Shown here in pieces: positions 1 to 64,000 of a stretch of 64,000 nucleotides of DNA (position 1 is its first letter; every line of letters starts with the position of its first letter). Below the pieces are notes generated by a model, which saw nothing but the letters and a program-made list of their open reading frames with translations, made no database searches and had not been told where the DNA came from. Origin of the DNA: Thalia democratica (Eukaryota); NCBI GenBank assembly GCA_965202585.1, contig OZ241826.1, forward strand, positions 27,962,001 to 28,026,000. Reading direction: 5' to 3'. The position numbers and the translations under genes were made by a program.

Positions 1-1386
1 TTCTGAAACATTAACTTTTTATGTTGTACATGATTGTTTACATTTTTAAGTTTTTGCATTTTTTCTTAAATTGAATATAGTCCTTAGTTGTCAAACCTAG
101 TTTAATAAAGAGTAGCTTTAAGTATTATTAAATATAAGTATTAATTAGATTAAAGTTGTTATTTATTACACTTTATACTTAAAGCACACTATAACCATTA
201 AACTGTCTTTAGTTACCCACACAATATTGTCGGTAACAGATGTACTTCCTAACATCAAGTTAATTACACAAATTAACTATGAGCTGAGATTTCTGCTTCA
301 AGTAAACTGATAGTAAATTAAATTATTTTTTGAAATAAACCTTGAAATTTTTTTATCATGTCTTCAAATATTTTTGTTTCTTTAAAGTTACATTTTTAGG
401 TTTAAAAAGTTTTCTCAAAAAAATACATATTTAAAACAGAATGTTTTTTTTTCCTACAAAGTGCGGATTATGTAAATGTTTTAGTACTTGATTTTATATT
501 TTGATTTTTAAAAGTTAAGTTGAGTTTATGGTTAAGTTGTATTCTTTGAAAAGTTATACAAAATGTTTTATATATATTTTGTTTATATATAAACTTCTTT
601 AAGTGATTCAATCAAATAACTGTATAAAATATGAAAAACTAAATATTTACAACAAAACACTAATAATATTCACGGAAAAATCTTTCTGCTTACTATACTT
701 TAACTTTTTTATAGTAGTTGTGACCTATCTTCAAAAGATTTTCTTGGTTGCTATTAGTTTTGTTTATCTCGTTGTATAAATCAAGTTGAAGTTTTTCTTT
801 TTTAATCTATGGATTTAAATATTTCCTGTAGTTTAGGTTTAGATTGTATTAACTTAGTTTATCCCATTAGTAAAATTTTTGAGTTCATTATGATTAAAAA
901 TTGTTAAAGTAAACTTTCTTTTTTTTTTTTTTCATTAATATTTTTGATTGCTTCATTTCTTAAGATTTAAAAGTAAGATTTAAAATAAATAATTTTTACT
1001 GACTCTTAAGAAATTATAAAAGCCTGTGGTCGATAACCGATGTGATAACTTTTTCATACACCAGATCCTTAGACCTAACCTTTTTAGCGTTTTTGAATCA
1101 TTAAATAGACAATATATAAATAAGAATACAATAAATAAGATTTTTAAGCATTGTCTACTATTATATTATTCTACATTAACATCTTACTTGGTTAAGAAAA
1201 ATCAACTATATTCGTGAGTTTAAAAATATTTCATTTAATTCTCAAAATCTAACAATGAATAATTATATTTATCGTTTAATGTTTATAGTGTTCTTGATCC
1301 TTTTTTTTTTGAAATTACTGTGACTACATTTAAACAGTTTTAATTATTATTATCTAACAAGTTTCAAATCGTTTTTTAATCTGCAG

Positions 1387-1420
1387 TGTCTAAGACAAAG
1401 CTAATCCCTTTATTAAATCT
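1387..1420 (+). other. Putative 34-nt upstream micro-exon of PARP copy 1
   Basis: ttttttaatctgcAG|34 nt|GTaaag. An equal-length homolog with the same borders lies at 10751-10784 (-). An upstream GTGAGT donor is at 1214 (copy 2: 10952-10957). Confidence 0.5.
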
Positions 1421-1634
1421 GTAAAGAAATAAATTGTTAGTAAGAACGAAATAGTTGTAACAAACAAACTGATCAAGTAAAAAATAAAATAAATAAAACA
1501 AAATTAGTTGTAAAATAAAAGCGTGCATTTGTGCATTTTTTTAAAAACTTTATAAATATAATGTACTTTTTACAATAATTTATTCTTTAACTATTTATAA
1601 CAATAAAAAAACGAATAGCTTTTTTACTTATAGA

Positions 1635-1666
1635 CATTTTATTACAGATTATATATAAAATACATC
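1635..1666 (+). promoter_or_regulatory. Conserved 3' splice acceptor 19 nt upstream of the PARP ATG
   Basis: ttt(a/t)ttacAG|att...ATG with exactly 19 nt between AG and ATG in all five copies (AG at 1646-47, 10571-72, 21657-58, 37591-92, 57147-48). Confidence 0.6.
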
Positions 1667-3400
1667 ATGTACTCAAACGAAGAATATTTAGATCAGACAA
1701 TCACACAGTTTTCCGGTCCTAAGAACTACTTGCGCCGCCTGTGCGAAGAAGAAAAGCAAAAGACGAAAACTAAAATAGAAAACATGATCGAACAATTTGA
1801 TGCGAGAAAAGAAAAATTGGTGAAACACGCCGTAAATTTGTTTGAGTGCGACACTTCGACATCTAAAAAATCTTTTTTAAAAGGTTTCAATCATGAGCTT
1901 CAGTTGTTGGAAAGCGACGATCCGGATTACGATCTGTTGAAAGGATCGCTCGGTTTGAGCACTGAACTAAACCAATTAAAAAAGTACTCGAACAAAAACG
2001 TCGCTCTCAAGATTTACAGGGTCAAATCAAAAGTGGAACGTTGCAGATGTCCGAGCTTGCTGCTTCTGCACGGCACCAAAGAAAGTAACGTCGAGGGAAT
2101 TTTGAAAGAAGGACTGAGGCCTTCGTCGTCCGGCAAACATGGTCCCGGTATTTATTTGACGAACAGCTTTGAAATTGCTCACCGATACGGAGGTTGCTAC
2201 GCGATAGACGATGGGAACCTTAAAGACTTGACGTACTTGTTTGTTAGCAAAGTAAAAAAGACGCTGGCAAGTTCAAGTTGTCTTTGTGGAGACTGTAAAG
2301 ATGACCGCTCTGTTAAAAATCGCAAACCGTTATTCGGTAAGAAGACAACTTCTACTGTGTTTGTAAAGTCGTCGTTACAATGTCTCGACTCCAGTTTTAG
2401 TTACGAGCCCGTTTTAAAGGTTTTTGATGGAAACTCCTATTCCTACAAACAAGTTGAATTCGAAGATTCTTCAGCCCGCAAGTTTGATAGCAACGAAAAC
2501 AAAATTCTTTCGGGCACGTTTCAAGTGGACAATGACGAAAAAAGAATAGCTGTTGCTCACCATGACCTAGTAACTCTAGCGTACCTGGTAAGAATCGAAA
2601 TAAAACAAAGCGCACGCGTGCTTTCAAAACACATTTTGTACGATAAACTCTACCAAAGGAAGTTTTTAAAAGAGCTGCCTGTTTCAGGTTCGCAAAAAGC
2701 CGTGTTGATCGAAAATAGTCCTGCCACTTTCGAAGACTGCTCCATGAACACTTTTGTTGCCGAGCTTGAAAAAGAAATAAGCGCCAATCAACAGGCAGAA
2801 GTTGAACATGCGAAGCATCAGTTTGAACGCAAAGTTAAATCTTTCATGCGGCAACTGTTGTTCGATACGAGCAGCATATCGGAAATCAAATGTTGCGCCA
2901 TGTACAAAGCGGAGCTGCTGCATGCTTCAGATCCAGATCATCAGTTTGTGCTCAAGTCGATGAACAAAATGAGCCCGAACGCGGCAATTCAGAAAATTTT
3001 CAGGATAAACCCCTTAGACGGATTCGAGGTTGAAAAGATACGCGGAAGCTTTCTTTACCTGCGAGGAGTCAAGTCAAACGAGCTGCCAAAAGTTCTGGCG
3101 AGAGGCTACCCGGCGAGCCAAGAGGATTGGTTGGAGCAGTGCGAATGTAGAGCTGGTCGCTGCTTATGCTACGCGTCCACCAGTTTGAACAGGGAACTTT
3201 TGAGAGGAACAAGCCTCTGCGTCACGAACGGACAAGTCGGAAAGCTTTCGTTTGTCTTCGTGTCAAGCGACGGAAAAGACGCGGAAAATGAAGCTTTTCC
3301 CAACTCCGACACCAGAAGATGCTGTTTTAAAAGCAACGGAGTAGAAACCATGCTGATCGGTATGATTCCGGCTTATTTAATTGTTTTTAGCGTTCAATAG
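1667..3400 (+). CDS. PARP-like ADP-ribosyltransferase, 577 aa, copy 1 (intact): N-terminal helical segment, ART domain, coiled linker, degenerate second ART domain
   Basis: Uninterrupted 577-aa ORF. PARP signature LLLHGTKESNVEGILKEGLRPSSSGKHGPGIYLTNSFEIAHRYG (HGT His, GIY Tyr, downstream Tyr), preceded by KIYRV and followed by a terminal strand VTLAYLV. Markedly GC-richer than the flanks. AATAAA 7 nt after the stop. Confidence 0.88.
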   Translation: MYSNEEYLDQTITQFSGPKNYLRRLCEEEKQKTKTKIENMIEQFDARKEKLVKHAVNLFECDTSTSKKSFLKGFNHELQLLESDDPDYDLLKGSLGLSTELNQLKKYSNKNVALKIYRVKSKVERCRCPSLLLLHGTKESNVEGILKEGLRPSSSGKHGPGIYLTNSFEIAHRYGGCYAIDDGNLKDLTYLFVSKVKKTLASSSCLCGDCKDDRSVKNRKPLFGKKTTSTVFVKSSLQCLDSSFSYEPVLKVFDGNSYSYKQVEFEDSSARKFDSNENKILSGTFQVDNDEKRIAVAHHDLVTLAYLVRIEIKQSARVLSKHILYDKLYQRKFLKELPVSGSQKAVLIENSPATFEDCSMNTFVAELEKEISANQQAEVEHAKHQFERKVKSFMRQLLFDTSSISEIKCCAMYKAELLHASDPDHQFVLKSMNKMSPNAAIQKIFRINPLDGFEVEKIRGSFLYLRGVKSNELPKVLARGYPASQEDWLEQCECRAGRCLCYASTSLNRELLRGTSLCVTNGQVGKLSFVFVSSDGKDAENEAFPNSDTRRCCFKSNGVETMLIGMIPAYLIVFSVQ

Positions 3401-6400
3401 ACTTTGAATAAACTATCTTTTTGTAATTAAAACAATAGCAATTTGTTTTTAAGCATACACAAGCTACTATTGTTTTAATTTTTCGGAAAGTCCTTTAAAC
3501 TTTTTTCTACAGTTTTATTTTAACAAATATTTATTCATAATAGTAACTAACATCTACTTTTCTTAAAGTTACAAATTTGTTTGAAAAAGATAAAAAGTTA
3601 TCTTACTCCTCAACAAACAAGTTTTCGATACTTTTTACAGATATATCATTACATCAACCGGCTTACTTGACAGATTTTAGCTCTTAGTAGATTTAAGCAA
3701 AAAAAAATCACTGCTGTCTTTTTATAGTTGAGTCGATCAACTAAAAAACATCAGCGAAAATCTACAGAGTCTACGCCTCTGATTAAATAACACCCGTGAT
3801 GAGCTTTAACATTTCTTGGGGGTTGTATTTGTATCAAAATACTTAAATCTTTTAATTTAACTTTGTTAGTATAAGTTCGTATGTGTATGCGTTGTCTTGA
3901 AAGTGTTAATTTGTTTACGATTAGTCTCATACAAAATTAATTCAGCTTAAAAATAGATCAGACTAATTTTTTATTAAAATTTGTAATTTTTTTTTACAAT
4001 ATTATAAGTTTTGTAATACCATAAAAAAGTAATAGTTAACAAATTAAAACTCTCCAATTTAATCAATAAACGTTTTCAGAGTCGATTTAAGCAAAATTTT
4101 AATTAAAAAAATTTGTTAGCTTTTAATATATAATTATCTTTTATGTCATATATCAAAACTTTTAGGTTGACATTACCACGACGCAGGCTCATTCAAAATC
4201 ATTACAAAGGAACTGTGATTTAAATTATGTTTTTGCCAGATTACGTTATTTTGAGTTTTCTATTCTTTTTTGGTTGAAAACCTTTTTAAAGGTATTTATG
4301 TAATTCAGCATCTACGTCACGTCACTGAAGATTAAACTCATGTAACATTATTATTATGCTTACACGTGATACTTAAACAAGGCAAAAACTTAAACAAAAA
4401 CAATTATACAAATTTTCTTTCGTCAACGGTCATAGTTTTTCTTAACATTACTGTACAAAAAAGGCTAATATTTTTTTTTTGGGACTAGATTAAATACAAA
4501 TTCGTTTCATTTAACTATGTATATTCATTAGTCGAAAATTCTTTACAGAGAGAAACATAATTTATTCCCTCTTTTTAAAATCAAAATATTTTGAAAAAAT
4601 TTTTCCATACATTAACTCCTTAATTAGTGCAATAAGTTAAGGACATTAGGAGCTCAGAGTGGTTACTGCTCCTTTGTAGTAAAACTATTATAGTTGTGTT
4701 TTATATATGTAAATTATAATAATCTTTTGTAAACCATCAAGAATTTTTTTCTTTTGAAAATGGAAAATAAATAAAAGGTTTCTAAAAAACGTTATAGTAA
4801 AGATGATATAGTGCACAATGTATACTGCTAATATAGTGTTTACCTCATTATACAAAAAGACTAAGTTAAAATTAAGTAAACTTATAAAATGTAATTAATT
4901 AGTTATTTACGTGAAAAGTGAACAAATCAAAGTTTGTAGTTGTACAGTAGCAGTAGAGTTAGAAAATTAACCACTTTTAAAAGCAAATTAGTTCGTTAAA
5001 CATTTTTTTTAATTAAGATTTTTCTCTAAGAATTTTATTTTATAACATTTATCTTAATATATGTAAAAAAAAAACTTAAAGATTAAAATTTAATTCGTTG
5101 CTAAGAACAAAAATTTTAGATTTTATAGCTTTTCTACTAAATAAATAAAGAATTATACAACCGCACAAATAAATTTAATAAACTTAATTTGACTGCTAGT
5201 ATCTGCAGATGCATTCTTTATATAAGTAACAATGTTTTACACCAGTTAAATTTAATAAGCCGTAAAATTTTGCAGGCATAAAAAAGTTTAAAACTTTACA
5301 AATTTTCTGCACTTTTTACTATGTATTGAAACAAATTATTTTAACTGATAAGAAATATAAAATAACTAAATAATGACAACAAGAAGTAATTTTATAGGAT
5401 TTAATTCTATTATTGATCTAATGTTATTTTAAAGAAGCATAATAAAAGTAGATATTAGATTAAATTTAAAAATTTTGCTAAGTAAAGTTTGTTTTCTGTC
5501 ACTGTTTAAATGAGATAACAAACTGTTTTAAATATTCTACAGGTTGGGAAATTTAGCTGATACTAATTATGAAATAGTTTGTTGCAATTTTAGAAAATAT
5601 TCAGTGAACAGATTTAGTGACACTGTTGGATAATATGACAACCATATATTGATCTAAAAGTATTAGAACAATTATAAAGTTTGTTAAACTAAAAAAGTCA
5701 ATAAACAGTTTAAACAGATTATAATAACAGCTATTAGTAACTTATAACATTTTAACTAGTTTTTGAATTGTTTATTTATTTTACATATTAAACAAAACTA
5801 TTATTTTTAATAGCTTCTAATAAGTTTGCGACGGTGATGTAATGTATATATAAGGGGTTTAACAGAATCAAATTTACTAAATAATATTTTTTTACCGCTG
5901 AAAGGCGCTACTAGTTGCTTTATATAACCACAAACCATAATTAAAACTAGTTTGTTGGTTTTTAAACTTAACAAAAAACTTTTTAGATCATTACTTAGTA
6001 AAACAAATCTTTATCATTTAGTTACAGTTATACTCTGTTTAGCAATTTTAGTATATGTTTAGTCATGATACTGGGTAAGCAAATTAAAAAAAAAATATTA
6101 TGTAAACTTGTACTTTCGCAGAAGTTCATAGTTATATATAAAACTTAATTTAAACTTAAGGTAAGAAGTAATCTAATATTAAATTTTAGATAAATAGTAG
6201 TTTAACACAAGTAAAATAAAACTGAACACTGAATAACTTCTAGATACATAAAAGTAATCTACAATCCTTTAAAAGTTAGTTAATCAATAACTTCTAGGTG
6301 TTGACTTAAAACTAAGTAAGCAACTCAATATTGTTTAGTTAAATACTATAAAGTTAATTACTAAAATTTTAAACATAAACTAGAATTAAGTTAACTTGCT

Positions 6401-8824
6401 TAAATTGTACTTAGATCAGCACAAATCAAGTTTCTTGTTTAAACGTTTGTTTTAATTTAATGAAAAAGTCTTCAGAAAAGTTCAAACAATCAACACTAAG
6501 TAAATAATAAAAATAAATAAATAAATTTAAAACATTTTAGTTGAATAGAATTTATTTACTTTCAAGTTAACTCTAACCAGCTACATAAATTTTAACAGCA
6601 TGTTCAATAAAAAGTAAAATAGGATCAGAACTTCTAATTTTTTTATACTTTTTAGTTTCTTAAAATATTAAAACTTCGTAATTTTATAAATAACGCGATC
6701 GTCTAATTATTACTCTAAAACTGGTTCCGGTTAAAATTGATTGGGACTAGGTTTTGGTGCATTCTTCTCAATCTCTGTAAAGTATAGTTTTATCAGTTAC
6801 TAGTTCATGAGCAAATAAAAAAATGTTTTTAAACGTTTTTTTAATGGTTAGTAAAAATTAAACAAACCTTCCTAGAATGTCGGTTTATGAATGTTTTCGT
6901 CAGCAGGTATGGGACAAAAATTTTCGTACTAAGTTAAAACAAAATTAAAGTTTTACTTTGATAACCACAGTAGGAACTTTAAATAATTTAGTTGGGTGTT
7001 ATTTTAATATTAATATATTGCTGGTCTAGAACATTTTCACACTAAGTAGACTTATTTAGTTTTTTAGATTACTAAAAAACGTTTATTGATTTATAAAATA
7101 AGTTTTTCAAATCATATTAATTGTTTTCACTATTTTGGTTTCTAAATCAATTTTTTTGTTCAAAATAAGCGTAAAGTTAAATACAATTTTATTTTTTTGT
7201 AGTGTTTTTTGATACGAGTTAAAAAATTTTTTTGATAATTTGTATTTATTACACTAGTTTTTGGTCTTTCAGCCCTGTTTTGTTTTTTAATTAGCATTAA
7301 TAAATAAAAACAAAAAAAAAATTGTATGTATAAAATTTAACACAATACATTGAGTATGAAACAAAACAATCTTTAAAAATAGTACGTTTTTAAACTCAAA
7401 AATAGCAACTTTTTGTGTTTTTGCTATTTTATGATGAGATTACGATTCGGCAGTCTTTTTATAAGTGAAGGGCCAATATTTTCTCAGACAAGTTTGCGTG
7501 GGCTGCAATGCGTAGAAAAACTTCGGCGGGGTGCAGTGAGTTCATACAATTGTAGTAATTATTCTACTATAATAGTGGACAAAAAATGCGACCATAATTA
7601 ATAATTATTAAGTTAAGAGCTTATTTATAAAATTTTACTACATACAGAATTAATTACTTTATAAAAGTATGTTTATTGTTGGTAAGCACTTAGATGGTTT
7701 TGAAAGTTTATTCTTTTGAATATATATATTGATAAGCGAGTTTTTATCTTAAAATTTCATTTGTTTCCGATCGTCTATTGATTATTGTTTTAACTTTTAA
7801 AGTATGAAAATTTTACTAAATTTAAAAAAATAGTCTAAAACTTATTAAGCCCTGATGTACAACGTAACAAACAGAATCAATCACCAAAAACTTAACTTTG
7901 CAAAATCAGAGTGTTGAATAATGAAAAGTTAGTTAGAAGGGACGTTAAAAACAACGTATAAAGTTTAATTATTTGTCAACATTTGATTAACATTTGGGAT
8001 TGTCTTGATAACTCCTACGAGAATAGCTTTAAAGTTATATCAAAATGACGCAATAGTTTCAATAAAAAGTTTTTATGAAAAAAATCTAGTTTATGATTCA
8101 AATCTAAACTTTATAGGCAAAATAAGTACATACTTATATATACAGTCATAAAAAACACAATAGTTATAGTTCGAAGTAACATGACATAAATGCTGAATGA
8201 AATAGGTATCTTTCAATAACTAGATCTTTTCAAGTTTCAACCAAAATTAGAATAACATACTCTAATAACATTTATATACTTTTTACATTAATCAATATTA
8301 TATTCTAAAGGTAAAAACCATCATAACCTAAAAAACAGTAAAAATTAGACTTTGTTTTACTATTGTTTATAAAATTGACCCTGTGTAGTAATTTTGTCTC
8401 ACTAGAAGTTTTAAAATACAAATAATTGAGCTTGCCTCACGGCATACGAAAGTCAAGGCATAGGCTGTGTAGACTTTTGCCGATGTTTTTGTTGATTAGT
8501 TCAACTATAGTAACACAACAGTAAAATTATTTTTAATAAAAATCTGCTTAGCGCTAAAATCAGTCAAGTAAGCAGGTTGGTGTAATGATAAACCTATAAA
8601 AACTATAAGAATTTGTTTATTGGGTAGTAAAATAAATTTTACATCTTTTTCAAACGAACCTGTGATTTTAAGAAAATATAATATTAGCAACTATTCTAAA
8701 TAAATGTTTCTTAAAAAAACAGTATAAAAAATTATATAGAAATTTGAAACAAATTAGAACAATTGTACATTTGAGTGTTTAAAAAACTATTGTTTCAACT
8801 GTAAAGAGATAATTTATTCTAAGT

Positions 8825-10551
8825 CTATTGAACGCTTAAAACAACTAAATAAGCCGGAATCAGGCCGATTAAATGATGCATGAAACTTTCTCTGGTTTTA
8901 AAACAGCATCCTCTGGTGTCGGAGTTGGGAAAAGTTTCCTCATCCGCGCTTTTGCAATCGCACGCCACGAAGACAAACGACAGCTTTTCGACTTGTCCGT
9001 TCGAGACGCAGTGGCTTAACCCAAGTCCAAGTTCAAAGTCCCAGCTGGTGGACGTGTAGCAGGAACAGCCGTCGACTTCACACTCGCACTGTTTCAATAA
9101 ATCCTCGAGACTTGCCAGGTAGCCTCTCACCAGAACGTTTGGCACTTGGTAGGACTTGGCTCCTTGCAGGTAGAGCACGCCTCCGTGTATCGTTTTGTCT
9201 TCGTCAACTGGGTTGATCCTGAAAATTTGCAGGACTGCCGCGTTAGGAATCATTCCGGTCATCGACCCGACCACAAACTGACGATCTGGATCTGAAGCTT
9301 GCAGCAGCTCCGCTTTGTAGTTGGCACAGTTGTCGGCTTCTAATATGCTGCTCGTGTCAAACAACAGTTGCCTCATGAAAGAGTTCACTTTGCGTTCAAA
9401 CTGATGCTTCGCATGTTCAACTTCTGCCTGCTAATTGGCGCTTATCTCTTTTTCAAGCTCGGCAACAAAAGTGATCATAGAGCAGTCTTCGGAACTGGCA
9501 TGACTGTTTTCGATCAACGTGTCTTTTGGCAGATCCGAAATTGGCAGGTTTTTTGAAAAGTTAGTTTTGCAGAGTTCGCAGTACAAAATGTGTTTCGCAA
9601 GCTCGCGTGCGCTTTGTTTTGTTTCGATTTCTATAAGGTATTCGAGAGTTACTAGATCATGGTGAGCTACAATTATTCTTTTTACGTCATCACTCGATTG
9701 AAACGTGCCCGAAAGAATTTTGTTTCCTTCGCTGTCGAACTTGCAAGCTGAAGAATCTTCGAATTCAACTTGTTTGTTGGAATATGTTCCATGTAAACTT
9801 TTAAAACGGGGTCGTAACTAAAACTGGAGTCATGAATTGGATACGACGACTTTACAAACACAGTCGAAGTTGTCTTCTTACCGAATAAGTGTTCGCAAGT
9901 TTTAACAGACCGGTCATCTTTACACTCTCCACAAAGACAACCTGAACTTTCCGGCGTCTTTTTCACTTTGCTAACAAAAAAGAACGTGAAGTCTTTGGCT
10001 TTCCCATCGTCATCCACGTAGTTTTGACCGTAACGTTGAGCAATTTCAAAGCTGTTCGTCAAATAAATGCCGGGGCCCAGTCTGCCTGAAGATGAAGGCC
10101 TCAGTCCTTCTTTCAAGATTCCCTCGACGTTGCTCCCTTTGGTGCCGTGCAGAAGCAGCAAGCTCGGACATCTGCAGCGTTCCACATTCGATTTGACCCT
10201 GTAAATCCTGAGAGCGACGTTATTGTCCGAGTACTTTTTTAATTCGTTCGTTTCACCGCTCAAATCGAGCGATTCTCTCAACAGACTGTAATCCGGATCG
10301 TCGCTTTCCAACAACTGAAGCTCGTACTTGGAAACCTTGGAAAGAGATTTTTTTCAAACTGTACTTCTGCATTCAAACATCTTAACAGCTTCTTCCACAA
10401 ATTCTTCTTTTTCTGCATCGCATTCTTCGACCATTTCTTTGATTTCAGCTTTCGTCTTTTGCTTTTCTTCTTCGCAAAGACTGCGCAAATAATTTTGAGG
10501 ACCAGGAAACTGAGAGATTATCTGATCTAAATATTCTTCGTTTAAGTACAT
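8825..10551 (-). pseudogene. PARP-like copy 2, disrupted
   Basis: Colinear with copy 1 from MYLNEEYLDQ to IPAYLVVLSVQ. In-frame TGA at 10354-10356, a ~4-nt deletion near 9790 (VLKVYMEHIP instead of VLKVFDGNSY), and an in-frame TAG at 9431-9433 where other copies have Q/K. Confidence 0.9.
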
Positions 10552-11937
10552 AATGTATTCACTATAAAATCTGTAAAAAAGGTCTAAATTTAAAAAAGCA
10601 TATGTATCTATACACCGGTATGTCTATATATGTTTTTCATTGTTATAAGTAATTAAAGAACAAGTTATTGTAACAAAATACAATGACATTTCTACTGTCT
10701 TTGAAAAAATGATCAAAATGCACGCATGTTACTAAAAGTTATGTCTTTACAGGTTCAACAAAGAGGTAAGCTTTGTGTTGGGCACTGCAGATTAAAAAAC
10801 AAATTAAAATTTTTAGATAAAATTAATAAGAAATGTTCAAATAAAATTATTTCAAAAAAAAAATAATCAAAAACATTATTAATATTAAACAAACAATATA
10901 AATATAAATATCATTGTGAGAATTTGACATTTGAATGTATATTTTTTTTTAACTCACGAGAATATTTAATTTTTCCAAACCAAGTAAAAAGTTAATAAAT
11001 ATTAATGTAATAATAGACAATGCTTGAAAATCTTATTACTTGTATTCTTATATATATATATTGTTTATTTAAAGATTTAAAAAACGCTCAAAATTTAGGT
11101 CTAAGGAGTTGGTGTACGAAAATACATATCGGTTATTGACCACATGATTTAACAATTTCTTAAGAGTAAATAAAAACTATATTTTTTAAGTCTTACTTTT
11201 AAATCTTAAGAAATAAAGCATTCAAAAAAAGTAATGAAAAGAGGAAAAAAAGAAAGTCTACTTAGTTAAGCGTTTACTTTAAAAAATTTTAGTCATAATA
11301 AACTTAAAAACTTTACTAACAGAATAAAATAAGAAAATACAGTCTAAACATAAACTATAGGGAATATAAATATCTTTAGATTAAAAAATAACTCGATTGG
11401 AATAACGATATAAACAAAACTAATAGCGAACAAAAAAATAAATTATAGATAGGTCACAGCTTCTATAAAAAAGTTAAAGTGAAGTGAGCTGAAAGATTTG
11501 TTCGTTGAGTATTATTAGTATTTTATGGTAAGTATTTAGTTTTTAATTTGTTATATAGCTGTTCGATAGAATAACTAAAAAAGTTTATATAAAAACATAT
11601 AGTTTGTATAACTTTTTAAAGAAGTGAATTAAGCCATAAAACCAACTTAACATTTAAATATTTTGCGTTTAAAAAAAAAGTATATTTTAAATTTATACTA
11701 CATTTCTTTTGAATACATTTCTAAGGCTGAAAATGTAACTTTAAAGTAACGAACAGTATTTGAAGACATAATAAAGAAATTTCAAGGTTTCCTCAGAAAA
11801 ATAATTTAATTTATTATAAGTTTTATTGAACAGAAATACCAGCTCATCGTTTATTAATATAATTAACTCGATGTTAGGAAGTACATCTGTAACCGACAAT
11901 ATTGTGTGGGTTACTAAAGACAGTTGAATGGTTATAG

Positions 11938-12550
11938 TGTAACAAAACATGCATTTGTTGTTTTTTAAATATCCGCAAGGGGCGTTAGACGATTTTTTTA
12001 TTAAATCAACACACAATAAAGTTTCAATAATGTTTGTTATTGCGTTCAGTTAAGCCATAAGACCGTGCGAGAGGCACACGAATTGATTATAAGAACTTTT
12101 TTATTATTTTCATTTAATAATATCTTGATGTTTATTTGTATTATCGTATTATATTGTGCTTAGTTTAGCCATCGTTGTGGCACGACATATATTAACTCTG
12201 TATTATTAGTAGTATTTTAGTAAAACTTATTTTTTGTTTAAGATTGTGACGTTCAGACACTTTTAGAATATTATTAAGACATTTTAATTTGTAGAATTTG
12301 GTGTTTACTTGTTGTGTTTATATTCGCAGTTTTATTCTACTGATAAATTGGCTGCTTTGTCATTCTCCTTTCTAGTTATCATACTAATATCACATATTCA
12401 ATAAACTCATTTCATTGAAGAAATTATTTATATTAACCTTATTACATATATATTGATTACTAAGTTAAACTTAATAAGTAAGGTTTATTGTGTAAAAGCC
12501 TTAAGAGCTAAACGTGTAAAGCATTTAGCACAAAAAAAGGGACTTCTCCC
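11938..12550 (+). mobile_element. Diverged, truncated solo LTR of the 26105-31317 family
   Basis: Reverse complement of the LTR as written on the + strand at 26105-26725. Begins tgtaacaaaacat, contains ggggcgttagacgat, cagttaagccataagaccgtgcgagag and atattcgcagttttatt, and ends agcacaaaaaaagggacttctccc. About the last 45 bp are missing. Confidence 0.82.
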
Positions 12551-14900
12551 AAAAAATGCAAATACTTAAAAATATAATCATTCATGTACAATATAAAAGT
12601 ATCAAGTTTTAGAAACTTTTTACATGTTATTGAAACCTTAAAACACAATTTAAATTAAAAAAACTATATTTTGAGAAGATATAAATTGGAAAAAGAATTA
12701 ACTTCTTAAACTTTAATGTATAAAAAAAATACTTATGTGAACATAACAATCTTAAACACAATTCATTAAACAATTAATTGAACAATTTGAATATATATTC
12801 TGTAACTACATGTTTACTGTAGCAAGCCGTAGCTAGAATGATCTCCTCTACAACTGCTGAGTATTTATATATGACTGTAGTATGCAAGTATAATCTTGCA
12901 TCAGTAAAACATGCAACTTTGCGAGCTTTCTCTTAAACGCTTGGATGAACAAGAACTTTAACTCAAAATTTTCCTACAATTTAGACATTTATTTCATATC
13001 CTCTTACACTTTTTCAAATTTTTTTGAACAAAAATCTTCACTCTAATCCTTCTCTACCGTTTTTTGGAAGTTTAACTCTATCCTTTCTTCATAACAAGAA
13101 AAAACATAGCACATACAAAATATAACTTGGTCTAATTAATTTTATTTAATTTGTTTTACATTTAATTTCTATCAGATTATAAAAGAACTCTAAAAAATGT
13201 TTAACAAATAGTTATTTAGTTCTAAAAAGTATTTATTTTTAGTAATTAAACATTTTTTATATTTGGTTTTACCAGAATTTTAACAAATCACTTTAACTTC
13301 AAAAGTAATATTAAATATGTGTTTAAATTTAACCTACTATAAATATTGCAGCATTTGAAAACAGAAAAATAATATAAACACAAAAACAATCATTGTCATG
13401 CCTATCAAACAAATGTCATGCCTATCTCCTGTAATAAAAATACATAAAATATTCAGCATGTTACTGGTCTTTGCTGTCTTAGTTACTAATAAATTCAAAG
13501 GTTTAAAAGCCTTACATAAACTTAATATTACTCATTTTGATTATAATTGGTCACAACTTTTTGTGAGTTGTTTGTACTTATACATTGTCAGTATCCTTTA
13601 AGTTTATTAAACTGACATTCTATTAGTTATTTTTTAACTTTGTGGACTATAAACTTGTCAGATGTAATTTTATTTGGTGGAATAAAATTTATCAATTTTG
13701 GTTGGCTAAGTTTTGTCAGTTTTATTTTGACTTTGTTGACTTAGAGTTAGTTATCAACTTTCTGTTATTAATTTATACCCCTATGATACTTTATTTAGTA
13801 TAACCCTCTATTGCCTGTTAGTTTTAGTTCTTTCTGGTTATGGTTTTATCTCAAGGGCTTTTTTAAAAGGGCAGAAAAAAGATGTGTAGTATTGCTTCTT
13901 AAAAAAAAAAGCAGGTTTTACTGTAAAATTTGTTTTTTTTACTGTTAAAAAAATTCACTATGAAACTAAAATGGCAAACAAATAAAAAATGTCTTATAAA
14001 AGTGTGATAAATGCTGCCTTAAAATAAAAAGTAATATACAAGTAAAATATGTTTTGGCAAAATACTGTCTAGGCGTAGCTATTACCTAAAAGACTGGTGA
14101 TTCTTTACCTGAAGAACGCCAAATGTGGCCGAAATGTTATGTGGGTTACCTAAGACAGTCGTATGGTTAAAGTATACTTTAAACTTATACTACACCCATA
14201 AAAAAATATATACTATCCCCACTAACACTGAATCTAAAAAATACTTGAGGCACTCTATATTAAGCTAGACATGACAATGAATTAACATATAATAGAAAAG
14301 AAAAGTTGCAAAAACTAGCAAGTATAAGGACCATGTACAATATAAAAAACCTTATATTTTAGAAACTATTTTCATATTATAAAAACCTTCAATAACAAAT
14401 ATAATTAGAAAAATCTATACTTTTAGAAAATTATAACTAAAGAGTAAGAAAAAACTGCTTGAACTTAAAATTATAAAACATACTTATGAAAAGGAAACAT
14501 TCTTGAACAAAAAACTCACAAAAAAAAATTATTAAGAAGTATAAATGTTTATTCTGTAACTACATGTTTACTGCAGCAAGCCGTAGCTAAAATGATCTCC
14601 TCTCAAGCTTATGAGTATTTATATATTGCGCGGGCTTTCTCTCAAACGCTTGGATGAACAAGAACTTTAACTCGAGTGTTTAAGTTTTAAGGAAAATTTA
14701 AGTTTAAATTCTTGTTCATCCAAGCGTTTAAGAGAAAGCTCGAAAGGTCACGTGTTCAGTTTGATAGGCTGTAACCCATCTATATAACTCAGTACTTCTA
14801 TTACAAAATTTTTGCATAGGCATACTTAAAAATAAAAAGTTGAAAATATTCTGAAGTTAATTTGAAATAGTTATCTATAGAAAATAATGAGAAGAACAAT
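12550..14900. repeat. Inverted duplicate of ~47400-49660
   Basis: For example tgtaactacatgtttactgtagcaagccgtagctagaatgatctcctctacaactg (~12800) vs its reverse complement at ~49370-49420, and gaatcaccagtcttttaggt (~48262) vs acctaaaagactggtgattc (~14084). Confidence 0.8.
12790..13100 (+). repeat. Unidentified dispersed repeat, core ttctcttaaacgcttggatgaacaaga (about 10 copies)
   Basis: Core seen at ~12930(+), 14640(+), 14720(-), 18740(-), 40910(+), 43855(-), 47630(+), 47715(-), 49285(-) and 54230(-). Confidence 0.75.
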
Positions 14901-14997
14901 TCCAAACACTAGGAAATATACAAAAAAAAACATACTTCATAGTTTATATTTAATTGTATAAATTAAATTGAAAAATATTTACTTCGAACAAAAATAA

Positions 14998-15330
14998 CTG
15001 ATATCCGGATCCGGCCGGATCTTAATATGAAAAAAAAGTCCGGATCCGGCCAGATTCTAATTTGAAAAAAAGTCTGGATCGGTTCCTGCCGGATCCTAAT
15101 AGAGATCCGGCCGATTCGGATCTAGTTAGTAAAAAAGAGCATACAAAAAGTATTTTTTCAAAAACGTACCCTTTTTAACTTAAAAAGAATCATTTTCGTC
15201 AGTTAAAATTAAACACCTACCGTGATTGGCTCATTTTGAACTCGTGACTAGTTTACATTTGTTTACACTTATACTATGAAATAAACATTTTAGAAATGCA
15301 ACTTCACCTATGTTGTAAAATTAAAATCTT
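14998..15330 (+). mobile_element. 5'-truncated fragment of the same GGATCCGG element plus internal sequence
   Basis: ctgatatccggatccggccggatc...gatccggccgattcggatctag and the following AT-rich stretch are the reverse complement of ~41080-41410. Confidence 0.7.
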
Positions 15331-15700
15331 TATTACCAAATTGTTAGGCTAGTTTAAAGATTTTTAAAAAACTCAGGCTAGTTTTTTTTTAGATTCTTAA
15401 TGAGTTTAAGCTGATCCAGTTTTCAATATTTTTTGATTTTCTAGTTAATTTTGGTCAAGAACTTGATTTTAATTGATTTTAGATTGGTAAGGCTATAGGG
15501 GGGGTCCTCCTTGATTTTTACAAGTTGATCTTATTTAATAGATTTTAATCTTAGCTACTAGATATTGTTTCTGTGATGTACTTTATCTTTCTATCAATTT
15601 TTTTTATACTAAATTTTAAGTTATTCATAGTTTTTTTTTAGCTTTTATAGAGATGAAATTTTGAAACTACAAATGTAAGCTTTACTTTCTATGTGAAAAC

Positions 15701-15881
15701 TAGTGATGTACCAGACTCAATATCCGGATCCAGATCCGACCGGATATTGCCATTTTTGTCTGATATCCGGATCCTAAAGTTAAAAAAAATCCGGAACCGG
15801 TTCCGGCCGGATTCTAATTTGAAACAAAAGTCCGGATCCGGGTCCGACCGGACCCGAAATTGTGAGTCCGGTACATCACTA
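15701..15881. mobile_element. hAT-like non-autonomous element with TAGTGATGTACC(G/A)GACTC TIRs and GGATCCGG subterminal repeats
   Basis: TIRs tagtgatgtaccagactca / tgagtccggtacatcacta, with many ccggatccgg motifs inside. Followed by atacgaac, the same 8-mer that precedes the left TIR in the copies at 51147 and 41475. Confidence 0.75.
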
Positions 15882-16176
15882 ATACGAACAGTTCAGACGA
15901 TTGTAAAATAATTTATAAATTAGTTACGACTATAAGAAAGAAATGCATATTAGACTATAATTTAAACAACAGGTGTGAAAATTATTTTTTCTAAAATATA
16001 TTTTAAGTAATATGAGTAATGGCATGTACTTGAAAAAAGCAAAATTAGATGTTTTTTAAGGAACAATTCAGATTGTTTTAATATTTTCGATACATTAGTT
16101 ACAGAAAGAGTAGTATTAAACTGTTCATATTATAACAGATCTGCAAAATTTTAAAATTTTTAAAAACGCTAAAACA

Positions 16177-16404
16177 CATTTTCAGTTTGATTTCTCAGAC
16201 ATTTAACCACAAATCCAGAATTTTTCTTTGCAATGTATCCACCTATTAATTCAAGTTACCCAAAATTATACAAAATCCAGTGAATAATAAGACAATGTGG
16301 TTTTATTTGATTTTGTATAATTCAAGGTAACATAAATTAGTTATTGTATGCAGTGCAAGAAACATTTCTTGATTTGTGGTTGTCTGAGCATCAAACTAAA
16401 AATG
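16177..16404. repeat. Foldback/MITE-like imperfect palindrome (~230 bp)
   Basis: cattttcagtttgatttctcagacatttaaccacaaatc pairs with gatttgtggttgtctgagcatcaaactaaaaatg. Inner arms aattatacaaaatc / gattttgtataatt also pair. Confidence 0.7.
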
Positions 16405-19210
16405 AATTTAGTTATTTTTAAAAAATCTTAAGAAGTTTTTTATTAAAATTTATAAGAATAATTATTCCTAAAATGAAAGAAAATATTCCATTTTATTTCA
16501 ATAAATTATTTTATGCTCACAAAAGGTCTAAATTAAAAGCCAATATTTACTATAGTAACAAAAATATTGTAATCCCCTCATGTATGGCCTCAACTATATT
16601 CAAATAATATTATAAGTTTAATAACCAAGAAAAGCAGGATAAACGAGATTTAAAGTCAATCTTAAAAAGTTTAAAACACCCAAGCAATAAAAATTATCAT
16701 TTCCATATGTTTGTCTGTAATGAACCTGCTGCGTTTACCTGCATTTCATATTTTGAAGATTTATATGCAGTTTTTGTAAATAAAATATTTATACTTAAGT
16801 TTGTGTAATCAAGCGCAATAAATCTCTCTAGTTACATTTGTTATTTTGATTGTGGTTTATAAGACATAGCAACTGAGAATTATACCTATATTATTGACTT
16901 AAAACTGCACAAAAAACTTATTAATGAAGTTTTATTGTTCAAGTAAAAGAAAATTATTAACGAAACATGATTTGAAATCTACGCTAGATACTTTAGATGA
17001 CGATGAGAAAAAAGTCTTGGAAATTTTTATTAGCAGCTTTTTAAGAAACCTTGATAGAAGAGCCATATATTTTTTTAATTTTTTCAAAGGAGCACTTTTG
17101 ACGAAATGTTCGGGAAACCCTGATTTAGATATTTTTTACTGTAATTATTACATCTTTTAGTGAAGAAGCAATAATTACATTTACCTTCTGCTGTTTTCTA
17201 AAGCCTTTAAAGTTTAACTATAACCAAAAGTAATAGAGAGTTATGAAGCCAACATGTATCGAAGGTTAATTTGAACAAAGTACCTTAGGGAGAAAAAATG
17301 AGTTTAAAAAGTGTTAACAGAGTTTTAGTCCTAATAAGTAACCTTTAGTTGGTGAAAAGTTTTAAGCTCTTAAAGTCGAAATAAAGCTGACAAATTTTAT
17401 ACTACAAAATTAAACTAGAACTGTCGTAACTTAAATCAAAAGAGTCAGAATTGAAATGTTAACTTTTAATTTCACTACGTCTAAGTATTACTAACAAAGT
17501 TTATGTCCAAAGAGCTAAAAAAGAACTGACAAATTTAAAGTCAACAGAAACAAAAAAGAACTTAAACAATTTTATACCATAAGTCACTGTAGAACATGTA
17601 AAAAAATAATAAAATAGAATAAACAAAATAGTAGTCTAATCAATTAACACAAGTATTGAAAATGTATAAGTTACAAGTAATCACAAAAAATGGTGACCAT
17701 TTTTAAGTCAAAGTTAGTCATATTAAATTTATGCAAGGTACTTAAATCTTAATAGCATAATAAAAACGATAAAAGTTATTAGTTGATAAGACAGCAATAA
17801 CAAGTAACACCCTAAGATATTCAGGAATTTCTGTCAAGGAAGTTAGCATGAAATTTAAATGTTATTGTTTTGTGTTTTTTATACTTATCTGTTGCAAATG
17901 CTGCAATGTTTATAGTAGGTTGTAACACACATTTGATACTATTTTTGAATTTAAAATAAAAATTTTATGTAAAAAGATAAGTTTTTCTGGTTAAACACAA
18001 TTAGTTTTTTTTTATTATCAACAAAAAAAAAATTAGAAATAAATTATAGCTAAATTTTTGAATTTTGTATACAATAAAATTTTTTTTGAATAACATTAGT
18101 CAATTTGATTTAGTCAGATTATAAGCAATCTTAATATTTTAAAATAATCCAGAACTGTGGAAGCAGAAAGAAATTGACTGTAAGATTTTCTTGTTATTTT
18201 AAAAGTGTCTTTGGTTAATTTTTTCACATACAAATTTCTTTGTTTGGTTTTGTAACAAAAAATGTTTGTTTTTTGTGTTAATAACTAATTGACATTTTTC
18301 ATTGACTTTGTTGATTGGTTATTTACAGAAATCTTATTAATTAAGCAGCTTTCTAAAGTTGTTATTACTACTTTAAAAACTAATGTTCTATTTCAAATTT
18401 CTGCAGTAAGTTTCTGAAGAATTGCGGTGAAAATACATTAAAACTTTTGTGGAAAAACATTGACTGTTCTTTATGAAGGTATACAGTATAGTAAACTTAT
18501 GTTTTTAATGTTAAAAAAAAAACATTAGTATTAGATTTTACCCCAAGTTATATTTTCATATGTGTTACTTTTTTTCCTTCTTTATAAAGGAAGGGTAGTG
18601 TTTATTTTCCAACAAAAAGGAAGAGGAGAAATAGAGTGATGATTCTCTTCAAAAAAAATGAAGAGGAAGTTGAACTCGAAATAAAATTTCATTTGATAAC
18701 TGTTTAAATTTAAAACTAGGTTTTTAAGCTGGAGCTCTTGTTCTTCCAAGCGTTTAAGTGAATGCTTGCAAGATCACGTGTTTTACTGATACAAGTTTGC
18801 ATTTGCATACAATAGCCATATATTAATATTGTTTTATTGTAGAGAAATCATTCTAGACACCCTAACTGCTGCTAAAACTTTGTTCAGTAAAAGTTTGTGT
18901 TTTTTTATTCAGAGTAATTTTTTTTTCTAAACAATATTGTTTTCTATATACAGTAAACGATTTATAATTTAATTATACATTTTAAAGTATCCTTATAAAT
19001 TTGATATAAATAAAATTTTTATACTCCAGTGAAAGTTAATTTCTAAAGTTTTTAATTTTCATAAATTTTTAAGTGTTTGTATCTGTTTTTGTGAAAGATA
19101 TGTTTATTTATGACATGCCAAGTTTTATATATAGTATCACTAATTAACTTTAGTATAGCTTTAAGTTTCATAAATTTAATATTCTATATATTGTAGTTAA
19201 TAGCGTGGGT

Positions 19211-20160
19211 CTGGGTTGCCATTTTGCCTGTAAAACTGGTAAAACCCGGAATTTTACAATTTAGGCAAAAAAAAATCTGGAATTTGAGAAATTTTGAAAA
19301 ATCCTTGAATTTTAACAATAATTACTGTAAAAGCCTTGAATTTTAACAATTTTGATGTTACTAAGTAGTAAATTTCGATTTGTCTCTGAAAATATAACAA
19401 ATAGATAAAAAGGTTTTGTCATCCTCAAGATTTTTTAAATATATTAAATGTAGCTTTAAAGTTTATTTTCAATGTATTTTTTTTATTTAACACAGTTTCT
19501 TACCTTAAACTTAACTTTTAAAAAAAAAACCCAAAATGTGTACTTTTAGAGTCTTCGAAAAGTTTGGAAAACCTGGAAAAATTGCGACAGGGTTGCTACA
19601 ACGTCAGGAAATAAAGGAAAGTCAGGGAAAAATAGGGGGTTTTGAAGAAAATTCTGGAAAAGTCCGGAGTATTGAAAAAAAATTTTAAAAGTCTGATTTT
19701 GTCAGTTTAAATTTACAAAATTCCAAATTTTTTAAAGCCTTCAAGTGGTAATAAAATAGTTAAAAATCCTTTAAAGTAAGATTTAAGTTTCAAATTTTTC
19801 CTAGAAATTGACAAATTTTTTTAGTTCTCATTACACTCATTAGGTATAAATTAATAAAATATCCTTTATTTAATTATCATTATATTATAATTAATATTGT
19901 TATTAAATATCCTAAAATTGTTATTTTTACCTGTATTAAAAAAACATTAAAAGCTTCATATTATTTCAAGTGTTAGATTATGTATTTTAGAATAAGTTTG
20001 AATTAAGAGTATCATTTAGAAAAGTCATGAAATGTCAGGAAGAAATGGAGGTTTTGAAAAAAAGTCAAGAAATGTCAAAAAAATTGACAAAAATAAAAGA
20101 AAGTCAGAATTTATTATTATAAATTTACAAAATTCTTTACTTTACAAATCCTTCAAATAG
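19211..20160 (+). mobile_element. Internally deleted copy of the CAGGGTTGCCA composite (also at 54702-55650)
   Basis: ctgggttgccattttgcctg at 19211, cagggttgctacaacgtcagg at ~19589, and repeated aaagtcagg motifs. Confidence 0.6.
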
Positions 20161-21677
20161 TAATACAACAATAAATAGTAATAGTGAATTAACTATACAA
20201 ATAAACTGTGAGCTGAGATTACTGTTTAAGTAAACTTATAATAAAAAATATATTTTTAAAGTAAACATAAAAGTATGTACTTTTTTTACATAACTTCAAA
20301 TGTTTTCTGCTTCTTTTAAATAATTTTTTAGGCTTAAATGTAATTTTAAGCTAAGGATTTTTTTACTCGATAAATGCGTAGTGTCTAGTGTTACATTATG
20401 TTATTTTTGTTTTATAACTTACAACAAATAAATTAAGTTTACTGAACAAATAATTTTTTGTGCATCATATCTTTGAACCAAACATTTTGAGCGTTTTTAT
20501 TTGTATTTCAAAAAATTTTGTATGATTGTATTAACTTTTTTAAATTTTTTTATGTTATATAATACTATATAAATTTTTTTTTTATGTTATTTAAAAATAT
20601 ATAATAGTTAAATATAAACTTGACTAAGTATTTCAATCAAAATATTATGTGAAAAATTAAAATTAAAAAATTTAACACTATATACTAATAATACTTAAAA
20701 TCCTTCAGCTCACAACAATTTTACTTTTAACTCATTAAAAAACATTGTGAGCTGTTTTCCTAATGTTTTCATGTTTGCTACAAATATTGTTTTTCTCGTT
20801 TTATGAATTAAATCTAACTTGCATTTTAAATTGTAATTTTCAAATATTTTCCACTGAATTTTTTTTAAGTTATAGGATTAAACTGTATTTTAATTTTTAT
20901 GTTGTTAGAAAAGGTTTTCGGAACATCGTGAATAATATTTTTAAAGTAAACAGAAAACTATACTAACTTTCTTTTCATTCATTTTATTAGTTGTTTTATT
21001 TTTTTGATTTCAAAGTTCTAGTTTATACAATAATAGGTTTTATTTACTCGTAAGAAATTTTAAAAGCATGTGGTCGGATAACAAAATTTACAAGTTTTTT
21101 TAGTTTTATTATCACTCTTACTACTAACCCTTACCCTTGATTGGTAACGTTGTTTTTTTTATAAACAAATAATAATTATTTTTTTAATTAGTTTCATTTC
21201 TACTTCCGTGCAAAAATTACTTTTCGTACAGAAGTGTCTTAGTGCAAAATTGTCCCATCGTGCATATTTGACCCGTTTCCCCTTAGATCAAACACTTAAT
21301 GTAATTTTTTATCATTTTAAAAACATTATATAAATATAAAAGCAATAAGTAAGTTTAGTATTAAAAGCATTGTCTGTACATTAACTAATTACTTGGTTAG
21401 AAAAAATGAACTATTTACATGAGTTAGATAGATTTACATTTAAGTGTAAAAAGCAGTCAAAAAATATTTATACACAGTTCTTCTAGAATCCAAACTATTT
21501 ATAGTGGTTTTAGAAGTTTAAAATTATTTTATACCTATCTGAGATAAGTATTTATATATATATTAATTTTTGTTATTACTGTGTATTCGTTTATATAACA
21601 TTACTTACATATAACAAGAAAAAATTAGAAAGTTTTTTAAAACTAGAATTTATTACAGATTATTTAGTAAAAACATC

Positions 21678-23392
21678 ATGTACTCAAACGAAGAATGTTT
21701 AGATAAGACAATCTCGCAGTTTCCTGGTCCTCAGAACTATTTGCGCCATCTGTGCGAAAAAGAAAAGCAAATGACAAGTTTTAAAATCGAAGAAATGGTT
21801 AAATATTTTGAAACGGAAAAAGAAGAATTGGTGGAAGCAGCTGTCGATTTGTTTGAATGCGGATCTTCGGCTTTAAAAAAAGCTCTTTCAAAGGATTCCA
21901 AGCACGAGCTTCAACTGTTAGAAAGCGACGATCCGGATTACGATCTGTTGAAAGCATCTCTCGGTTTGAGTCAATTGAAAAAGTACTCAAATGAAAACGT
22001 CGCTCTTAGGATTTACAGGGTCAAATCAAATGTTGAACGTTGCGGATGTCCGAGCTTGCTGCTTCTGCATGGCACCAAAGGGAACAACGTCGAGGGAATC
22101 TTGAGAGAAGGACTGAGGCCTTCGTCGTCCGGCAAACATGGCCCCGGCATTTATTTGACAAACAGCTTTAAAATTGCTCACAATTACGGTCAAAACTACG
22201 TGGAAGATGATGGGATCGTAAAAGATTTGACGTACTTGTTTGTTAGCAAAGTGAAAGAGACGCTTGAAAGTTCAAGTTGTCTTTGTGGAGAGTGTAAAGA
22301 AGATCAGTATATTACTCACAAATCGTTATTCGGTAAGAAGACAACTTCAACTAAGTTTATAAACTCGTCGTTTCTCAATCTTGACTCCAGTTTGAGTTAC
22401 GAGCCCGTTTTAAAAGTTTTTGATGGAAATTTGCATTCCAACAAACAAGTTCAATTGGAAGACTTTCAAGCCCGAGAGTTTGACAACGACGGAAGCAGAA
22501 TTCTTTCGGGCACTTTTCAAGTAAGTGAAGTCGATAAAAAAATATTTGTGGCTCACCACGATCTAGTAACTCTCGAATACTTTATAGAAATCGAAGTAAA
22601 ACAAAGTGCACGCAAGCTTGCGAAACATATTTTGTACGACGAACTCTGCCAGTTTAAGTTTTCAATAGACCCGCAAATTTCAGATCTGCCAAAAGACACG
22701 TTGATCGAAAACAGTCATGTCAGTTCTGAAGACTGCTCCATGAACGCTTTTGTTGCTGAGCTCAAAAAAGAAATAAGCGCCAATAAGCAGGCAGAAGTTG
22801 AATATGCAAAGCATCAGTTTGAACGCAAAGTGAACTCATTCATGCAGCAACTGTTGTTTAAAACGAGCAGCATATCGGAAACCAATAGTTGCCTTAAGTA
22901 CAAAGCGGAGCTGCTGCAAGCTTCAGATCCAGATCACCAGTTTGTGCTCGGGTCGATTACCGGAATGAGCCCGAACGCGGCAATCCAGAAAATTTTCAGG
23001 ATCAACCCAGTCGACGAAAGCAAAAAGATGCACGGAGGCTTGCTCTACCTACGGTTTTCAAATCCCACGACGTGCCAAAAGTTCTGGCAAGAGGCTACCA
23101 GGCAAGCGACGAGGATGTGTTCGAACAATGCGAATGTGGACCCAGCTGCTATTCTAGCTACGCATCCGACGTCTTGAAATGTGAACTTTTACTTGGGTTA
23201 AGCCACTGCGTCACGAACGGACAGGTCGAAAAGCTGTCGTTTGTCTTAGTGGTTAGGGATGGAAAACGCGCAGACAATGTAGCTTTTCTCAACTCTGACA
23301 CTAGAGGGTGCTGTTTTAAAACCGGGTTGCAAATAATACATCAGCCGATTGGCCTTATTCCGGCTTATTTAGTTGTTTTTAGCGTTCAATAG
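21678..23392 (+). pseudogene. PARP-like copy 3: 499-aa ORF (21678-23177) with intact first ART domain; 1-nt deletion truncates the second domain
   Basis: ORF 21678-23177 matches copy 1 up to GGLLYLR. At ~23055 cggttttcaaatcc lacks one base relative to cggggagtcaagtcc of copy 4. The homologous C-terminus continues in the 23072-23392 frame. Could still be an expressed truncated gene. Confidence 0.85.
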
Positions 23393-24169
23393 ACTTTTTA
23401 TAAATTATCTTAACACAATTAAAACGACAGCAATTTTCGGTTAAACATTTAAAAGTAACTGTTGTTTTAAGTATTTAGAAAGTTCTATACGTTATTTTTA
23501 TACAGTTTTTTTTTTAATAAACAGTAATTTAAAATAATAACTAACATGATATTTTCTTAAATTCTCAGGTTTGTTTGAAAAAGATGAAAGTACATTTACT
23601 TCCTAACTAACAAATTTTCGATAGGTTTTACAGGTTTATCATTTAACCAATCAGCTAACTTGATTGATTATAGCTATGGTAGATTTGTAACAAAAAACTT
23701 TACTGTTGTCTTTCTATTGTAGACACGATTAACTAAAACATTGGCTAAAGTCTTGAGAGCCTAAGCCTGGACTTTTTTATGCCGTAAGTTGCTAAAGTTT
23801 TTCAATAAGGAAATTATAACTGACAAGTTGGCCATGTCTCATAATTTTTATTAAATAACACCCGTGATAAGTTTTAACATTGCTGTGAGGTTGTATTACT
23901 ATCGAAATAGTAAAACACTTCTTTTAGTTTAACTTTGTTAGTAAATGTTTGTACATATATGAGTTGTGTTAAAACTGTTAATTATATAAAATTTTGTAAT
24001 ATTGTTTAACAGTTAAAAACCAATAATCTCAAATTCCTCCCTTTTCAACAATATTATTGCTTATTGAACGACAAAAAACGCTCAAAAAGTATGGTCCGAT
24101 GATCTGATGCATAAAAATCCTTTCAATTATCGAGTTATACACGAAAAATTCATGTCCAGGACAGATTAT

Positions 24170-25100
24170 TAAACGTTTTAAGGGTCATTTCAAGCGAAAT
24201 TGCGTTGCACGTAAGACTAATATTGTCAACATTTAAAAAATACTAAGTCATTTTGCATATATGACTTGTTACTAAAGACTAAAGCTAATGTATTTTTTAT
24301 GCTTCTACATGGTACTTAAACATGGCTAGTTTTTTATTACTTATATTGCTTTTTTTGCATTTATAACTTTGCATTATATTCAATGTAATTCCAAAAAAAA
24401 AACTACAAAGTTTTATTCTTCCACGATCATAATTTTTTAACCATGGTTAAAATTACTGCAGAAAAATTTAACTAAGATATGTTTTTTCATTAGGACACGG
24501 TTAAATACAATTACTAAACTATAACGTAAACTAAGTAACAAGACTGTATAACAAAACTGTGATGTCTAATTAAAAAATCAATTAAAAGATATATCAGACT
24601 AGGTTTTGATTTAAATTGTATAACATTTTTATTACACAGTTAAAAAATGTTTATGATACTTATAAATAGTAAATAAATACAAACATTTTTCCCTTTCAAA
24701 AACTAATGTTTTCAGGGTCATTTCAAGCGAAATTGCGTAGCACGTAAGTATAGTATTGTCAGCTTTTTAGAAGTACCTATGTCATTTAGCATTAATACCA
24801 TTTAATTAAAGACAAAAGCTAATGTATTTTTTATTTTTGTGCATTGTACCTACACAGTGCTAATCTATTATTACTTTTAGTGCATGTTTTATTTTGAATA
24901 AATAGCTGTTTTGGTATTTGTTTTTATAACACAAATAAATACTCAAAGTTTTATTCGTCAACGGTCTTTTTTTTTACTATTGTTAAAATTACTGTATAAA
25001 ATGTTGACTAGAATTTGTTTATATTTGGAAAGGTTTAAATACAATTGATAAATTACAACGCAAACTAAGTAAGAGAATGTTAAAAAACTGTGATATTTAG
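24170..25100 (+). repeat. Local tandem duplication (~535-bp period) downstream of PARP copy 3; also at ~59670-60600
   Basis: agggtcatttcaagcgaaattgcgt(t/a)gcacgtaag at ~24181 and ~24715, and again at ~59676 and ~60208. Confidence 0.75.
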
Positions 25101-26104
25101 CGTAATAATGTATGCATATAATAATTGCACGTTTAACAAAATAAAAAAATAAACAAATTTAATTTGTCTGAAAACTTCAGGTTTCAAACTTGAAAATATA
25201 AACTTTTTTAAATATAAAGTCTCTAAATTAAAACCAACGCGTCATTTCATATTATTTTTTAATTAGTTACGTTGTATTTTTTAAACCCATGCGAGTTTTT
25301 AATTAAGAATTGAAAAATAGCTGAAACACTGTTAATTAATTTTGAAGTTGTTCTAAGTAATCTCTCAACTAATAAAGTTTTTTAGACTAAACATACTAAA
25401 GTTAAAAACGTTGCACAAAAGAGAAAAGTGAGCAAAAATGTTATAAAGGAATAAAGTCACTAATAAACATTTTTATTAAAGCTTTTTTTCTGGTTGTATT
25501 GTACAATGGTAAACGTTTCTAGGTGGTGTATGGGTTATAATGACTTAATTTATGTTGTCGAACGTTGTAAAATAAAAACTTGCTAATCAACACATATGCC
25601 AAATAACATCTATTTTTTCTTCATTTTTCTTATAAAATTGGTTCTGGTTAGTAATACAGTTATTAACATAGATACAAAAGTTTTCATAGAAGAGACGTTT
25701 TTAGTTACATACAAGTTGGAATTGGTCGGTATTATAACCATTGACAAATTAAGATCGCAAACTGACATTACATCGTTACTTTGGGTTTAAAAATATTTTA
25801 CTATTAAATTTTGTCGTTTTAACACTTTCTTTTGTATTTTATATAAAAAGTTATTGAGTAATAAGTTCACATGAGCTAAATAAAACAAGTGTCTTGTTTT
25901 TTTACTATGCCAAGAAATTTCTATAATATTCATAAGTTTTTAACCTTATTATAAAAGACTTTACTTAAATTGTACAATGAAAAGAATTAAATTGTACTTT
26001 AGTGATGTATTTACTATAATTGAGAAAATATTATTATTACACTCAAGCAACAAATTTTATTTTATCATTATAAATTTCGAAGTGATATCTAAACTAGGTA
26101 AATA

Positions 26105-26725
26105 TGTAGTCCTCGAGGGCCTGAGGTAGGAACTATCTTTATTTGGGGGAAGTCCCCTTTTTTGTGCTAAACGCTTAGCGCGTTTAGCTCTCAAGGTTTT
26201 TCACTGAATTTACCTTACTCATTAGGTTTAACTTGGTAATTTATAAGTATGTAATATACTTAATATATATATAATTTCTTTAATGAAGTGATTTTATTAA
26301 AAACGTGGTGTTAATGTGAAAATTAGGAAGTAGAAATAATAAAGCAGCTAATAAATCAGTTGAATAAAACTGCGAATATAAACACAATAAGTAAACACAA
26401 AGTTCTTAAAGTGTTTAAAATCTTAAATACTAAAATAGGTCTTACTATTAAATCAGAGTCTTAAATTGTTATGTGCTTCTTGCACGATCTTATGACTGAA
26501 CTAAGCAAATATAATACAATAATGCAAATAAACATCAAGATCTTATAAAATGAAAATAATAAAATAGTTCTTAAAATCAATTAGTGTGTCTCTCGCACGG
26601 TCTTATGGTTTAACTGAGCGTAATAACAGACATATTTTAAGTTATATTGTGTGTTGATTTGATAAACAATCGTCTAACGCCCCCTGGCGGTCATTTAAAA
26701 ACAATAAAATGTATATTTTTATACA
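26105..26725 (-). repeat. 3' LTR (relative to the minus-strand ORF), 621 bp
   Basis: Near-identical to 30680-31317 except for a 17-bp indel (ctacaaatagaagtgtt) and roughly 15 substitutions. Minus-strand AATAAA about 40 nt before the terminal CA. Confidence 0.9.
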
Positions 26726-29091
26726 TTTTCTCACCAAAAAGTCCTCAATTGAAGTCTTTTGATGGGGTCTTGCAACGTTTTTAAGTGTTTCTTACAATTA
26801 TTATTGCATAATGTTTGAGTATTAATTTTCAAAATGTATAAAATCGTTAGATAGTATTATTTCTAAGTTCAAGTGGTTCTTACAAGTGTTTATACAATAA
26901 TGAAAAGTAGATAATACTGTCTATCAAAAGTTTTAATAAGTGTTCACTCCATCGGCGGTCGTCAGCTGCTACGTTTTCTGCCTGCCTCTCCAATCTGACC
27001 ACTTTTAGGCGCTTAGCCTGTCTGTCCGTTGTATACCTCTCTTCAACTCGGTTTGATCTGTTGTAACATCAGCTGTGGTGTGTAACAGCTACAAATGACT
27101 TCACACTTCAGAAACATTGCTTTGCGTCTCTTTAACTATCTGATGACGTTTTTAGTGTTTTCTCCGTTAGGCTGTGCACAAGAGCAAGTATTTGCGCCTT
27201 GCGTATATAAACTTTCTTGCTTACTAGCATCGTTATGAGACGGTTTGTAAATTTTTAATCAATTTTTTTGATTAAAATATAACATAATCATGTTTATCAA
27301 ACAGTTTTTCTTGCTCAACCATTAATTACAAAAAATAAAATACAAAAGTCTTTTTATATATACACAAGGCAAGCAATAAAAGAACATTAATAGCGATATC
27401 GATAAAAAGGTTAACTTTTAATATTTTAAAACTGTTTGGGGTTAATTTGAAAAAAAAAGTGTTAATATATTTTTAATTTCTAATAGTTAACAGCTTTGCT
27501 CAAAAACAACGTAATTAAAATTTTAATTGTCAAAAAAATAAAATTATAAAATTACTTATTAGAACATAATACAGTAAACCTCTTAAAGTATTGCTTAAAA
27601 TAAACGAATTAATAAAAAACAAGTTTTAAAAACAATGTGTGAAAGCAAACCAATTCCCTTTGTTGCAAAGTTAATAATTCTATCCTCCATGCTTATTGCA
27701 ATAAAAAACTTTAATTTTTCTTAAATCGCAAATTTTTTCATGCTTTCCGTATAATTTTTCTACTAGTAGAGTTTAATTATCGAGTTTAATATATGTGATT
27801 AGCCAACTGTAAAACTTTTACGTCTTCCCAGTTTACTACGCGAAAAAATCAATGAGCTTTAAAAACTTTTAAAGTAACACTTTACGAAACAATTTTAAGC
27901 AAGTTATAACAAGAAAGTTTGAATATTGTATTAAATCATTTTAAGTTTTATAGGTCAAAAGATATTGGTTTAAGAGAGCAAGTTAATTTAGTGATTAATA
28001 TAATTTTACACATGTTTTTTATTGAAAGCTGTAAAAATTGTCTTAAAAATTAAAAGGCCAAAGTTTAATTAGGTAAAAGATGTATTTTTTAAGAAAAACA
28101 CACTATTGAACTTAATTTGGTTCTTTAAATAGCTTGAAAAAGCTTTTCATTTATGGTCGTAAAATTTGACCTATCTTACACTTAAAACACATTTTAACAA
28201 GCCGTTTTACTTTTCTAGCAGAGTTGCAATTTTTTTAAATTTTAGTGGAAAACTTTTTGAAAACTTTTTATCAGCTGCCATTATTACTCGCACTTTAAGC
28301 AATAATAAACTTTTTAGTTATAACAAAATTTAAAACTGACTTCACATACTGTTTTTTTTTTACATTCTTTTCAGAAATAAACTTGATAAAATATATACAT
28401 AATTCAAAACAAAAATTTTTTTAAAACCTCTCACCACAAGAAAATATAAAACTTATAACCATGAAAAATTAAAATGTTTAACAAAAAAATCTACATTGAA
28501 TCTTAAAAATACATTAAATTAAAAAACATTTTAACATATCTTAATTTTATTTTAATTTGATTATGTTTTACTTCATAAGGTTGTTTTAAGATAAAATACT
28601 TAAAATATTCAAAATTGATTATTCAAAATAATAAACAATTTTGAATTTGTTGTTTGAAAGCTTTTTACATTTAGTCACATTTAACTTATAAACGTTGCGT
28701 AAAATTATTTTTAAGCTACATAAATTTTATAGTTTACAGTTAAATTGACTAATGTCAAAAAAGATTTAAATTATCAAGTTTAATTATCTAAGCTTTTTGT
28801 TCAAACAAGACTAAAGCTTTAAAGCAACAGAAGTTATTAATTTAAATAAATCTTTTAAAAATTATTTAATACAACATAATGTCACAACCAACAAAATTGC
28901 TGCTATATCACTTGTTTAAATTTATATAGAATATTGTTTAATTGATTTAAATGAAATTCAGTCAAACGTTCTAATGAGTGTTTCTCGAAATTTTTATCCT
29001 GTTTTTCTAAAAATTTTATAATAGATCTAAAAAGATTTTAAGGTTGCTTGCCTGATTAAAAACATTTTTTACAATATTTAAGCTTTTGAGA

Positions 29092-29330
29092 CTAATAGTG
29101 TTTGGAATCTATACTTTCTGCATAGTTGTAAAATAATTTTTTGGTATTTGATTCATATCCAGATTCACTGTTTTCAGAAGGTTCGTAGCAGCCGGAGTTT
29201 TGTTCGTACATTTCATAATAATTATTTGGATTATGCTCGTATGTGTATTTTCTTCTGTAGTTGCTTGGTCTCCTCCTATACTGATGATGGTTTCTTAGTG
29301 TACAATAACCATTAATTTTATTGAAGCTAA
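29092..29330 (-). other. Out-of-frame continuation resembling a Y-box protein C-terminal tail
   Basis: An overlapping frame reads RNHHQYRRRPSNYRRKY...SENSESGYES right after the CSD ORF stop. An imperfect 18-nt tandem repeat sits at the frame junction. Confidence 0.45.
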
Positions 29331-30652
29331 TTGTTTTGTTGAAGCCTTTGCTGGCTATAGCTTGGCCATCTGTTTGGAGCATATTTGGACCCTCGGACAG
29401 GTTTGCCGTTCGGACCTGATACGTTTGAGGCCTCAGGCATGTTCTTATTACCCATAACAGTATCGAACTGGACAACTTCGCCTTGTGCGACTGATCTTAA
29501 TAATTTATTTGGGTTGTTTTTGGTAATAGAAGTTTGATGGACAAAAATATCAGTGTTTTGATCGTCACGATGAATAAATTCGTAGCCTTTGCGTACATTA
29601 AACCACACCACTCGGCCAGTAATCCCAGATTCTAAAGTCTTTTTAGATCTTGTTTTTTTAAGTCTAGCTGTTTTTAACGTTCTAATCGTTCTAACTAAAG
29701 GAGCTTTTCTGGTAGCGGACGAACAGTGTTTTAAAATTTTGTCATTATCTTTATGTACAGAAATGCTTTGGTTTTGAGTGTAGGTATTTAGAGGATGGTT
29801 GTTATTTTCAATTATGCTGTTGTATTCATTATTTGGACTAATATTTCTTTGGTTGTTAACATAGTAATTTGATTTAGATCGTTCTTTACTAAATCTATTA
29901 AAACTATAGCTTACATTTTTTCCTTCATCCCTTGTTTGCCTAAAATCCATATCACAAATGTGCATCACATACCTTTTGAAATCTTCTAATCTTAGTGAAA
30001 GGCTACTGGACACCCTTTTATTCAAATGGTTTGGTAATAGGTGCAAGTATAAAAATTGTTGCAACACCTCTTCGTTTTTCAAGTCGAGTAAACACCTACT
30101 TACTTCAATGTTCAGGTCGTACCCACTAACAGACTTAAATTCTTTCTTTGGCAGTAAAATATGTGGCAAAACTCCATCTTTTTCCAGGAGATATTTACGT
30201 AAACTTCCAAAGTTTCTATCTTTAGGCGCTGTACACAAGTTATAGTCTGACATGTCTTTGTTTGTCCAAAATTCACGAATCGCCCAGTATTTTTCAGCAT
30301 TTTCAATGATGCCATGGTCAACTAGGCGTTCTTCGAAATAAATAAATTGTGCCTTTGAATCATCAATATCAAATTTAAATGACTTCAGCCATTTAAGTCT
30401 ACTGTCTCCATAATCAATTGATTTTGAGTATGAGTTATAACCAATGTTGTAATTTTCCGTTTGAAACATTCTGTGTTGTAAGGTGTTGTGGTCTTTTTGA
30501 CTGGTTGCACACTTTAGCGTTTCTGTGTAACGAGGTGGTTTTCTAGAAGGAATATGTTGTGGTGGTATTTGGTCAGCCATCATGATACTATTGGCATTTC
30601 TTAAATTTAATAAACTTAGTATATCTACCTCAGCAGCATCAGAAGGTTGCAA
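29327..30652 (-). CDS. Gag-like protein fused to a Y-box-type cold-shock domain (441-aa ORF; first ATG probably at MMADQ)
   Basis: The last 99 aa (29330-29626), [52 protein letters not shown]...[16 protein letters not shown], match the YB-1/Y-box CSD including RNP1/RNP2-like motifs. The region ~29945-30395 (WLKSF...[21 protein letters not shown]...YLHLLPNHL) resembles Gypsy Gag capsid regions. The ORF starts just inside the 5' LTR boundary, the normal gag position. Confidence 0.8.
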
Positions 30653-30679
30653 ACTCGTATTATACAGAGGGTCTACATT

Positions 30680-31317
30680 TGTAGTCCTCGAGGGCCTGAG
30701 GTAGGAACTATCTTTATTTGGGGGAAGTCCCCTTTTTGTGCTAAACGCTTAGCGCGTTTAGCTCTCAAGGTTTTTCACTGAATTTACCTTACTCATTAGG
30801 TTTAACTTGGTAATTTATAAGTATGTAATATACTTAATATATATATAATTTCTTTAATGGAGTGAGTTTATTAAAAACGTGGTGTTAATGTGAAAATTAG
30901 AAGGTAGAAATAATAAAGCAGCTAATAAATCAGTTGAATAAAACTGCGAATATAAACACAATAAGTAAACACAAAGTTCTACAAATAGAAGTGTTCTTAA
31001 AGTGTTTAAAATCTTAAATACTAAAATAGGTCTTACTATTAAATCAGAGTCTTAAATTGTTATGTGCATCTTGCACGATCTTATGTCTGAACTAAGCAAA
31101 TATAATACAATAATGCAAATAAACATCAAGATCTTATAAAATGAAAATAATAAAATTGTTCTTAAAATCAATTAGTGTGCCTCTAGCACGATCTTACGGC
31201 TTAACTGAGCGTTATAACAGACATATTTTAAGTTATATTGTGTGTTGATTTGATAAACAATCGTCTAACGCCCCCTGGCGGTCATTTAAAAAACAATAAA
31301 ATGTATATTTTGTTACA
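30680..31317 (-). repeat. 5' LTR, 638 bp
   Basis: tgtagtcctcgagggcctgagg ... atgtatattttgttaca, matching 26105-26725. Confidence 0.9.
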
Positions 31318-32659
31318 AATATGCTAAGTGTTAAATTTAAAGGACAAGTAGAAAAAAGGATTGCAGAAATTTATAAAAATCAATAATCTAAAGTTCCTTT
31401 ACTTATCGTTTTTATAAAGCATAAAAAAAAAATACTGATTAAAATTTTGTTAAAAAAGTATCATCCTTGGTTTAGTATTTAAAAGAGGATAAGCTATTCC
31501 TCTAAAATAATTATTTATCTAGTTTTTAGTATTAATTGACTAAATATAATTGTAGAAGTTTTTAAAAAACAAGTAATTAATTTAAAAACAAAAAATTATT
31601 AAATCAGTAAATAATTTTAGTTTGTTTCGGTAAACATTTTTCGTTATAAATTATTAATATCTTATTATATTAACAAAGTAGTTTATAACAATACTAAAAG
31701 CATTAAGCATTAAAAAAATATTAAAACTATTAACATTTAATTACATACTTTATGCATACTTTACACTACTAACATAAAACTGGTAGAAAATAATTTTTAA
31801 AATTAACTTATAAAGTTGATAAAAAATTTAGAAAGTTTTTATTTTAAGGATCTCTATTGTGATTTAAAGATAGTATTCTTAAGTTTTTTACAGCTTAAGC
31901 TTTATACAGTTAGTACTTCAAATTAGTAAAAAACTCATAAAACTAGTAGACTGAAATGCTTAAAGCTTCTAGAATAGAATTCCTAAAAGTGTGTGATAGT
32001 AACGATATTCTAAGTTTCAGTTGAAAACTGTTTTGTTTTTAATAGAAAATTAAGAGTTATTGCACTTTCAATTCTTGCCCGGGCAAAGTCTAATGTAACA
32101 ATAAGTGAGAAAGAGAATAAAAAAAACAAAAGCGCACTTTTCTTGAATGACGTAAAGAGAATATAAAGAATAAGAGCGCATTCCATTTTTTTTGAAACTG
32201 CATGATGCAACGATTCATTTAATGTTTTTTGTCACAAGCTGACAAGCTGACAGTCCAGACTGAGTTGTGTGTTGAACCGCCAGGAGCTGCATTGACTGTT
32301 TACAATAAAGACACTTGAAATTTGGTGTTAAGTAGTTTTATAAAGTTTTAGTATGTACATTTATATTTGTATTTTTTAGAATTAAAGATTGTTTTTTAAA
32401 GTAAGTTTAGTAATTTTCTTACTGTACATTTTTATAGCTCTTTTGATTTTCAACAGTAGGGTTAGTAAAAGCACTTTTTACAGTGGTTAATTATAAAGCA
32501 TTTTTCACATAAGCGACATACGTTTATAGTTCTTGTATTTTCCAACTTTTGGTTTTGCATTTGATATTGAGTATTTCTTAAAATATTATTGAGTTTTTTA
32601 TAGTGGTTATTATACAGTATTTTAGTACACAAATTACATATTTAATAGTTCTAATGGGT

Positions 32660-33800
32660 TAATGGGTTACCAACTCCCTCTGATTTCAATGACGTTTTCG
32701 AAAATAAGAACTATCAATCTTTTGATAAACAGTTGATTGAAAAAAATGTCATAGGGGGTCACAAAGAACAATATGCCATAGGGGAATCTAAAATAATTGG
32801 CATGAGGTCTGATCAACACAATAATTATGCTCTTCAGACACTGCAAGCCGATAGCTACGAGGACTTTGATATAGCTGAGCTCAGTAAGCAAATTGCACGT
32901 GCCAAAATTAGGGCAGATACTAGGGCGAGGGAAGAAAAAAAGCAACTAATTATCAGTTACACTTGTATGAGGACGAAAGCAACAGGTCCATCTGCAGCAT
33001 ATCACCGTCAAAAAATGTCACCCATGCAAGTTTTTTCCCAATAAGTCGTTTCATAGCGCCTAATGAATTATACATGGCAATTAACAAACACCACAATGAT
33101 ATAACATATGCTTGACTTAAGAGTGTGAAAGATCTCTCAAAACTGTTCCGTGATATCCACCTAACTTCTGGAGAGTTAGGTGTTAAGTTAAAGACTTCTG
33201 GGAGTCAACCTCGAGGCAGGAAAGAAACTACAATAATTTATACCGCTTTCTGCAAGACATATGTTGCCCTTTACCGAAAATTCTAAGGTCCAGAACACCG
33301 TCTAATGCACCAATAAAATACAAAGATTTGCGTATGGAAACAACAAAAAAGGCAAAAGCAATTTTAGATGATAGGGTCAAACTTTTTACTTGTTACTTGG
33401 CGCCAGATAATCTTAAAAGTGAGGTCCGGCCAAACTTTGGTAATAATAATATTGAATTTTATATTAGGATGGCAGCAACCTTTGTAGGTCATGAAGAGAG
33501 GCACTTACATAACACACAAAACATAGACTATAGGGTTTGCGTGCCACGTTTCAGAACAAGCAGAACAAGGAGACGCAATAACGCAGGCTAGTAAGAGAAT
33601 CAAAACAAGTTTTGTAATGATTATGGTAGTAACCAACCTAGTCAGCAGCATAATAGGCCTGGTTGCAACCAACGCCCAAATTATTATAGCGCAAAAATTT
33701 GTGACTTGCTTTTAGCCCATGGGGAAAATGCATTTAAATGTAGATTGCCTGACTCTTGTCCTACGGACAACGTCAAAACCAAAAAATTTACCTACATGAA
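32660..33800 (+). pseudogene. Decayed Gag-like gene homologous to the 441-aa ORF core, ending in a Cys/His knuckle-like motif
   Basis: Across frameshifts and stops it reads YA*LKSVK (cf. KWLKSFK), FWESTSRQERNYNNLYRFLQDICCPLPKIL (cf. [24 protein letters not shown]), YKDLRMET (cf. YDLNIEV), CYLAPDNLKSEV (cf. [12 protein letters not shown]), then ICDLLLAHGENAFKCRLPDSCP at ~33697-33762. Confidence 0.6.
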
Positions 33801-35842
33801 GATAATAACAGAGATAATAAATCTAAAATTTTCGTTCTTTAGCAACCAACAAAATTTTAATGTTTAAGTTTATTTTTTAACATATATTAAGATAACTATT
33901 ATAAAATAAAAGTCTTAGAGAAAATCTTAATGAAATAAAATGTATATTTAATTGACTAATTTGCTTTTAGAAGTAGTTAATTTTTTAACTCCATTGCTAC
34001 TGTACAATTACAAACTTTGATTTGTTCACTTTTCATGTAAATAGTAAATTTCTTACACTTTTTAAGTTTACTTAAGTTTTAGTTAGTCTTTTTTTATAAT
34101 GAGGTAAACACTATATTAACAGTATACATTGTGCACTATATCATAGTTAATATAACGTTTTTCCAAAAACTTTTTGTTTCTTTTCAATTTTCAAAAATAA
34201 AAATCTGATGGTTTGCTAAAAAGTTATTATATTTTACTTATAAAAAACAAAAGTATAAAAGTTTAATACCAAGAGCAGTAACCTCTGCGAGTTCCTATTG
34301 TTCTTAATTCTTACGGAATTAATGCATGGAAAATGTTTCCACATTGATTTAGAAATGTTTTAATTTAAAAAGAGAGAATAATTTATGTGTCCCTCGGTAA
34401 AGAACTTTTTGACTTATAAATATACGTAGTTAAAAGAAACAACTATAGCAGGGAAATTAATAGCTTAAAAAATAAAACTGATACATTTGCTACTGTTTTT
34501 ATTTTCACTTTAGGAGGAACTACCGCTCAAATGTTCTCCCCCACCACTCGTTCCTGGTTGTGATAGTATTTTACTATTCAACCTTGATAAAAAAAAGTGT
34601 TTTATAGTTTTTGTCACTTTCTGCATAACTTAAGTCTCTAGCTGGAATTTTTAAACAAAAGCGTTGTAACTTGATATAACATTAAAAAACACATCATAAG
34701 GTTTATTATTTATTTTTAAGTTTTTTAGTTATGTATAAACTAGAACTAAATAGGAGCTGTAATCGGAATAAATGTACGAATTAAACATTTTCGTAGCACA
34801 AGGCTTTCTAGTAAGTCAGTTGCATCTAAAAGAGTTAAGTGTAACAGCTAAGAAACTTGTAAAAATATTATAAAAACCTAGTGCAGTTTTAAGGTGAGTT
34901 GGTATAAGTGTTGCGGTGAATTAAATACAAAATATAAGAGTGTGTAATAATGTTAAGCTTGGTTTAGTGACCATCACTACTATTTTAAGTAGTTTCACAT
35001 TTCCTTAGCAAAATGCACTTTCAAATATTAACAGAAAAAACTCGTAAAATTGTATTCATTAATATATTAAAGTTAAAAAAAAATCAGTTTTAAATTCTTT
35101 ATCAATTTTGAACAGTAATTATTAACACTTTTACAAAGCAATTAACTCTTTATTGTACGTATGCAAACATCATTGTGACGTAGTTTTGGTTGAAGTTTTA
35201 AATGTTTACTACCAACTCGTTGTACTGCAAAACTTTTGCAATAAGCTGGTCATTCATCTTTGGAATTTTACCATCTTAAAAGACAACGCATATATGTACA
35301 AAAATTTCTAACAAAGTTAAACTAAAAGAGGTGTTCATTATTTTGATAGAAATACGACCTTCAAGCAATAATAAAACTTATCACAAGTGTTTTTTAATAA
35401 ATCTAATGAGACTTGGTAAACTTGTTAGATACAAACTTTCTATTGAAAAACTTGAGCTTGTCTTAGGGCATACGAAAGTCAAGGCTTAGACTTTGAAGAC
35501 TTTCACTAATGTCTTTTTTGATAATGATAACTAAAGAAAGACAACAGTAAACTTTTGGTTTAAAATATATCATAGCCATAATCAGTAAAGTAAGCCGGAT
35601 GGTGTAATAATAAACCTGTAAAAACTTTGAAATTTTGTAAAAACAAAAATTTGTTTGTTTGGAAGTAATTAAACTTTTCATCTTTTTCAAACAAACCTGA
35701 GATTTAAAAAAATATCATGTTAGTTAACATTCTAAATAACTATTTAAAAAATAATGTGTAAAGATTATGTATAAAAATGTTTATAAAACTTGAAATAGAA
35801 AGTGCTATTTTTTCAACTGTAAAAAGATAATTTATTCAAGGT

Positions 35843-37571
35843 CTATTGAACGCTAAAAACAATAAAATAAGCCGGAGTAAGGCCGATCGGCTGATGCATG
35901 AAATCCGTTCCGGTATTAAAACAGCACCCTCTAGTGTCGGAGTTGAGAAAAGTTACATTGTCCGCGCTTTTGCCATCCCTTACCACGAAGACAAACGACT
36001 GCTTTTCTACTTGTCTGTTTGTGACGCAGTGGCTCATTCCTTTTGAAAGTTCCCTGCTCAAGCTGGTGGACGCGTTGCAGTAACAAATGTGTCTGCACTC
36101 GCACTGCTCCAATAAATCCTCGTAGCTCGCAGGGTAGCCTCTCGCCAGAACCTTCGGCACCTCGTAGGACTTGACTCCCCGCAGGCAGAGCAAGCCTCCG
36201 CGCATCTTTTTGCTTTCGTCAACGGGGTTGATCCTAAAAATATTCAGGATTGTCGGGTGGCCGTTCGGGTTCATTCCAGTCATCGAACCGAGCACAAACT
36301 GATAATCTGGATCTGAAGTTTGCAGCAGCTTCGCTTTGTAGTTGGAACAGTTGTTGGTTTCCGATATGCTGCTCGTATTAAACAACAGTTGCCGCATGAA
36401 AGAGTTCACTTTGCGTTCAAAGTCAAGCTTCGCATGTTCAACTTCTGCCTGCTGATTGGCACTTATTTCTTTTTCGAGCTCAGTAACAAAAGTGTTCATA
36501 GAGCAGTCTTCGGAACTGACATGACTGTTTTCGATCAACGTGTCTTTTGGAGGATCTGAAATTTGCGGGTCGATTGTAAAATTGGTCTGATTGAGTTCGC
36601 CGTACAAAATAAGTTTCGCAAGCTCACGTGCGTTTTGTTTTACTTCGATTTCTATCAAGTATTCGAGAGTTACTAGATCGTGGTGAGCTACAATTATTCT
36701 TTCTTCGTCATCACCTACTTGAAACGTGCCCGAAAGAATTTTGTTTCCGTCGCTATCGAACTTGCAGGCTGAAGAGTTTTCGAGTTTAACTTGTTTGTTG
36801 GAATATGAGTTTCCATCGAAAACCTTTAAAACGGGCTCGTAACCAAAACTGGAGTCAAGACACGGGTATAAAGATTTTATAAACGAAGTTGAAGTTGTAT
36901 TCTTATCAAATAATAGTTCACAAGTTTTAACAGACTGACCATCTTTACACTCTCCACAAAGACAACCTGAACCTACTAGTGTCTCTTTCACTTTGCTTAC
37001 AAACAAGTACGTCAAGTCTTTGGCGTTCCCATGGTCTTTCGCGTAGTTTTGACCGTAACGATGAGCAATTTCAAAGCTATTCGTCAAATAAATGCCAGGG
37101 CCGAGTCTGCCGGAAGACGAAGGCCTTAGTCCTTCTTTTAAGATTCCCTCGACGTTCTTTCCTTTGGTGCCGTGCAGAAGCAGCAAGCTCGGACATCTGC
37201 AACATTCCACTTTTGACTTGACTCTGTAAATCCTGAGAGCGACGTTATTGTTCGAGTACTTTTTCATTTGGTTCGTTTCAGCGCTCAAACCGAGCGATCC
37301 TTTCAACAGATCGTAATCCGGATCGTCGCTTTCCAATAGTTGAAGCTCGTGCTTGGAATCCTTTGAAAGTGATTTTTTAAAAGCCGAAGTGTTGCATTTA
37401 AACAACTTTATAGCACCTTTCACCAATTGTTCTTTTATCCATTCAAAATTTTTAACCTTGTTTTCAATTTTAGTTTTAGTGTTTTGCTTTTCTTCATCGC
37501 ACAGGCGGATAGATCTGAGGACCAGGAAACTGCGTGATTGTTTGATCTAAATACTTTTCGTTTGAGTACAT
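35843..37571 (-). pseudogene. PARP-like copy 4: 5-nt deletion near codon 20, remainder open (527 aa)
   Basis: ATG at 37571 (MYSNEKYLDQ...). At ~37510 cag atc tat c cgc ctg lacks 5 nt relative to aac tat ttg cgc cgc ctg. The downstream frame 35843-37426 is open with both domains. The ORF-track start is a non-ATG codon. Confidence 0.85.
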
Positions 37572-39106
37572 GATGTATTTACTGTATAATCTGTAAAAAA
37601 GTCTAAATTTAAAAAAACAACTTTTTTTTTTTAAATTGATAATTAAAATTATTTAAATGTAGTCAAAGTAATTAAAATTAAAGTATGATTGTTTCTCAGA
37701 TTTCTTAACCAAGTAAGTAGTTAATGTTCAGACAATGCTATTCATGCATATCTGATTTCTCTATATTTTTTTATTGAAGAATAAAAAAAGGCTCAAAAGG
37801 TTTGATCTAATGAGTTAATGTGATAAAAAGCCTTTGGGTTATTGAGTCGCACACCATATGTTTTACAAGTTTTTCTGAGCAATAAATGTTAATGTTTTTT
37901 AACTTAAATATTTAAACCTTGATAAATAAAACAATAAATATAATAAATAATAAAATGAAAGGAAATTTAAGTAAGTAATACTTTTACTTAAAATATTTTT
38001 ACTTACTATGTACTCAAAAACATATCTAGCAACATAAAACTTAAATACAGTTTAAGTTTAAGCCTAAAAAAAATTCGTAGAAAATCTTTATAACATTACT
38101 ATTTAAATATTAACCTAAAATAGATGATAAAACGAATTAAACTATATTTATAGCAACCATGGAAATAATTAGAAGAGTGCTCACAACTTCTTTATAAAAG
38201 TAAAATCGTAATAAACTTAAAGTTTTTAGGTTAAGTATTATTAGTACTTTTTGCTAGAAATTACCTTTTTTTTTGATTTGACAATTAGATTAAAACCCTT
38301 AAAATAGTTACTATTTGTTTCGACATGGACAAGACGTTAAAAGGTATCCGTGGAGTGCGATTCGTTTTATTTGTTGTTTAACAAACAATATATATTTGAA
38401 TAAAAAAAATATTATATAATTTTTCAAAGAAGTTAATTCCACTATATATATAAAATTTAGTGTACGACAAATAAAAGCGCTCAAAATTTTTGGTCCTAAG
38501 ACCTGGTGCACAAAATAATTACTTGGTTTATAAACTCAACTTAACTTTTGTAGATTAAAAAATAAAAATAAATACTGTAGCATCAGACACTATGAATTTA
38601 AGGAGAAAATAAAAATCATCCGGTTAAAAATTCTTTTTAATTCAAAAATGAATTTGAAAGAAGTAGAAAATATTTAAAGACATATAAGGAAAATGTATAA
38701 ACTTTTATGTTACCTAAGAATAAAGATTAACTTATTATAAGTTTACTTTAACAGTAGTCTCAGATCACAATTTATCTGTTTAATTAACTCACTGTTAGAA
38801 GGTACATCTATAATTTAGTAACCTCTATCACAAAGTTTTTTCATGGATAGACTGGAAAAATAAAAAAATATAAGTTTATTAATATTCTGAAGTTATTTCA
38901 AAGTAGTATTTCTAAATAATTATGTAAAAAAACCCAAATAGAAAATGCTGCAACTAAGACTTAACTACTGTTATTTTAACATAATAAATCAAATTTTAAA
39001 TGACAAATACTAACAACTCCTTAAACAAAAGTAATTAGACGATGAGCAATGATCAGTTATGACCCAGTAGCCTACAAGGAGTTTTATGTATGGTTATAGT
39101 GTGTTA

Positions 39107-40456
39107 TAGGGTTGCCACAGATCAAGCTGAGAAAAATTTCCTGACTTTTCCCGACTTTTCTAAAACAAATCTTAATTTAAACGTATTCTAAAATATATAT
39201 CCTAACACTTCAAACTATAAGAAGCTTTAAATCTATTTTTTTACAGGATAAAACAAAAAATTTTTTTGACCAATTCAATCATCAAAATTCCATTACACGA
39301 CTTGAACCATCTGTGTATGATCGATGTGTTCGAATAAACAGCTCTATCACCAATATACTTGTGTTATTATCTTAAAAACACTGCATGTCTGAAAAAAGAC
39401 ACAATCTTTTTAGCTTTTTATAACATATATAATTAAGTAACAGTAAGTAAATAAATAAAAATTCAAATAATACATTTGTTGTATAAAATGTTTTCTTTTA
39501 TGATTAAGCATAATACTTTTTAGAAATAAATCTTTTTTTTCAATACTAATAACTTAAGTTATTCTACACAAAATACAAATAGATAAACTGAATTATGGCA
39601 TATACCTCTCTTATAACTTATAAAACACTTTAAATCTAAAATCATGCTAGATTTACGTTTGTGTTTATATCGAAGTTTCACTTTAAAAGTGTTCTTTGCT
39701 ACAGATCATCAATATTAAAAAGCTTACAAAAACTGCTTGTTCAATTTGTAAGCAAAAACTCAAATTTAAAAGAAGTTTTTGCAATTTTATAAAGGATATT
39801 TTATTTATTTATACCAGTAAAGGACAATGAAAACTAAACATTTTGTTAATTGCTAGAAAAATTTTGCAAGTTTTTTCTGAATTTAAATGAATTTTAATTA
39901 ATTTTTTACCACTTGAAGGCTTTGTAAAATGAAAATTTTGTAAACTTAACCTGACAAAATCTGACTTTTTTATTTTTATTAATTTTCATGATATTTCCAT
40001 ACTTTTTTTCAAGACCCCCCATTTTTCCTATTTTTCTTAATTTACTGACCTTATATCAACATTGTCAAAAGCTTTTCCAAGTTTTCCAAATTTTCACCAA
40101 TTTTTGAAAGTACACATTTTTGGGTCTATGATTAGTTTAAAGTTAAGTATAAGGTAAGAAACTGTTTTGAATACTATAAAAACATTGAAAATATACTGTT
40201 AAGCTACTTTAAATGTATTTCTTAATACAAACAAATTCTTGATGATGATAGAACCTTTTTATCTATTTGATAAATTTTTTGGCTCAAATTGAAAATTTGC
40301 TACTCTGTTATGATAAAATTGTAAAAATTCAAGGTATTTTCAGTGATTATTGTTTTAAAATTCCAGGGTTTTTTCAAAATAAATTCAAGGTTTTTTTTTG
40401 CCTAGATTTTCAAATTTACAGGTTTTACAAGGTTTCCAGGTAAAACGGCAACCCTG
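39107..40456 (-). mobile_element. Inverted copy of the CAGGGTTGCCA composite
   Basis: tagggttgccacagatcaag at 39107 and ccaggtaaaacggcaaccctg ending at 40456; colinear in reverse with 44312-45741. Confidence 0.65.
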
Positions 40457-41079
40457 ACTTATACCATTAACCACAGTATATAGACCTTATCATTAATAAA
40501 ACTAAAACCTATATTAAAAATACTTTGGGATACTTTAGATAAAATTAAGCATGTCATGAATGAACAAATTGTATACAATGAACAGAAGCAAAGAATTACA
40601 AATAAGTACAAAAATTAACAACTTTAGAAAAAAACTTTAACTGGAATAGAAAAAATGTAACTTAAATCAGATCTATAAGGAATATATTTAAAAGTGTATA
40701 TATTAAATAGAAAACTATTTTATGTATACATAAAACAATAATATTTAACAAACTTTGAATAACTAAAAAGACAAATTTATATTTCAACAAAATTTTGTAG
40801 CACTAAGGGTGTCTATAATGATCTCTACTACAACAAATGAATATTAAGATATGACTATTGAATGCTAATGCAAACTTGCATCAGTGAAACACGTGACCTT
40901 GCAAGGTTTCTCTTAAACGCTTGGATGAACAAGAGCTTTAACCTAAAACCTTTTATTAAAGTTTCACTGTTAACAAATGCAGTTTTATTTCCTGTTCTAC
41001 TTCCTCTTCTACTTTTGAAACAGAATCTTAACTCCACTTCTTCTCTGCCTTTTTGTTGGAAAATATACATCACTCTTAC

Positions 41080-41475
41080 TTTAAATAGGTATTACAACAT
41101 AGGTGAAGTTGCATTTCTAAAATGTTTATTTCATAGTATAAATGTGAACAAATGTAAATTAGTCACGAGTTCAAAATGAGCAAATCATGGTGATGTATAA
41201 ATTTAACTGAAGAAAACTCTTTTTAATTTACTGAGGGTTTGTTTTTGAAAAAATACTTTTCTGTATGCTCTTTTTTACTAACTAGATCCGAATCGGCCGG
41301 ATCTCTATTAGGATCTGGCAGGAACCGGATCCAGACTTTTTTTTTTTTTCAAAATAGAATCTGGCCGGATCCGGACTTTTTTTTCATATCAAGATCCGGC
41401 CGGATCCGGATATCAGACAAAAATGGCAATATCCGGCCGGATCCGGACCTGGATAGTAAGTCCGGTACATCACTA
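41080..41475 (-). mobile_element. GGATCCGG/TAGTGATG element, inverted copy
   Basis: Ends ...tccggtacatcacta at 41475, followed by attcgtat (reverse complement atacgaat). Confidence 0.72.
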
Positions 41476-42734
41476 ATTCGTATAAAAAGAATCTACAGAT
41501 CTTTTTTGAAAGTTTAAGGCATTACCCAAAGTACTCAAGCACCAAAAGATCTTTATAAACCAGTTCAAATGTTGTTATTTGTACAATCAAGTATACTATT
41601 TATTTTTATAGATATTAGTAATTTATATAAAATTTTATGATCAAGTAAGCTAAACATGAAAAACAAACTATATTTGTCGAGTGAAAAATGATTGTTTCAT
41701 GTAAAACAACCTTTATAGAAAATAAAAAAATTAAAAGTTTTTAATAGCCATCAAATAATGCAGAATAATAACATTTTTTTAATTTAAAGAGATAGCTTGA
41801 TGGCTATTCTACCTGGTTTCTAGAAAATTATTCAAAAAGCATGGAGTTAGAATCATTTTTATTTATAAAAAAAAAATTAATTAAGTTATAAAAAAACTAA
41901 CCAAAAAGAATTTCATTTCTAGTAATTCAAAAGATTAGGTAGCATTTTTATTATAATTTATACCAGGTTTGCCACTCACTTTGAAATACTTAGAACATTT
42001 TAAGTCCTTTTAAAATCACAGGATGACCCAGGCCACATGGGCCATAACTTAAAATATTTAAAATTTCAGACAATTTTTACTAGATTATGAATAAGAATAA
42101 AACAGTTTAGTTTTAACTTTTTGTTGTTTTAGAGCCAATTTTGTTGAAAAACCTAGTTTCTATTGATTTTGTCAAATTATAAGAACAAAAACTTAATGAT
42201 TTAGAAAAAGCAAAGTTAACCCAATACAATGTTTTTGACTTAAACAGCGGTTAGCCATCCTGGTATAACAAATAAAAAACAAAGTGCTTTTACTTATAAA
42301 ACCTTAAAAATCTCAGGATAACCAGACCATTTTAGTTTAAAAGGATCTGAAAATATTTAAAGGCAAAACCAGACAACTTTTGCTAGATTTTCAACGAGAT
42401 TTAAAACATTTAGTGTCAATACTTTGTTAATTTTAAAAAAATTTTTTGAACAGTCTATTTTTATTGTTTTGTAAAACTAAAAAAATACTTACGATAAAAA
42501 AACGAATCAAAAAAAACAACGTTTGAATTAAAAGAGTGTTGAGTGGCCTGTTACATAAGATAAATAACCTTTTTTTTTAAGTTAAAAGAAAACAAGAAAT
42601 TCTTGAAGATAGTTTTTTACATTAAAAATTGAATAGATAAATCTTTATACTATTTACATCATAATATTTCAAAATAAATTTAGGTAATTTAATAGAACAA
42701 AAATAAATTGCATGTTTTTTTAGTTTATTTAGGT

Positions 42735-43092
42735 TGACATTCGTTTTTCCAAAACTTTTCAAAATTTCTAAATTTCATCAAAAAAAAAGTACACCTTTTT
42801 GGGTCTATTTTTAGTTTAAAGCTAGTTTTAATGTAAATAGTATAAAAACATTGAAAAGATACTGCAAAACTACTTTAAATGTGTTTTTTATTGAAAAAAA
42901 AATTCTAATGATGACCACAACTTTTAATCTATATGATATATTTTTTAAGTAAAATCAAAATTATACTACTGAACATGGTAAAACTGTAAAAACTCTAGGT
43001 TTTTTAGTGTTTTTTGCTCAAACTTCTAGATTTTCTAGGATTTTTTACAAAATTTCTCAAATATCAGGTTTCCAGGTGAAGTGGCCACCCTA
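42735..43092 (-). mobile_element. Partial inverted copy of the outer CAGGGTTGCCA element
   Basis: tttccaggtgaagtggccacccta ends at 43092; internal gtacaccttttgggtctatttttagtttaaag matches the other copies. Confidence 0.55.
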
Positions 43093-44311
43093 TTTTTTAT
43101 ACAAAAATTAAATCATGTCCACCTACTTTTTGCTTATTACTGTCAGTTTATTTCAATCTAACTAGGCTAAAATTTATTATTTTAATTTGTCTCTATTTTA
43201 TGTCAATCAAATTTTCAGAAATTGATTAAAAAAAATTCAATTTTGCATGGGTCCTCTGTAAAAATAAAACACCTTTAGATACCAGACTTTAAAAACTAAT
43301 GTTTGTAAATACATCTTAATTATTCTGAGACTTATTGTCATGTCTAATGTAACCAAAATCTCTCCTGAAATTGTTCAAACCCTTTTTTTTTCTAAAAATG
43401 TTGTTCATCAACAAAATTGGCTTTAAAGAAAAAAAATATTTAAACCAAATTAACTTAACATAATTCAAAATCTAGTTAGAAATTTGTCCTGAGATTTTAT
43501 AGAAACTTATATTAACCTGATAAAAAAAAAGCTAAACTGGTTCAGACTTTGGAAAAAAAGATATCGTAAGCATATTTTTTTTTACTTTAAAAGCTTTGTA
43601 CACAGTTATGATTATTTTTCTTATTTTTAGTTAGTTGTAAAAACTATTTTTACAGTAAATTTAGTGTTAACCTTCACTGTAGGCCTTGTGTTTATAAAGG
43701 AAGGGTAGTGTTTATTTTTACACAAAAAGCAGAGGAGAAGTAGAGTGAAGATTCTCATGCAAAAATAGAAGTGGAAGTGGAACATTATAAAATATTGCAA
43801 TTGATAACTGATTAAATTAATATAAGTTTTTAAGTTAAAGCTTCTGTTCATTCAAGCGTTTAAGAGAAAGCTTGCAAGGTCAAGTGTTTTACTGATGCAA
43901 GTTTGCATTAGCATACAAAAGCCATATATTAATACTCAATTGTAGTAGAGGAGAACATTATAGACACCCTTACTGCTGCTACAACTTTGTTTAAGTAGAA
44001 ATTTGTGATTTTTGTTATTAAAAGCTTTTTTTTATATTGTTGTTTTTTATTTACAGTAGATAGTTTTCAAATAAATTTATTCATTTTAAAGCATATAAAA
44101 TATAGATTTAAATAAAATTAATTTTTTTTATTCTTGCTAAAATTGTATTCTAAAGTTGTTGATTTTTATTCATTTGTAAGTGTTTGTTTCTGTTCTTTGT
44201 ATATATATGTTTACTTATGACATGCCTTGTTTTATATACAGTAGCACTAAGTATTTTTTAATTTAGTTTTTAGCTTCCTAAATGTTTTTATCTATTTATT
44301 GTCGTATTGGT

Positions 44312-45741
44312 CAGGGTTGCCATTTTACCTGGAAACCTGGTAAATCCTTAGGCAAATAAAACCTGAAATTTGAAATATTTTGAGAAAAGTCTGTATTTTT
44401 GAACAATAATCACTGGAAAAATCGGTAATTTTAACAATTTTAACATTAATGAGTATTAAAAATTAAATTGATTCAAAAAATCTATCAAATAGATAAAAAG
44501 TTTTTGTCATCATTAAGAATTATTTTTTTATAAATAATACATTTAAAGTAGCTTTATAGTATATTTTTAGTGTTTTTTTATTATTTGACACAGTTTTTTA
44601 CCTTAAACTTAACTTTAAACTAAAAATAGACCCAAAAATGTGTACTTTACAAACTTGGACGAAATTTGGAAAAACTGGAAAAATTTTTGACAGAGTTGCT
44701 ACAAGGTCAGGAAATAACGAAAAGTCAGGAAAATTGGGGTTTTTGAAAAAAAGTCAGGAAACGTTAGGAAAATTGATAAAAATGAAACAATAGTCAGATT
44801 TTTAGATTTACAAAATTCCTCATTTTAATAATCCTTCAAATGGTAAAAGAGTTAATTAAAATGCCTTTGAAGTCAGAAAAAAATTGCAAAATTTTGCTAG
44901 TAATTATCAAAATTATTCAGATTTTGTTGTGTTTATATGGTATAAACTAATAAAATATCCTTTATATAGTTGCAAAAAATTCTTTAAACATATTGAACTA
45001 GCAGATTTTGTAACCTTTTTAATATTGATGATCTGTAGCAAGGACTCTTCCAAAGTGAAACTGTGATATTTACACATAAGATAATTTAGCATAATATTAG
45101 AATCAAAGTGTTTTTTCTTCTAGTAAATAATTGAGCTCTTTATAAATAAGCAGTTAGTTTAGTATATTATGTAACAACTCAATGTGTATACTTTACCTCT
45201 TTATAATTTTTTTATGTTTTTTAAATTTTTAAATTAAGTTATAAGAGAGATATATGCCATTATTCAGATTACTTATCTGTATTTTTTGTAGAATAACTTA
45301 AGTTTAAATACAAATAAGAGTAGATTTATTTGTTACAGATTTTATGCTAAATGGTAGGAGGAAATATTTTATACAAAGATAAATAGTTTATTTTTTTATG
45401 TATTTTATAACTGTTACTTAAGTTTATATGTTAAAAATGATAAAAAAATGTTTCTATTTTCAGACAAGCTGTGTTTGTAAGGTAATAATAACAATATTTT
45501 GCTGATAGGTCAGTTTATTGCAAACACATTACTCATACACAAATGGTTCAAGTGATCTAATGGAAGTTTGATCATTGAATTCAGCAAAAAAGAAAACTTT
45601 TGTTTTAACCTGTATTAAAATTAGATTAAAAACTTCACATAGTTTCAAGTGCCTGACTATGTATTTTAGAATAAGGTTAAATTAAGAGTTTGAGTTAGAA
45701 AAGTCAGGAAATTTTTCTCGGCTTGATCTGTGGCAACCCTG
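44312..45741 (+). mobile_element. Composite non-autonomous DNA element with CAGGGTTGCCA termini (hAT-like)
   Basis: Starts cagggttgccattttacctgg and ends gatctgtggcaaccctg. An internal second end cagagttgctacaaggtcagg at 44691 suggests nesting. No TSD was resolved. Confidence 0.65.
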
Positions 45742-48700
45742 TTTTGTAAAAAAAGAGGAAACCCTGTGTGGACGTAAAACACACTATAACCATACATACA
45801 ATTCCTTGTAGGTTACTGGATCATAAATCATGTTTGCTATTCGTATGTCTACTTTTTTTAAGGAATTAATAATATTTGTCATTTAACAACAAAAAACATT
45901 CATTCAAATCTGACGTTTTTGGTTTAAATGTAACAGTAATTAAGTCTCATTGCAGCATTAGCTCCTAATGTTTTTACTATAAGTCTTAAGTCCCTAATAA
46001 CATACTAATAATACCGTCGATATTAATTATTCAAAGAGCTAAATACTTTTTTATTTAACTTTTGAGCTTAACGTTTAAAGCCTGAATATCACTGCCTTAT
46101 TACTTTGTGATATGTCGTGTATAAAAAAACCGCTATATTTTTCATAAGTTTAATCTAAATAGCAATTTTATAAGTAACTTTACTGTGCTAATTTAACAAC
46201 ATCATTTTGTCTTATAAGCCCTATTTGTAAGATACTTTTTAAAGTTCGTTTAATTTGAGTTTTTCTAGTTTTTAAGCTAGTTTTTTTGATTTAAGAGTAT
46301 TTTAAGAATAATGACTCTTTTGAATATTTAGTCTTTTTATCATTAGTATTTTATTTTAGGACTTTAGTAAAAGTTACATGTATTACAGCTCTTGGCTCTA
46401 TGTACTACACTCTACCTACAGTGTTTATCTTATTTAAAACTCAGGCTAGTTTTGGGTTAATAAGGATGACTTTTATGTTTAAAAGAAAATTTTTTGGCAA
46501 AACTGTATTACATAACTTTGTTGTATTACAATAAATGAAGCTTTATTATATAACTAAATATCTAATTCATTCCTTTAAATGATTATAAAAACTATGACAG
46601 CCTTCATTTCAAAGTAAGTAAAGTACGTTCTTCCGAGCTTAATAAAAGTGAACCCACTTTTGACCATAATCTAATAAAATTGCCTTAGTGTTTAAAGTAA
46701 GGACGAATCTCAGTTAACAAGTTCTCTTGAAACATAATTCTGTTTGGTTGTTTGATGAAGATATAAACTGTTAGTCTTAACTATCACAATCAACAATTTA
46801 CGATAGTTGCTGAACGATAGCAAAGTAAAGATTAAAGTTTTAAGGTTTAAAAATTATTTTAGAAAAGTATTCGAAAACTTAAGTTTAGCTATATTAGTTT
46901 TCTTTTAATTCATAAAAAGTAATCATTGAACTTTAAAGAAAACAATAACAATAACAATAATATTGTTAAAAAACTTAAGTAAATGTTTTAAAAATACTTG
47001 CTTTTTATTAACAGAAAACCATTGGTTAAATTTTAATAAAATAATAAAAATAACAGTATTACTTTCTGTTAAACAGACTTGTGGTTGCCAAAGTCTCAAT
47101 TAAATAACAAATTAAGAGTAATACACCGGAATTTAAACTAAAATTATCAAACGAGATCTTTAAAAACAGATTTTTCCTATCTAGGTTCAACAACAACTGT
47201 GGTCACAAATTGCTCGCCGACCAAGGTAGTAAATTATTGACCGGGCTACCATTATGTTTAAAAAATCAAAGTTGTTTAGGAGGGTTTAAGGATGAACTTA
47301 AAAATTAATAATTCAAGTCATAAGTAATAATTGATTCTTGTTTATTTACTTTTGTTTTAGAGTTAATAATATTAGTCATTTAATATACTAAAATTTTGGT
47401 TCACAATCTGATTTCTTTGGTTACAATAACAGTGGTTAAGTCCAAGTTGTATCATTTTCTATTTGGCCAATGTTTTCATTATTTTCTAACATAACTATTT
47501 CAAATAACTTCAGAATATTTTTAACTTTTTTTTTAGTATGCCTATGCAAAAATTTAGTAATAGAGGTACTGACTGAGTTATAGATGGGTAACAGCCTATC
47601 AAACTGAACACGTGACTTTTCGAGCTTTCTCTTAAACGCTTGGATGAATAAGAATTTTAACTTAACATTTTCCATTTGTTTTAAAAATTCTAGTTAAACT
47701 TCTTGGTAATCCAAGCGTTTAAGAGAAAGCTCGCGCCATATATAAATACTCATAAGCTGGAGAGGAGATTATTCAAGCCACAGCTTGTTGCAGTAAACAT
47801 GTAATTACAGAAAAAACATTTATATTTCTTAATTATTTTTTTAATTTTTTGTTTAAGAATGTTTTTTATTCATAAATATGTTTTATAACTTTAAGTTCAA
47901 GCAGTTTTTTCTCACTCTCTAGTTAAAACTTTCTAGAAGTATAATTTTTTATTTTTTTATTTTTGCTTGAAGGTTTTAATAATATGGGAATAGTTTCTAA
48001 AATATAAGATTTTTTATATTGTACATGGTTCTTATATTTGTTAGTTTTTGCAACTTTTCTTTTCTACTATATGTTCATTCATTATCATGTTTGGTTTCAT
48101 ATAGATAGCCTTAAATATTTTTTAGTATTAGTGTTAGTGGGGAAAATATTATAATTATTTATTATGGTTTTCTAGTATAGGTTTAAAGTATACTTTACCC
48201 ATAGAATTGTCTTAAGTAACATACACAACATTTCGGTTACTTTCGGCGTCCTCCAGAAAAGAATCACCAGTCTTTTAGGTATAGTTACACCAAGACAGTA
48301 TTTTACCAAAACATGTTTTACTTGTATATTACTTTTAGTTTTAAGGTAGCATTTATCACACTTTTATATGACATATTTAATCGGTTGCCATTTTAGTTTT
48401 ATAGTGCATTTTATTTAATAATAAACGAAGACAAATCTTACAATAAAACTTGCATTTTTTTAAACATTTATGTGACTTGACTGTACTCACATCTACTTTC
48501 TGCCCTTTTAAAAAGCCCTTGAGATAAAACCATAACCAAAAAGAACTAAAACTAACAGGCAATAGAGGGTCATACTAAAAAAAAGTATCATAGTGGTATC
48601 AAATAATAAGTCACAGAAAGTTAATTACTAACTTTAAATCAACAAAGTCAAAATAAAACTGATAAATATAAGTTCAAATAATTAAAAGGATATTGACAAT

Positions 48701-51146
48701 GTATAAGTACAAATAAATTACAAAAAGTTGTGACCAATTATTATAAATGTGAGTCATATTATTATTATGTAAGGCTTTTAAACCTTTAAATTTATTAGTA
48801 ACTTAGACAGCTAAGTCCAGTAACATGCTGAACATTTTATGAGTTTGTATTACAGGATATAGGCATAACACTTAAATAGTTGTTTTTGTGTTTTTTTAAT
48901 TGTTTATCTGTTTTTCAAATGCTGCAATCTTTGTAGTAGGTAAAATTCAAACACATATTTAATATTATTTTTAAAGTTAAAGTGAAAAGTTAAAATTCAG
49001 GTAAAACCGAACGTAAAATTTCTTAGTTCTTTTATTTTCCGATATAAATTAAATGTTAAAAAAAAAAAATTTTTGAGACCAAGCTACATTTTGTATGTGC
49101 TATGTTTTAATTTGTTTATGAAGGAAGGATAGAGTTTAACTTCCAAAAAACGGCAGAGGAAGAATAGAGTGAAGTTTATTGTTCAAAAAGGAATAAGAGA
49201 AAGTGTAACAGGATATTAAACTTAGTTTGGTAACTGTCTAAATTTAATGGAAAATTTTTAGTTAAAGTTCTTGTTTATCTAATCGTTTAAGAGAAGGCTC
49301 ACTAGATTGCATGTTTTACTGATGCAAGATTATATTTTCATACTACAGCCATATATAAATATTCATCAGTTGTAGAGGAGATCATTCTAGCCACGGCTTG
49401 CAACAGTATACATGTAGTTACAGAATAGAAATTCAAGTTGTTCAATTATTTTTTTAAAGCTTTTTGCTTAAAATTGTTTTGTTCACATAAGTATTTTTTA
49501 TCATTTTAATTTTAAGCAGTTAATCATTTTCCCTATTTAAACATTCTCAAAGTGTAGTTTTTTTAAATTTAAATTGTGTTTAAAGGTTTTAGAAACATGC
49601 AAGTAGTTTCTGAATCATGATTTTTTTATATTGTACATGATTGTTAATGTTTTTGAGTCTTTGCATTTTTTCTTTAATAAAAAATAGTCCTTGGATGTCC
49701 AACCTTTAATGAATAATAAAAAATAACTTTGAGTATTACTCCATATAAGTATTAATCAGATTATAGTTATTATTTATTATACTTTATACTTAAGTACCCT
49801 AAAACCTTTCAACTGTCTTTAATAATCCTCAAATTATGTCAGGTTACAGATGTACTTTCTAACAGAGTTAATTTGATAATGAGCTTGGATTTTCTGTTTC
49901 TAGTATACGTATAATAAATTCATTAATTTTTCTGAGAAGACCTTAACTTTTTTTTATTATGTCTTCAAATATCGTTTGTTTCTATAAAGTTACACTTTTA
50001 GGCTTATAAAACTATTCAAAAAAATGTAGTATATATTTAAAACAGAATGATTTTTTCTTATTAAGTACGGATTAATACATGCTATAGTACTTGATTTTGT
50101 ATTTTTATTTATAAAAGTTAAGTTAATTTTATGGCTTATTTTACTTCTTTAAAATATTATGCAAACTATACTATATTTGCTTTGTTTAAAATAACAAAGC
50201 ATTGAAACTAAATGTTTTAAATCTCTTTGAAAATCTAGCAAGAGTTGTTTGGTTTTGCCTGCCTGAAATCTTTATATATTTCCAGTTTCTTTCAAAGTAA
50301 ACTGGCCTGGTTATCCTGAAATTTTTATAGATTTTATAAGTAAAAGCACTTTGGTTTTTCTTTAATTTAGTAGGATGGCTAAACACTGTTTTAGTCAAAA
50401 ACACTGTATTGGGTCAACTTTGCTTTTTTGAAAATCATTAAGGTTTTGTACTTATAATTTGACAAAACCAAAAGAAACTAGGTTTTTAAACAAAATAGGT
50501 TCTAAAATAACAAAAAGTTGAATCTAAACTGTTTTATTCTTATTAAAATTCTAGCAAAAATTGTCTGAAATTCTAAAATATCTTATGTTGTGGCTCATGT
50601 GGCCTGGGTCATCCTGAGATTTTCAAAGGACTTAAAATTTTCTCAGTATTTTAAAGTGAGTGGCAAACCTGGTATAAATTAAATAAAATGCTACCAAATC
50701 TTTTGCATTACTGGAAATGAAATTCTTTTTTGTTAGTTTTTTTATAACTTAATTTAATTGTTAAATGATTTTAACTCCATGCTTTTTGAATAATTTTTTA
50801 GAAACCAGGTAAAATAGCCACCAGGCTATCGCTTTAAACTAAAAAAAATTGTTATTATTCTGCATTATCTGATGGCTCTTAAAAACTTTTAATTTTTTTA
50901 TTTTCTATAAAGTTTGTTTTACATGACACAATCCTTTTTCACTCGACAAATGTAGTTTGTTTTTAAGGTTTAGCTTAGTTGATCATAAAATTTTATATCA
51001 ATTACTAAGATTTATAAAAACAAATGTATACTTGATAATACAAATAACAAAATTTGAACTGGTTTATAAAGAATTGTTGGTGCTTGAATACTTTGGGTAA
51101 TGCCTTAAACTTTCAAAAAAGATCTGTAGATGCTTTTTATACGAAC

Positions 51147-51293
51147 TAGTGATGTACCGGACTCACTATTCGGGTCCGGATCCGGCCGGAAGTTGCCATT
51201 TTTCTCCGATATCCGGATCCGGCCGGATCTTGATATGAAAAAAAATTCCGGATCCGGCCGGGTTCTAATTTGAAAAAATGTCCGGATCCGGGT
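51147..51293 (+). mobile_element. GGATCCGG/TAGTGATG element, right end deleted
   Basis: atacgaac|tagtgatgtaccggactc... The sequence then jumps directly to gtgtgcaaa, the homolog of ~15973, losing the right TIR. Confidence 0.72.
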
Positions 51294-51667
51294 GTGCAAA
51301 AGGGTGTGCAAAATTTCTTTAATGTTTTTAAGTACTTTGAGTAATGGCCTGTACTTTAAAAAAGCAAAATTAGATGTTTTTTTAAGGAACTTTTTGTTTT
51401 AAAATTTTCGATACATTAGTTTCCAAAGGAGATGTATAAAATTGTTCATATTATAACAGATCTGCGAAATTCGAACAGTTTTTATAAAGAGTTGTATGTT
51501 TATAAGCAATTTACCTTATTTTATACCATTAGCCTGTTATTTAGACCTTTTGTAAACTTAAAATACTTTTTTTTAAAGAAATATAAATTTTATAAAACTT
51601 TTTGTAAACAATGATTTAAATAAATTTTTAGTAAATTTTTGTTATAATTTAAAAAAATACTGAAACA

Positions 51668-51894
51668 CATTTTCAGTTTGATTTCTCAGATATTTAACCA
51701 CAAATCCAGAATTGTTCCTTGCAATGTATCCACCTATTAGTTTAAGTTACCTAAAATTATACAAAATTCAGTGAATAATAAGACAATGTGGTTTTACTTT
51801 ATTTTGTATGTTTCAAGGTAACTTAAATTAGTTGTTGTATACATTGCAAGAAACATTTCTGGATTTGTGGTTGTCTGAGCATCAAACTGAAAAT
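51668..51894. repeat. Second copy of the foldback palindrome
   Basis: Homologous to 16177-16404. Confidence 0.7.
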
Positions 51895-54701
51895 AAATTT
51901 TATTTAATTAAAAAAATCTTAAGATTTTTTTTTTCAAATTATTAGAATAGTTATACCTCAAATGTTTGAAAATATTCCATTTTATTTTAAAATATTATTT
52001 TATGCTCAAAAAAGGTCTAAATTAAAGGCCAGTGTTTACTATAGTAACAAAAGTATTACAGTCCCCTTCGAGTATGGCCTCAACTATATTCAAATGATAC
52101 TTATAAGTTTAATAACCAAGAAAAGCAGGATAAAAGAGATTTTTAGTCAATCTTTAAAAGTTTTAAACACCTAAGCAATTAAAAATATCATTTCCATATG
52201 TTTATCTGTAATGAACCTGCTGCGTTTACCTTTTCATATTTTGAAGATTTAATATGCAGTTTTCGTAATTAAAATGTATATACTTGTTTTTGTGTAATCA
52301 AGTACAATAAATCTCTCTAGTTACATTTATTATTTTGATTGTGGTAGATAAGACCTAGCAACTGAGAATTTTACCTATATTATTGACTTAAAACAGCACA
52401 AAAAACTTATGAATGAAGTTTTATTGTTCAAGTAAAAGAAAATTATTAACGAAACATGATTTGAAATCTACGCTAGATACCTTAGATGACGATGAGATAA
52501 AAGTCTTGGAAATTTTTATTAGTAGCTTTTTAAGAAACCTTGATAGAAGAGCCATATATTTTTTTAATTTTTTCAAAGGAGCACTTTTGACGAAATGTTC
52601 GGCAAACCCTGATTTAGATATTTTTTACTGTAAAAATTACATCTTTTAGTGAAGAAGCAATAATTACATTTAACTTCTGCTGTTTTCTAAAGCCTTTAAA
52701 GTTTAAGCATAACCAAAAGTAATAGAGAGTTATGAAGCCAACATGTATCGAAGGTTAATTTGAACAAAGTACCTTAGGGAGAAAAAATGAGTTTAAAAAG
52801 TGTTAACAGAGTTTTAGCCCTAATAAGTAACCTAAAGTTGGTGAAAAGTTTTAAGCTCTTAAAGTCAAAATAAAGCTGATAAATTCTATTCTACAAAACT
52901 AAATTAGAACTGTCATAACTTAAATCAAAAGAGTCAGAATTGAAATGTTAACTTTTAATTTCACTAAGTCTAAATATTACTAACAAAGTTTAAGTCCAAA
53001 GAGCTAAAAAAGAACTGACAAATTTAAAGTCAACAGAAACAAAAAAGAACTTAAACAATTTTAGACCATATGTCACTGTAGAAAATGTAAAAAAATAATA
53101 AAATAGAATAAACAAAATGGTAGTCTAATCAATTAACACAAGTATTGAAAATGTAAAAGTTACAAGTAATCACAAAAAATGGTGACCATTTTTAAGTCAA
53201 AGTTAGTCATATTAAATTTATGCAAGGTACTTAAATCTTAATAGCATAATAAAAACGATAAAAGTTATTAGTTGATAAGACAGCAATAACAAGTAACACC
53301 CTGAGATATTTCGGAATTTCTGTCAAGGAAGTTAGCATGAAATTTAAATGTTATTGTTTTGTGTTTTTTATACTTATCTGTTTCAAATGCTGCAATGTTT
53401 ATAGTAGGTTGTAACACACATTTGATACTATTTTTGAAATTAAAATGAAAAGTTTATGTAAAAAGATAAGTTTTTCTGGTTAAACACAATTAATTTTTTT
53501 TTTATTATCAACAAAAAAAAAAAATTAGAAATAAACTATAGCTAAATTTTTGAATTTTGTATACAATAAAAATTTTTTTGAATAACATTAGTCAATTTGA
53601 TTTAGTCAGATTATAAGCAATCTTAATATTTTAAAATAAACCAGAACTGTGGAAGCAGAAAGAAATTGACTGTAAGCTTTTCTTATTTTTTCAAAAGTGT
53701 CTTTGGTTAATTTGTTCGCATACAAATTTCTTTGTTTGGTTTTGTAACAAAAAATGTTTGTTTTTAGTGTTAATAACTAATTGACATTTTTCATTGACTT
53801 TGTTGATTGGTTATTTACAGAAATCTTATTAATTAAGCAGCTTTCTAAAGTGGTTATTACTACTTTAAAAACTAATGTTTATTTCAAATTTCTGCAGTAA
53901 GTTTCTGAAGAATTGCGGTGAAAATACATTAAAACTTTTGTGGAAAAACATTGACTGTTCTTTATGAAGGTATACAGTATAGTAAACTTATGTTTTTAAT
54001 GTTAAAAAAAAACATTAGTATTAGATTTTACCCCAAGTTATATTTTCATATGTGTTACTTTTTTTCCTTCTTTATAAAGGAAGGGTTGTGTTTATTTTCC
54101 AACAAAAAGGAAGAGAAGAAATAGAGTGATGATTCTCTTCAAAAAAAATGAAGAGGAAGTTGAACTGGAAATAAAATTTCATTTGATAACTGTTTAAATT
54201 TAAAAATAGGTTTTTAAGCTGGAGCTCTTGTTCTTCCAAGCGTTTAAGTGAATGCTTGCAAGATCACGTGTTTTACTGATGCAAGTTTGCATTTGCATAC
54301 AATAGCCATATATTAATATTGTTTTATTGTAGAGAAATCATTCTAGACACCCTAACTGCTGCTAAAACTTTCTTCAGTAAAAGTTTGTGTTTTTTTATTC
54401 AGAGTAATTTTTTTTTTCTAAACAATATTGATTTCTATATACAGTAAACGATTTATAATTTAATTATACATTTTAAAGTATCCTTATAAATTTGATATAA
54501 ATAAAATTTTTATACTCCAGTGAAAATTATTTTCTAAAGTTTTTAATTTCTATAAATTTTTAAGTGTTTGTATCTGTTTTTGTGAAAGATATGTTTATTT
54601 ATGACATGCCAAGTTTTATATATAGTAGCACTAATTAACTTTAGTATAGCTTTAAGTTTCATAAATTTAATATTCTATATATTGTAGTTAATAGCGTGGG
54701 T

Positions 54702-55650
54702 CTGGGTTGCCATTTTGCCTCTAAAACTGGTAAAACCCGGAATTTTACAATTTAGGCAAAAAAAAATCTGGAATTTGAGAAATTTTGAAAAATCCTTGAA
54801 TTTTAACAATGATTACTGAAAAAGCCTTGAATTTTAACAATTTTGATGTTACTAAGTAGTAAATTTCGATTTGTCTCTGAAAATATAACAAATAGATAAA
54901 AAGGTTTTGTCATCCTCAAGATTTTTTAAATATATTAAATGTAGCTTTAAAGTTTATTTTCAATGTATTTTTTTTTATTTAACACAGTTTCTTACCTTAA
55001 ACTTAACTTAAAAAAAAAAAACTTAAAATGTGTACTTTTAGAATCTTCGAAAAGTTTGGAAAACCTGGAAAAATTGCGACAGGGTTGCTACAACGTCAGG
55101 AAATAAAAGAAAGTCAGGGAAAAATAGGGGGTTTTGAAGAAAATTCTGGAAAAGTCCGGAGTATTGAAAAAATTTTTTAAAAGTCTGATTTTGTCAGTTT
55201 AAATTTACAAAATTCCAAATTTTTTAAAGCCTTCAAGTGGTAATAAAATAGTTAAAAATCCTTTAAAGTAAGATTTAAGTTTCAAATTTTTCCTAGAAAT
55301 TGACAAATTTTTTTAGTTCTCATTACACTCATCAGGTATAAATTAATAAAATATCCTTTATCTAATTATCATTATATCATAATTAATATTGTTATTAAAT
55401 ATCCTAAAATTGTTATTTTTACCTGTATTAAAAAAACATTAAAAGCTTCATATTATTTCAAGTGTTAGATTATGTACTTTAGAATAAGTTTGAATTAAGA
55501 GTATCATTTAGAAAAGTCATGAAATGTCAGGAAGAAATGGAGGTTTTGAAAAAAAGTCAAGAAATGTCAAAAAAATTGACAAAAATAAAAGAAAGTCAGA
55601 ATTTATTATTATAAATTTACCAAATTCTTTACTTTACAAATCCTTCAAAT
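54702..55650 (+). mobile_element. Copy of the 19211-20160 element within the segmental duplication
   Basis: Near-identical to 19211-20160. Confidence 0.6.
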
Positions 55651-57167
55651 AGTAATACAACAATAAAAAGTAATAGTGAATTAACTATACAAATAAACTG
55701 TGAGCTGAGATTACTGTTTAAGTAAACTTATAATAAATAATATAGTTTTAAAGTAAACATAAAAGTATGTACTTTTTTTACATAACTTCAAATATTTTCT
55801 GCTTCTTTTAGATAATTTTTTAGGCTTAAATGTAATTTTAAGCTAAGGATTTTTTTACTCGATAAATGCGTAGTGTCTAGTGTTACATTATGTTATTTTT
55901 GTTTTATAACTTACAACAAATAAATTAAGTTTACTGAACAAATAATTTTTTGTGCATCATATCTTTGAACCAAACATTTTGAGCGTTTTTATTTGTATTT
56001 CAAAAAATTTTGTATGATTGTATTAACTTTTTTAAACTTTTTTATGTTATATAATACTATATAAATTTTTTTTATGTTATTTAAAAATATTTAATAGTTA
56101 AATATAAACTTGACTAAGTATTTCAATCAAAATATTATGTGAAAAATAAAAATTAAAAAATTTAACACTATATACTAATATCACTTAAAATCCTTCAGCT
56201 CACAACAATTTTACTTTTAACTCATTAAAAAACATTGTGAGCTGTTTTCCTAATGTTTTCATGTTTGCTACAAATATTGTTTTTCTCGTTTTATGAATTA
56301 AATCTAACTTGCATTTTAAATTGTAATTTTCAAATATTTTCCACTGAATTTTTTTTAAGTTATAGGATTAAACTGTATTTTAATTTTTATGTTGTTAGAA
56401 AAGGTTTTCGGAACATCGTGAATAATATTTTTAAAGTAAACAGAAAACTATGCTAATTTTCTTTTCATTCATTTTATTAGTTGTTTTATTTTTTTGATTT
56501 CAAAGTTCTAGTTTATACAATAATAGGTTTTATTTACTCGTAAGAAATTTTAAAAGCATGTTGTCGGATAACAAAATTTACAAGTTTTTTTAGTTTTATT
56601 ATCACTCTTACTACTAACCCTTACCCTTGATTGGTAACGTTGTTTTTTTTATAAACAAATAATTATTATTTTTTTAATTAGTTTCATTTCTACTTCCGTG
56701 CAAAAATTACTTTTCGTACAGAAGTGTCTTAGTGCAAAATTGTACCATCGTGCATATTTGACCCGTTTCCCCTTAGATCAAACACTTAATGTAATTTTTT
56801 ATCATTTTAAAAACATTATATAAATATAAAAGCAATAAGTAAGTTTAGTATTAAAAGCATTGTCTGTACATTAACTAATTACTTGGTTAGAAAAAATGAA
56901 CTATTTACATGAGTTAGATAGATTTACATTTAAGTGTAAAAAGCAGTCAAAGAATATTTATACACAGTTCTTCTAGAACCCAAACTATTTATAGTGGTTT
57001 TAAAAGTTTAAAATTATTTTATACCTATCTGAGATAAGTATTTATATATATATTTATTTTTGTTATTACTGTGTATTCGTTTATATAACATTACTTACAT
57101 ATAACAAGAAAAAATTAGAAAGTTTTTTAAAATTAGAATTTATTACAGATTATTTAGTAAAAACATC

Positions 57168-58882
57168 ATGTACTCAAACGAAGAATGTTTAGATAAGACA
57201 ATCTCGCAGTTTCCTGGTCCTCAGAACTATTTGCGCCGTCTGTGCGAAAAAGAAAAGCAAATGACAAATTTTAAAATCGAAGAAATGGTTAAATATTTTG
57301 AAACGGAAAAAGAAGAATTGGTGGAAGCAGCTGTCGATTTGTTTGAATGCGGATCTTGGGCTTTAAAAAAAGCTCTTTCAAAGGATTCCAAGCACGAGCT
57401 TCAACTGTTAGAAAGCGACGATCCGGATTACGATCTGTTGAAAGCATCTCTCGGTTTGAGTCAATTGAAAAAGTACTCAAATGAAAACGTCGCTCTTAGG
57501 ATTTACAGGGTCAAATCAAATGTTGAACGTTGCGGATGTCCGAGCTTGCTGCTTCTGCATGGCACCAAAGGGAACAACGTCGAGGGAATCTTGAGAGAAG
57601 GACTGAGGCCTTCGTCGTCCGGCAAACATGGCCCCGGCATTTATTTGACAAACAGCTTTAAAATTGCTCACAATTACGGTCAAAACTACGTGGAAGACGA
57701 TGGGATCGTAAAAGATTTGACGTACTTGTTTGTTAGCAAAGTGAAAGAGACGCTTGAAAGTTCAAGTTGTCTTTGTGGAGAGTGTAAAGAAGATCAGTAT
57801 ATTACTCACAAATCGTTATTCGGTAAGAAGACAACTTCAACTAAGTTTATAAACTCGTCGTTTCTCAATCTTGACTCCAGTTTGAGTTACGAGCCCGTTT
57901 TAAAAGTTTTTGATGGAAATTTGCATTCCAACAAACAAGTTCAATTGGAAGACTTTCAAGCCCGAGAGTTTGACAACGACGGAAGCAGAATTCTTTCGGG
58001 CACTTTTCAAGTAAGTGAAGTCGATAAAAAAATATTTGTGGCTCACCACGATCTAGTAACTCTCGAATACTTTATAGAAATCGAAGTAAAACAAAGTGCA
58101 CGCAAGCTTGCGAAACATATTTTGTACGACGAACTCTGCCAGTTCAAGTTTTCAATAGACCCGCAAATTTCAGATCTGCCAAAAGACACGTTGATCGAAA
58201 ACAGTCATGTCAGTTCCGAAGACTGCTCTATAAACACTTTTGTTGCTGAGCTCGAAAAAGAAATAAGCGCCAATAAGCAGGCAGAAGTTGAATATGCAAA
58301 GCATCAGTTTGAACGCAAAGTGAACTCATTCATGCAGCAACTGTTGTTTGAAACGAGCAGCATACTGGAAACCAATAGTTGCCTTAAGTACAAAGCGGAG
58401 CTGCTGCAAGCTTCAGATCCAGATCACCAGTTTGTGCTCGGGTCGATTACCGGAATGAGCCCGAACGCGGCAATCCAGAAAATTTTCAGGATCAACCCAG
58501 TCGACGAAAGCAAAAAGATGCACGGAGGCTTGCTCTACCTACGGTTTTCAAATCCCACGACGTGCCAAAAGTTCTGGCAAGAGGCTACCAGGCAAGCGAC
58601 GAGGATGTGTTCGAACAATGCGAATGTGGACCCAGCTGCTATTCTAGCTACGCATCCGACGTCTTGAAATGTGAACTTTTACTTGGGTTAAGCCACTGCG
58701 TCACGAACGGACAGGTCGAAAAGCTGTCGTTTGTCTTAGTGGTTAGGGATGGAAAACGCGCAGACAATGTAGCTTTTCTCAACTCTGACACTAGAGGGTG
58801 CTGTTTTAAAACCGGGTTGCAAATAATACATCAGCCGATTGGCCTTATTCCGGCTTATTTAGTTGTTTTTAGCGTTCAATAG
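57168..58882 (+). pseudogene. PARP-like copy 5: near-identical to copy 3, same frameshift
   Basis: 499-aa ORF 57168-58667 plus 58562-58882 frame. Same 1-nt deletion at ~58545. Only a few amino-acid differences from copy 3 (e.g. GSW vs GSS, RRL vs RHL). Confidence 0.85.
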
Positions 58883-61800
58883 ACTTTTCTATAAATTAAG
58901 TTAACACAATTGAAACGACAGCAATTTTCGTTTAAACATTTAAAAGTAACTGTTGTTTTAAGTATTTAGAAAGTTCTATACGTTATTTTTATACAGTTTT
59001 ATTTTTTAATAAACAGTAATTTAAAATAGTAACTAACATGATATTTTCTTAAATTCTCAGGTTTGTTTGAAAAATATGAAAGTACATTTACTTCCTAACT
59101 AAAAAATTTTCGATAGTTTTTACAGGTTTATCATTTAACCAATCAGCTAACTTGATTGATTATAGCTATGGTAGATTTGTAACAAAAAAACTTTACTGTT
59201 GTCTTTCTATTTTAGACACGATTAACTAAAACATTGGCTAAAGTCTTGAGAGCCTAAGCCTGGACTTGTTTATGCCATAAGACAAGCTGAAGTTTTTCAA
59301 TAACGAAATTATAACTGACAAGTTGGCCATGTCTCATAATTTTTATTAAATAACACCCGTGATAAGTTTTAACCTCGCTTTGAGGTTGTATTACTTTCGA
59401 AATAGTAAAACACCTCTTTTAGTTTAACTTTGTTAGTAAATGTTTATACATATTTGCGATGTGTTAAAACTGTTAATTAAATAAAATTTTGTAATATTTT
59501 TTAACAGTTAAAAACAAACAATATCTAGTTCTTCCTTTTTCAACAATATTATTGTTTATTGAACGACAAAAAACGCTTATAAAGTTTGGTCCGATGATCT
59601 GATGCATAAAAATCCTTTCAATTATCGAGTTATACACCAAAATTTCATGTCCAGGACAGACTATTAAACGTTTTCAGGGTCATTTCAAGCAAAATTGCGT
59701 TGCACGTAAGACTAATATTGTCAACATTTAAAAAATACTAAGTCATTTTGCATATTTGACTTCTTACTAAAGACTAAAGCTAATGTATTTTTTATGCTTC
59801 TACATGGTACTTAAACACTGCTAGTTTTTTATTACTTATATTGCTTTTTTTGCATTTATAACTTTGCATTATTGTCAATATATTTCCAAAAAAAAACTAC
59901 AAAGTGTTATTCTTCCACGATCATAATTTTTTCAAACACGGTTAAAATTACTGCAGAAAAAATTAATTATTGTATGTTTTTTCATTAGGACACGGTTAAA
60001 TACAATTACTAAATTATAACGTGAACTAAGTAGCAAAATGTATAACAAAACTGTTATGTCTAATTAAAAAATCAAATAAAAGATATATCAGGCTAGGTTT
60101 TGATTTAAATTGTATAACATTTTTATTAAGAATTAAAAAATGTTTATGATACTTATAAATAGTAAAAAAAATACAAACTTTTTCCCCTTTCAAAAACTAA
60201 TGTTTTTAGGGTCATTTCAAGCGAAATTGCGTAGCACGTAAGACTAGTATTGTCAGCTTTTTAAAAGTACCTATATCATTTAGCATTTATGCCATTTAAT
60301 TAAAGACTAAAGCTAATTTATTTTTTATTTTTGTGCATGGTATCTACACAGTGCTAATCTGTTATTAATTTAAGTGCATGTTTTTTCTGGCAGTAATAGC
60401 TGTTTTGGTATTTGTTTTTATAACACAAATAAATATTTAAAGTTTAATTCGTCCACGGTCATATTTTTTTTTACTTTTGTTAAAATTACTGTAGAAAATG
60501 TTGACTATAATTTGTTTATATTTGGAAAGGTTTAAATAAAATTGATAAATTACAACGCAAATTAAGTAAGAGAATGTTAAAAAACTGTGATATTTAGCGT
60601 AATAATGTATGCATATAATAATTGCAAGTTTAACAAAATAAAAAAATTAACAAATTTAATTTGTCTGAAAACTTCAGGTTTCAAGCTTGAAAATATAAAC
60701 TTTTTTAAATATAAAGTCTCTATATTAAAACAAACGCGTCATTTCATATTATTTTTTAATTAGTTACGTTGTATTTTTTAAACCCATGCGAGTTTTTAAT
60801 TAAGGGTTGAAAAATAGCTGAAACATTATTTAAGTTGTTCTAAGTAATCTCTCAACTACTAAAATTTTTTAGACTAAACATACTAAAGTTAAAAACGTTG
60901 CACAAAAGAGGAAAGTAAACAAAAGTGCTTTAAAGCAATAAAGCAATTTCTGGTTGTATTGTACAATGGTAAACGTTTTTAGGTGGTGTATGGGTTATAA
61001 TGACTTGATTTATGTTGTTGAACGTTGTAAAATAAAAACTCGCTAATCAACACATATGCAAAACAAATCGTTTTTTTTTCTTCATTTTTTTTATAAAATT
61101 GGTTCTGCTTAGTAATACAGTTTTTAACATGGATATAATAATTTTCATAGAAGAGACGTTTTTAGTTACATACAAGTTGGAATTGGTTGGTATTATAACA
61201 ATTAACAAGTTAAGATCGCAAACTGACATTACATCGTTACTTTGGGTTTAAAAATGTTTTATCATTAAATTTTGTCGCTTCAACACTTTCTTAGTTGTTT
61301 TTTATATAAATAGTTATTGAGTAATAAGTTGACCTGAGCTAATTAAAACAAAAGCCTTGTTTCTTTATAATGCCAAGAAATTTATATAATATTCATAAGC
61401 TTTTAAATTTATTTTGAAAGACATTACTTAAATGGTACAATGAAAAGACTCAAACTGTACTTTAGTGATCTATTTAATTTAATTAAGTAAATATTATCAT
61501 TATACTTAAACGACAAATTTTATTTTATCATTATAAATTTCGAAATGATATCTAAACTAAAGTAAATGTGCTAAGTGTTAATTTTAAAGGACAAGTAGAA
61601 AAAACAATTGCAGAAGTTTATAAAAATCAATTATCTAAAGTTGTTTTACTTAATATTTTTATAAAGATTTAAAACAATATACAGATAATATATTGTTTTT
61701 AAACAAATATTTTGACCTTAAGGATTTTAATTTGTAGAAGTAATTTTTTTTTTTTTAACAAATTACTAGTATTAAAAAAAAGATAATTTTGACTTGATTT

Positions 61801-64000
61801 TATTTAATTCCATACTCTAAAGTAGTCACCAAACAATGCCAGCGTAGGCCTCGCTTGCTAGGTAAAGTCCCAAAGATGAATGATGAGCGCATTACTCGCT
61901 CAGTAGTTTTTCTGTACAACGAGGTGGTAGCAAACCAAAACTACGTCACAATGACGTTAACGGGCGTAAACTAGTGCTCGTTTTATTGTATAATGATAAA
62001 GAGTTAAATGCATTGTAAAAGGTGATAATTATTATTGAACAAAAATGACAAAGAATTTTAAACTAAGTTTTTCTTTTATCTATAATGTATTTAATAGTAA
62101 ACTTTACGAGTTTGTTCGAGTTAACAGAAAATAAAACTCGTAATGTATATTTTGCTAAAAAAATATGAAAACACTTAAAATAGCAGTGTTGATCATTAAA
62201 GCTTAACATTAAACTTTGTCTTTAAATCAGCGCAACACTTTAATCAGTTTACCTTAAAACTGTTTTTATAATATTTACGTAATTTGCTTAGCTGTTGCTT
62301 TTAACTCTATTAGATGCAACTGACTTACTAGAAAGCCTTCTGCTACAGAATGTTTTATTCATACGATAATTCTGATTAGAGCTTCTAAATAGTTTCAACT
62401 TGTGAATCATTAAAAACATTAAATAATACCAATAAACTTTATAGTTTTTTTAAATAGTTTCTTACGTTGTCACTCTTTGAAATTAATATTTCAGCCAGAC
62501 ACATTAAACTTATGAAGAAAATGACAAAAATTATAGAAAAATTTTCATCAAGCATTTCAAGTGAAAAATTCTAACAACCAGGGACGACGTGTGGGAGAGA
62601 ACATTGAAGCAGTAATAATGAAAAAATCAGTATTAAGTGTATCAGTTTTATCCTTACCTTTTGGTTCTCCCGCTAAAGTTGTTTCTCTTAAGTATGAATA
62701 TTTAGTGGTCGAAAACCATGGGATACAGAAACTATTCCTTTTTTTTTGAAATAACTTTATACTACCATTAAGCAGATTATCAATTACAAAGATATAAAGA
62801 AATCTAAGGTTCTTTTATACATAAATCTACAATTGATATGAGTTGGTAATAAAAAAAAATTACAAGCAATTTTAATCGTTTCAGATAGTTAAAATAAATT
62901 GGTTAATTTAAAAGTTTTAAAGATTTTTTTCAAAAATTTATAGTACCTCTAAAATTATAAACATGTAGACCAAATTTATATCACAAAATAACCATATACA
63001 ACAAAGCAAACACAGCAAGTTGAACAACAAAAAAAAAAGAAATTTCAAAAACGATAATAACTTTTTAGAAAAATAAATTAAACATCAAAAGGATGATTTG
63101 AAATGGGGGCATAGGGGTGCGAGCTCGTTTCTTAAAATTAACTATTTTTCTTTCGTTATATTTGGTAATTGCTGTTCTCAAAAACTGCAATGACGCCTAT
63201 TTCTGATTTTTTGAGGATCGCATTGTGCATAGTAGTCCGTGAGATATTGCTGCAGTAAAGATTATTTTTCATTATATATGCAAAGTTTTTTGGGTAAATA
63301 AGTTACACTTGAAAAAACGTTTTTACTTGTTTTATATCGTCTTTAGAACCACCTCATTGTGCTTATCAGTTGTGTTTTTATAGAAAATCTTATTGTAGCT
63401 TTAAACATTATTATCATTAAAAGGGCGTTGCGTGTTATTTTTGCTGCTGTAGTTTATCTTGGTTTACTTTACTAGCGACTTCTAACCAATGAATAAACTC
63501 AAATTCACTACACAACCCAGAAACAACATGCGCAGAGACCAAAAAAACTTCCAACCCCTATACTGCAATTCTGTCAAAACCAAAGTCGGTAAAGAATTCT
63601 TCTAGCTTGTTAATAAATATTTATCAAAAGGCTTTAAGCTACATTAGACATTCCGCATAAAAAATATCAAAATAATTATAGAAATATCTCGGAAGGCTCT
63701 TGGCTATAAATGATATTTAATAAAAAAGCTATCAAAGTCTTTTAAAGGTCTTATGCTAATGTAAAAAAAACTATCCGAACGCAAAAATAAAGCTAGGGTA
63801 ACCCTTGTTCAGCTGCTAAACTCTGCAGCTGCAAAGATTTTTGGCTTGAAAGTTAGAAGACAAAGTAAAAAATGTTATTCAATTAATAACTAAGGTGGTG
63901 TTTTCAAAAAACTTTTACCTGGTAGATTTTAACAATCTTTAAAACTCACAAAAAAATTAAAACATTAAACAGAAAAATTTACATAGGTGTTGAACATTTT

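Follow-up and report, generated by a model that had tools for sequence, protein, structure and literature searches.

Intron-free two-domain PARP-like genes of a very large, lineage-specific family in the tunicate Thalia democratica

The window analyzed here, a stretch of 64,000 nt of Thalia democratica DNA, contains five PARP-like paralogs in the strand order +, -, +, -, + (Table 1). Places and strands are those given in the original prediction. It had also described each copy as a single large coding exon, and we found one uninterrupted coding stretch in each, apart from the lesions listed; the genes are intron free. The stop codons of copy 2 lie near codon 66 and codon 375, and its frameshifting gap, of 4 nt, lies near codon 250. 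None of the frameshifts in copies 2 to 5 falls in a homopolymer run. Copies 3 and 5 sit on the two arms of a 10-kb segmental duplication, which are 95.7% identical over 9978 bp by self-megablast.

Table 1. Genes, domains, flanks, and duplication arms in the window.
Feature	Position	Strand	Description and basis
Conserved 5' flank of copy 1	1596-1666	+	Alignments of five copies and of 21 paralogs
Copy 1 (c1)	1667-3400	+	Intact, 577 aa, two-domain PARP-like; ORF list, Pfam PARP 28 bits, AF2 model
ART domain 1 of copy 1	1844-2611	+	aa 60-315; VIA-align, alignments A3, A4
Second repeat of copy 1	2735-3397	+	aa 357-577; long helix and degenerate pseudo-ART with Cys-x-Cys...Cys-x-Cys insert; hhalign, Foldseek
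Conserved 3' flank of copy 1	3401-3950	+	Alignment A2 of five copies
Copy 2 (c2)	8825-10551	-	Pseudogene, two stop codons and one frameshift; tblastn, translations
Segmental duplication, arm 1	16151-26103		Carries c3; self-megablast
Copy 3 (c3)	21678-23392	+	One frameshift, 1-nt gap near codons 466-468
Copy 4 (c4)	35843-37571	-	One frameshift, 5-nt gap near codons 21-24; ORF open elsewhere
Segmental duplication, arm 2	51642-61567		Carries c5; self-megablast
Copy 5 (c5)	57168-58882	+	Duplicate of c3, identical 1-nt gap near codons 466-468

We found that the five genes belong to a very large family, intron free throughout, of the tunicate lineage. The tunicate affinity of the host shows in its mitochondrial COX1 gene, which can be read correctly under genetic code 13 only. 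A COX1 fragment gave unnamed marine matches at 86 to 91% and named matches at 54% or less, and cellulose synthase (PF03552) was not found, which is uninformative because introns would split this gene and it may be of another GT2 type. The subfamily of the five window genes numbers roughly 90 loci in the genome, and most lie in a cluster of 1.2 Mb that surrounds the window. The full-protein query gave 77 scored matches, of which about 65 fall within C1:27.2-28.4 Mb, the span of this cluster. About 38 of the matches to this query are full length and stop free, and at least 38 copies of the subfamily are intact. Domain 2 alone gave 150 scored matches (516 candidates), which include other subfamilies at 36 to 45% identity. 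At least 70 loci belong to other two-domain subfamilies, which are related at 40 to 53% identity to P0005, a two-domain homolog from a metagenome; the best match of P0005 in the T. democratica genome is 51 to 53% identical. Single-domain PARP genes of about 220 to 240 aa occupy at least 150 further loci. About half of the subfamily copies are intact and half are broken, and the duplicates are both old and very recent, which bears out the birth-and-death turnover that had been predicted. The predicted array of five is present but is a slice of the 1.2-Mb cluster, and the claim that only one copy is intact holds inside the window but not genome-wide. The original prediction was partly supported overall and underestimated the scale, with hundreds of loci against five.

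A Pfam search of the copies found the PARP catalytic domain (PF00644) alone, at 28 to 32 bits with a cut-off of 26.7. As had been expected from the sequence, WWE, macro, zinc-finger, BRCT, ankyrin, and WGR domains were absent in this search. Pfam likewise found neither the helical regulatory domain (PARP_reg) nor the WGR domain of the DNA-dependent PARP1-3 clade. We aligned the two halves of the protein with hhalign and found an internal duplication (probability, 97.6%; E, 2.7e-12), which confirms the two-domain architecture of the original prediction. We concluded that the protein arose when a unit made of one long helix and one PARP-type ART fold was duplicated internally.

The AF2 model of copy 1 has a pLDDT of 75.5 and a pTM of 0.68. 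In this model, domain 1 superimposes on PARP3 with a VIA-align Z of 16.7 and an rmsd of 2.8 A over 172 residues. Foldseek matched PARP1 and PARP2 in the PDB with a probability of 1.0, and the family profile matched PARP3 (E, 2e-7) and PARP15 (E, 3e-4). The ART fold required of the PARP/ARTD superfamily was found by Foldseek, VIA-align, and Pfam alike. In domain 2, residues 398-577 matched the PARP12 catalytic domain (Foldseek E, 4e-5) and also that of PARP16, and the four-Cys insert of this domain is conserved. The family also has a 45-residue disordered loop with Cys (AF2 model) and a His-His-Asp motif after strand 5 that is family specific. There is no signal peptide, and the protein looks cytosolic. 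The layout of an ART followed by a pseudo-ART has no counterpart in any named PARP or other named protein.

The active-site residues differ between the two domains. In an alignment of 23 sequences reaching down to 30% identity (alignment A3), H135, G136, T137, Y163, and Y306 are invariant and Y174 is nearly so; the GPG-Y motif is likewise invariant down to 30% identity. Domain 1 has the NAD-binding His of strand 1 and Tyr of strand 2 that the PARP/ARTD superfamily requires. The catalytic Glu of strand 5 is absent from it, and this position is never acidic in the family. In alignment A4, made with single-domain H-Y-E relatives, the position is Ile294 (I, V, F, or T across the family), and against PARP1 788-1010, aligned without gaps, it is Arg293, both registers being read from sequence alignment and aligned ranges and not from inspected coordinates. 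The catalytic Glu is needed for poly-ADP-ribosylation, and several human PARPs that do not have it are active mono-ARTs. Its absence gives domain 1 the pattern of mono-ART or inactive PARPs. Ser904 of PARP1 corresponds to an invariant Ala in the family, and we counted this against an active enzyme. In domain 2, the His/Tyr pair is not intact in any lineage. There, copy 1 carries Arg466 as well as an STS string, and the Arg466 position is variable across the family (R, Q, H, K, or Y). Language-model neighbors were R-S-E ART toxins, with scores of 0.85 to 0.88 that fall below the 0.9 reliability line. We rejected an R-S-E (cholera-toxin-like) identity because the Arg position varies and the ExE motif is not conserved.

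Outside this genome, the close relatives all come from marine metagenomes and are unnamed proteins, as would be expected of the lineage-specific, undescribed family that had been proposed. Tara Oceans and further marine metagenomes contain full-length two-domain homologs at 30 to 67% identity. Other animals gave no relatives among their named proteins; fish Gig2 comes closest of the proteins with a name, with a match to the core motif only. When IMG/VR was scanned by pattern, using the alignment of the family, no viral relatives turned up. P0005 is carried by contig L059, from a JGI record series that may be Tara metatranscriptomes. We did not count this contig as evidence of expression, because genomic DNA is colinear with it at the 5' end. 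Among the sequencing runs searched, no RNA run with the gene was found. Contigs from four sequencing runs that match copy 1 are short and DNA-like. In the same four runs, summed word depth across the copy 1 gene was far above that of the flanks, which is consistent with many copies and is uninformative on transcription.

We estimated selection from dN/dS. The median pairwise value was 0.44, and the tree-wide value, over 37 intact copies, was 0.46 and not about 1, the value that, together with absent expression, the original prediction had set against itself. We found 116 significantly constrained codons. In every region dN/dS was below 1, with the minimum (0.30) in the ART1 core. The hypervariable codons, 496-498, 509-515, and 557-562, all lie within domain 2. 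The positive selection that was to be looked for across paralogs did not emerge in a crude, parsimony-based codon count, which has no proper substitution model: replacements were nominally in excess (p<0.1) at 9 codons only, a number that chance would account for.

Our interpretation takes the observed family, fold, motifs, duplication history, and constraint as its starting point. We infer from these, with a probability of roughly 0.55, that this is a lineage-specific tunicate family of PARP-type proteins in which ART1 is a predicted mono-ART and domain 2 is non-catalytic, and that it has a role in genetic conflict, most likely innate defense. According to this model, the family grows and decays by local and block duplication, in a process of birth and death. 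Domain 1 would be expected to bind NAD+ and to transfer single ADP-ribose units, as PARP10, PARP12, PARP14, and PARP15 do, because it keeps the His-Gly-Thr, Tyr, and Tyr and does not have the catalytic Glu. Domain 2, which has lost the His/Tyr pair, gained the four-Cys insert, and holds the most variable codons, may serve in regulation or in recognizing targets, with no catalysis of its own. A role in genetic conflict, with innate defense as its most likely form, is consistent with the number of copies, their turnover, and a constraint that is moderately relaxed.

It is unlikely, in our estimate, that neither ART is catalytic. The proteins would then bind or scaffold NAD+, ADP-ribose, or nucleic acid, like ZAP/PARP13 and TASOR, and would still form an expanded family related to conflict. 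The invariance of His135, Gly136, Tyr163, and GPG-Y down to 30% identity, together with the low dN/dS of the ART1 core, is what would be expected of a site that uses NAD, and the Glu-less human PARPs that are active argue in the same direction. Set against this are the missing Glu of domain 1, the broken His/Tyr pair of domain 2 in every lineage, and the precedent of the pseudo-PARP TASOR (PMC7532188).

We also consider improbable an ordinary, non-defense role that needs dosage or diversity, such as stress or DNA-damage signaling or germline or developmental regulation, with the copies reflecting an unstable, repeat-rich region. Consistently with such a role, the cluster is rich in retroelements and segmental duplications, purifying selection acts in all regions, and the counting test gave no positive selection. 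However, this reading has to accommodate hundreds of diverged copies in several subfamilies, half of them pseudogenes, and in a housekeeping gene dN/dS would be expected to be lower than the value near 0.46 seen here. The lack of a relative among named proteins of other animals also argues against it.

The flanks on both sides of the genes are conserved. In the 5' flank we found a T-rich TTTAAAT-like element and a TTAYAG motif about 20 nt before the ATG; metagenome homologs have a comparable motif 20 to 37 nt upstream. This could be a splice acceptor, a trans-splice acceptor, or a core promoter. AATAAA lies about 10 nt past the stop codon in 5 of 5 copies (alignment A2). We rejected a common element ending at 1596 and 3778, as these ends are an artifact of using copy 1 as the query: the 3778 edge is an indel in copy 1, and upstream homology extends for more than 1 kb in several copies. 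Homology end points vary among the copies, and we saw no common sharp termini, terminal repeats, or dispersed insertion in a TSD/TIR search that was non-exhaustive. We therefore find it distinctly improbable that the gene is transposon cargo or a mobile or driving element, for example, a toxin-like driver. The ORF has no transposase, integrase, or RT domain, the subfamily is clustered and not dispersed, and IMG/VR holds no relative. The observations that point the other way are the very high copy number and two kinds of junction in run contigs, one passing directly from 1562 to 3742, so that the gene unit is missing, and the other running from 3868 into 1594 in a tail-to-head arrangement. ART domains are also common toxin modules, and toxins are the language-model neighbors, but at scores that are weak.

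That the genes are ordinary orthologues of a known PARP subfamily (PARP1-16, tankyrase, or Gig2), the outcome that the original prediction had named as its refutation, is scarcely credible: although PARP3, PARP2, and PARP1 are the best structural matches and Gig2 proteins are the first named sequence matches, identity to the former is 15 to 23% over the ART fold, Pfam scores are at threshold, HD, WGR, WWE, and macro domains are absent, none of the listed PARPs has a tandem ART and pseudo-ART, and the Gig2 match spans about 42 to 80 core residues.

The preferred reading, a tunicate family of predicted mono-ARTs in genetic conflict, can be taken further, though tentatively. Pelagic tunicates, which have no interferon, may carry several hundred PARP-type genes whose two-domain members combine an active mono-ADP-ribosyltransferase with a fast-changing pseudo-ART whose targets belong to pathogens or transposons. 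These genes would then form a new chordate family of innate-immune effectors and possibly a sister of vertebrate Gig2; we regard this fuller proposal as doubtful. If the genes are expressed and enzymatically active, they would be among the largest known animal expansions of ADP-ribosyltransferases, a natural collection of divergent mono-ARTs and pseudo-ARTs in which target recognition could be studied, and a view of ADP-ribosylation in the genetic conflicts of an invertebrate chordate without interferon. They also raise the question of whether fish Gig2 is of older chordate origin than reported. The hundreds of PARP-type loci here compare with 17 PARP genes in humans (PMC4038475).

Among known systems, PARP3, PARP2, and PARP1 are structurally closest. 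They have in common with the family the ART fold, His-Gly-[ST], and the Tyr...Tyr NAD-binding motif, and the N-terminal ART beta strand aligns as well. In contrast, the catalytic Glu and the helical regulatory, WGR, and DNA-binding domains are absent from the family. The H-Y-I/L mono-ARTs (PARP7, 10, 11, 12, 14, and 15) keep the His and Tyr and have, where the Glu would be, a residue that is hydrophobic or basic, as the family does. Unlike them, the family has no macro, WWE, zinc-finger, or RRM domain, adds a degenerate second ART, and consists of intron-free genes in hundreds of copies. PARP genes are involved in host-virus conflict, and PARP14 and PARP15 are rapidly evolving (PMC4038475).

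Fish Gig2 (GCRV-induced gene 2, also found in amphibians) is interferon induced and PARP-like and, like the family, is built of tandem units and has undergone lineage-specific tandem expansion (PMC3617106). The two have in common the core HGT...GF.PS..G..GPGVY...A..Y, and the family has the PARP-signature-like N-terminal stretch and is 36 to 43% identical to each unit of Gig2 P0130 over 42 residues (BLASTP). BLASTP and the ART1 HMM cover the core only, with no alignment to the Gig2-specific C-terminal part. The HMM gives the Gig2 units 24 to 41 bits over HMM positions 69-154 and PARP3 33 bits, so Gig2 is no better a match. The Gig2 units keep a Glu-Glu-Tyr motif (P0113), unlike the family, and Gig2 is reported from non-amniote vertebrates only, whereas the family is hosted by a tunicate. 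Tunicates are not known to have an interferon system, and the comparison with Gig2 is therefore only an analogy.

The closest sequence relatives of domain 1 are the single-domain PARP genes of the P0125 and P0129 type, found both here and among marine metagenomes, which score 90 to 98 bits against the ART1 profile. They are likewise intron free and very numerous, and they often adjoin two-domain clusters. They differ in having one domain, with a full-length Pfam PARP match of 57 to 66 bits, in keeping the catalytic Glu in several members, and in having neither the helical N terminus nor the pseudo-ART. Domain 2 resembles the pseudo-PARPs (TASOR DUF3715 and ZAP/PARP13) in having an ART fold minus the NAD-binding residues and is probably non-catalytic (PMC7532188 for TASOR). 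TASOR has no sequence relationship to the family, in which the pseudo-domain shares a chain with a probably active copy of itself.

We found five paralogs in the window, in the order +,-,+,-,+, by listing six-frame ORFs and by tblastn with the 577-aa product of the intact copy (copy 1). Both methods agreed with the positions and strands of the original prediction. The window is 27% G+C and contains no N. None of the gaps in copies 2 to 5 lies in a homopolymer run, which makes assembly slips unlikely. Copies 3 and 5 are carried on a 10-kb segmental duplication (16151-26103 vs 51642-61567, 95.7% identity), and DNA identity of the remaining window copies is ~79 to 82%. Pfam detected only the PARP catalytic domain in the window copies, barely above the cutoff, and no accessory domains, as had been predicted. 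A 441-aa ORF at 29327-30652 (-), within 26105-31317, gave a strong cold-shock domain match (PF00313; E, 2e-17; residues 345 to 413).

PARP-type features in the window and elsewhere in the assembly
Feature	Position	Strand	State or detail
Copy 1	window 1667-3400	+	intact
Copy 2	window 8825-10551	-	stops near codons 66 and 375; 4-nt gap near codon 250
Copy 3	window 21678-23392	+	1-nt gap near codons 466-468, common to copy 5
Copy 4	window 35843-37571	-	5-nt gap near codons 21-24
Copy 5	window 57168-58882	+	1-nt gap near codons 466-468, common to copy 3
Near-identical set	C1:27.214, 27.432, 27.600 Mb
Near-identical set	C1:27.316, 27.640, 27.830, 28.086, 28.305 Mb
Other domain 2 matches	C1:91.7-94.8 Mb; C2, C6, C7, C8, C9, C10		dense array at C1:92.76-92.99 Mb
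Single-domain PARP loci (examples)	C1:0.6-1.7 Mb; C2:89.8-98.4 Mb; C6:10.1-11.8 and 74.1-74.7 Mb; C7:56.2-56.5 Mb

All copies share ~70 to 80 nt before the ATG, with a TTTAAAT-like element and, ~20 nt upstream of the ATG, a TTAYAG motif, and in all five window copies AATAAA follows the stop codon by ~10 nt. Metagenome homologs have a pyrimidine-rich motif ending in AG 20 to 37 nt upstream. Spliced-leader acceptors are known in tunicates, and the upstream motifs would fit either such an acceptor or a compact promoter. In four sequencing runs compared with copy 1 (X1 to X4), some contigs pass from 1562 to 3742, so that the gene unit is missing and 17 other letters stand at the junction. In others, 3868 leads back to 1594, a tail-to-head junction with 35 to 37 letters inserted. 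The unit thus also occurs in other arrangements, either at other loci or in related genomes.

The AF2 model of copy 1 (pLDDT, 75.5; pTM, 0.68) has two repeats, in each of which a long helix precedes an ART fold, with residues 200 to 245 and 338 to 354 disordered. hhalign matched the two halves with a probability of 97.6% (E, 2.7e-12; 155 columns), and we concluded that the protein arose by internal duplication. Domain 1 (residues 60 to 315) aligned best with the PARP3 catalytic domain (Z, 16.7; rmsd, 2.8 Å; 172 residues; 23% identity), with PARP2 and PARP1 close behind. Foldseek agreed with this PARP-type match, and the family profile matched PARP3 in the PDB at an E of 2e-7. The string Cys-Leu-Cys-Gly-x-Cys (window 2279-2296, residues 205 to 210) lies in a disordered domain 1 loop; it is kept among same-genome paralogs and missing in distant homologs.

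In 23 sequences with identities as low as 30%, the domain 1 residues H135, G136, T137, G159-P160-G161, Y163, K186, G283-T284-F285, H298, and Y306 are invariant and Y174 is almost invariant. Strand 5 is followed by a family-specific His-His-Asp motif. The catalytic Glu site corresponds to Ile294 in the alignment to single-domain relatives, which have Glu-Tyr-Val, and to Arg293 by gapless register against PARP1 (range 788 to 1010 in PARP1 numbering). No family member has an acidic residue at 293 or 294. Domain 1 lacks the catalytic Glu, a pattern shared by mono-ART and inactive PARPs. We favor a predicted NAD-using mono-ADP-ribosyltransferase; a rival reading, that the family consists of pseudoenzymes, would draw on the same missing Glu and has to be weighed against the invariant residues.

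Domain 2 (residues 398 to 577) matches the catalytic domains of PARP12 and PARP16. At its His position, same-genome copies have R or Q and several distant homologs have H; its Tyr position is unconserved, and no lineage compared keeps both residues. An insert, Cys...Cys...Cys-x-Cys, is conserved, and three of its cysteines are significantly constrained by codon count. Domain 2 is a putative noncatalytic module, for regulation or target recognition.

The predicted array of five stood as far as the window goes, but these copies are merely a small slice of several hundred PARP-type loci in the 802-Mb assembly. With the full protein as the query, we found 77 scored matches genome-wide, ~65 of them at C1:27.2-28.4 Mb, the region that holds the window (C1:27,962,001-28,026,000); C1, C4, and C9 also carry smaller groups. 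Some 38 of the matches are full length and free of stops, and 37 intact ORFs (566 to 598 aa) were recovered for analysis. Domain 2 alone gave at least 150 scored matches from 516 candidates; among those listed, ~90 belong to the copy 1 subfamily, and the rest are 36 to 45% identical, inside open frames of 570 to 685 aa. P0005, a two-domain homolog from a marine metagenome, matched at least 70 loci at 39 to 53% identity. The array at C1:92.76-92.99 Mb has at least 20 copies of another two-domain subfamily in alternating orientation, spaced ~10 kb apart, with 653-aa open frames 41 to 42% identical to P0005. For a related intron-free single-domain PARP gene of ~220 to 240 aa, 1049 candidates yielded at least 150 scored loci, mostly open, many of them adjoining two-domain clusters; some sit within far longer open frames, up to 1536 aa. 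On the mitochondrial contig (C1833), COX1 shows a canonical 21-letter motif only with AGA/AGG read as Gly (table 13), a code specific to tunicates, and decayed nuclear COX1 copies lie at C4:56.84-56.94 Mb and on C757. The only matches to a COX1 fragment were unnamed marine sequences, 86 to 91% identical, and the host is probably a pelagic tunicate.

The family evolves by birth and death, and the tree of intact copies has deep subfamilies. Near-identical copies (dS < 0.03; examples in the table) are separated by 170 to 320 kb within C1:27.2-28.4 Mb, so the cluster has partly grown by large-block duplication, seemingly the repeated duplication of blocks of ~200 to 300 kb.

Pairwise Nei-Gojobori dN/dS had a median of 0.44 (dS, 0.35; 21 intact copies), and the tree-wide value was 0.46 (parsimony count, 37 copies), well away from the value near 1 that, together with a lack of expression of every copy, would have spoken against the original prediction. 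Regionally, dN/dS ranged from 0.30 in the domain 1 core to 0.75 in the linker and the last part of domain 2. The same parsimony count gave a significant replacement deficit at 116 codons. Positive selection across paralogs, for which a test had been proposed, was not detected by this crude count: just 9 codons had an excess of replacements, and that nominal. The most changeable codons lie in domain 2 (496 to 498, 509 to 515, and 557 to 562) and the first helix. These data indicate that both domains are constrained as protein, though less tightly than conserved genes usually are.

Searching 1.84 billion representatives with a profile returned 930 proteins at an E of <1e-3 and 98 at <1e-30. Some 30 have both domains at full length; those looked up are all unnamed, from ENA, JGI, or Logan. 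Homolog contigs originate in Tara Oceans metagenomes, and parts of the gene also occur in runs labeled marine or seawater metagenome. The comparison with viruses, run on IMG/VR, found no relatives. The family may act in a genetic conflict, most likely defense, by analogy with the fast-evolving PARPs of vertebrates (PMC4038475) and with Gig2 (GCRV-induced gene 2). A nondefense role is a rival reading, compatible with the same constraint on both domains. That the copies are a selfish element or an ordinary PARP orthologue is poorly supported.

The earliest named profile matches were Gig2 proteins from fish and sharks. This PARP-like family of nonamniote vertebrates is stimulated by interferon, consists of tandem units, and has expanded in tandem (PMC3617106). 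The alignment is restricted to the core of each unit (24 to 41 bits per unit), and PARP3, at 33 bits, does no worse, so membership in Gig2 is unsupported. Gig2 is instead a good analogy and possibly distant kin.

Follow-up and report, generated by a model that had tools for sequence, protein, structure and literature searches.

The window analysed here is a 64,000-nt stretch of the Thalia democratica genome (assembly GCA_965202585.1, contig OZ241826.1, positions 27,962,001 to 28,026,000), and coordinates below refer to it unless a contig is named. It is AT-rich, with a GC content of approximately 24% between genes versus approximately 38% in coding blocks, and it holds five copies of one gene. 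The sole fully open copy, copy A, is an intact, intron-free gene on the plus strand at 1667..3400, a single uninterrupted reading frame of 577 amino acids plus stop, found in the list of open reading frames. Its product consists of two homologous units, here termed unit 1 and unit 2. The other four copies are broken. Paralogue B (8456..10725, minus strand) is split into two ORFs, 210 and 187 aa long. Paralogue C (21610..23768, plus strand) loses its frame inside unit 2 right after LLYLR and retains an ORF of 499 aa. Paralogue D (35482..37631, minus strand) has lost its frame to a 5-nt gap close to the N-terminus, the rest (aa 24-577) being open, and paralogue E (57100..59261, plus strand) derives from a recent duplication of C, whose frame loss it shares. 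Both C and E are carried by a 10-kb direct segmental duplication, in which 16151-26106 corresponds to 51642-61570 at 95.6% identity. Retroelements sit between the family copies. One of these is an LTR retroelement at 26099-31317, with LTRs at 26099-26725 and 30674-31317 (94.4% identity), and it contains a 441-aa ORF (29327-30652, minus strand) whose final stretch is cold-shock-domain-like.

Two short elements read from the sequence flank the open frame of copy A. Upstream, a pyrimidine tract followed by AG (1635..1647, plus strand) resembles a splice acceptor, its AG at 1646-1647 lying 19 nt before the ATG; this acceptor-like TTTTTTACAG is kept in 33 paralogues. Downstream, an AATAAA starts 7 nt after the stop codon (3407..3412, plus strand) and is conserved in 35 paralogues. 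The block conserved among paralogues is approximately 2.2 kb long and spans both elements. We regard the upstream site as a candidate spliced-leader acceptor, at which transcripts of copy A might be trans-spliced.

Unit 1 opens with long helices at aa 19-57 (1721..1837, plus strand), seen in the secondary structure of the AlphaFold2 model and aligned by hhalign to the helix of unit 2. They are followed by a PARP-type ADP-ribosyltransferase (ART) domain at aa 60-314 (1844..2608, plus strand), which is identified by structural match, alignment to PDB profiles and conservation across the family. The Pfam PARP model PF00644 matches copy A at aa 130-196 only, just above its cut-off (E 1.9e-6, 28 bits versus 26.7), and is found in all 13 aligned family members, with a best E of 8.5e-12. 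A PDB profile match to PARP3 has an E of 1.2e-6. In the full-length AlphaFold2 model (pLDDT 76.6, pTM 0.68), aa 60-314 match the catalytic domains of PARP3, PARP1 and PARP2 with VIA-align Z scores of 16.0-16.5 at 15-22% identity, the highest score, 16.5, being reached with both PARP3 (3ce0) and PARP1 (7kk2). The domain contains an insert at aa 200-245 (2264..2401, plus strand) that is modelled with low confidence (pLDDT <50) and is absent from unit 2. A linker between the units, aa 315-359 (2609..2743, plus strand), is partly disordered, with pLDDT <50 at aa 335-354.

The residues that line the NAD+ site of PARPs are kept in unit 1. In the PDB profile alignment His135 (2069-2071), Tyr163 (2153-2155) and Tyr174 (2186-2188) align with the PARP His, first Tyr and second Tyr, and all three are invariant in 39 intact paralogues of the genome. 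Family-wide, counted over representatives at 50% identity, they are present in 87 of 93 (H135), 96 of 96 (Y163) and 80 of 95 (Y174). The position of the catalytic Glu is different. We placed its slot at residue 293 (2543-2545) from the ranges of the structural matches (314 corresponds to PARP1 1009 and 311 to PARP3 532) and from the equal length of the last hairpin, so the slot is a deduced position and not one taken from residue-level superposition. Copy A has Arg at this putative slot, the family mostly K (33), N (9), I (8) or R (7), and the catalytic Glu of poly-ADP-ribose-forming PARPs is not conserved there, an acidic residue occurring in only 1 of 69 members; 48 of the 69 carry an acidic residue at 290-292.

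Because no catalytic Glu is conserved, unit 1 would at best be a mono-ADP-ribosyltransferase, and its sequence is consistent with membership of the mono-ART-type subgroup of the PARP catalytic family rather than with a poly-ADP-ribose polymerase. The likeliest assignment is to the H-Y-x type, as a mono-ADP-ribosyltransferase that binds NAD+. The original prediction had described unit 1 as an active ART. Its NAD-binding residues are indeed kept, which speaks for that description, whereas the K, R, N or I at the Glu slot speaks against it, and activity itself is predicted. The absent Glu may mean that unit 1 is inactive, in which case both units would be catalytically dead and the whole protein would act as a scaffold or sensor pseudoenzyme that binds NAD+, ADP-ribose or a partner protein, as PARP13/ZAP and TASOR do. 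The lack of a conserved acidic residue at slot 293 favours this alternative, as does the presence of known pseudo-PARPs among the fold matches. However, across a family that has diverged to approximately 30% identity, unit 1 hardly varies at its H, G, Y and Y, it is the most constrained region of the protein, and human PARPs of the H-Y-I/L/Y type are active as mono-transferases despite lacking the Glu. We therefore regard a protein dead in both units as somewhat unlikely, and retain unit 1 as a putative mono-ART.

Unit 2 has the same layout, a long helix at aa 360-398 (2744..2860, plus strand; AlphaFold2 models and hhalign) followed by a degenerate ART domain at aa 399-577 (2861..3397, plus strand). 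Modelled alone, it has a pLDDT of 84.4 and a pTM of 0.78. Its Foldseek matches are the ART domains of PARP4 and PARP1 (E 1.6e-7 to 5e-6), and the 17 best chains of an exhaustive VIA-align search were all of the PARP fold, with the next scores at 5.8 or below. Z scores were 11.8 to PARP3, 11.7 to PARP1 and 11.2 to PARP10, and among pseudo-PARPs 10.2 to PARP13, 8.1 to TASOR, 8.0 to RCD1 and 6.9 to SRO1. Pfam, run on the C-terminal 232 aa alone, gave no match even at E up to 10. The ART fold that had been proposed for the C-terminal domain is thus borne out by the model of unit 2.

Within this fold, the residue set for PARP-type NAD+ binding is missing. The His slot at 466 is Arg in copy A (3062-3064) and R or Q in the copies of the window. 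Beyond the window it varies: His is present in 3 of the 39 paralogues (copies on contig C9) and in 29 of 75 family representatives (approximately 39%), followed by N (12), Q (8), Y (7) and R (4). The prediction that the His is replaced by R or Q in all copies therefore applies to the window and fails for the genome and the family, while the predicted loss of the second Tyr holds family-wide, its slot (Arg513 in copy A) being K or R almost everywhere. No family member has His and both Tyr residues in unit 2; eight have His and the first Tyr. At the slot of the nicotinamide-binding Ser there is a conserved Glu, E510. A CxC-x4-CxC motif at aa 492-501 (3140..3169, plus strand) occupies, in the hhalign register, the position of the PS..G..GPG donor loop of unit 1. 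Most of the 39 paralogues retain it, as do approximately 60% of family representatives, and its four cysteines might bind zinc. Near the C-terminus (3308..3388, plus strand), the motifs D-[ST]-R-G-C and PAYLIVF mirror FDS..GTF and AYLVRIE of unit 1. Together with G467, the Gly after the His slot, the residues S504 and E510 and the motifs D-S-R-G and PAYL form the conserved features of unit 2's own. In copy A the first of the C-terminal motifs reads DTRRCC (3308-3325), versus DTRGCC in 37 of the 39 paralogues and DTKGCC in one other; copy A is alone among the 39 in having R at the nearly invariant G551.

These residue states support the view that unit 2 is without the residues for PARP-type NAD+ binding. 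It fits the definition of a pseudo-PARP, that is, an ART fold with NAD+-site residues lost and under selection, with the failure to bind NAD+ itself predicted from sequence. Given the approximately 39% of representatives with His, unit 2 may have residual nucleotide binding. A further-reaching alternative is that unit 2 is not dead, and would either read ADP-ribose or NAD+ through a ligand pocket or form a second active site in the members with His and the first Tyr. The His counts and the eight members with both residues can be cited for it, as can the conserved G467. Against it stand the K or R at the second Tyr in nearly all members, the Cys motif in place of the GPG donor loop, the Glu at the nicotinamide-binding Ser slot, a His slot that varies freely and the blindness of the Pfam PARP model to unit 2. 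We judge such a functional unit 2 to be quite improbable, and treat it below as a pseudo-ART.

Selection was analysed in the 39 intact genome paralogues, which share 62-100% amino-acid identity. Pooled Nei-Gojobori estimates of dN/dS were 0.29 for the ART1 core, 0.46 for ART2, 0.55 for the insert of unit 1 and 0.60 for the linker, and a tree-based count gave 0.32-0.36 for ART1, 0.55 for ART2 and 0.69 for the linker, which has the highest values of all regions by either method. Taken one by one, 20% of ART2 codons show negative selection in the tree-based count. Constraint on unit 2 is weaker than on unit 1, yet unit 2 is clearly maintained by purifying selection, as expected for a working pseudoenzyme domain. 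Site-wise, 12 of 577 sites appeared positively selected at p<0.1, fewer than expected by chance, and because there is no excess of such sites, the data do not support a diversifying decoy or sensor surface.

The five copies of the window belong to a much larger family. The 802-Mb assembly contains at least 77 copies (77 scored of 1059 first-look candidates), of which 38 are full-length and without stops. Most of the scored copies lie in a 1.2-Mb array at C1:27.2-28.4 Mb, and C1, C4 and C9 carry smaller groups besides. Further afield, an exhaustive profile search returned 957 cluster representatives at E up to 1e-3 and 102 at E up to 1e-30, many of them two-unit proteins of 545-685 aa. Word-based searches with the whole protein and with each unit retrieved only unnamed ENA and JGI proteins, and a cluster look-up likewise gave no names; the ESM Atlas returned weak generic ART clusters only, all with scores <0.9, and NCBIfam no meaningful match. 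No paper on tandem PARP domains, or on an expansion of PARPs in tunicates, came up in literature searches. The family is large, without a name and probably lineage-specific. A scan of viral contigs yielded just two ORFs, both foreign to the two-unit family: an ART-PolyVal-like one from a phage, and a single-unit PARP-like one from a giant-virus MAG. The latter (contig GVMAG-S-ERX556106-33, 4347-5603) codes for 418 aa, with a Ser-rich N-terminus and, in place of the two-unit architecture, a single PARP-like domain (LLHGT..GPGIYLTNS); over 43 aa, this stretch shares 49% identity with unit 1.

An array of this kind could also be selfishly amplified or decaying DNA without a function for the organism, as approximately half of the scored copies have stops or are partial, four of the five in the window are broken and retroelements sit between copies. 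We consider this very improbable. The overall dN/dS is approximately 0.4, the 38 full-length open copies share 62-100% pairwise identity, the acceptor-like 5' site and the AATAAA are conserved, and divergent homologues from other samples retain the architecture of two units.

The relationship between the two units was assessed at the level of single sequences and of family profiles. BLASTP of aa 1-345 against aa 346-577 aligned 187 columns at 22% identity (E 2e-5) and recovered every motif pair listed in the original prediction, according to which the C-terminal third repeats the first domain element by element. A Smith-Waterman alignment of the two halves scored 79 versus 34.3 +/- 5.2 in shuffles (z 8.6), and none of 2000 shuffles scored as high. 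With profiles of unit 1 and unit 2 built from 13 family members, hhalign aligned aa 22-194 to aa 364-533 over 156 columns (probability 97.8%, E 8e-13), and a second, collinear match pairs FDS..GTF..VAHHDLVTLAYL of unit 1 with DTR..PAYL of unit 2. HMMs of the units cross-hit the opposite unit in almost every homologue of at least 500 aa (E 1e-4 to 1e-14). The self-alignment is significant by BLASTP, the shuffle test, hhalign and the HMM cross-hits alike, and the repeated unit exceeds the ART core, since in both hhalign and the AlphaFold2 models a long helix precedes the ART fold in each unit. The single-sequence identity of the halves is just 22%, and one might attribute their likeness to chance or convergence; this reading, already ruled out by the shuffle, hhalign, HMM and fold tests, has practically no probability left, given z 8.6, E 8e-13, reciprocal HMM matches throughout the family, and the same fold and element order in both halves.

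In homologues down to approximately 30% identity, the N-terminal unit scores far better with the unit 1 HMM and the C-terminal unit with the unit 2 HMM, in every member. Because every member assigns its units in this way, a single old duplication before the radiation of the family accounts for the pattern, and the comparison points to one ancient internal duplication as the origin of both units, predating the spread of the family.

Taken together, we think it highly probable that the gene encodes a two-unit PARP-type protein, in which an ART with an NAD+ site is joined to a conserved pseudo-ART from an ancient duplication, the pseudo-ART being a non-catalytic partner. Sequence, profile, fold and conservation all speak for the structural part of the original prediction, in which internal duplication gave rise to an ART followed by a degenerate pseudo-ART. 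The roles suggested there for the second domain, autoinhibitor, substrate adaptor or decoy sensor, are candidate ones. In the mechanism that we propose, the protein would be cytosolic and built of two homologous units, each a long helix and then a PARP-type ADP-ribosyltransferase fold. Unit 1, keeping the NAD+-binding His-Gly-Thr, Tyr and second Tyr, would be an NAD+-binding mono-ART. Unit 2 would be the pseudo-ART, its donor loop turned into the Cys4 motif, its second Tyr into K or R and its His variable, and would probably be packed beside unit 1 as a non-catalytic structural, regulatory or target-binding partner. We consider it probably non-catalytic because its NAD+-site residues are lost and its own motifs are under purifying selection. 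The pTM of the full-length model is a hint that the two units have a defined arrangement, in which they may be in contact.

Compared with known systems, unit 1 is closest to the ARTs of PARP1, PARP2 and PARP3 (PF00644). It has their fold (Z 16.5, 15-22% identity), its NAD+ site likewise consists of His, Gly, Tyr and Tyr, and its C-terminal AYL strand matches the KYLL strand of PARPs. Unlike PARP1, PARP2 and PARP3, however, it has no catalytic Glu and no WGR or regulatory domain set, and its chain adds a disordered insert of 46 aa, the invariant motif VAHHD and a further ART that is degenerate. Unit 2 resembles the pseudo-PARPs (PARP13/ZAP, TASOR and plant RCD1/SRO1; Z 6.9 to 10.2) in combining an ART fold with the loss of NAD+-site residues. 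Those are single pseudo-domains without an intact ART partner, whereas unit 2 follows a homologous unit that retains the residues, and carries a Cys4 insert.

Two duplicated ART-fold domains in one chain, one catalytic and one an inactive adaptor, occur in the A components of C2-like binary toxins (C2I, iota Ia, VIP2 and CDTa) (PMC6628389). By analogy, these are the nearest architectural precedent for the two-unit protein. They differ in being bacterial secreted toxins, in belonging to the R-S-E clade rather than to the H-Y clade and in the reversed order, with the adaptor first. Unit 1 lacks the motifs and fold of the R-S-E clade; it has H-Y motifs, and all of its top fold matches are PARPs. 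For unit 2, no toxin-type ART matched the fold above the level of the PARPs, exotoxin A reaching a Z of 4.3. A second comparison is offered by fish Gig2, an interferon-induced, PARP-like and lineage-expanded family with two-unit and four-unit members (PMC3617106). Its units are approximately 150-180 aa long, with an acidic motif of the LEED type and highly similar repeats, whereas the units described here are approximately 300 and 220 aa long and anciently diverged. Gig2 also has a few homologues in marine samples. No named Gig2 protein was among the matches of our homologue searches. When the copy A protein was compared by eye with the sequences printed in that paper's supplement, no Gig2-type motifs were seen in it; at this level the likeness is unconvincing, and kinship with Gig2 is a tentative idea.

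PARPs and pseudo-PARPs are each well known, but our literature searches found no description of a PARP-clade chain that joins a residue-retaining ART to an anciently duplicated pseudo-ART. Should unit 1 prove to be active and regulated by unit 2, the combination would represent a new regulatory design for ADP-ribosylation, and the family would be a candidate for lineage-specific defence in the sister group of the vertebrates. A more far-reaching idea, unlikely in our estimate, is that the proteins form a tunicate innate-immune effector class, in which a mono-ART is permanently paired in one chain with an ancient pseudo-ART that gates its active site or selects its targets, as a PARP-clade counterpart of kinase/pseudokinase pairs, the hundred-fold tandem expansion resulting from conflict with viruses or other parasites.

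Some minor observations concern transcript-level features. Downstream of the AATAAA of copy A, approximately 370 bp (3413-3778) are also conserved among paralogues and may represent an exon further downstream or a regulatory block; a second acceptor-like site, TTTTTACAG, lies within this stretch, for example at about 3631-3639. A search of the genome for what we take to be the Ciona-type spliced-leader sequence, followed by GT, gave 358 occurrences, versus 0 for the reversed control. Copies of this leader occur, for example, at C26:7129-84046 and C4:80.16-80.42 Mb, and those on C26 form a regular array with a spacing of approximately 15,085 bp.
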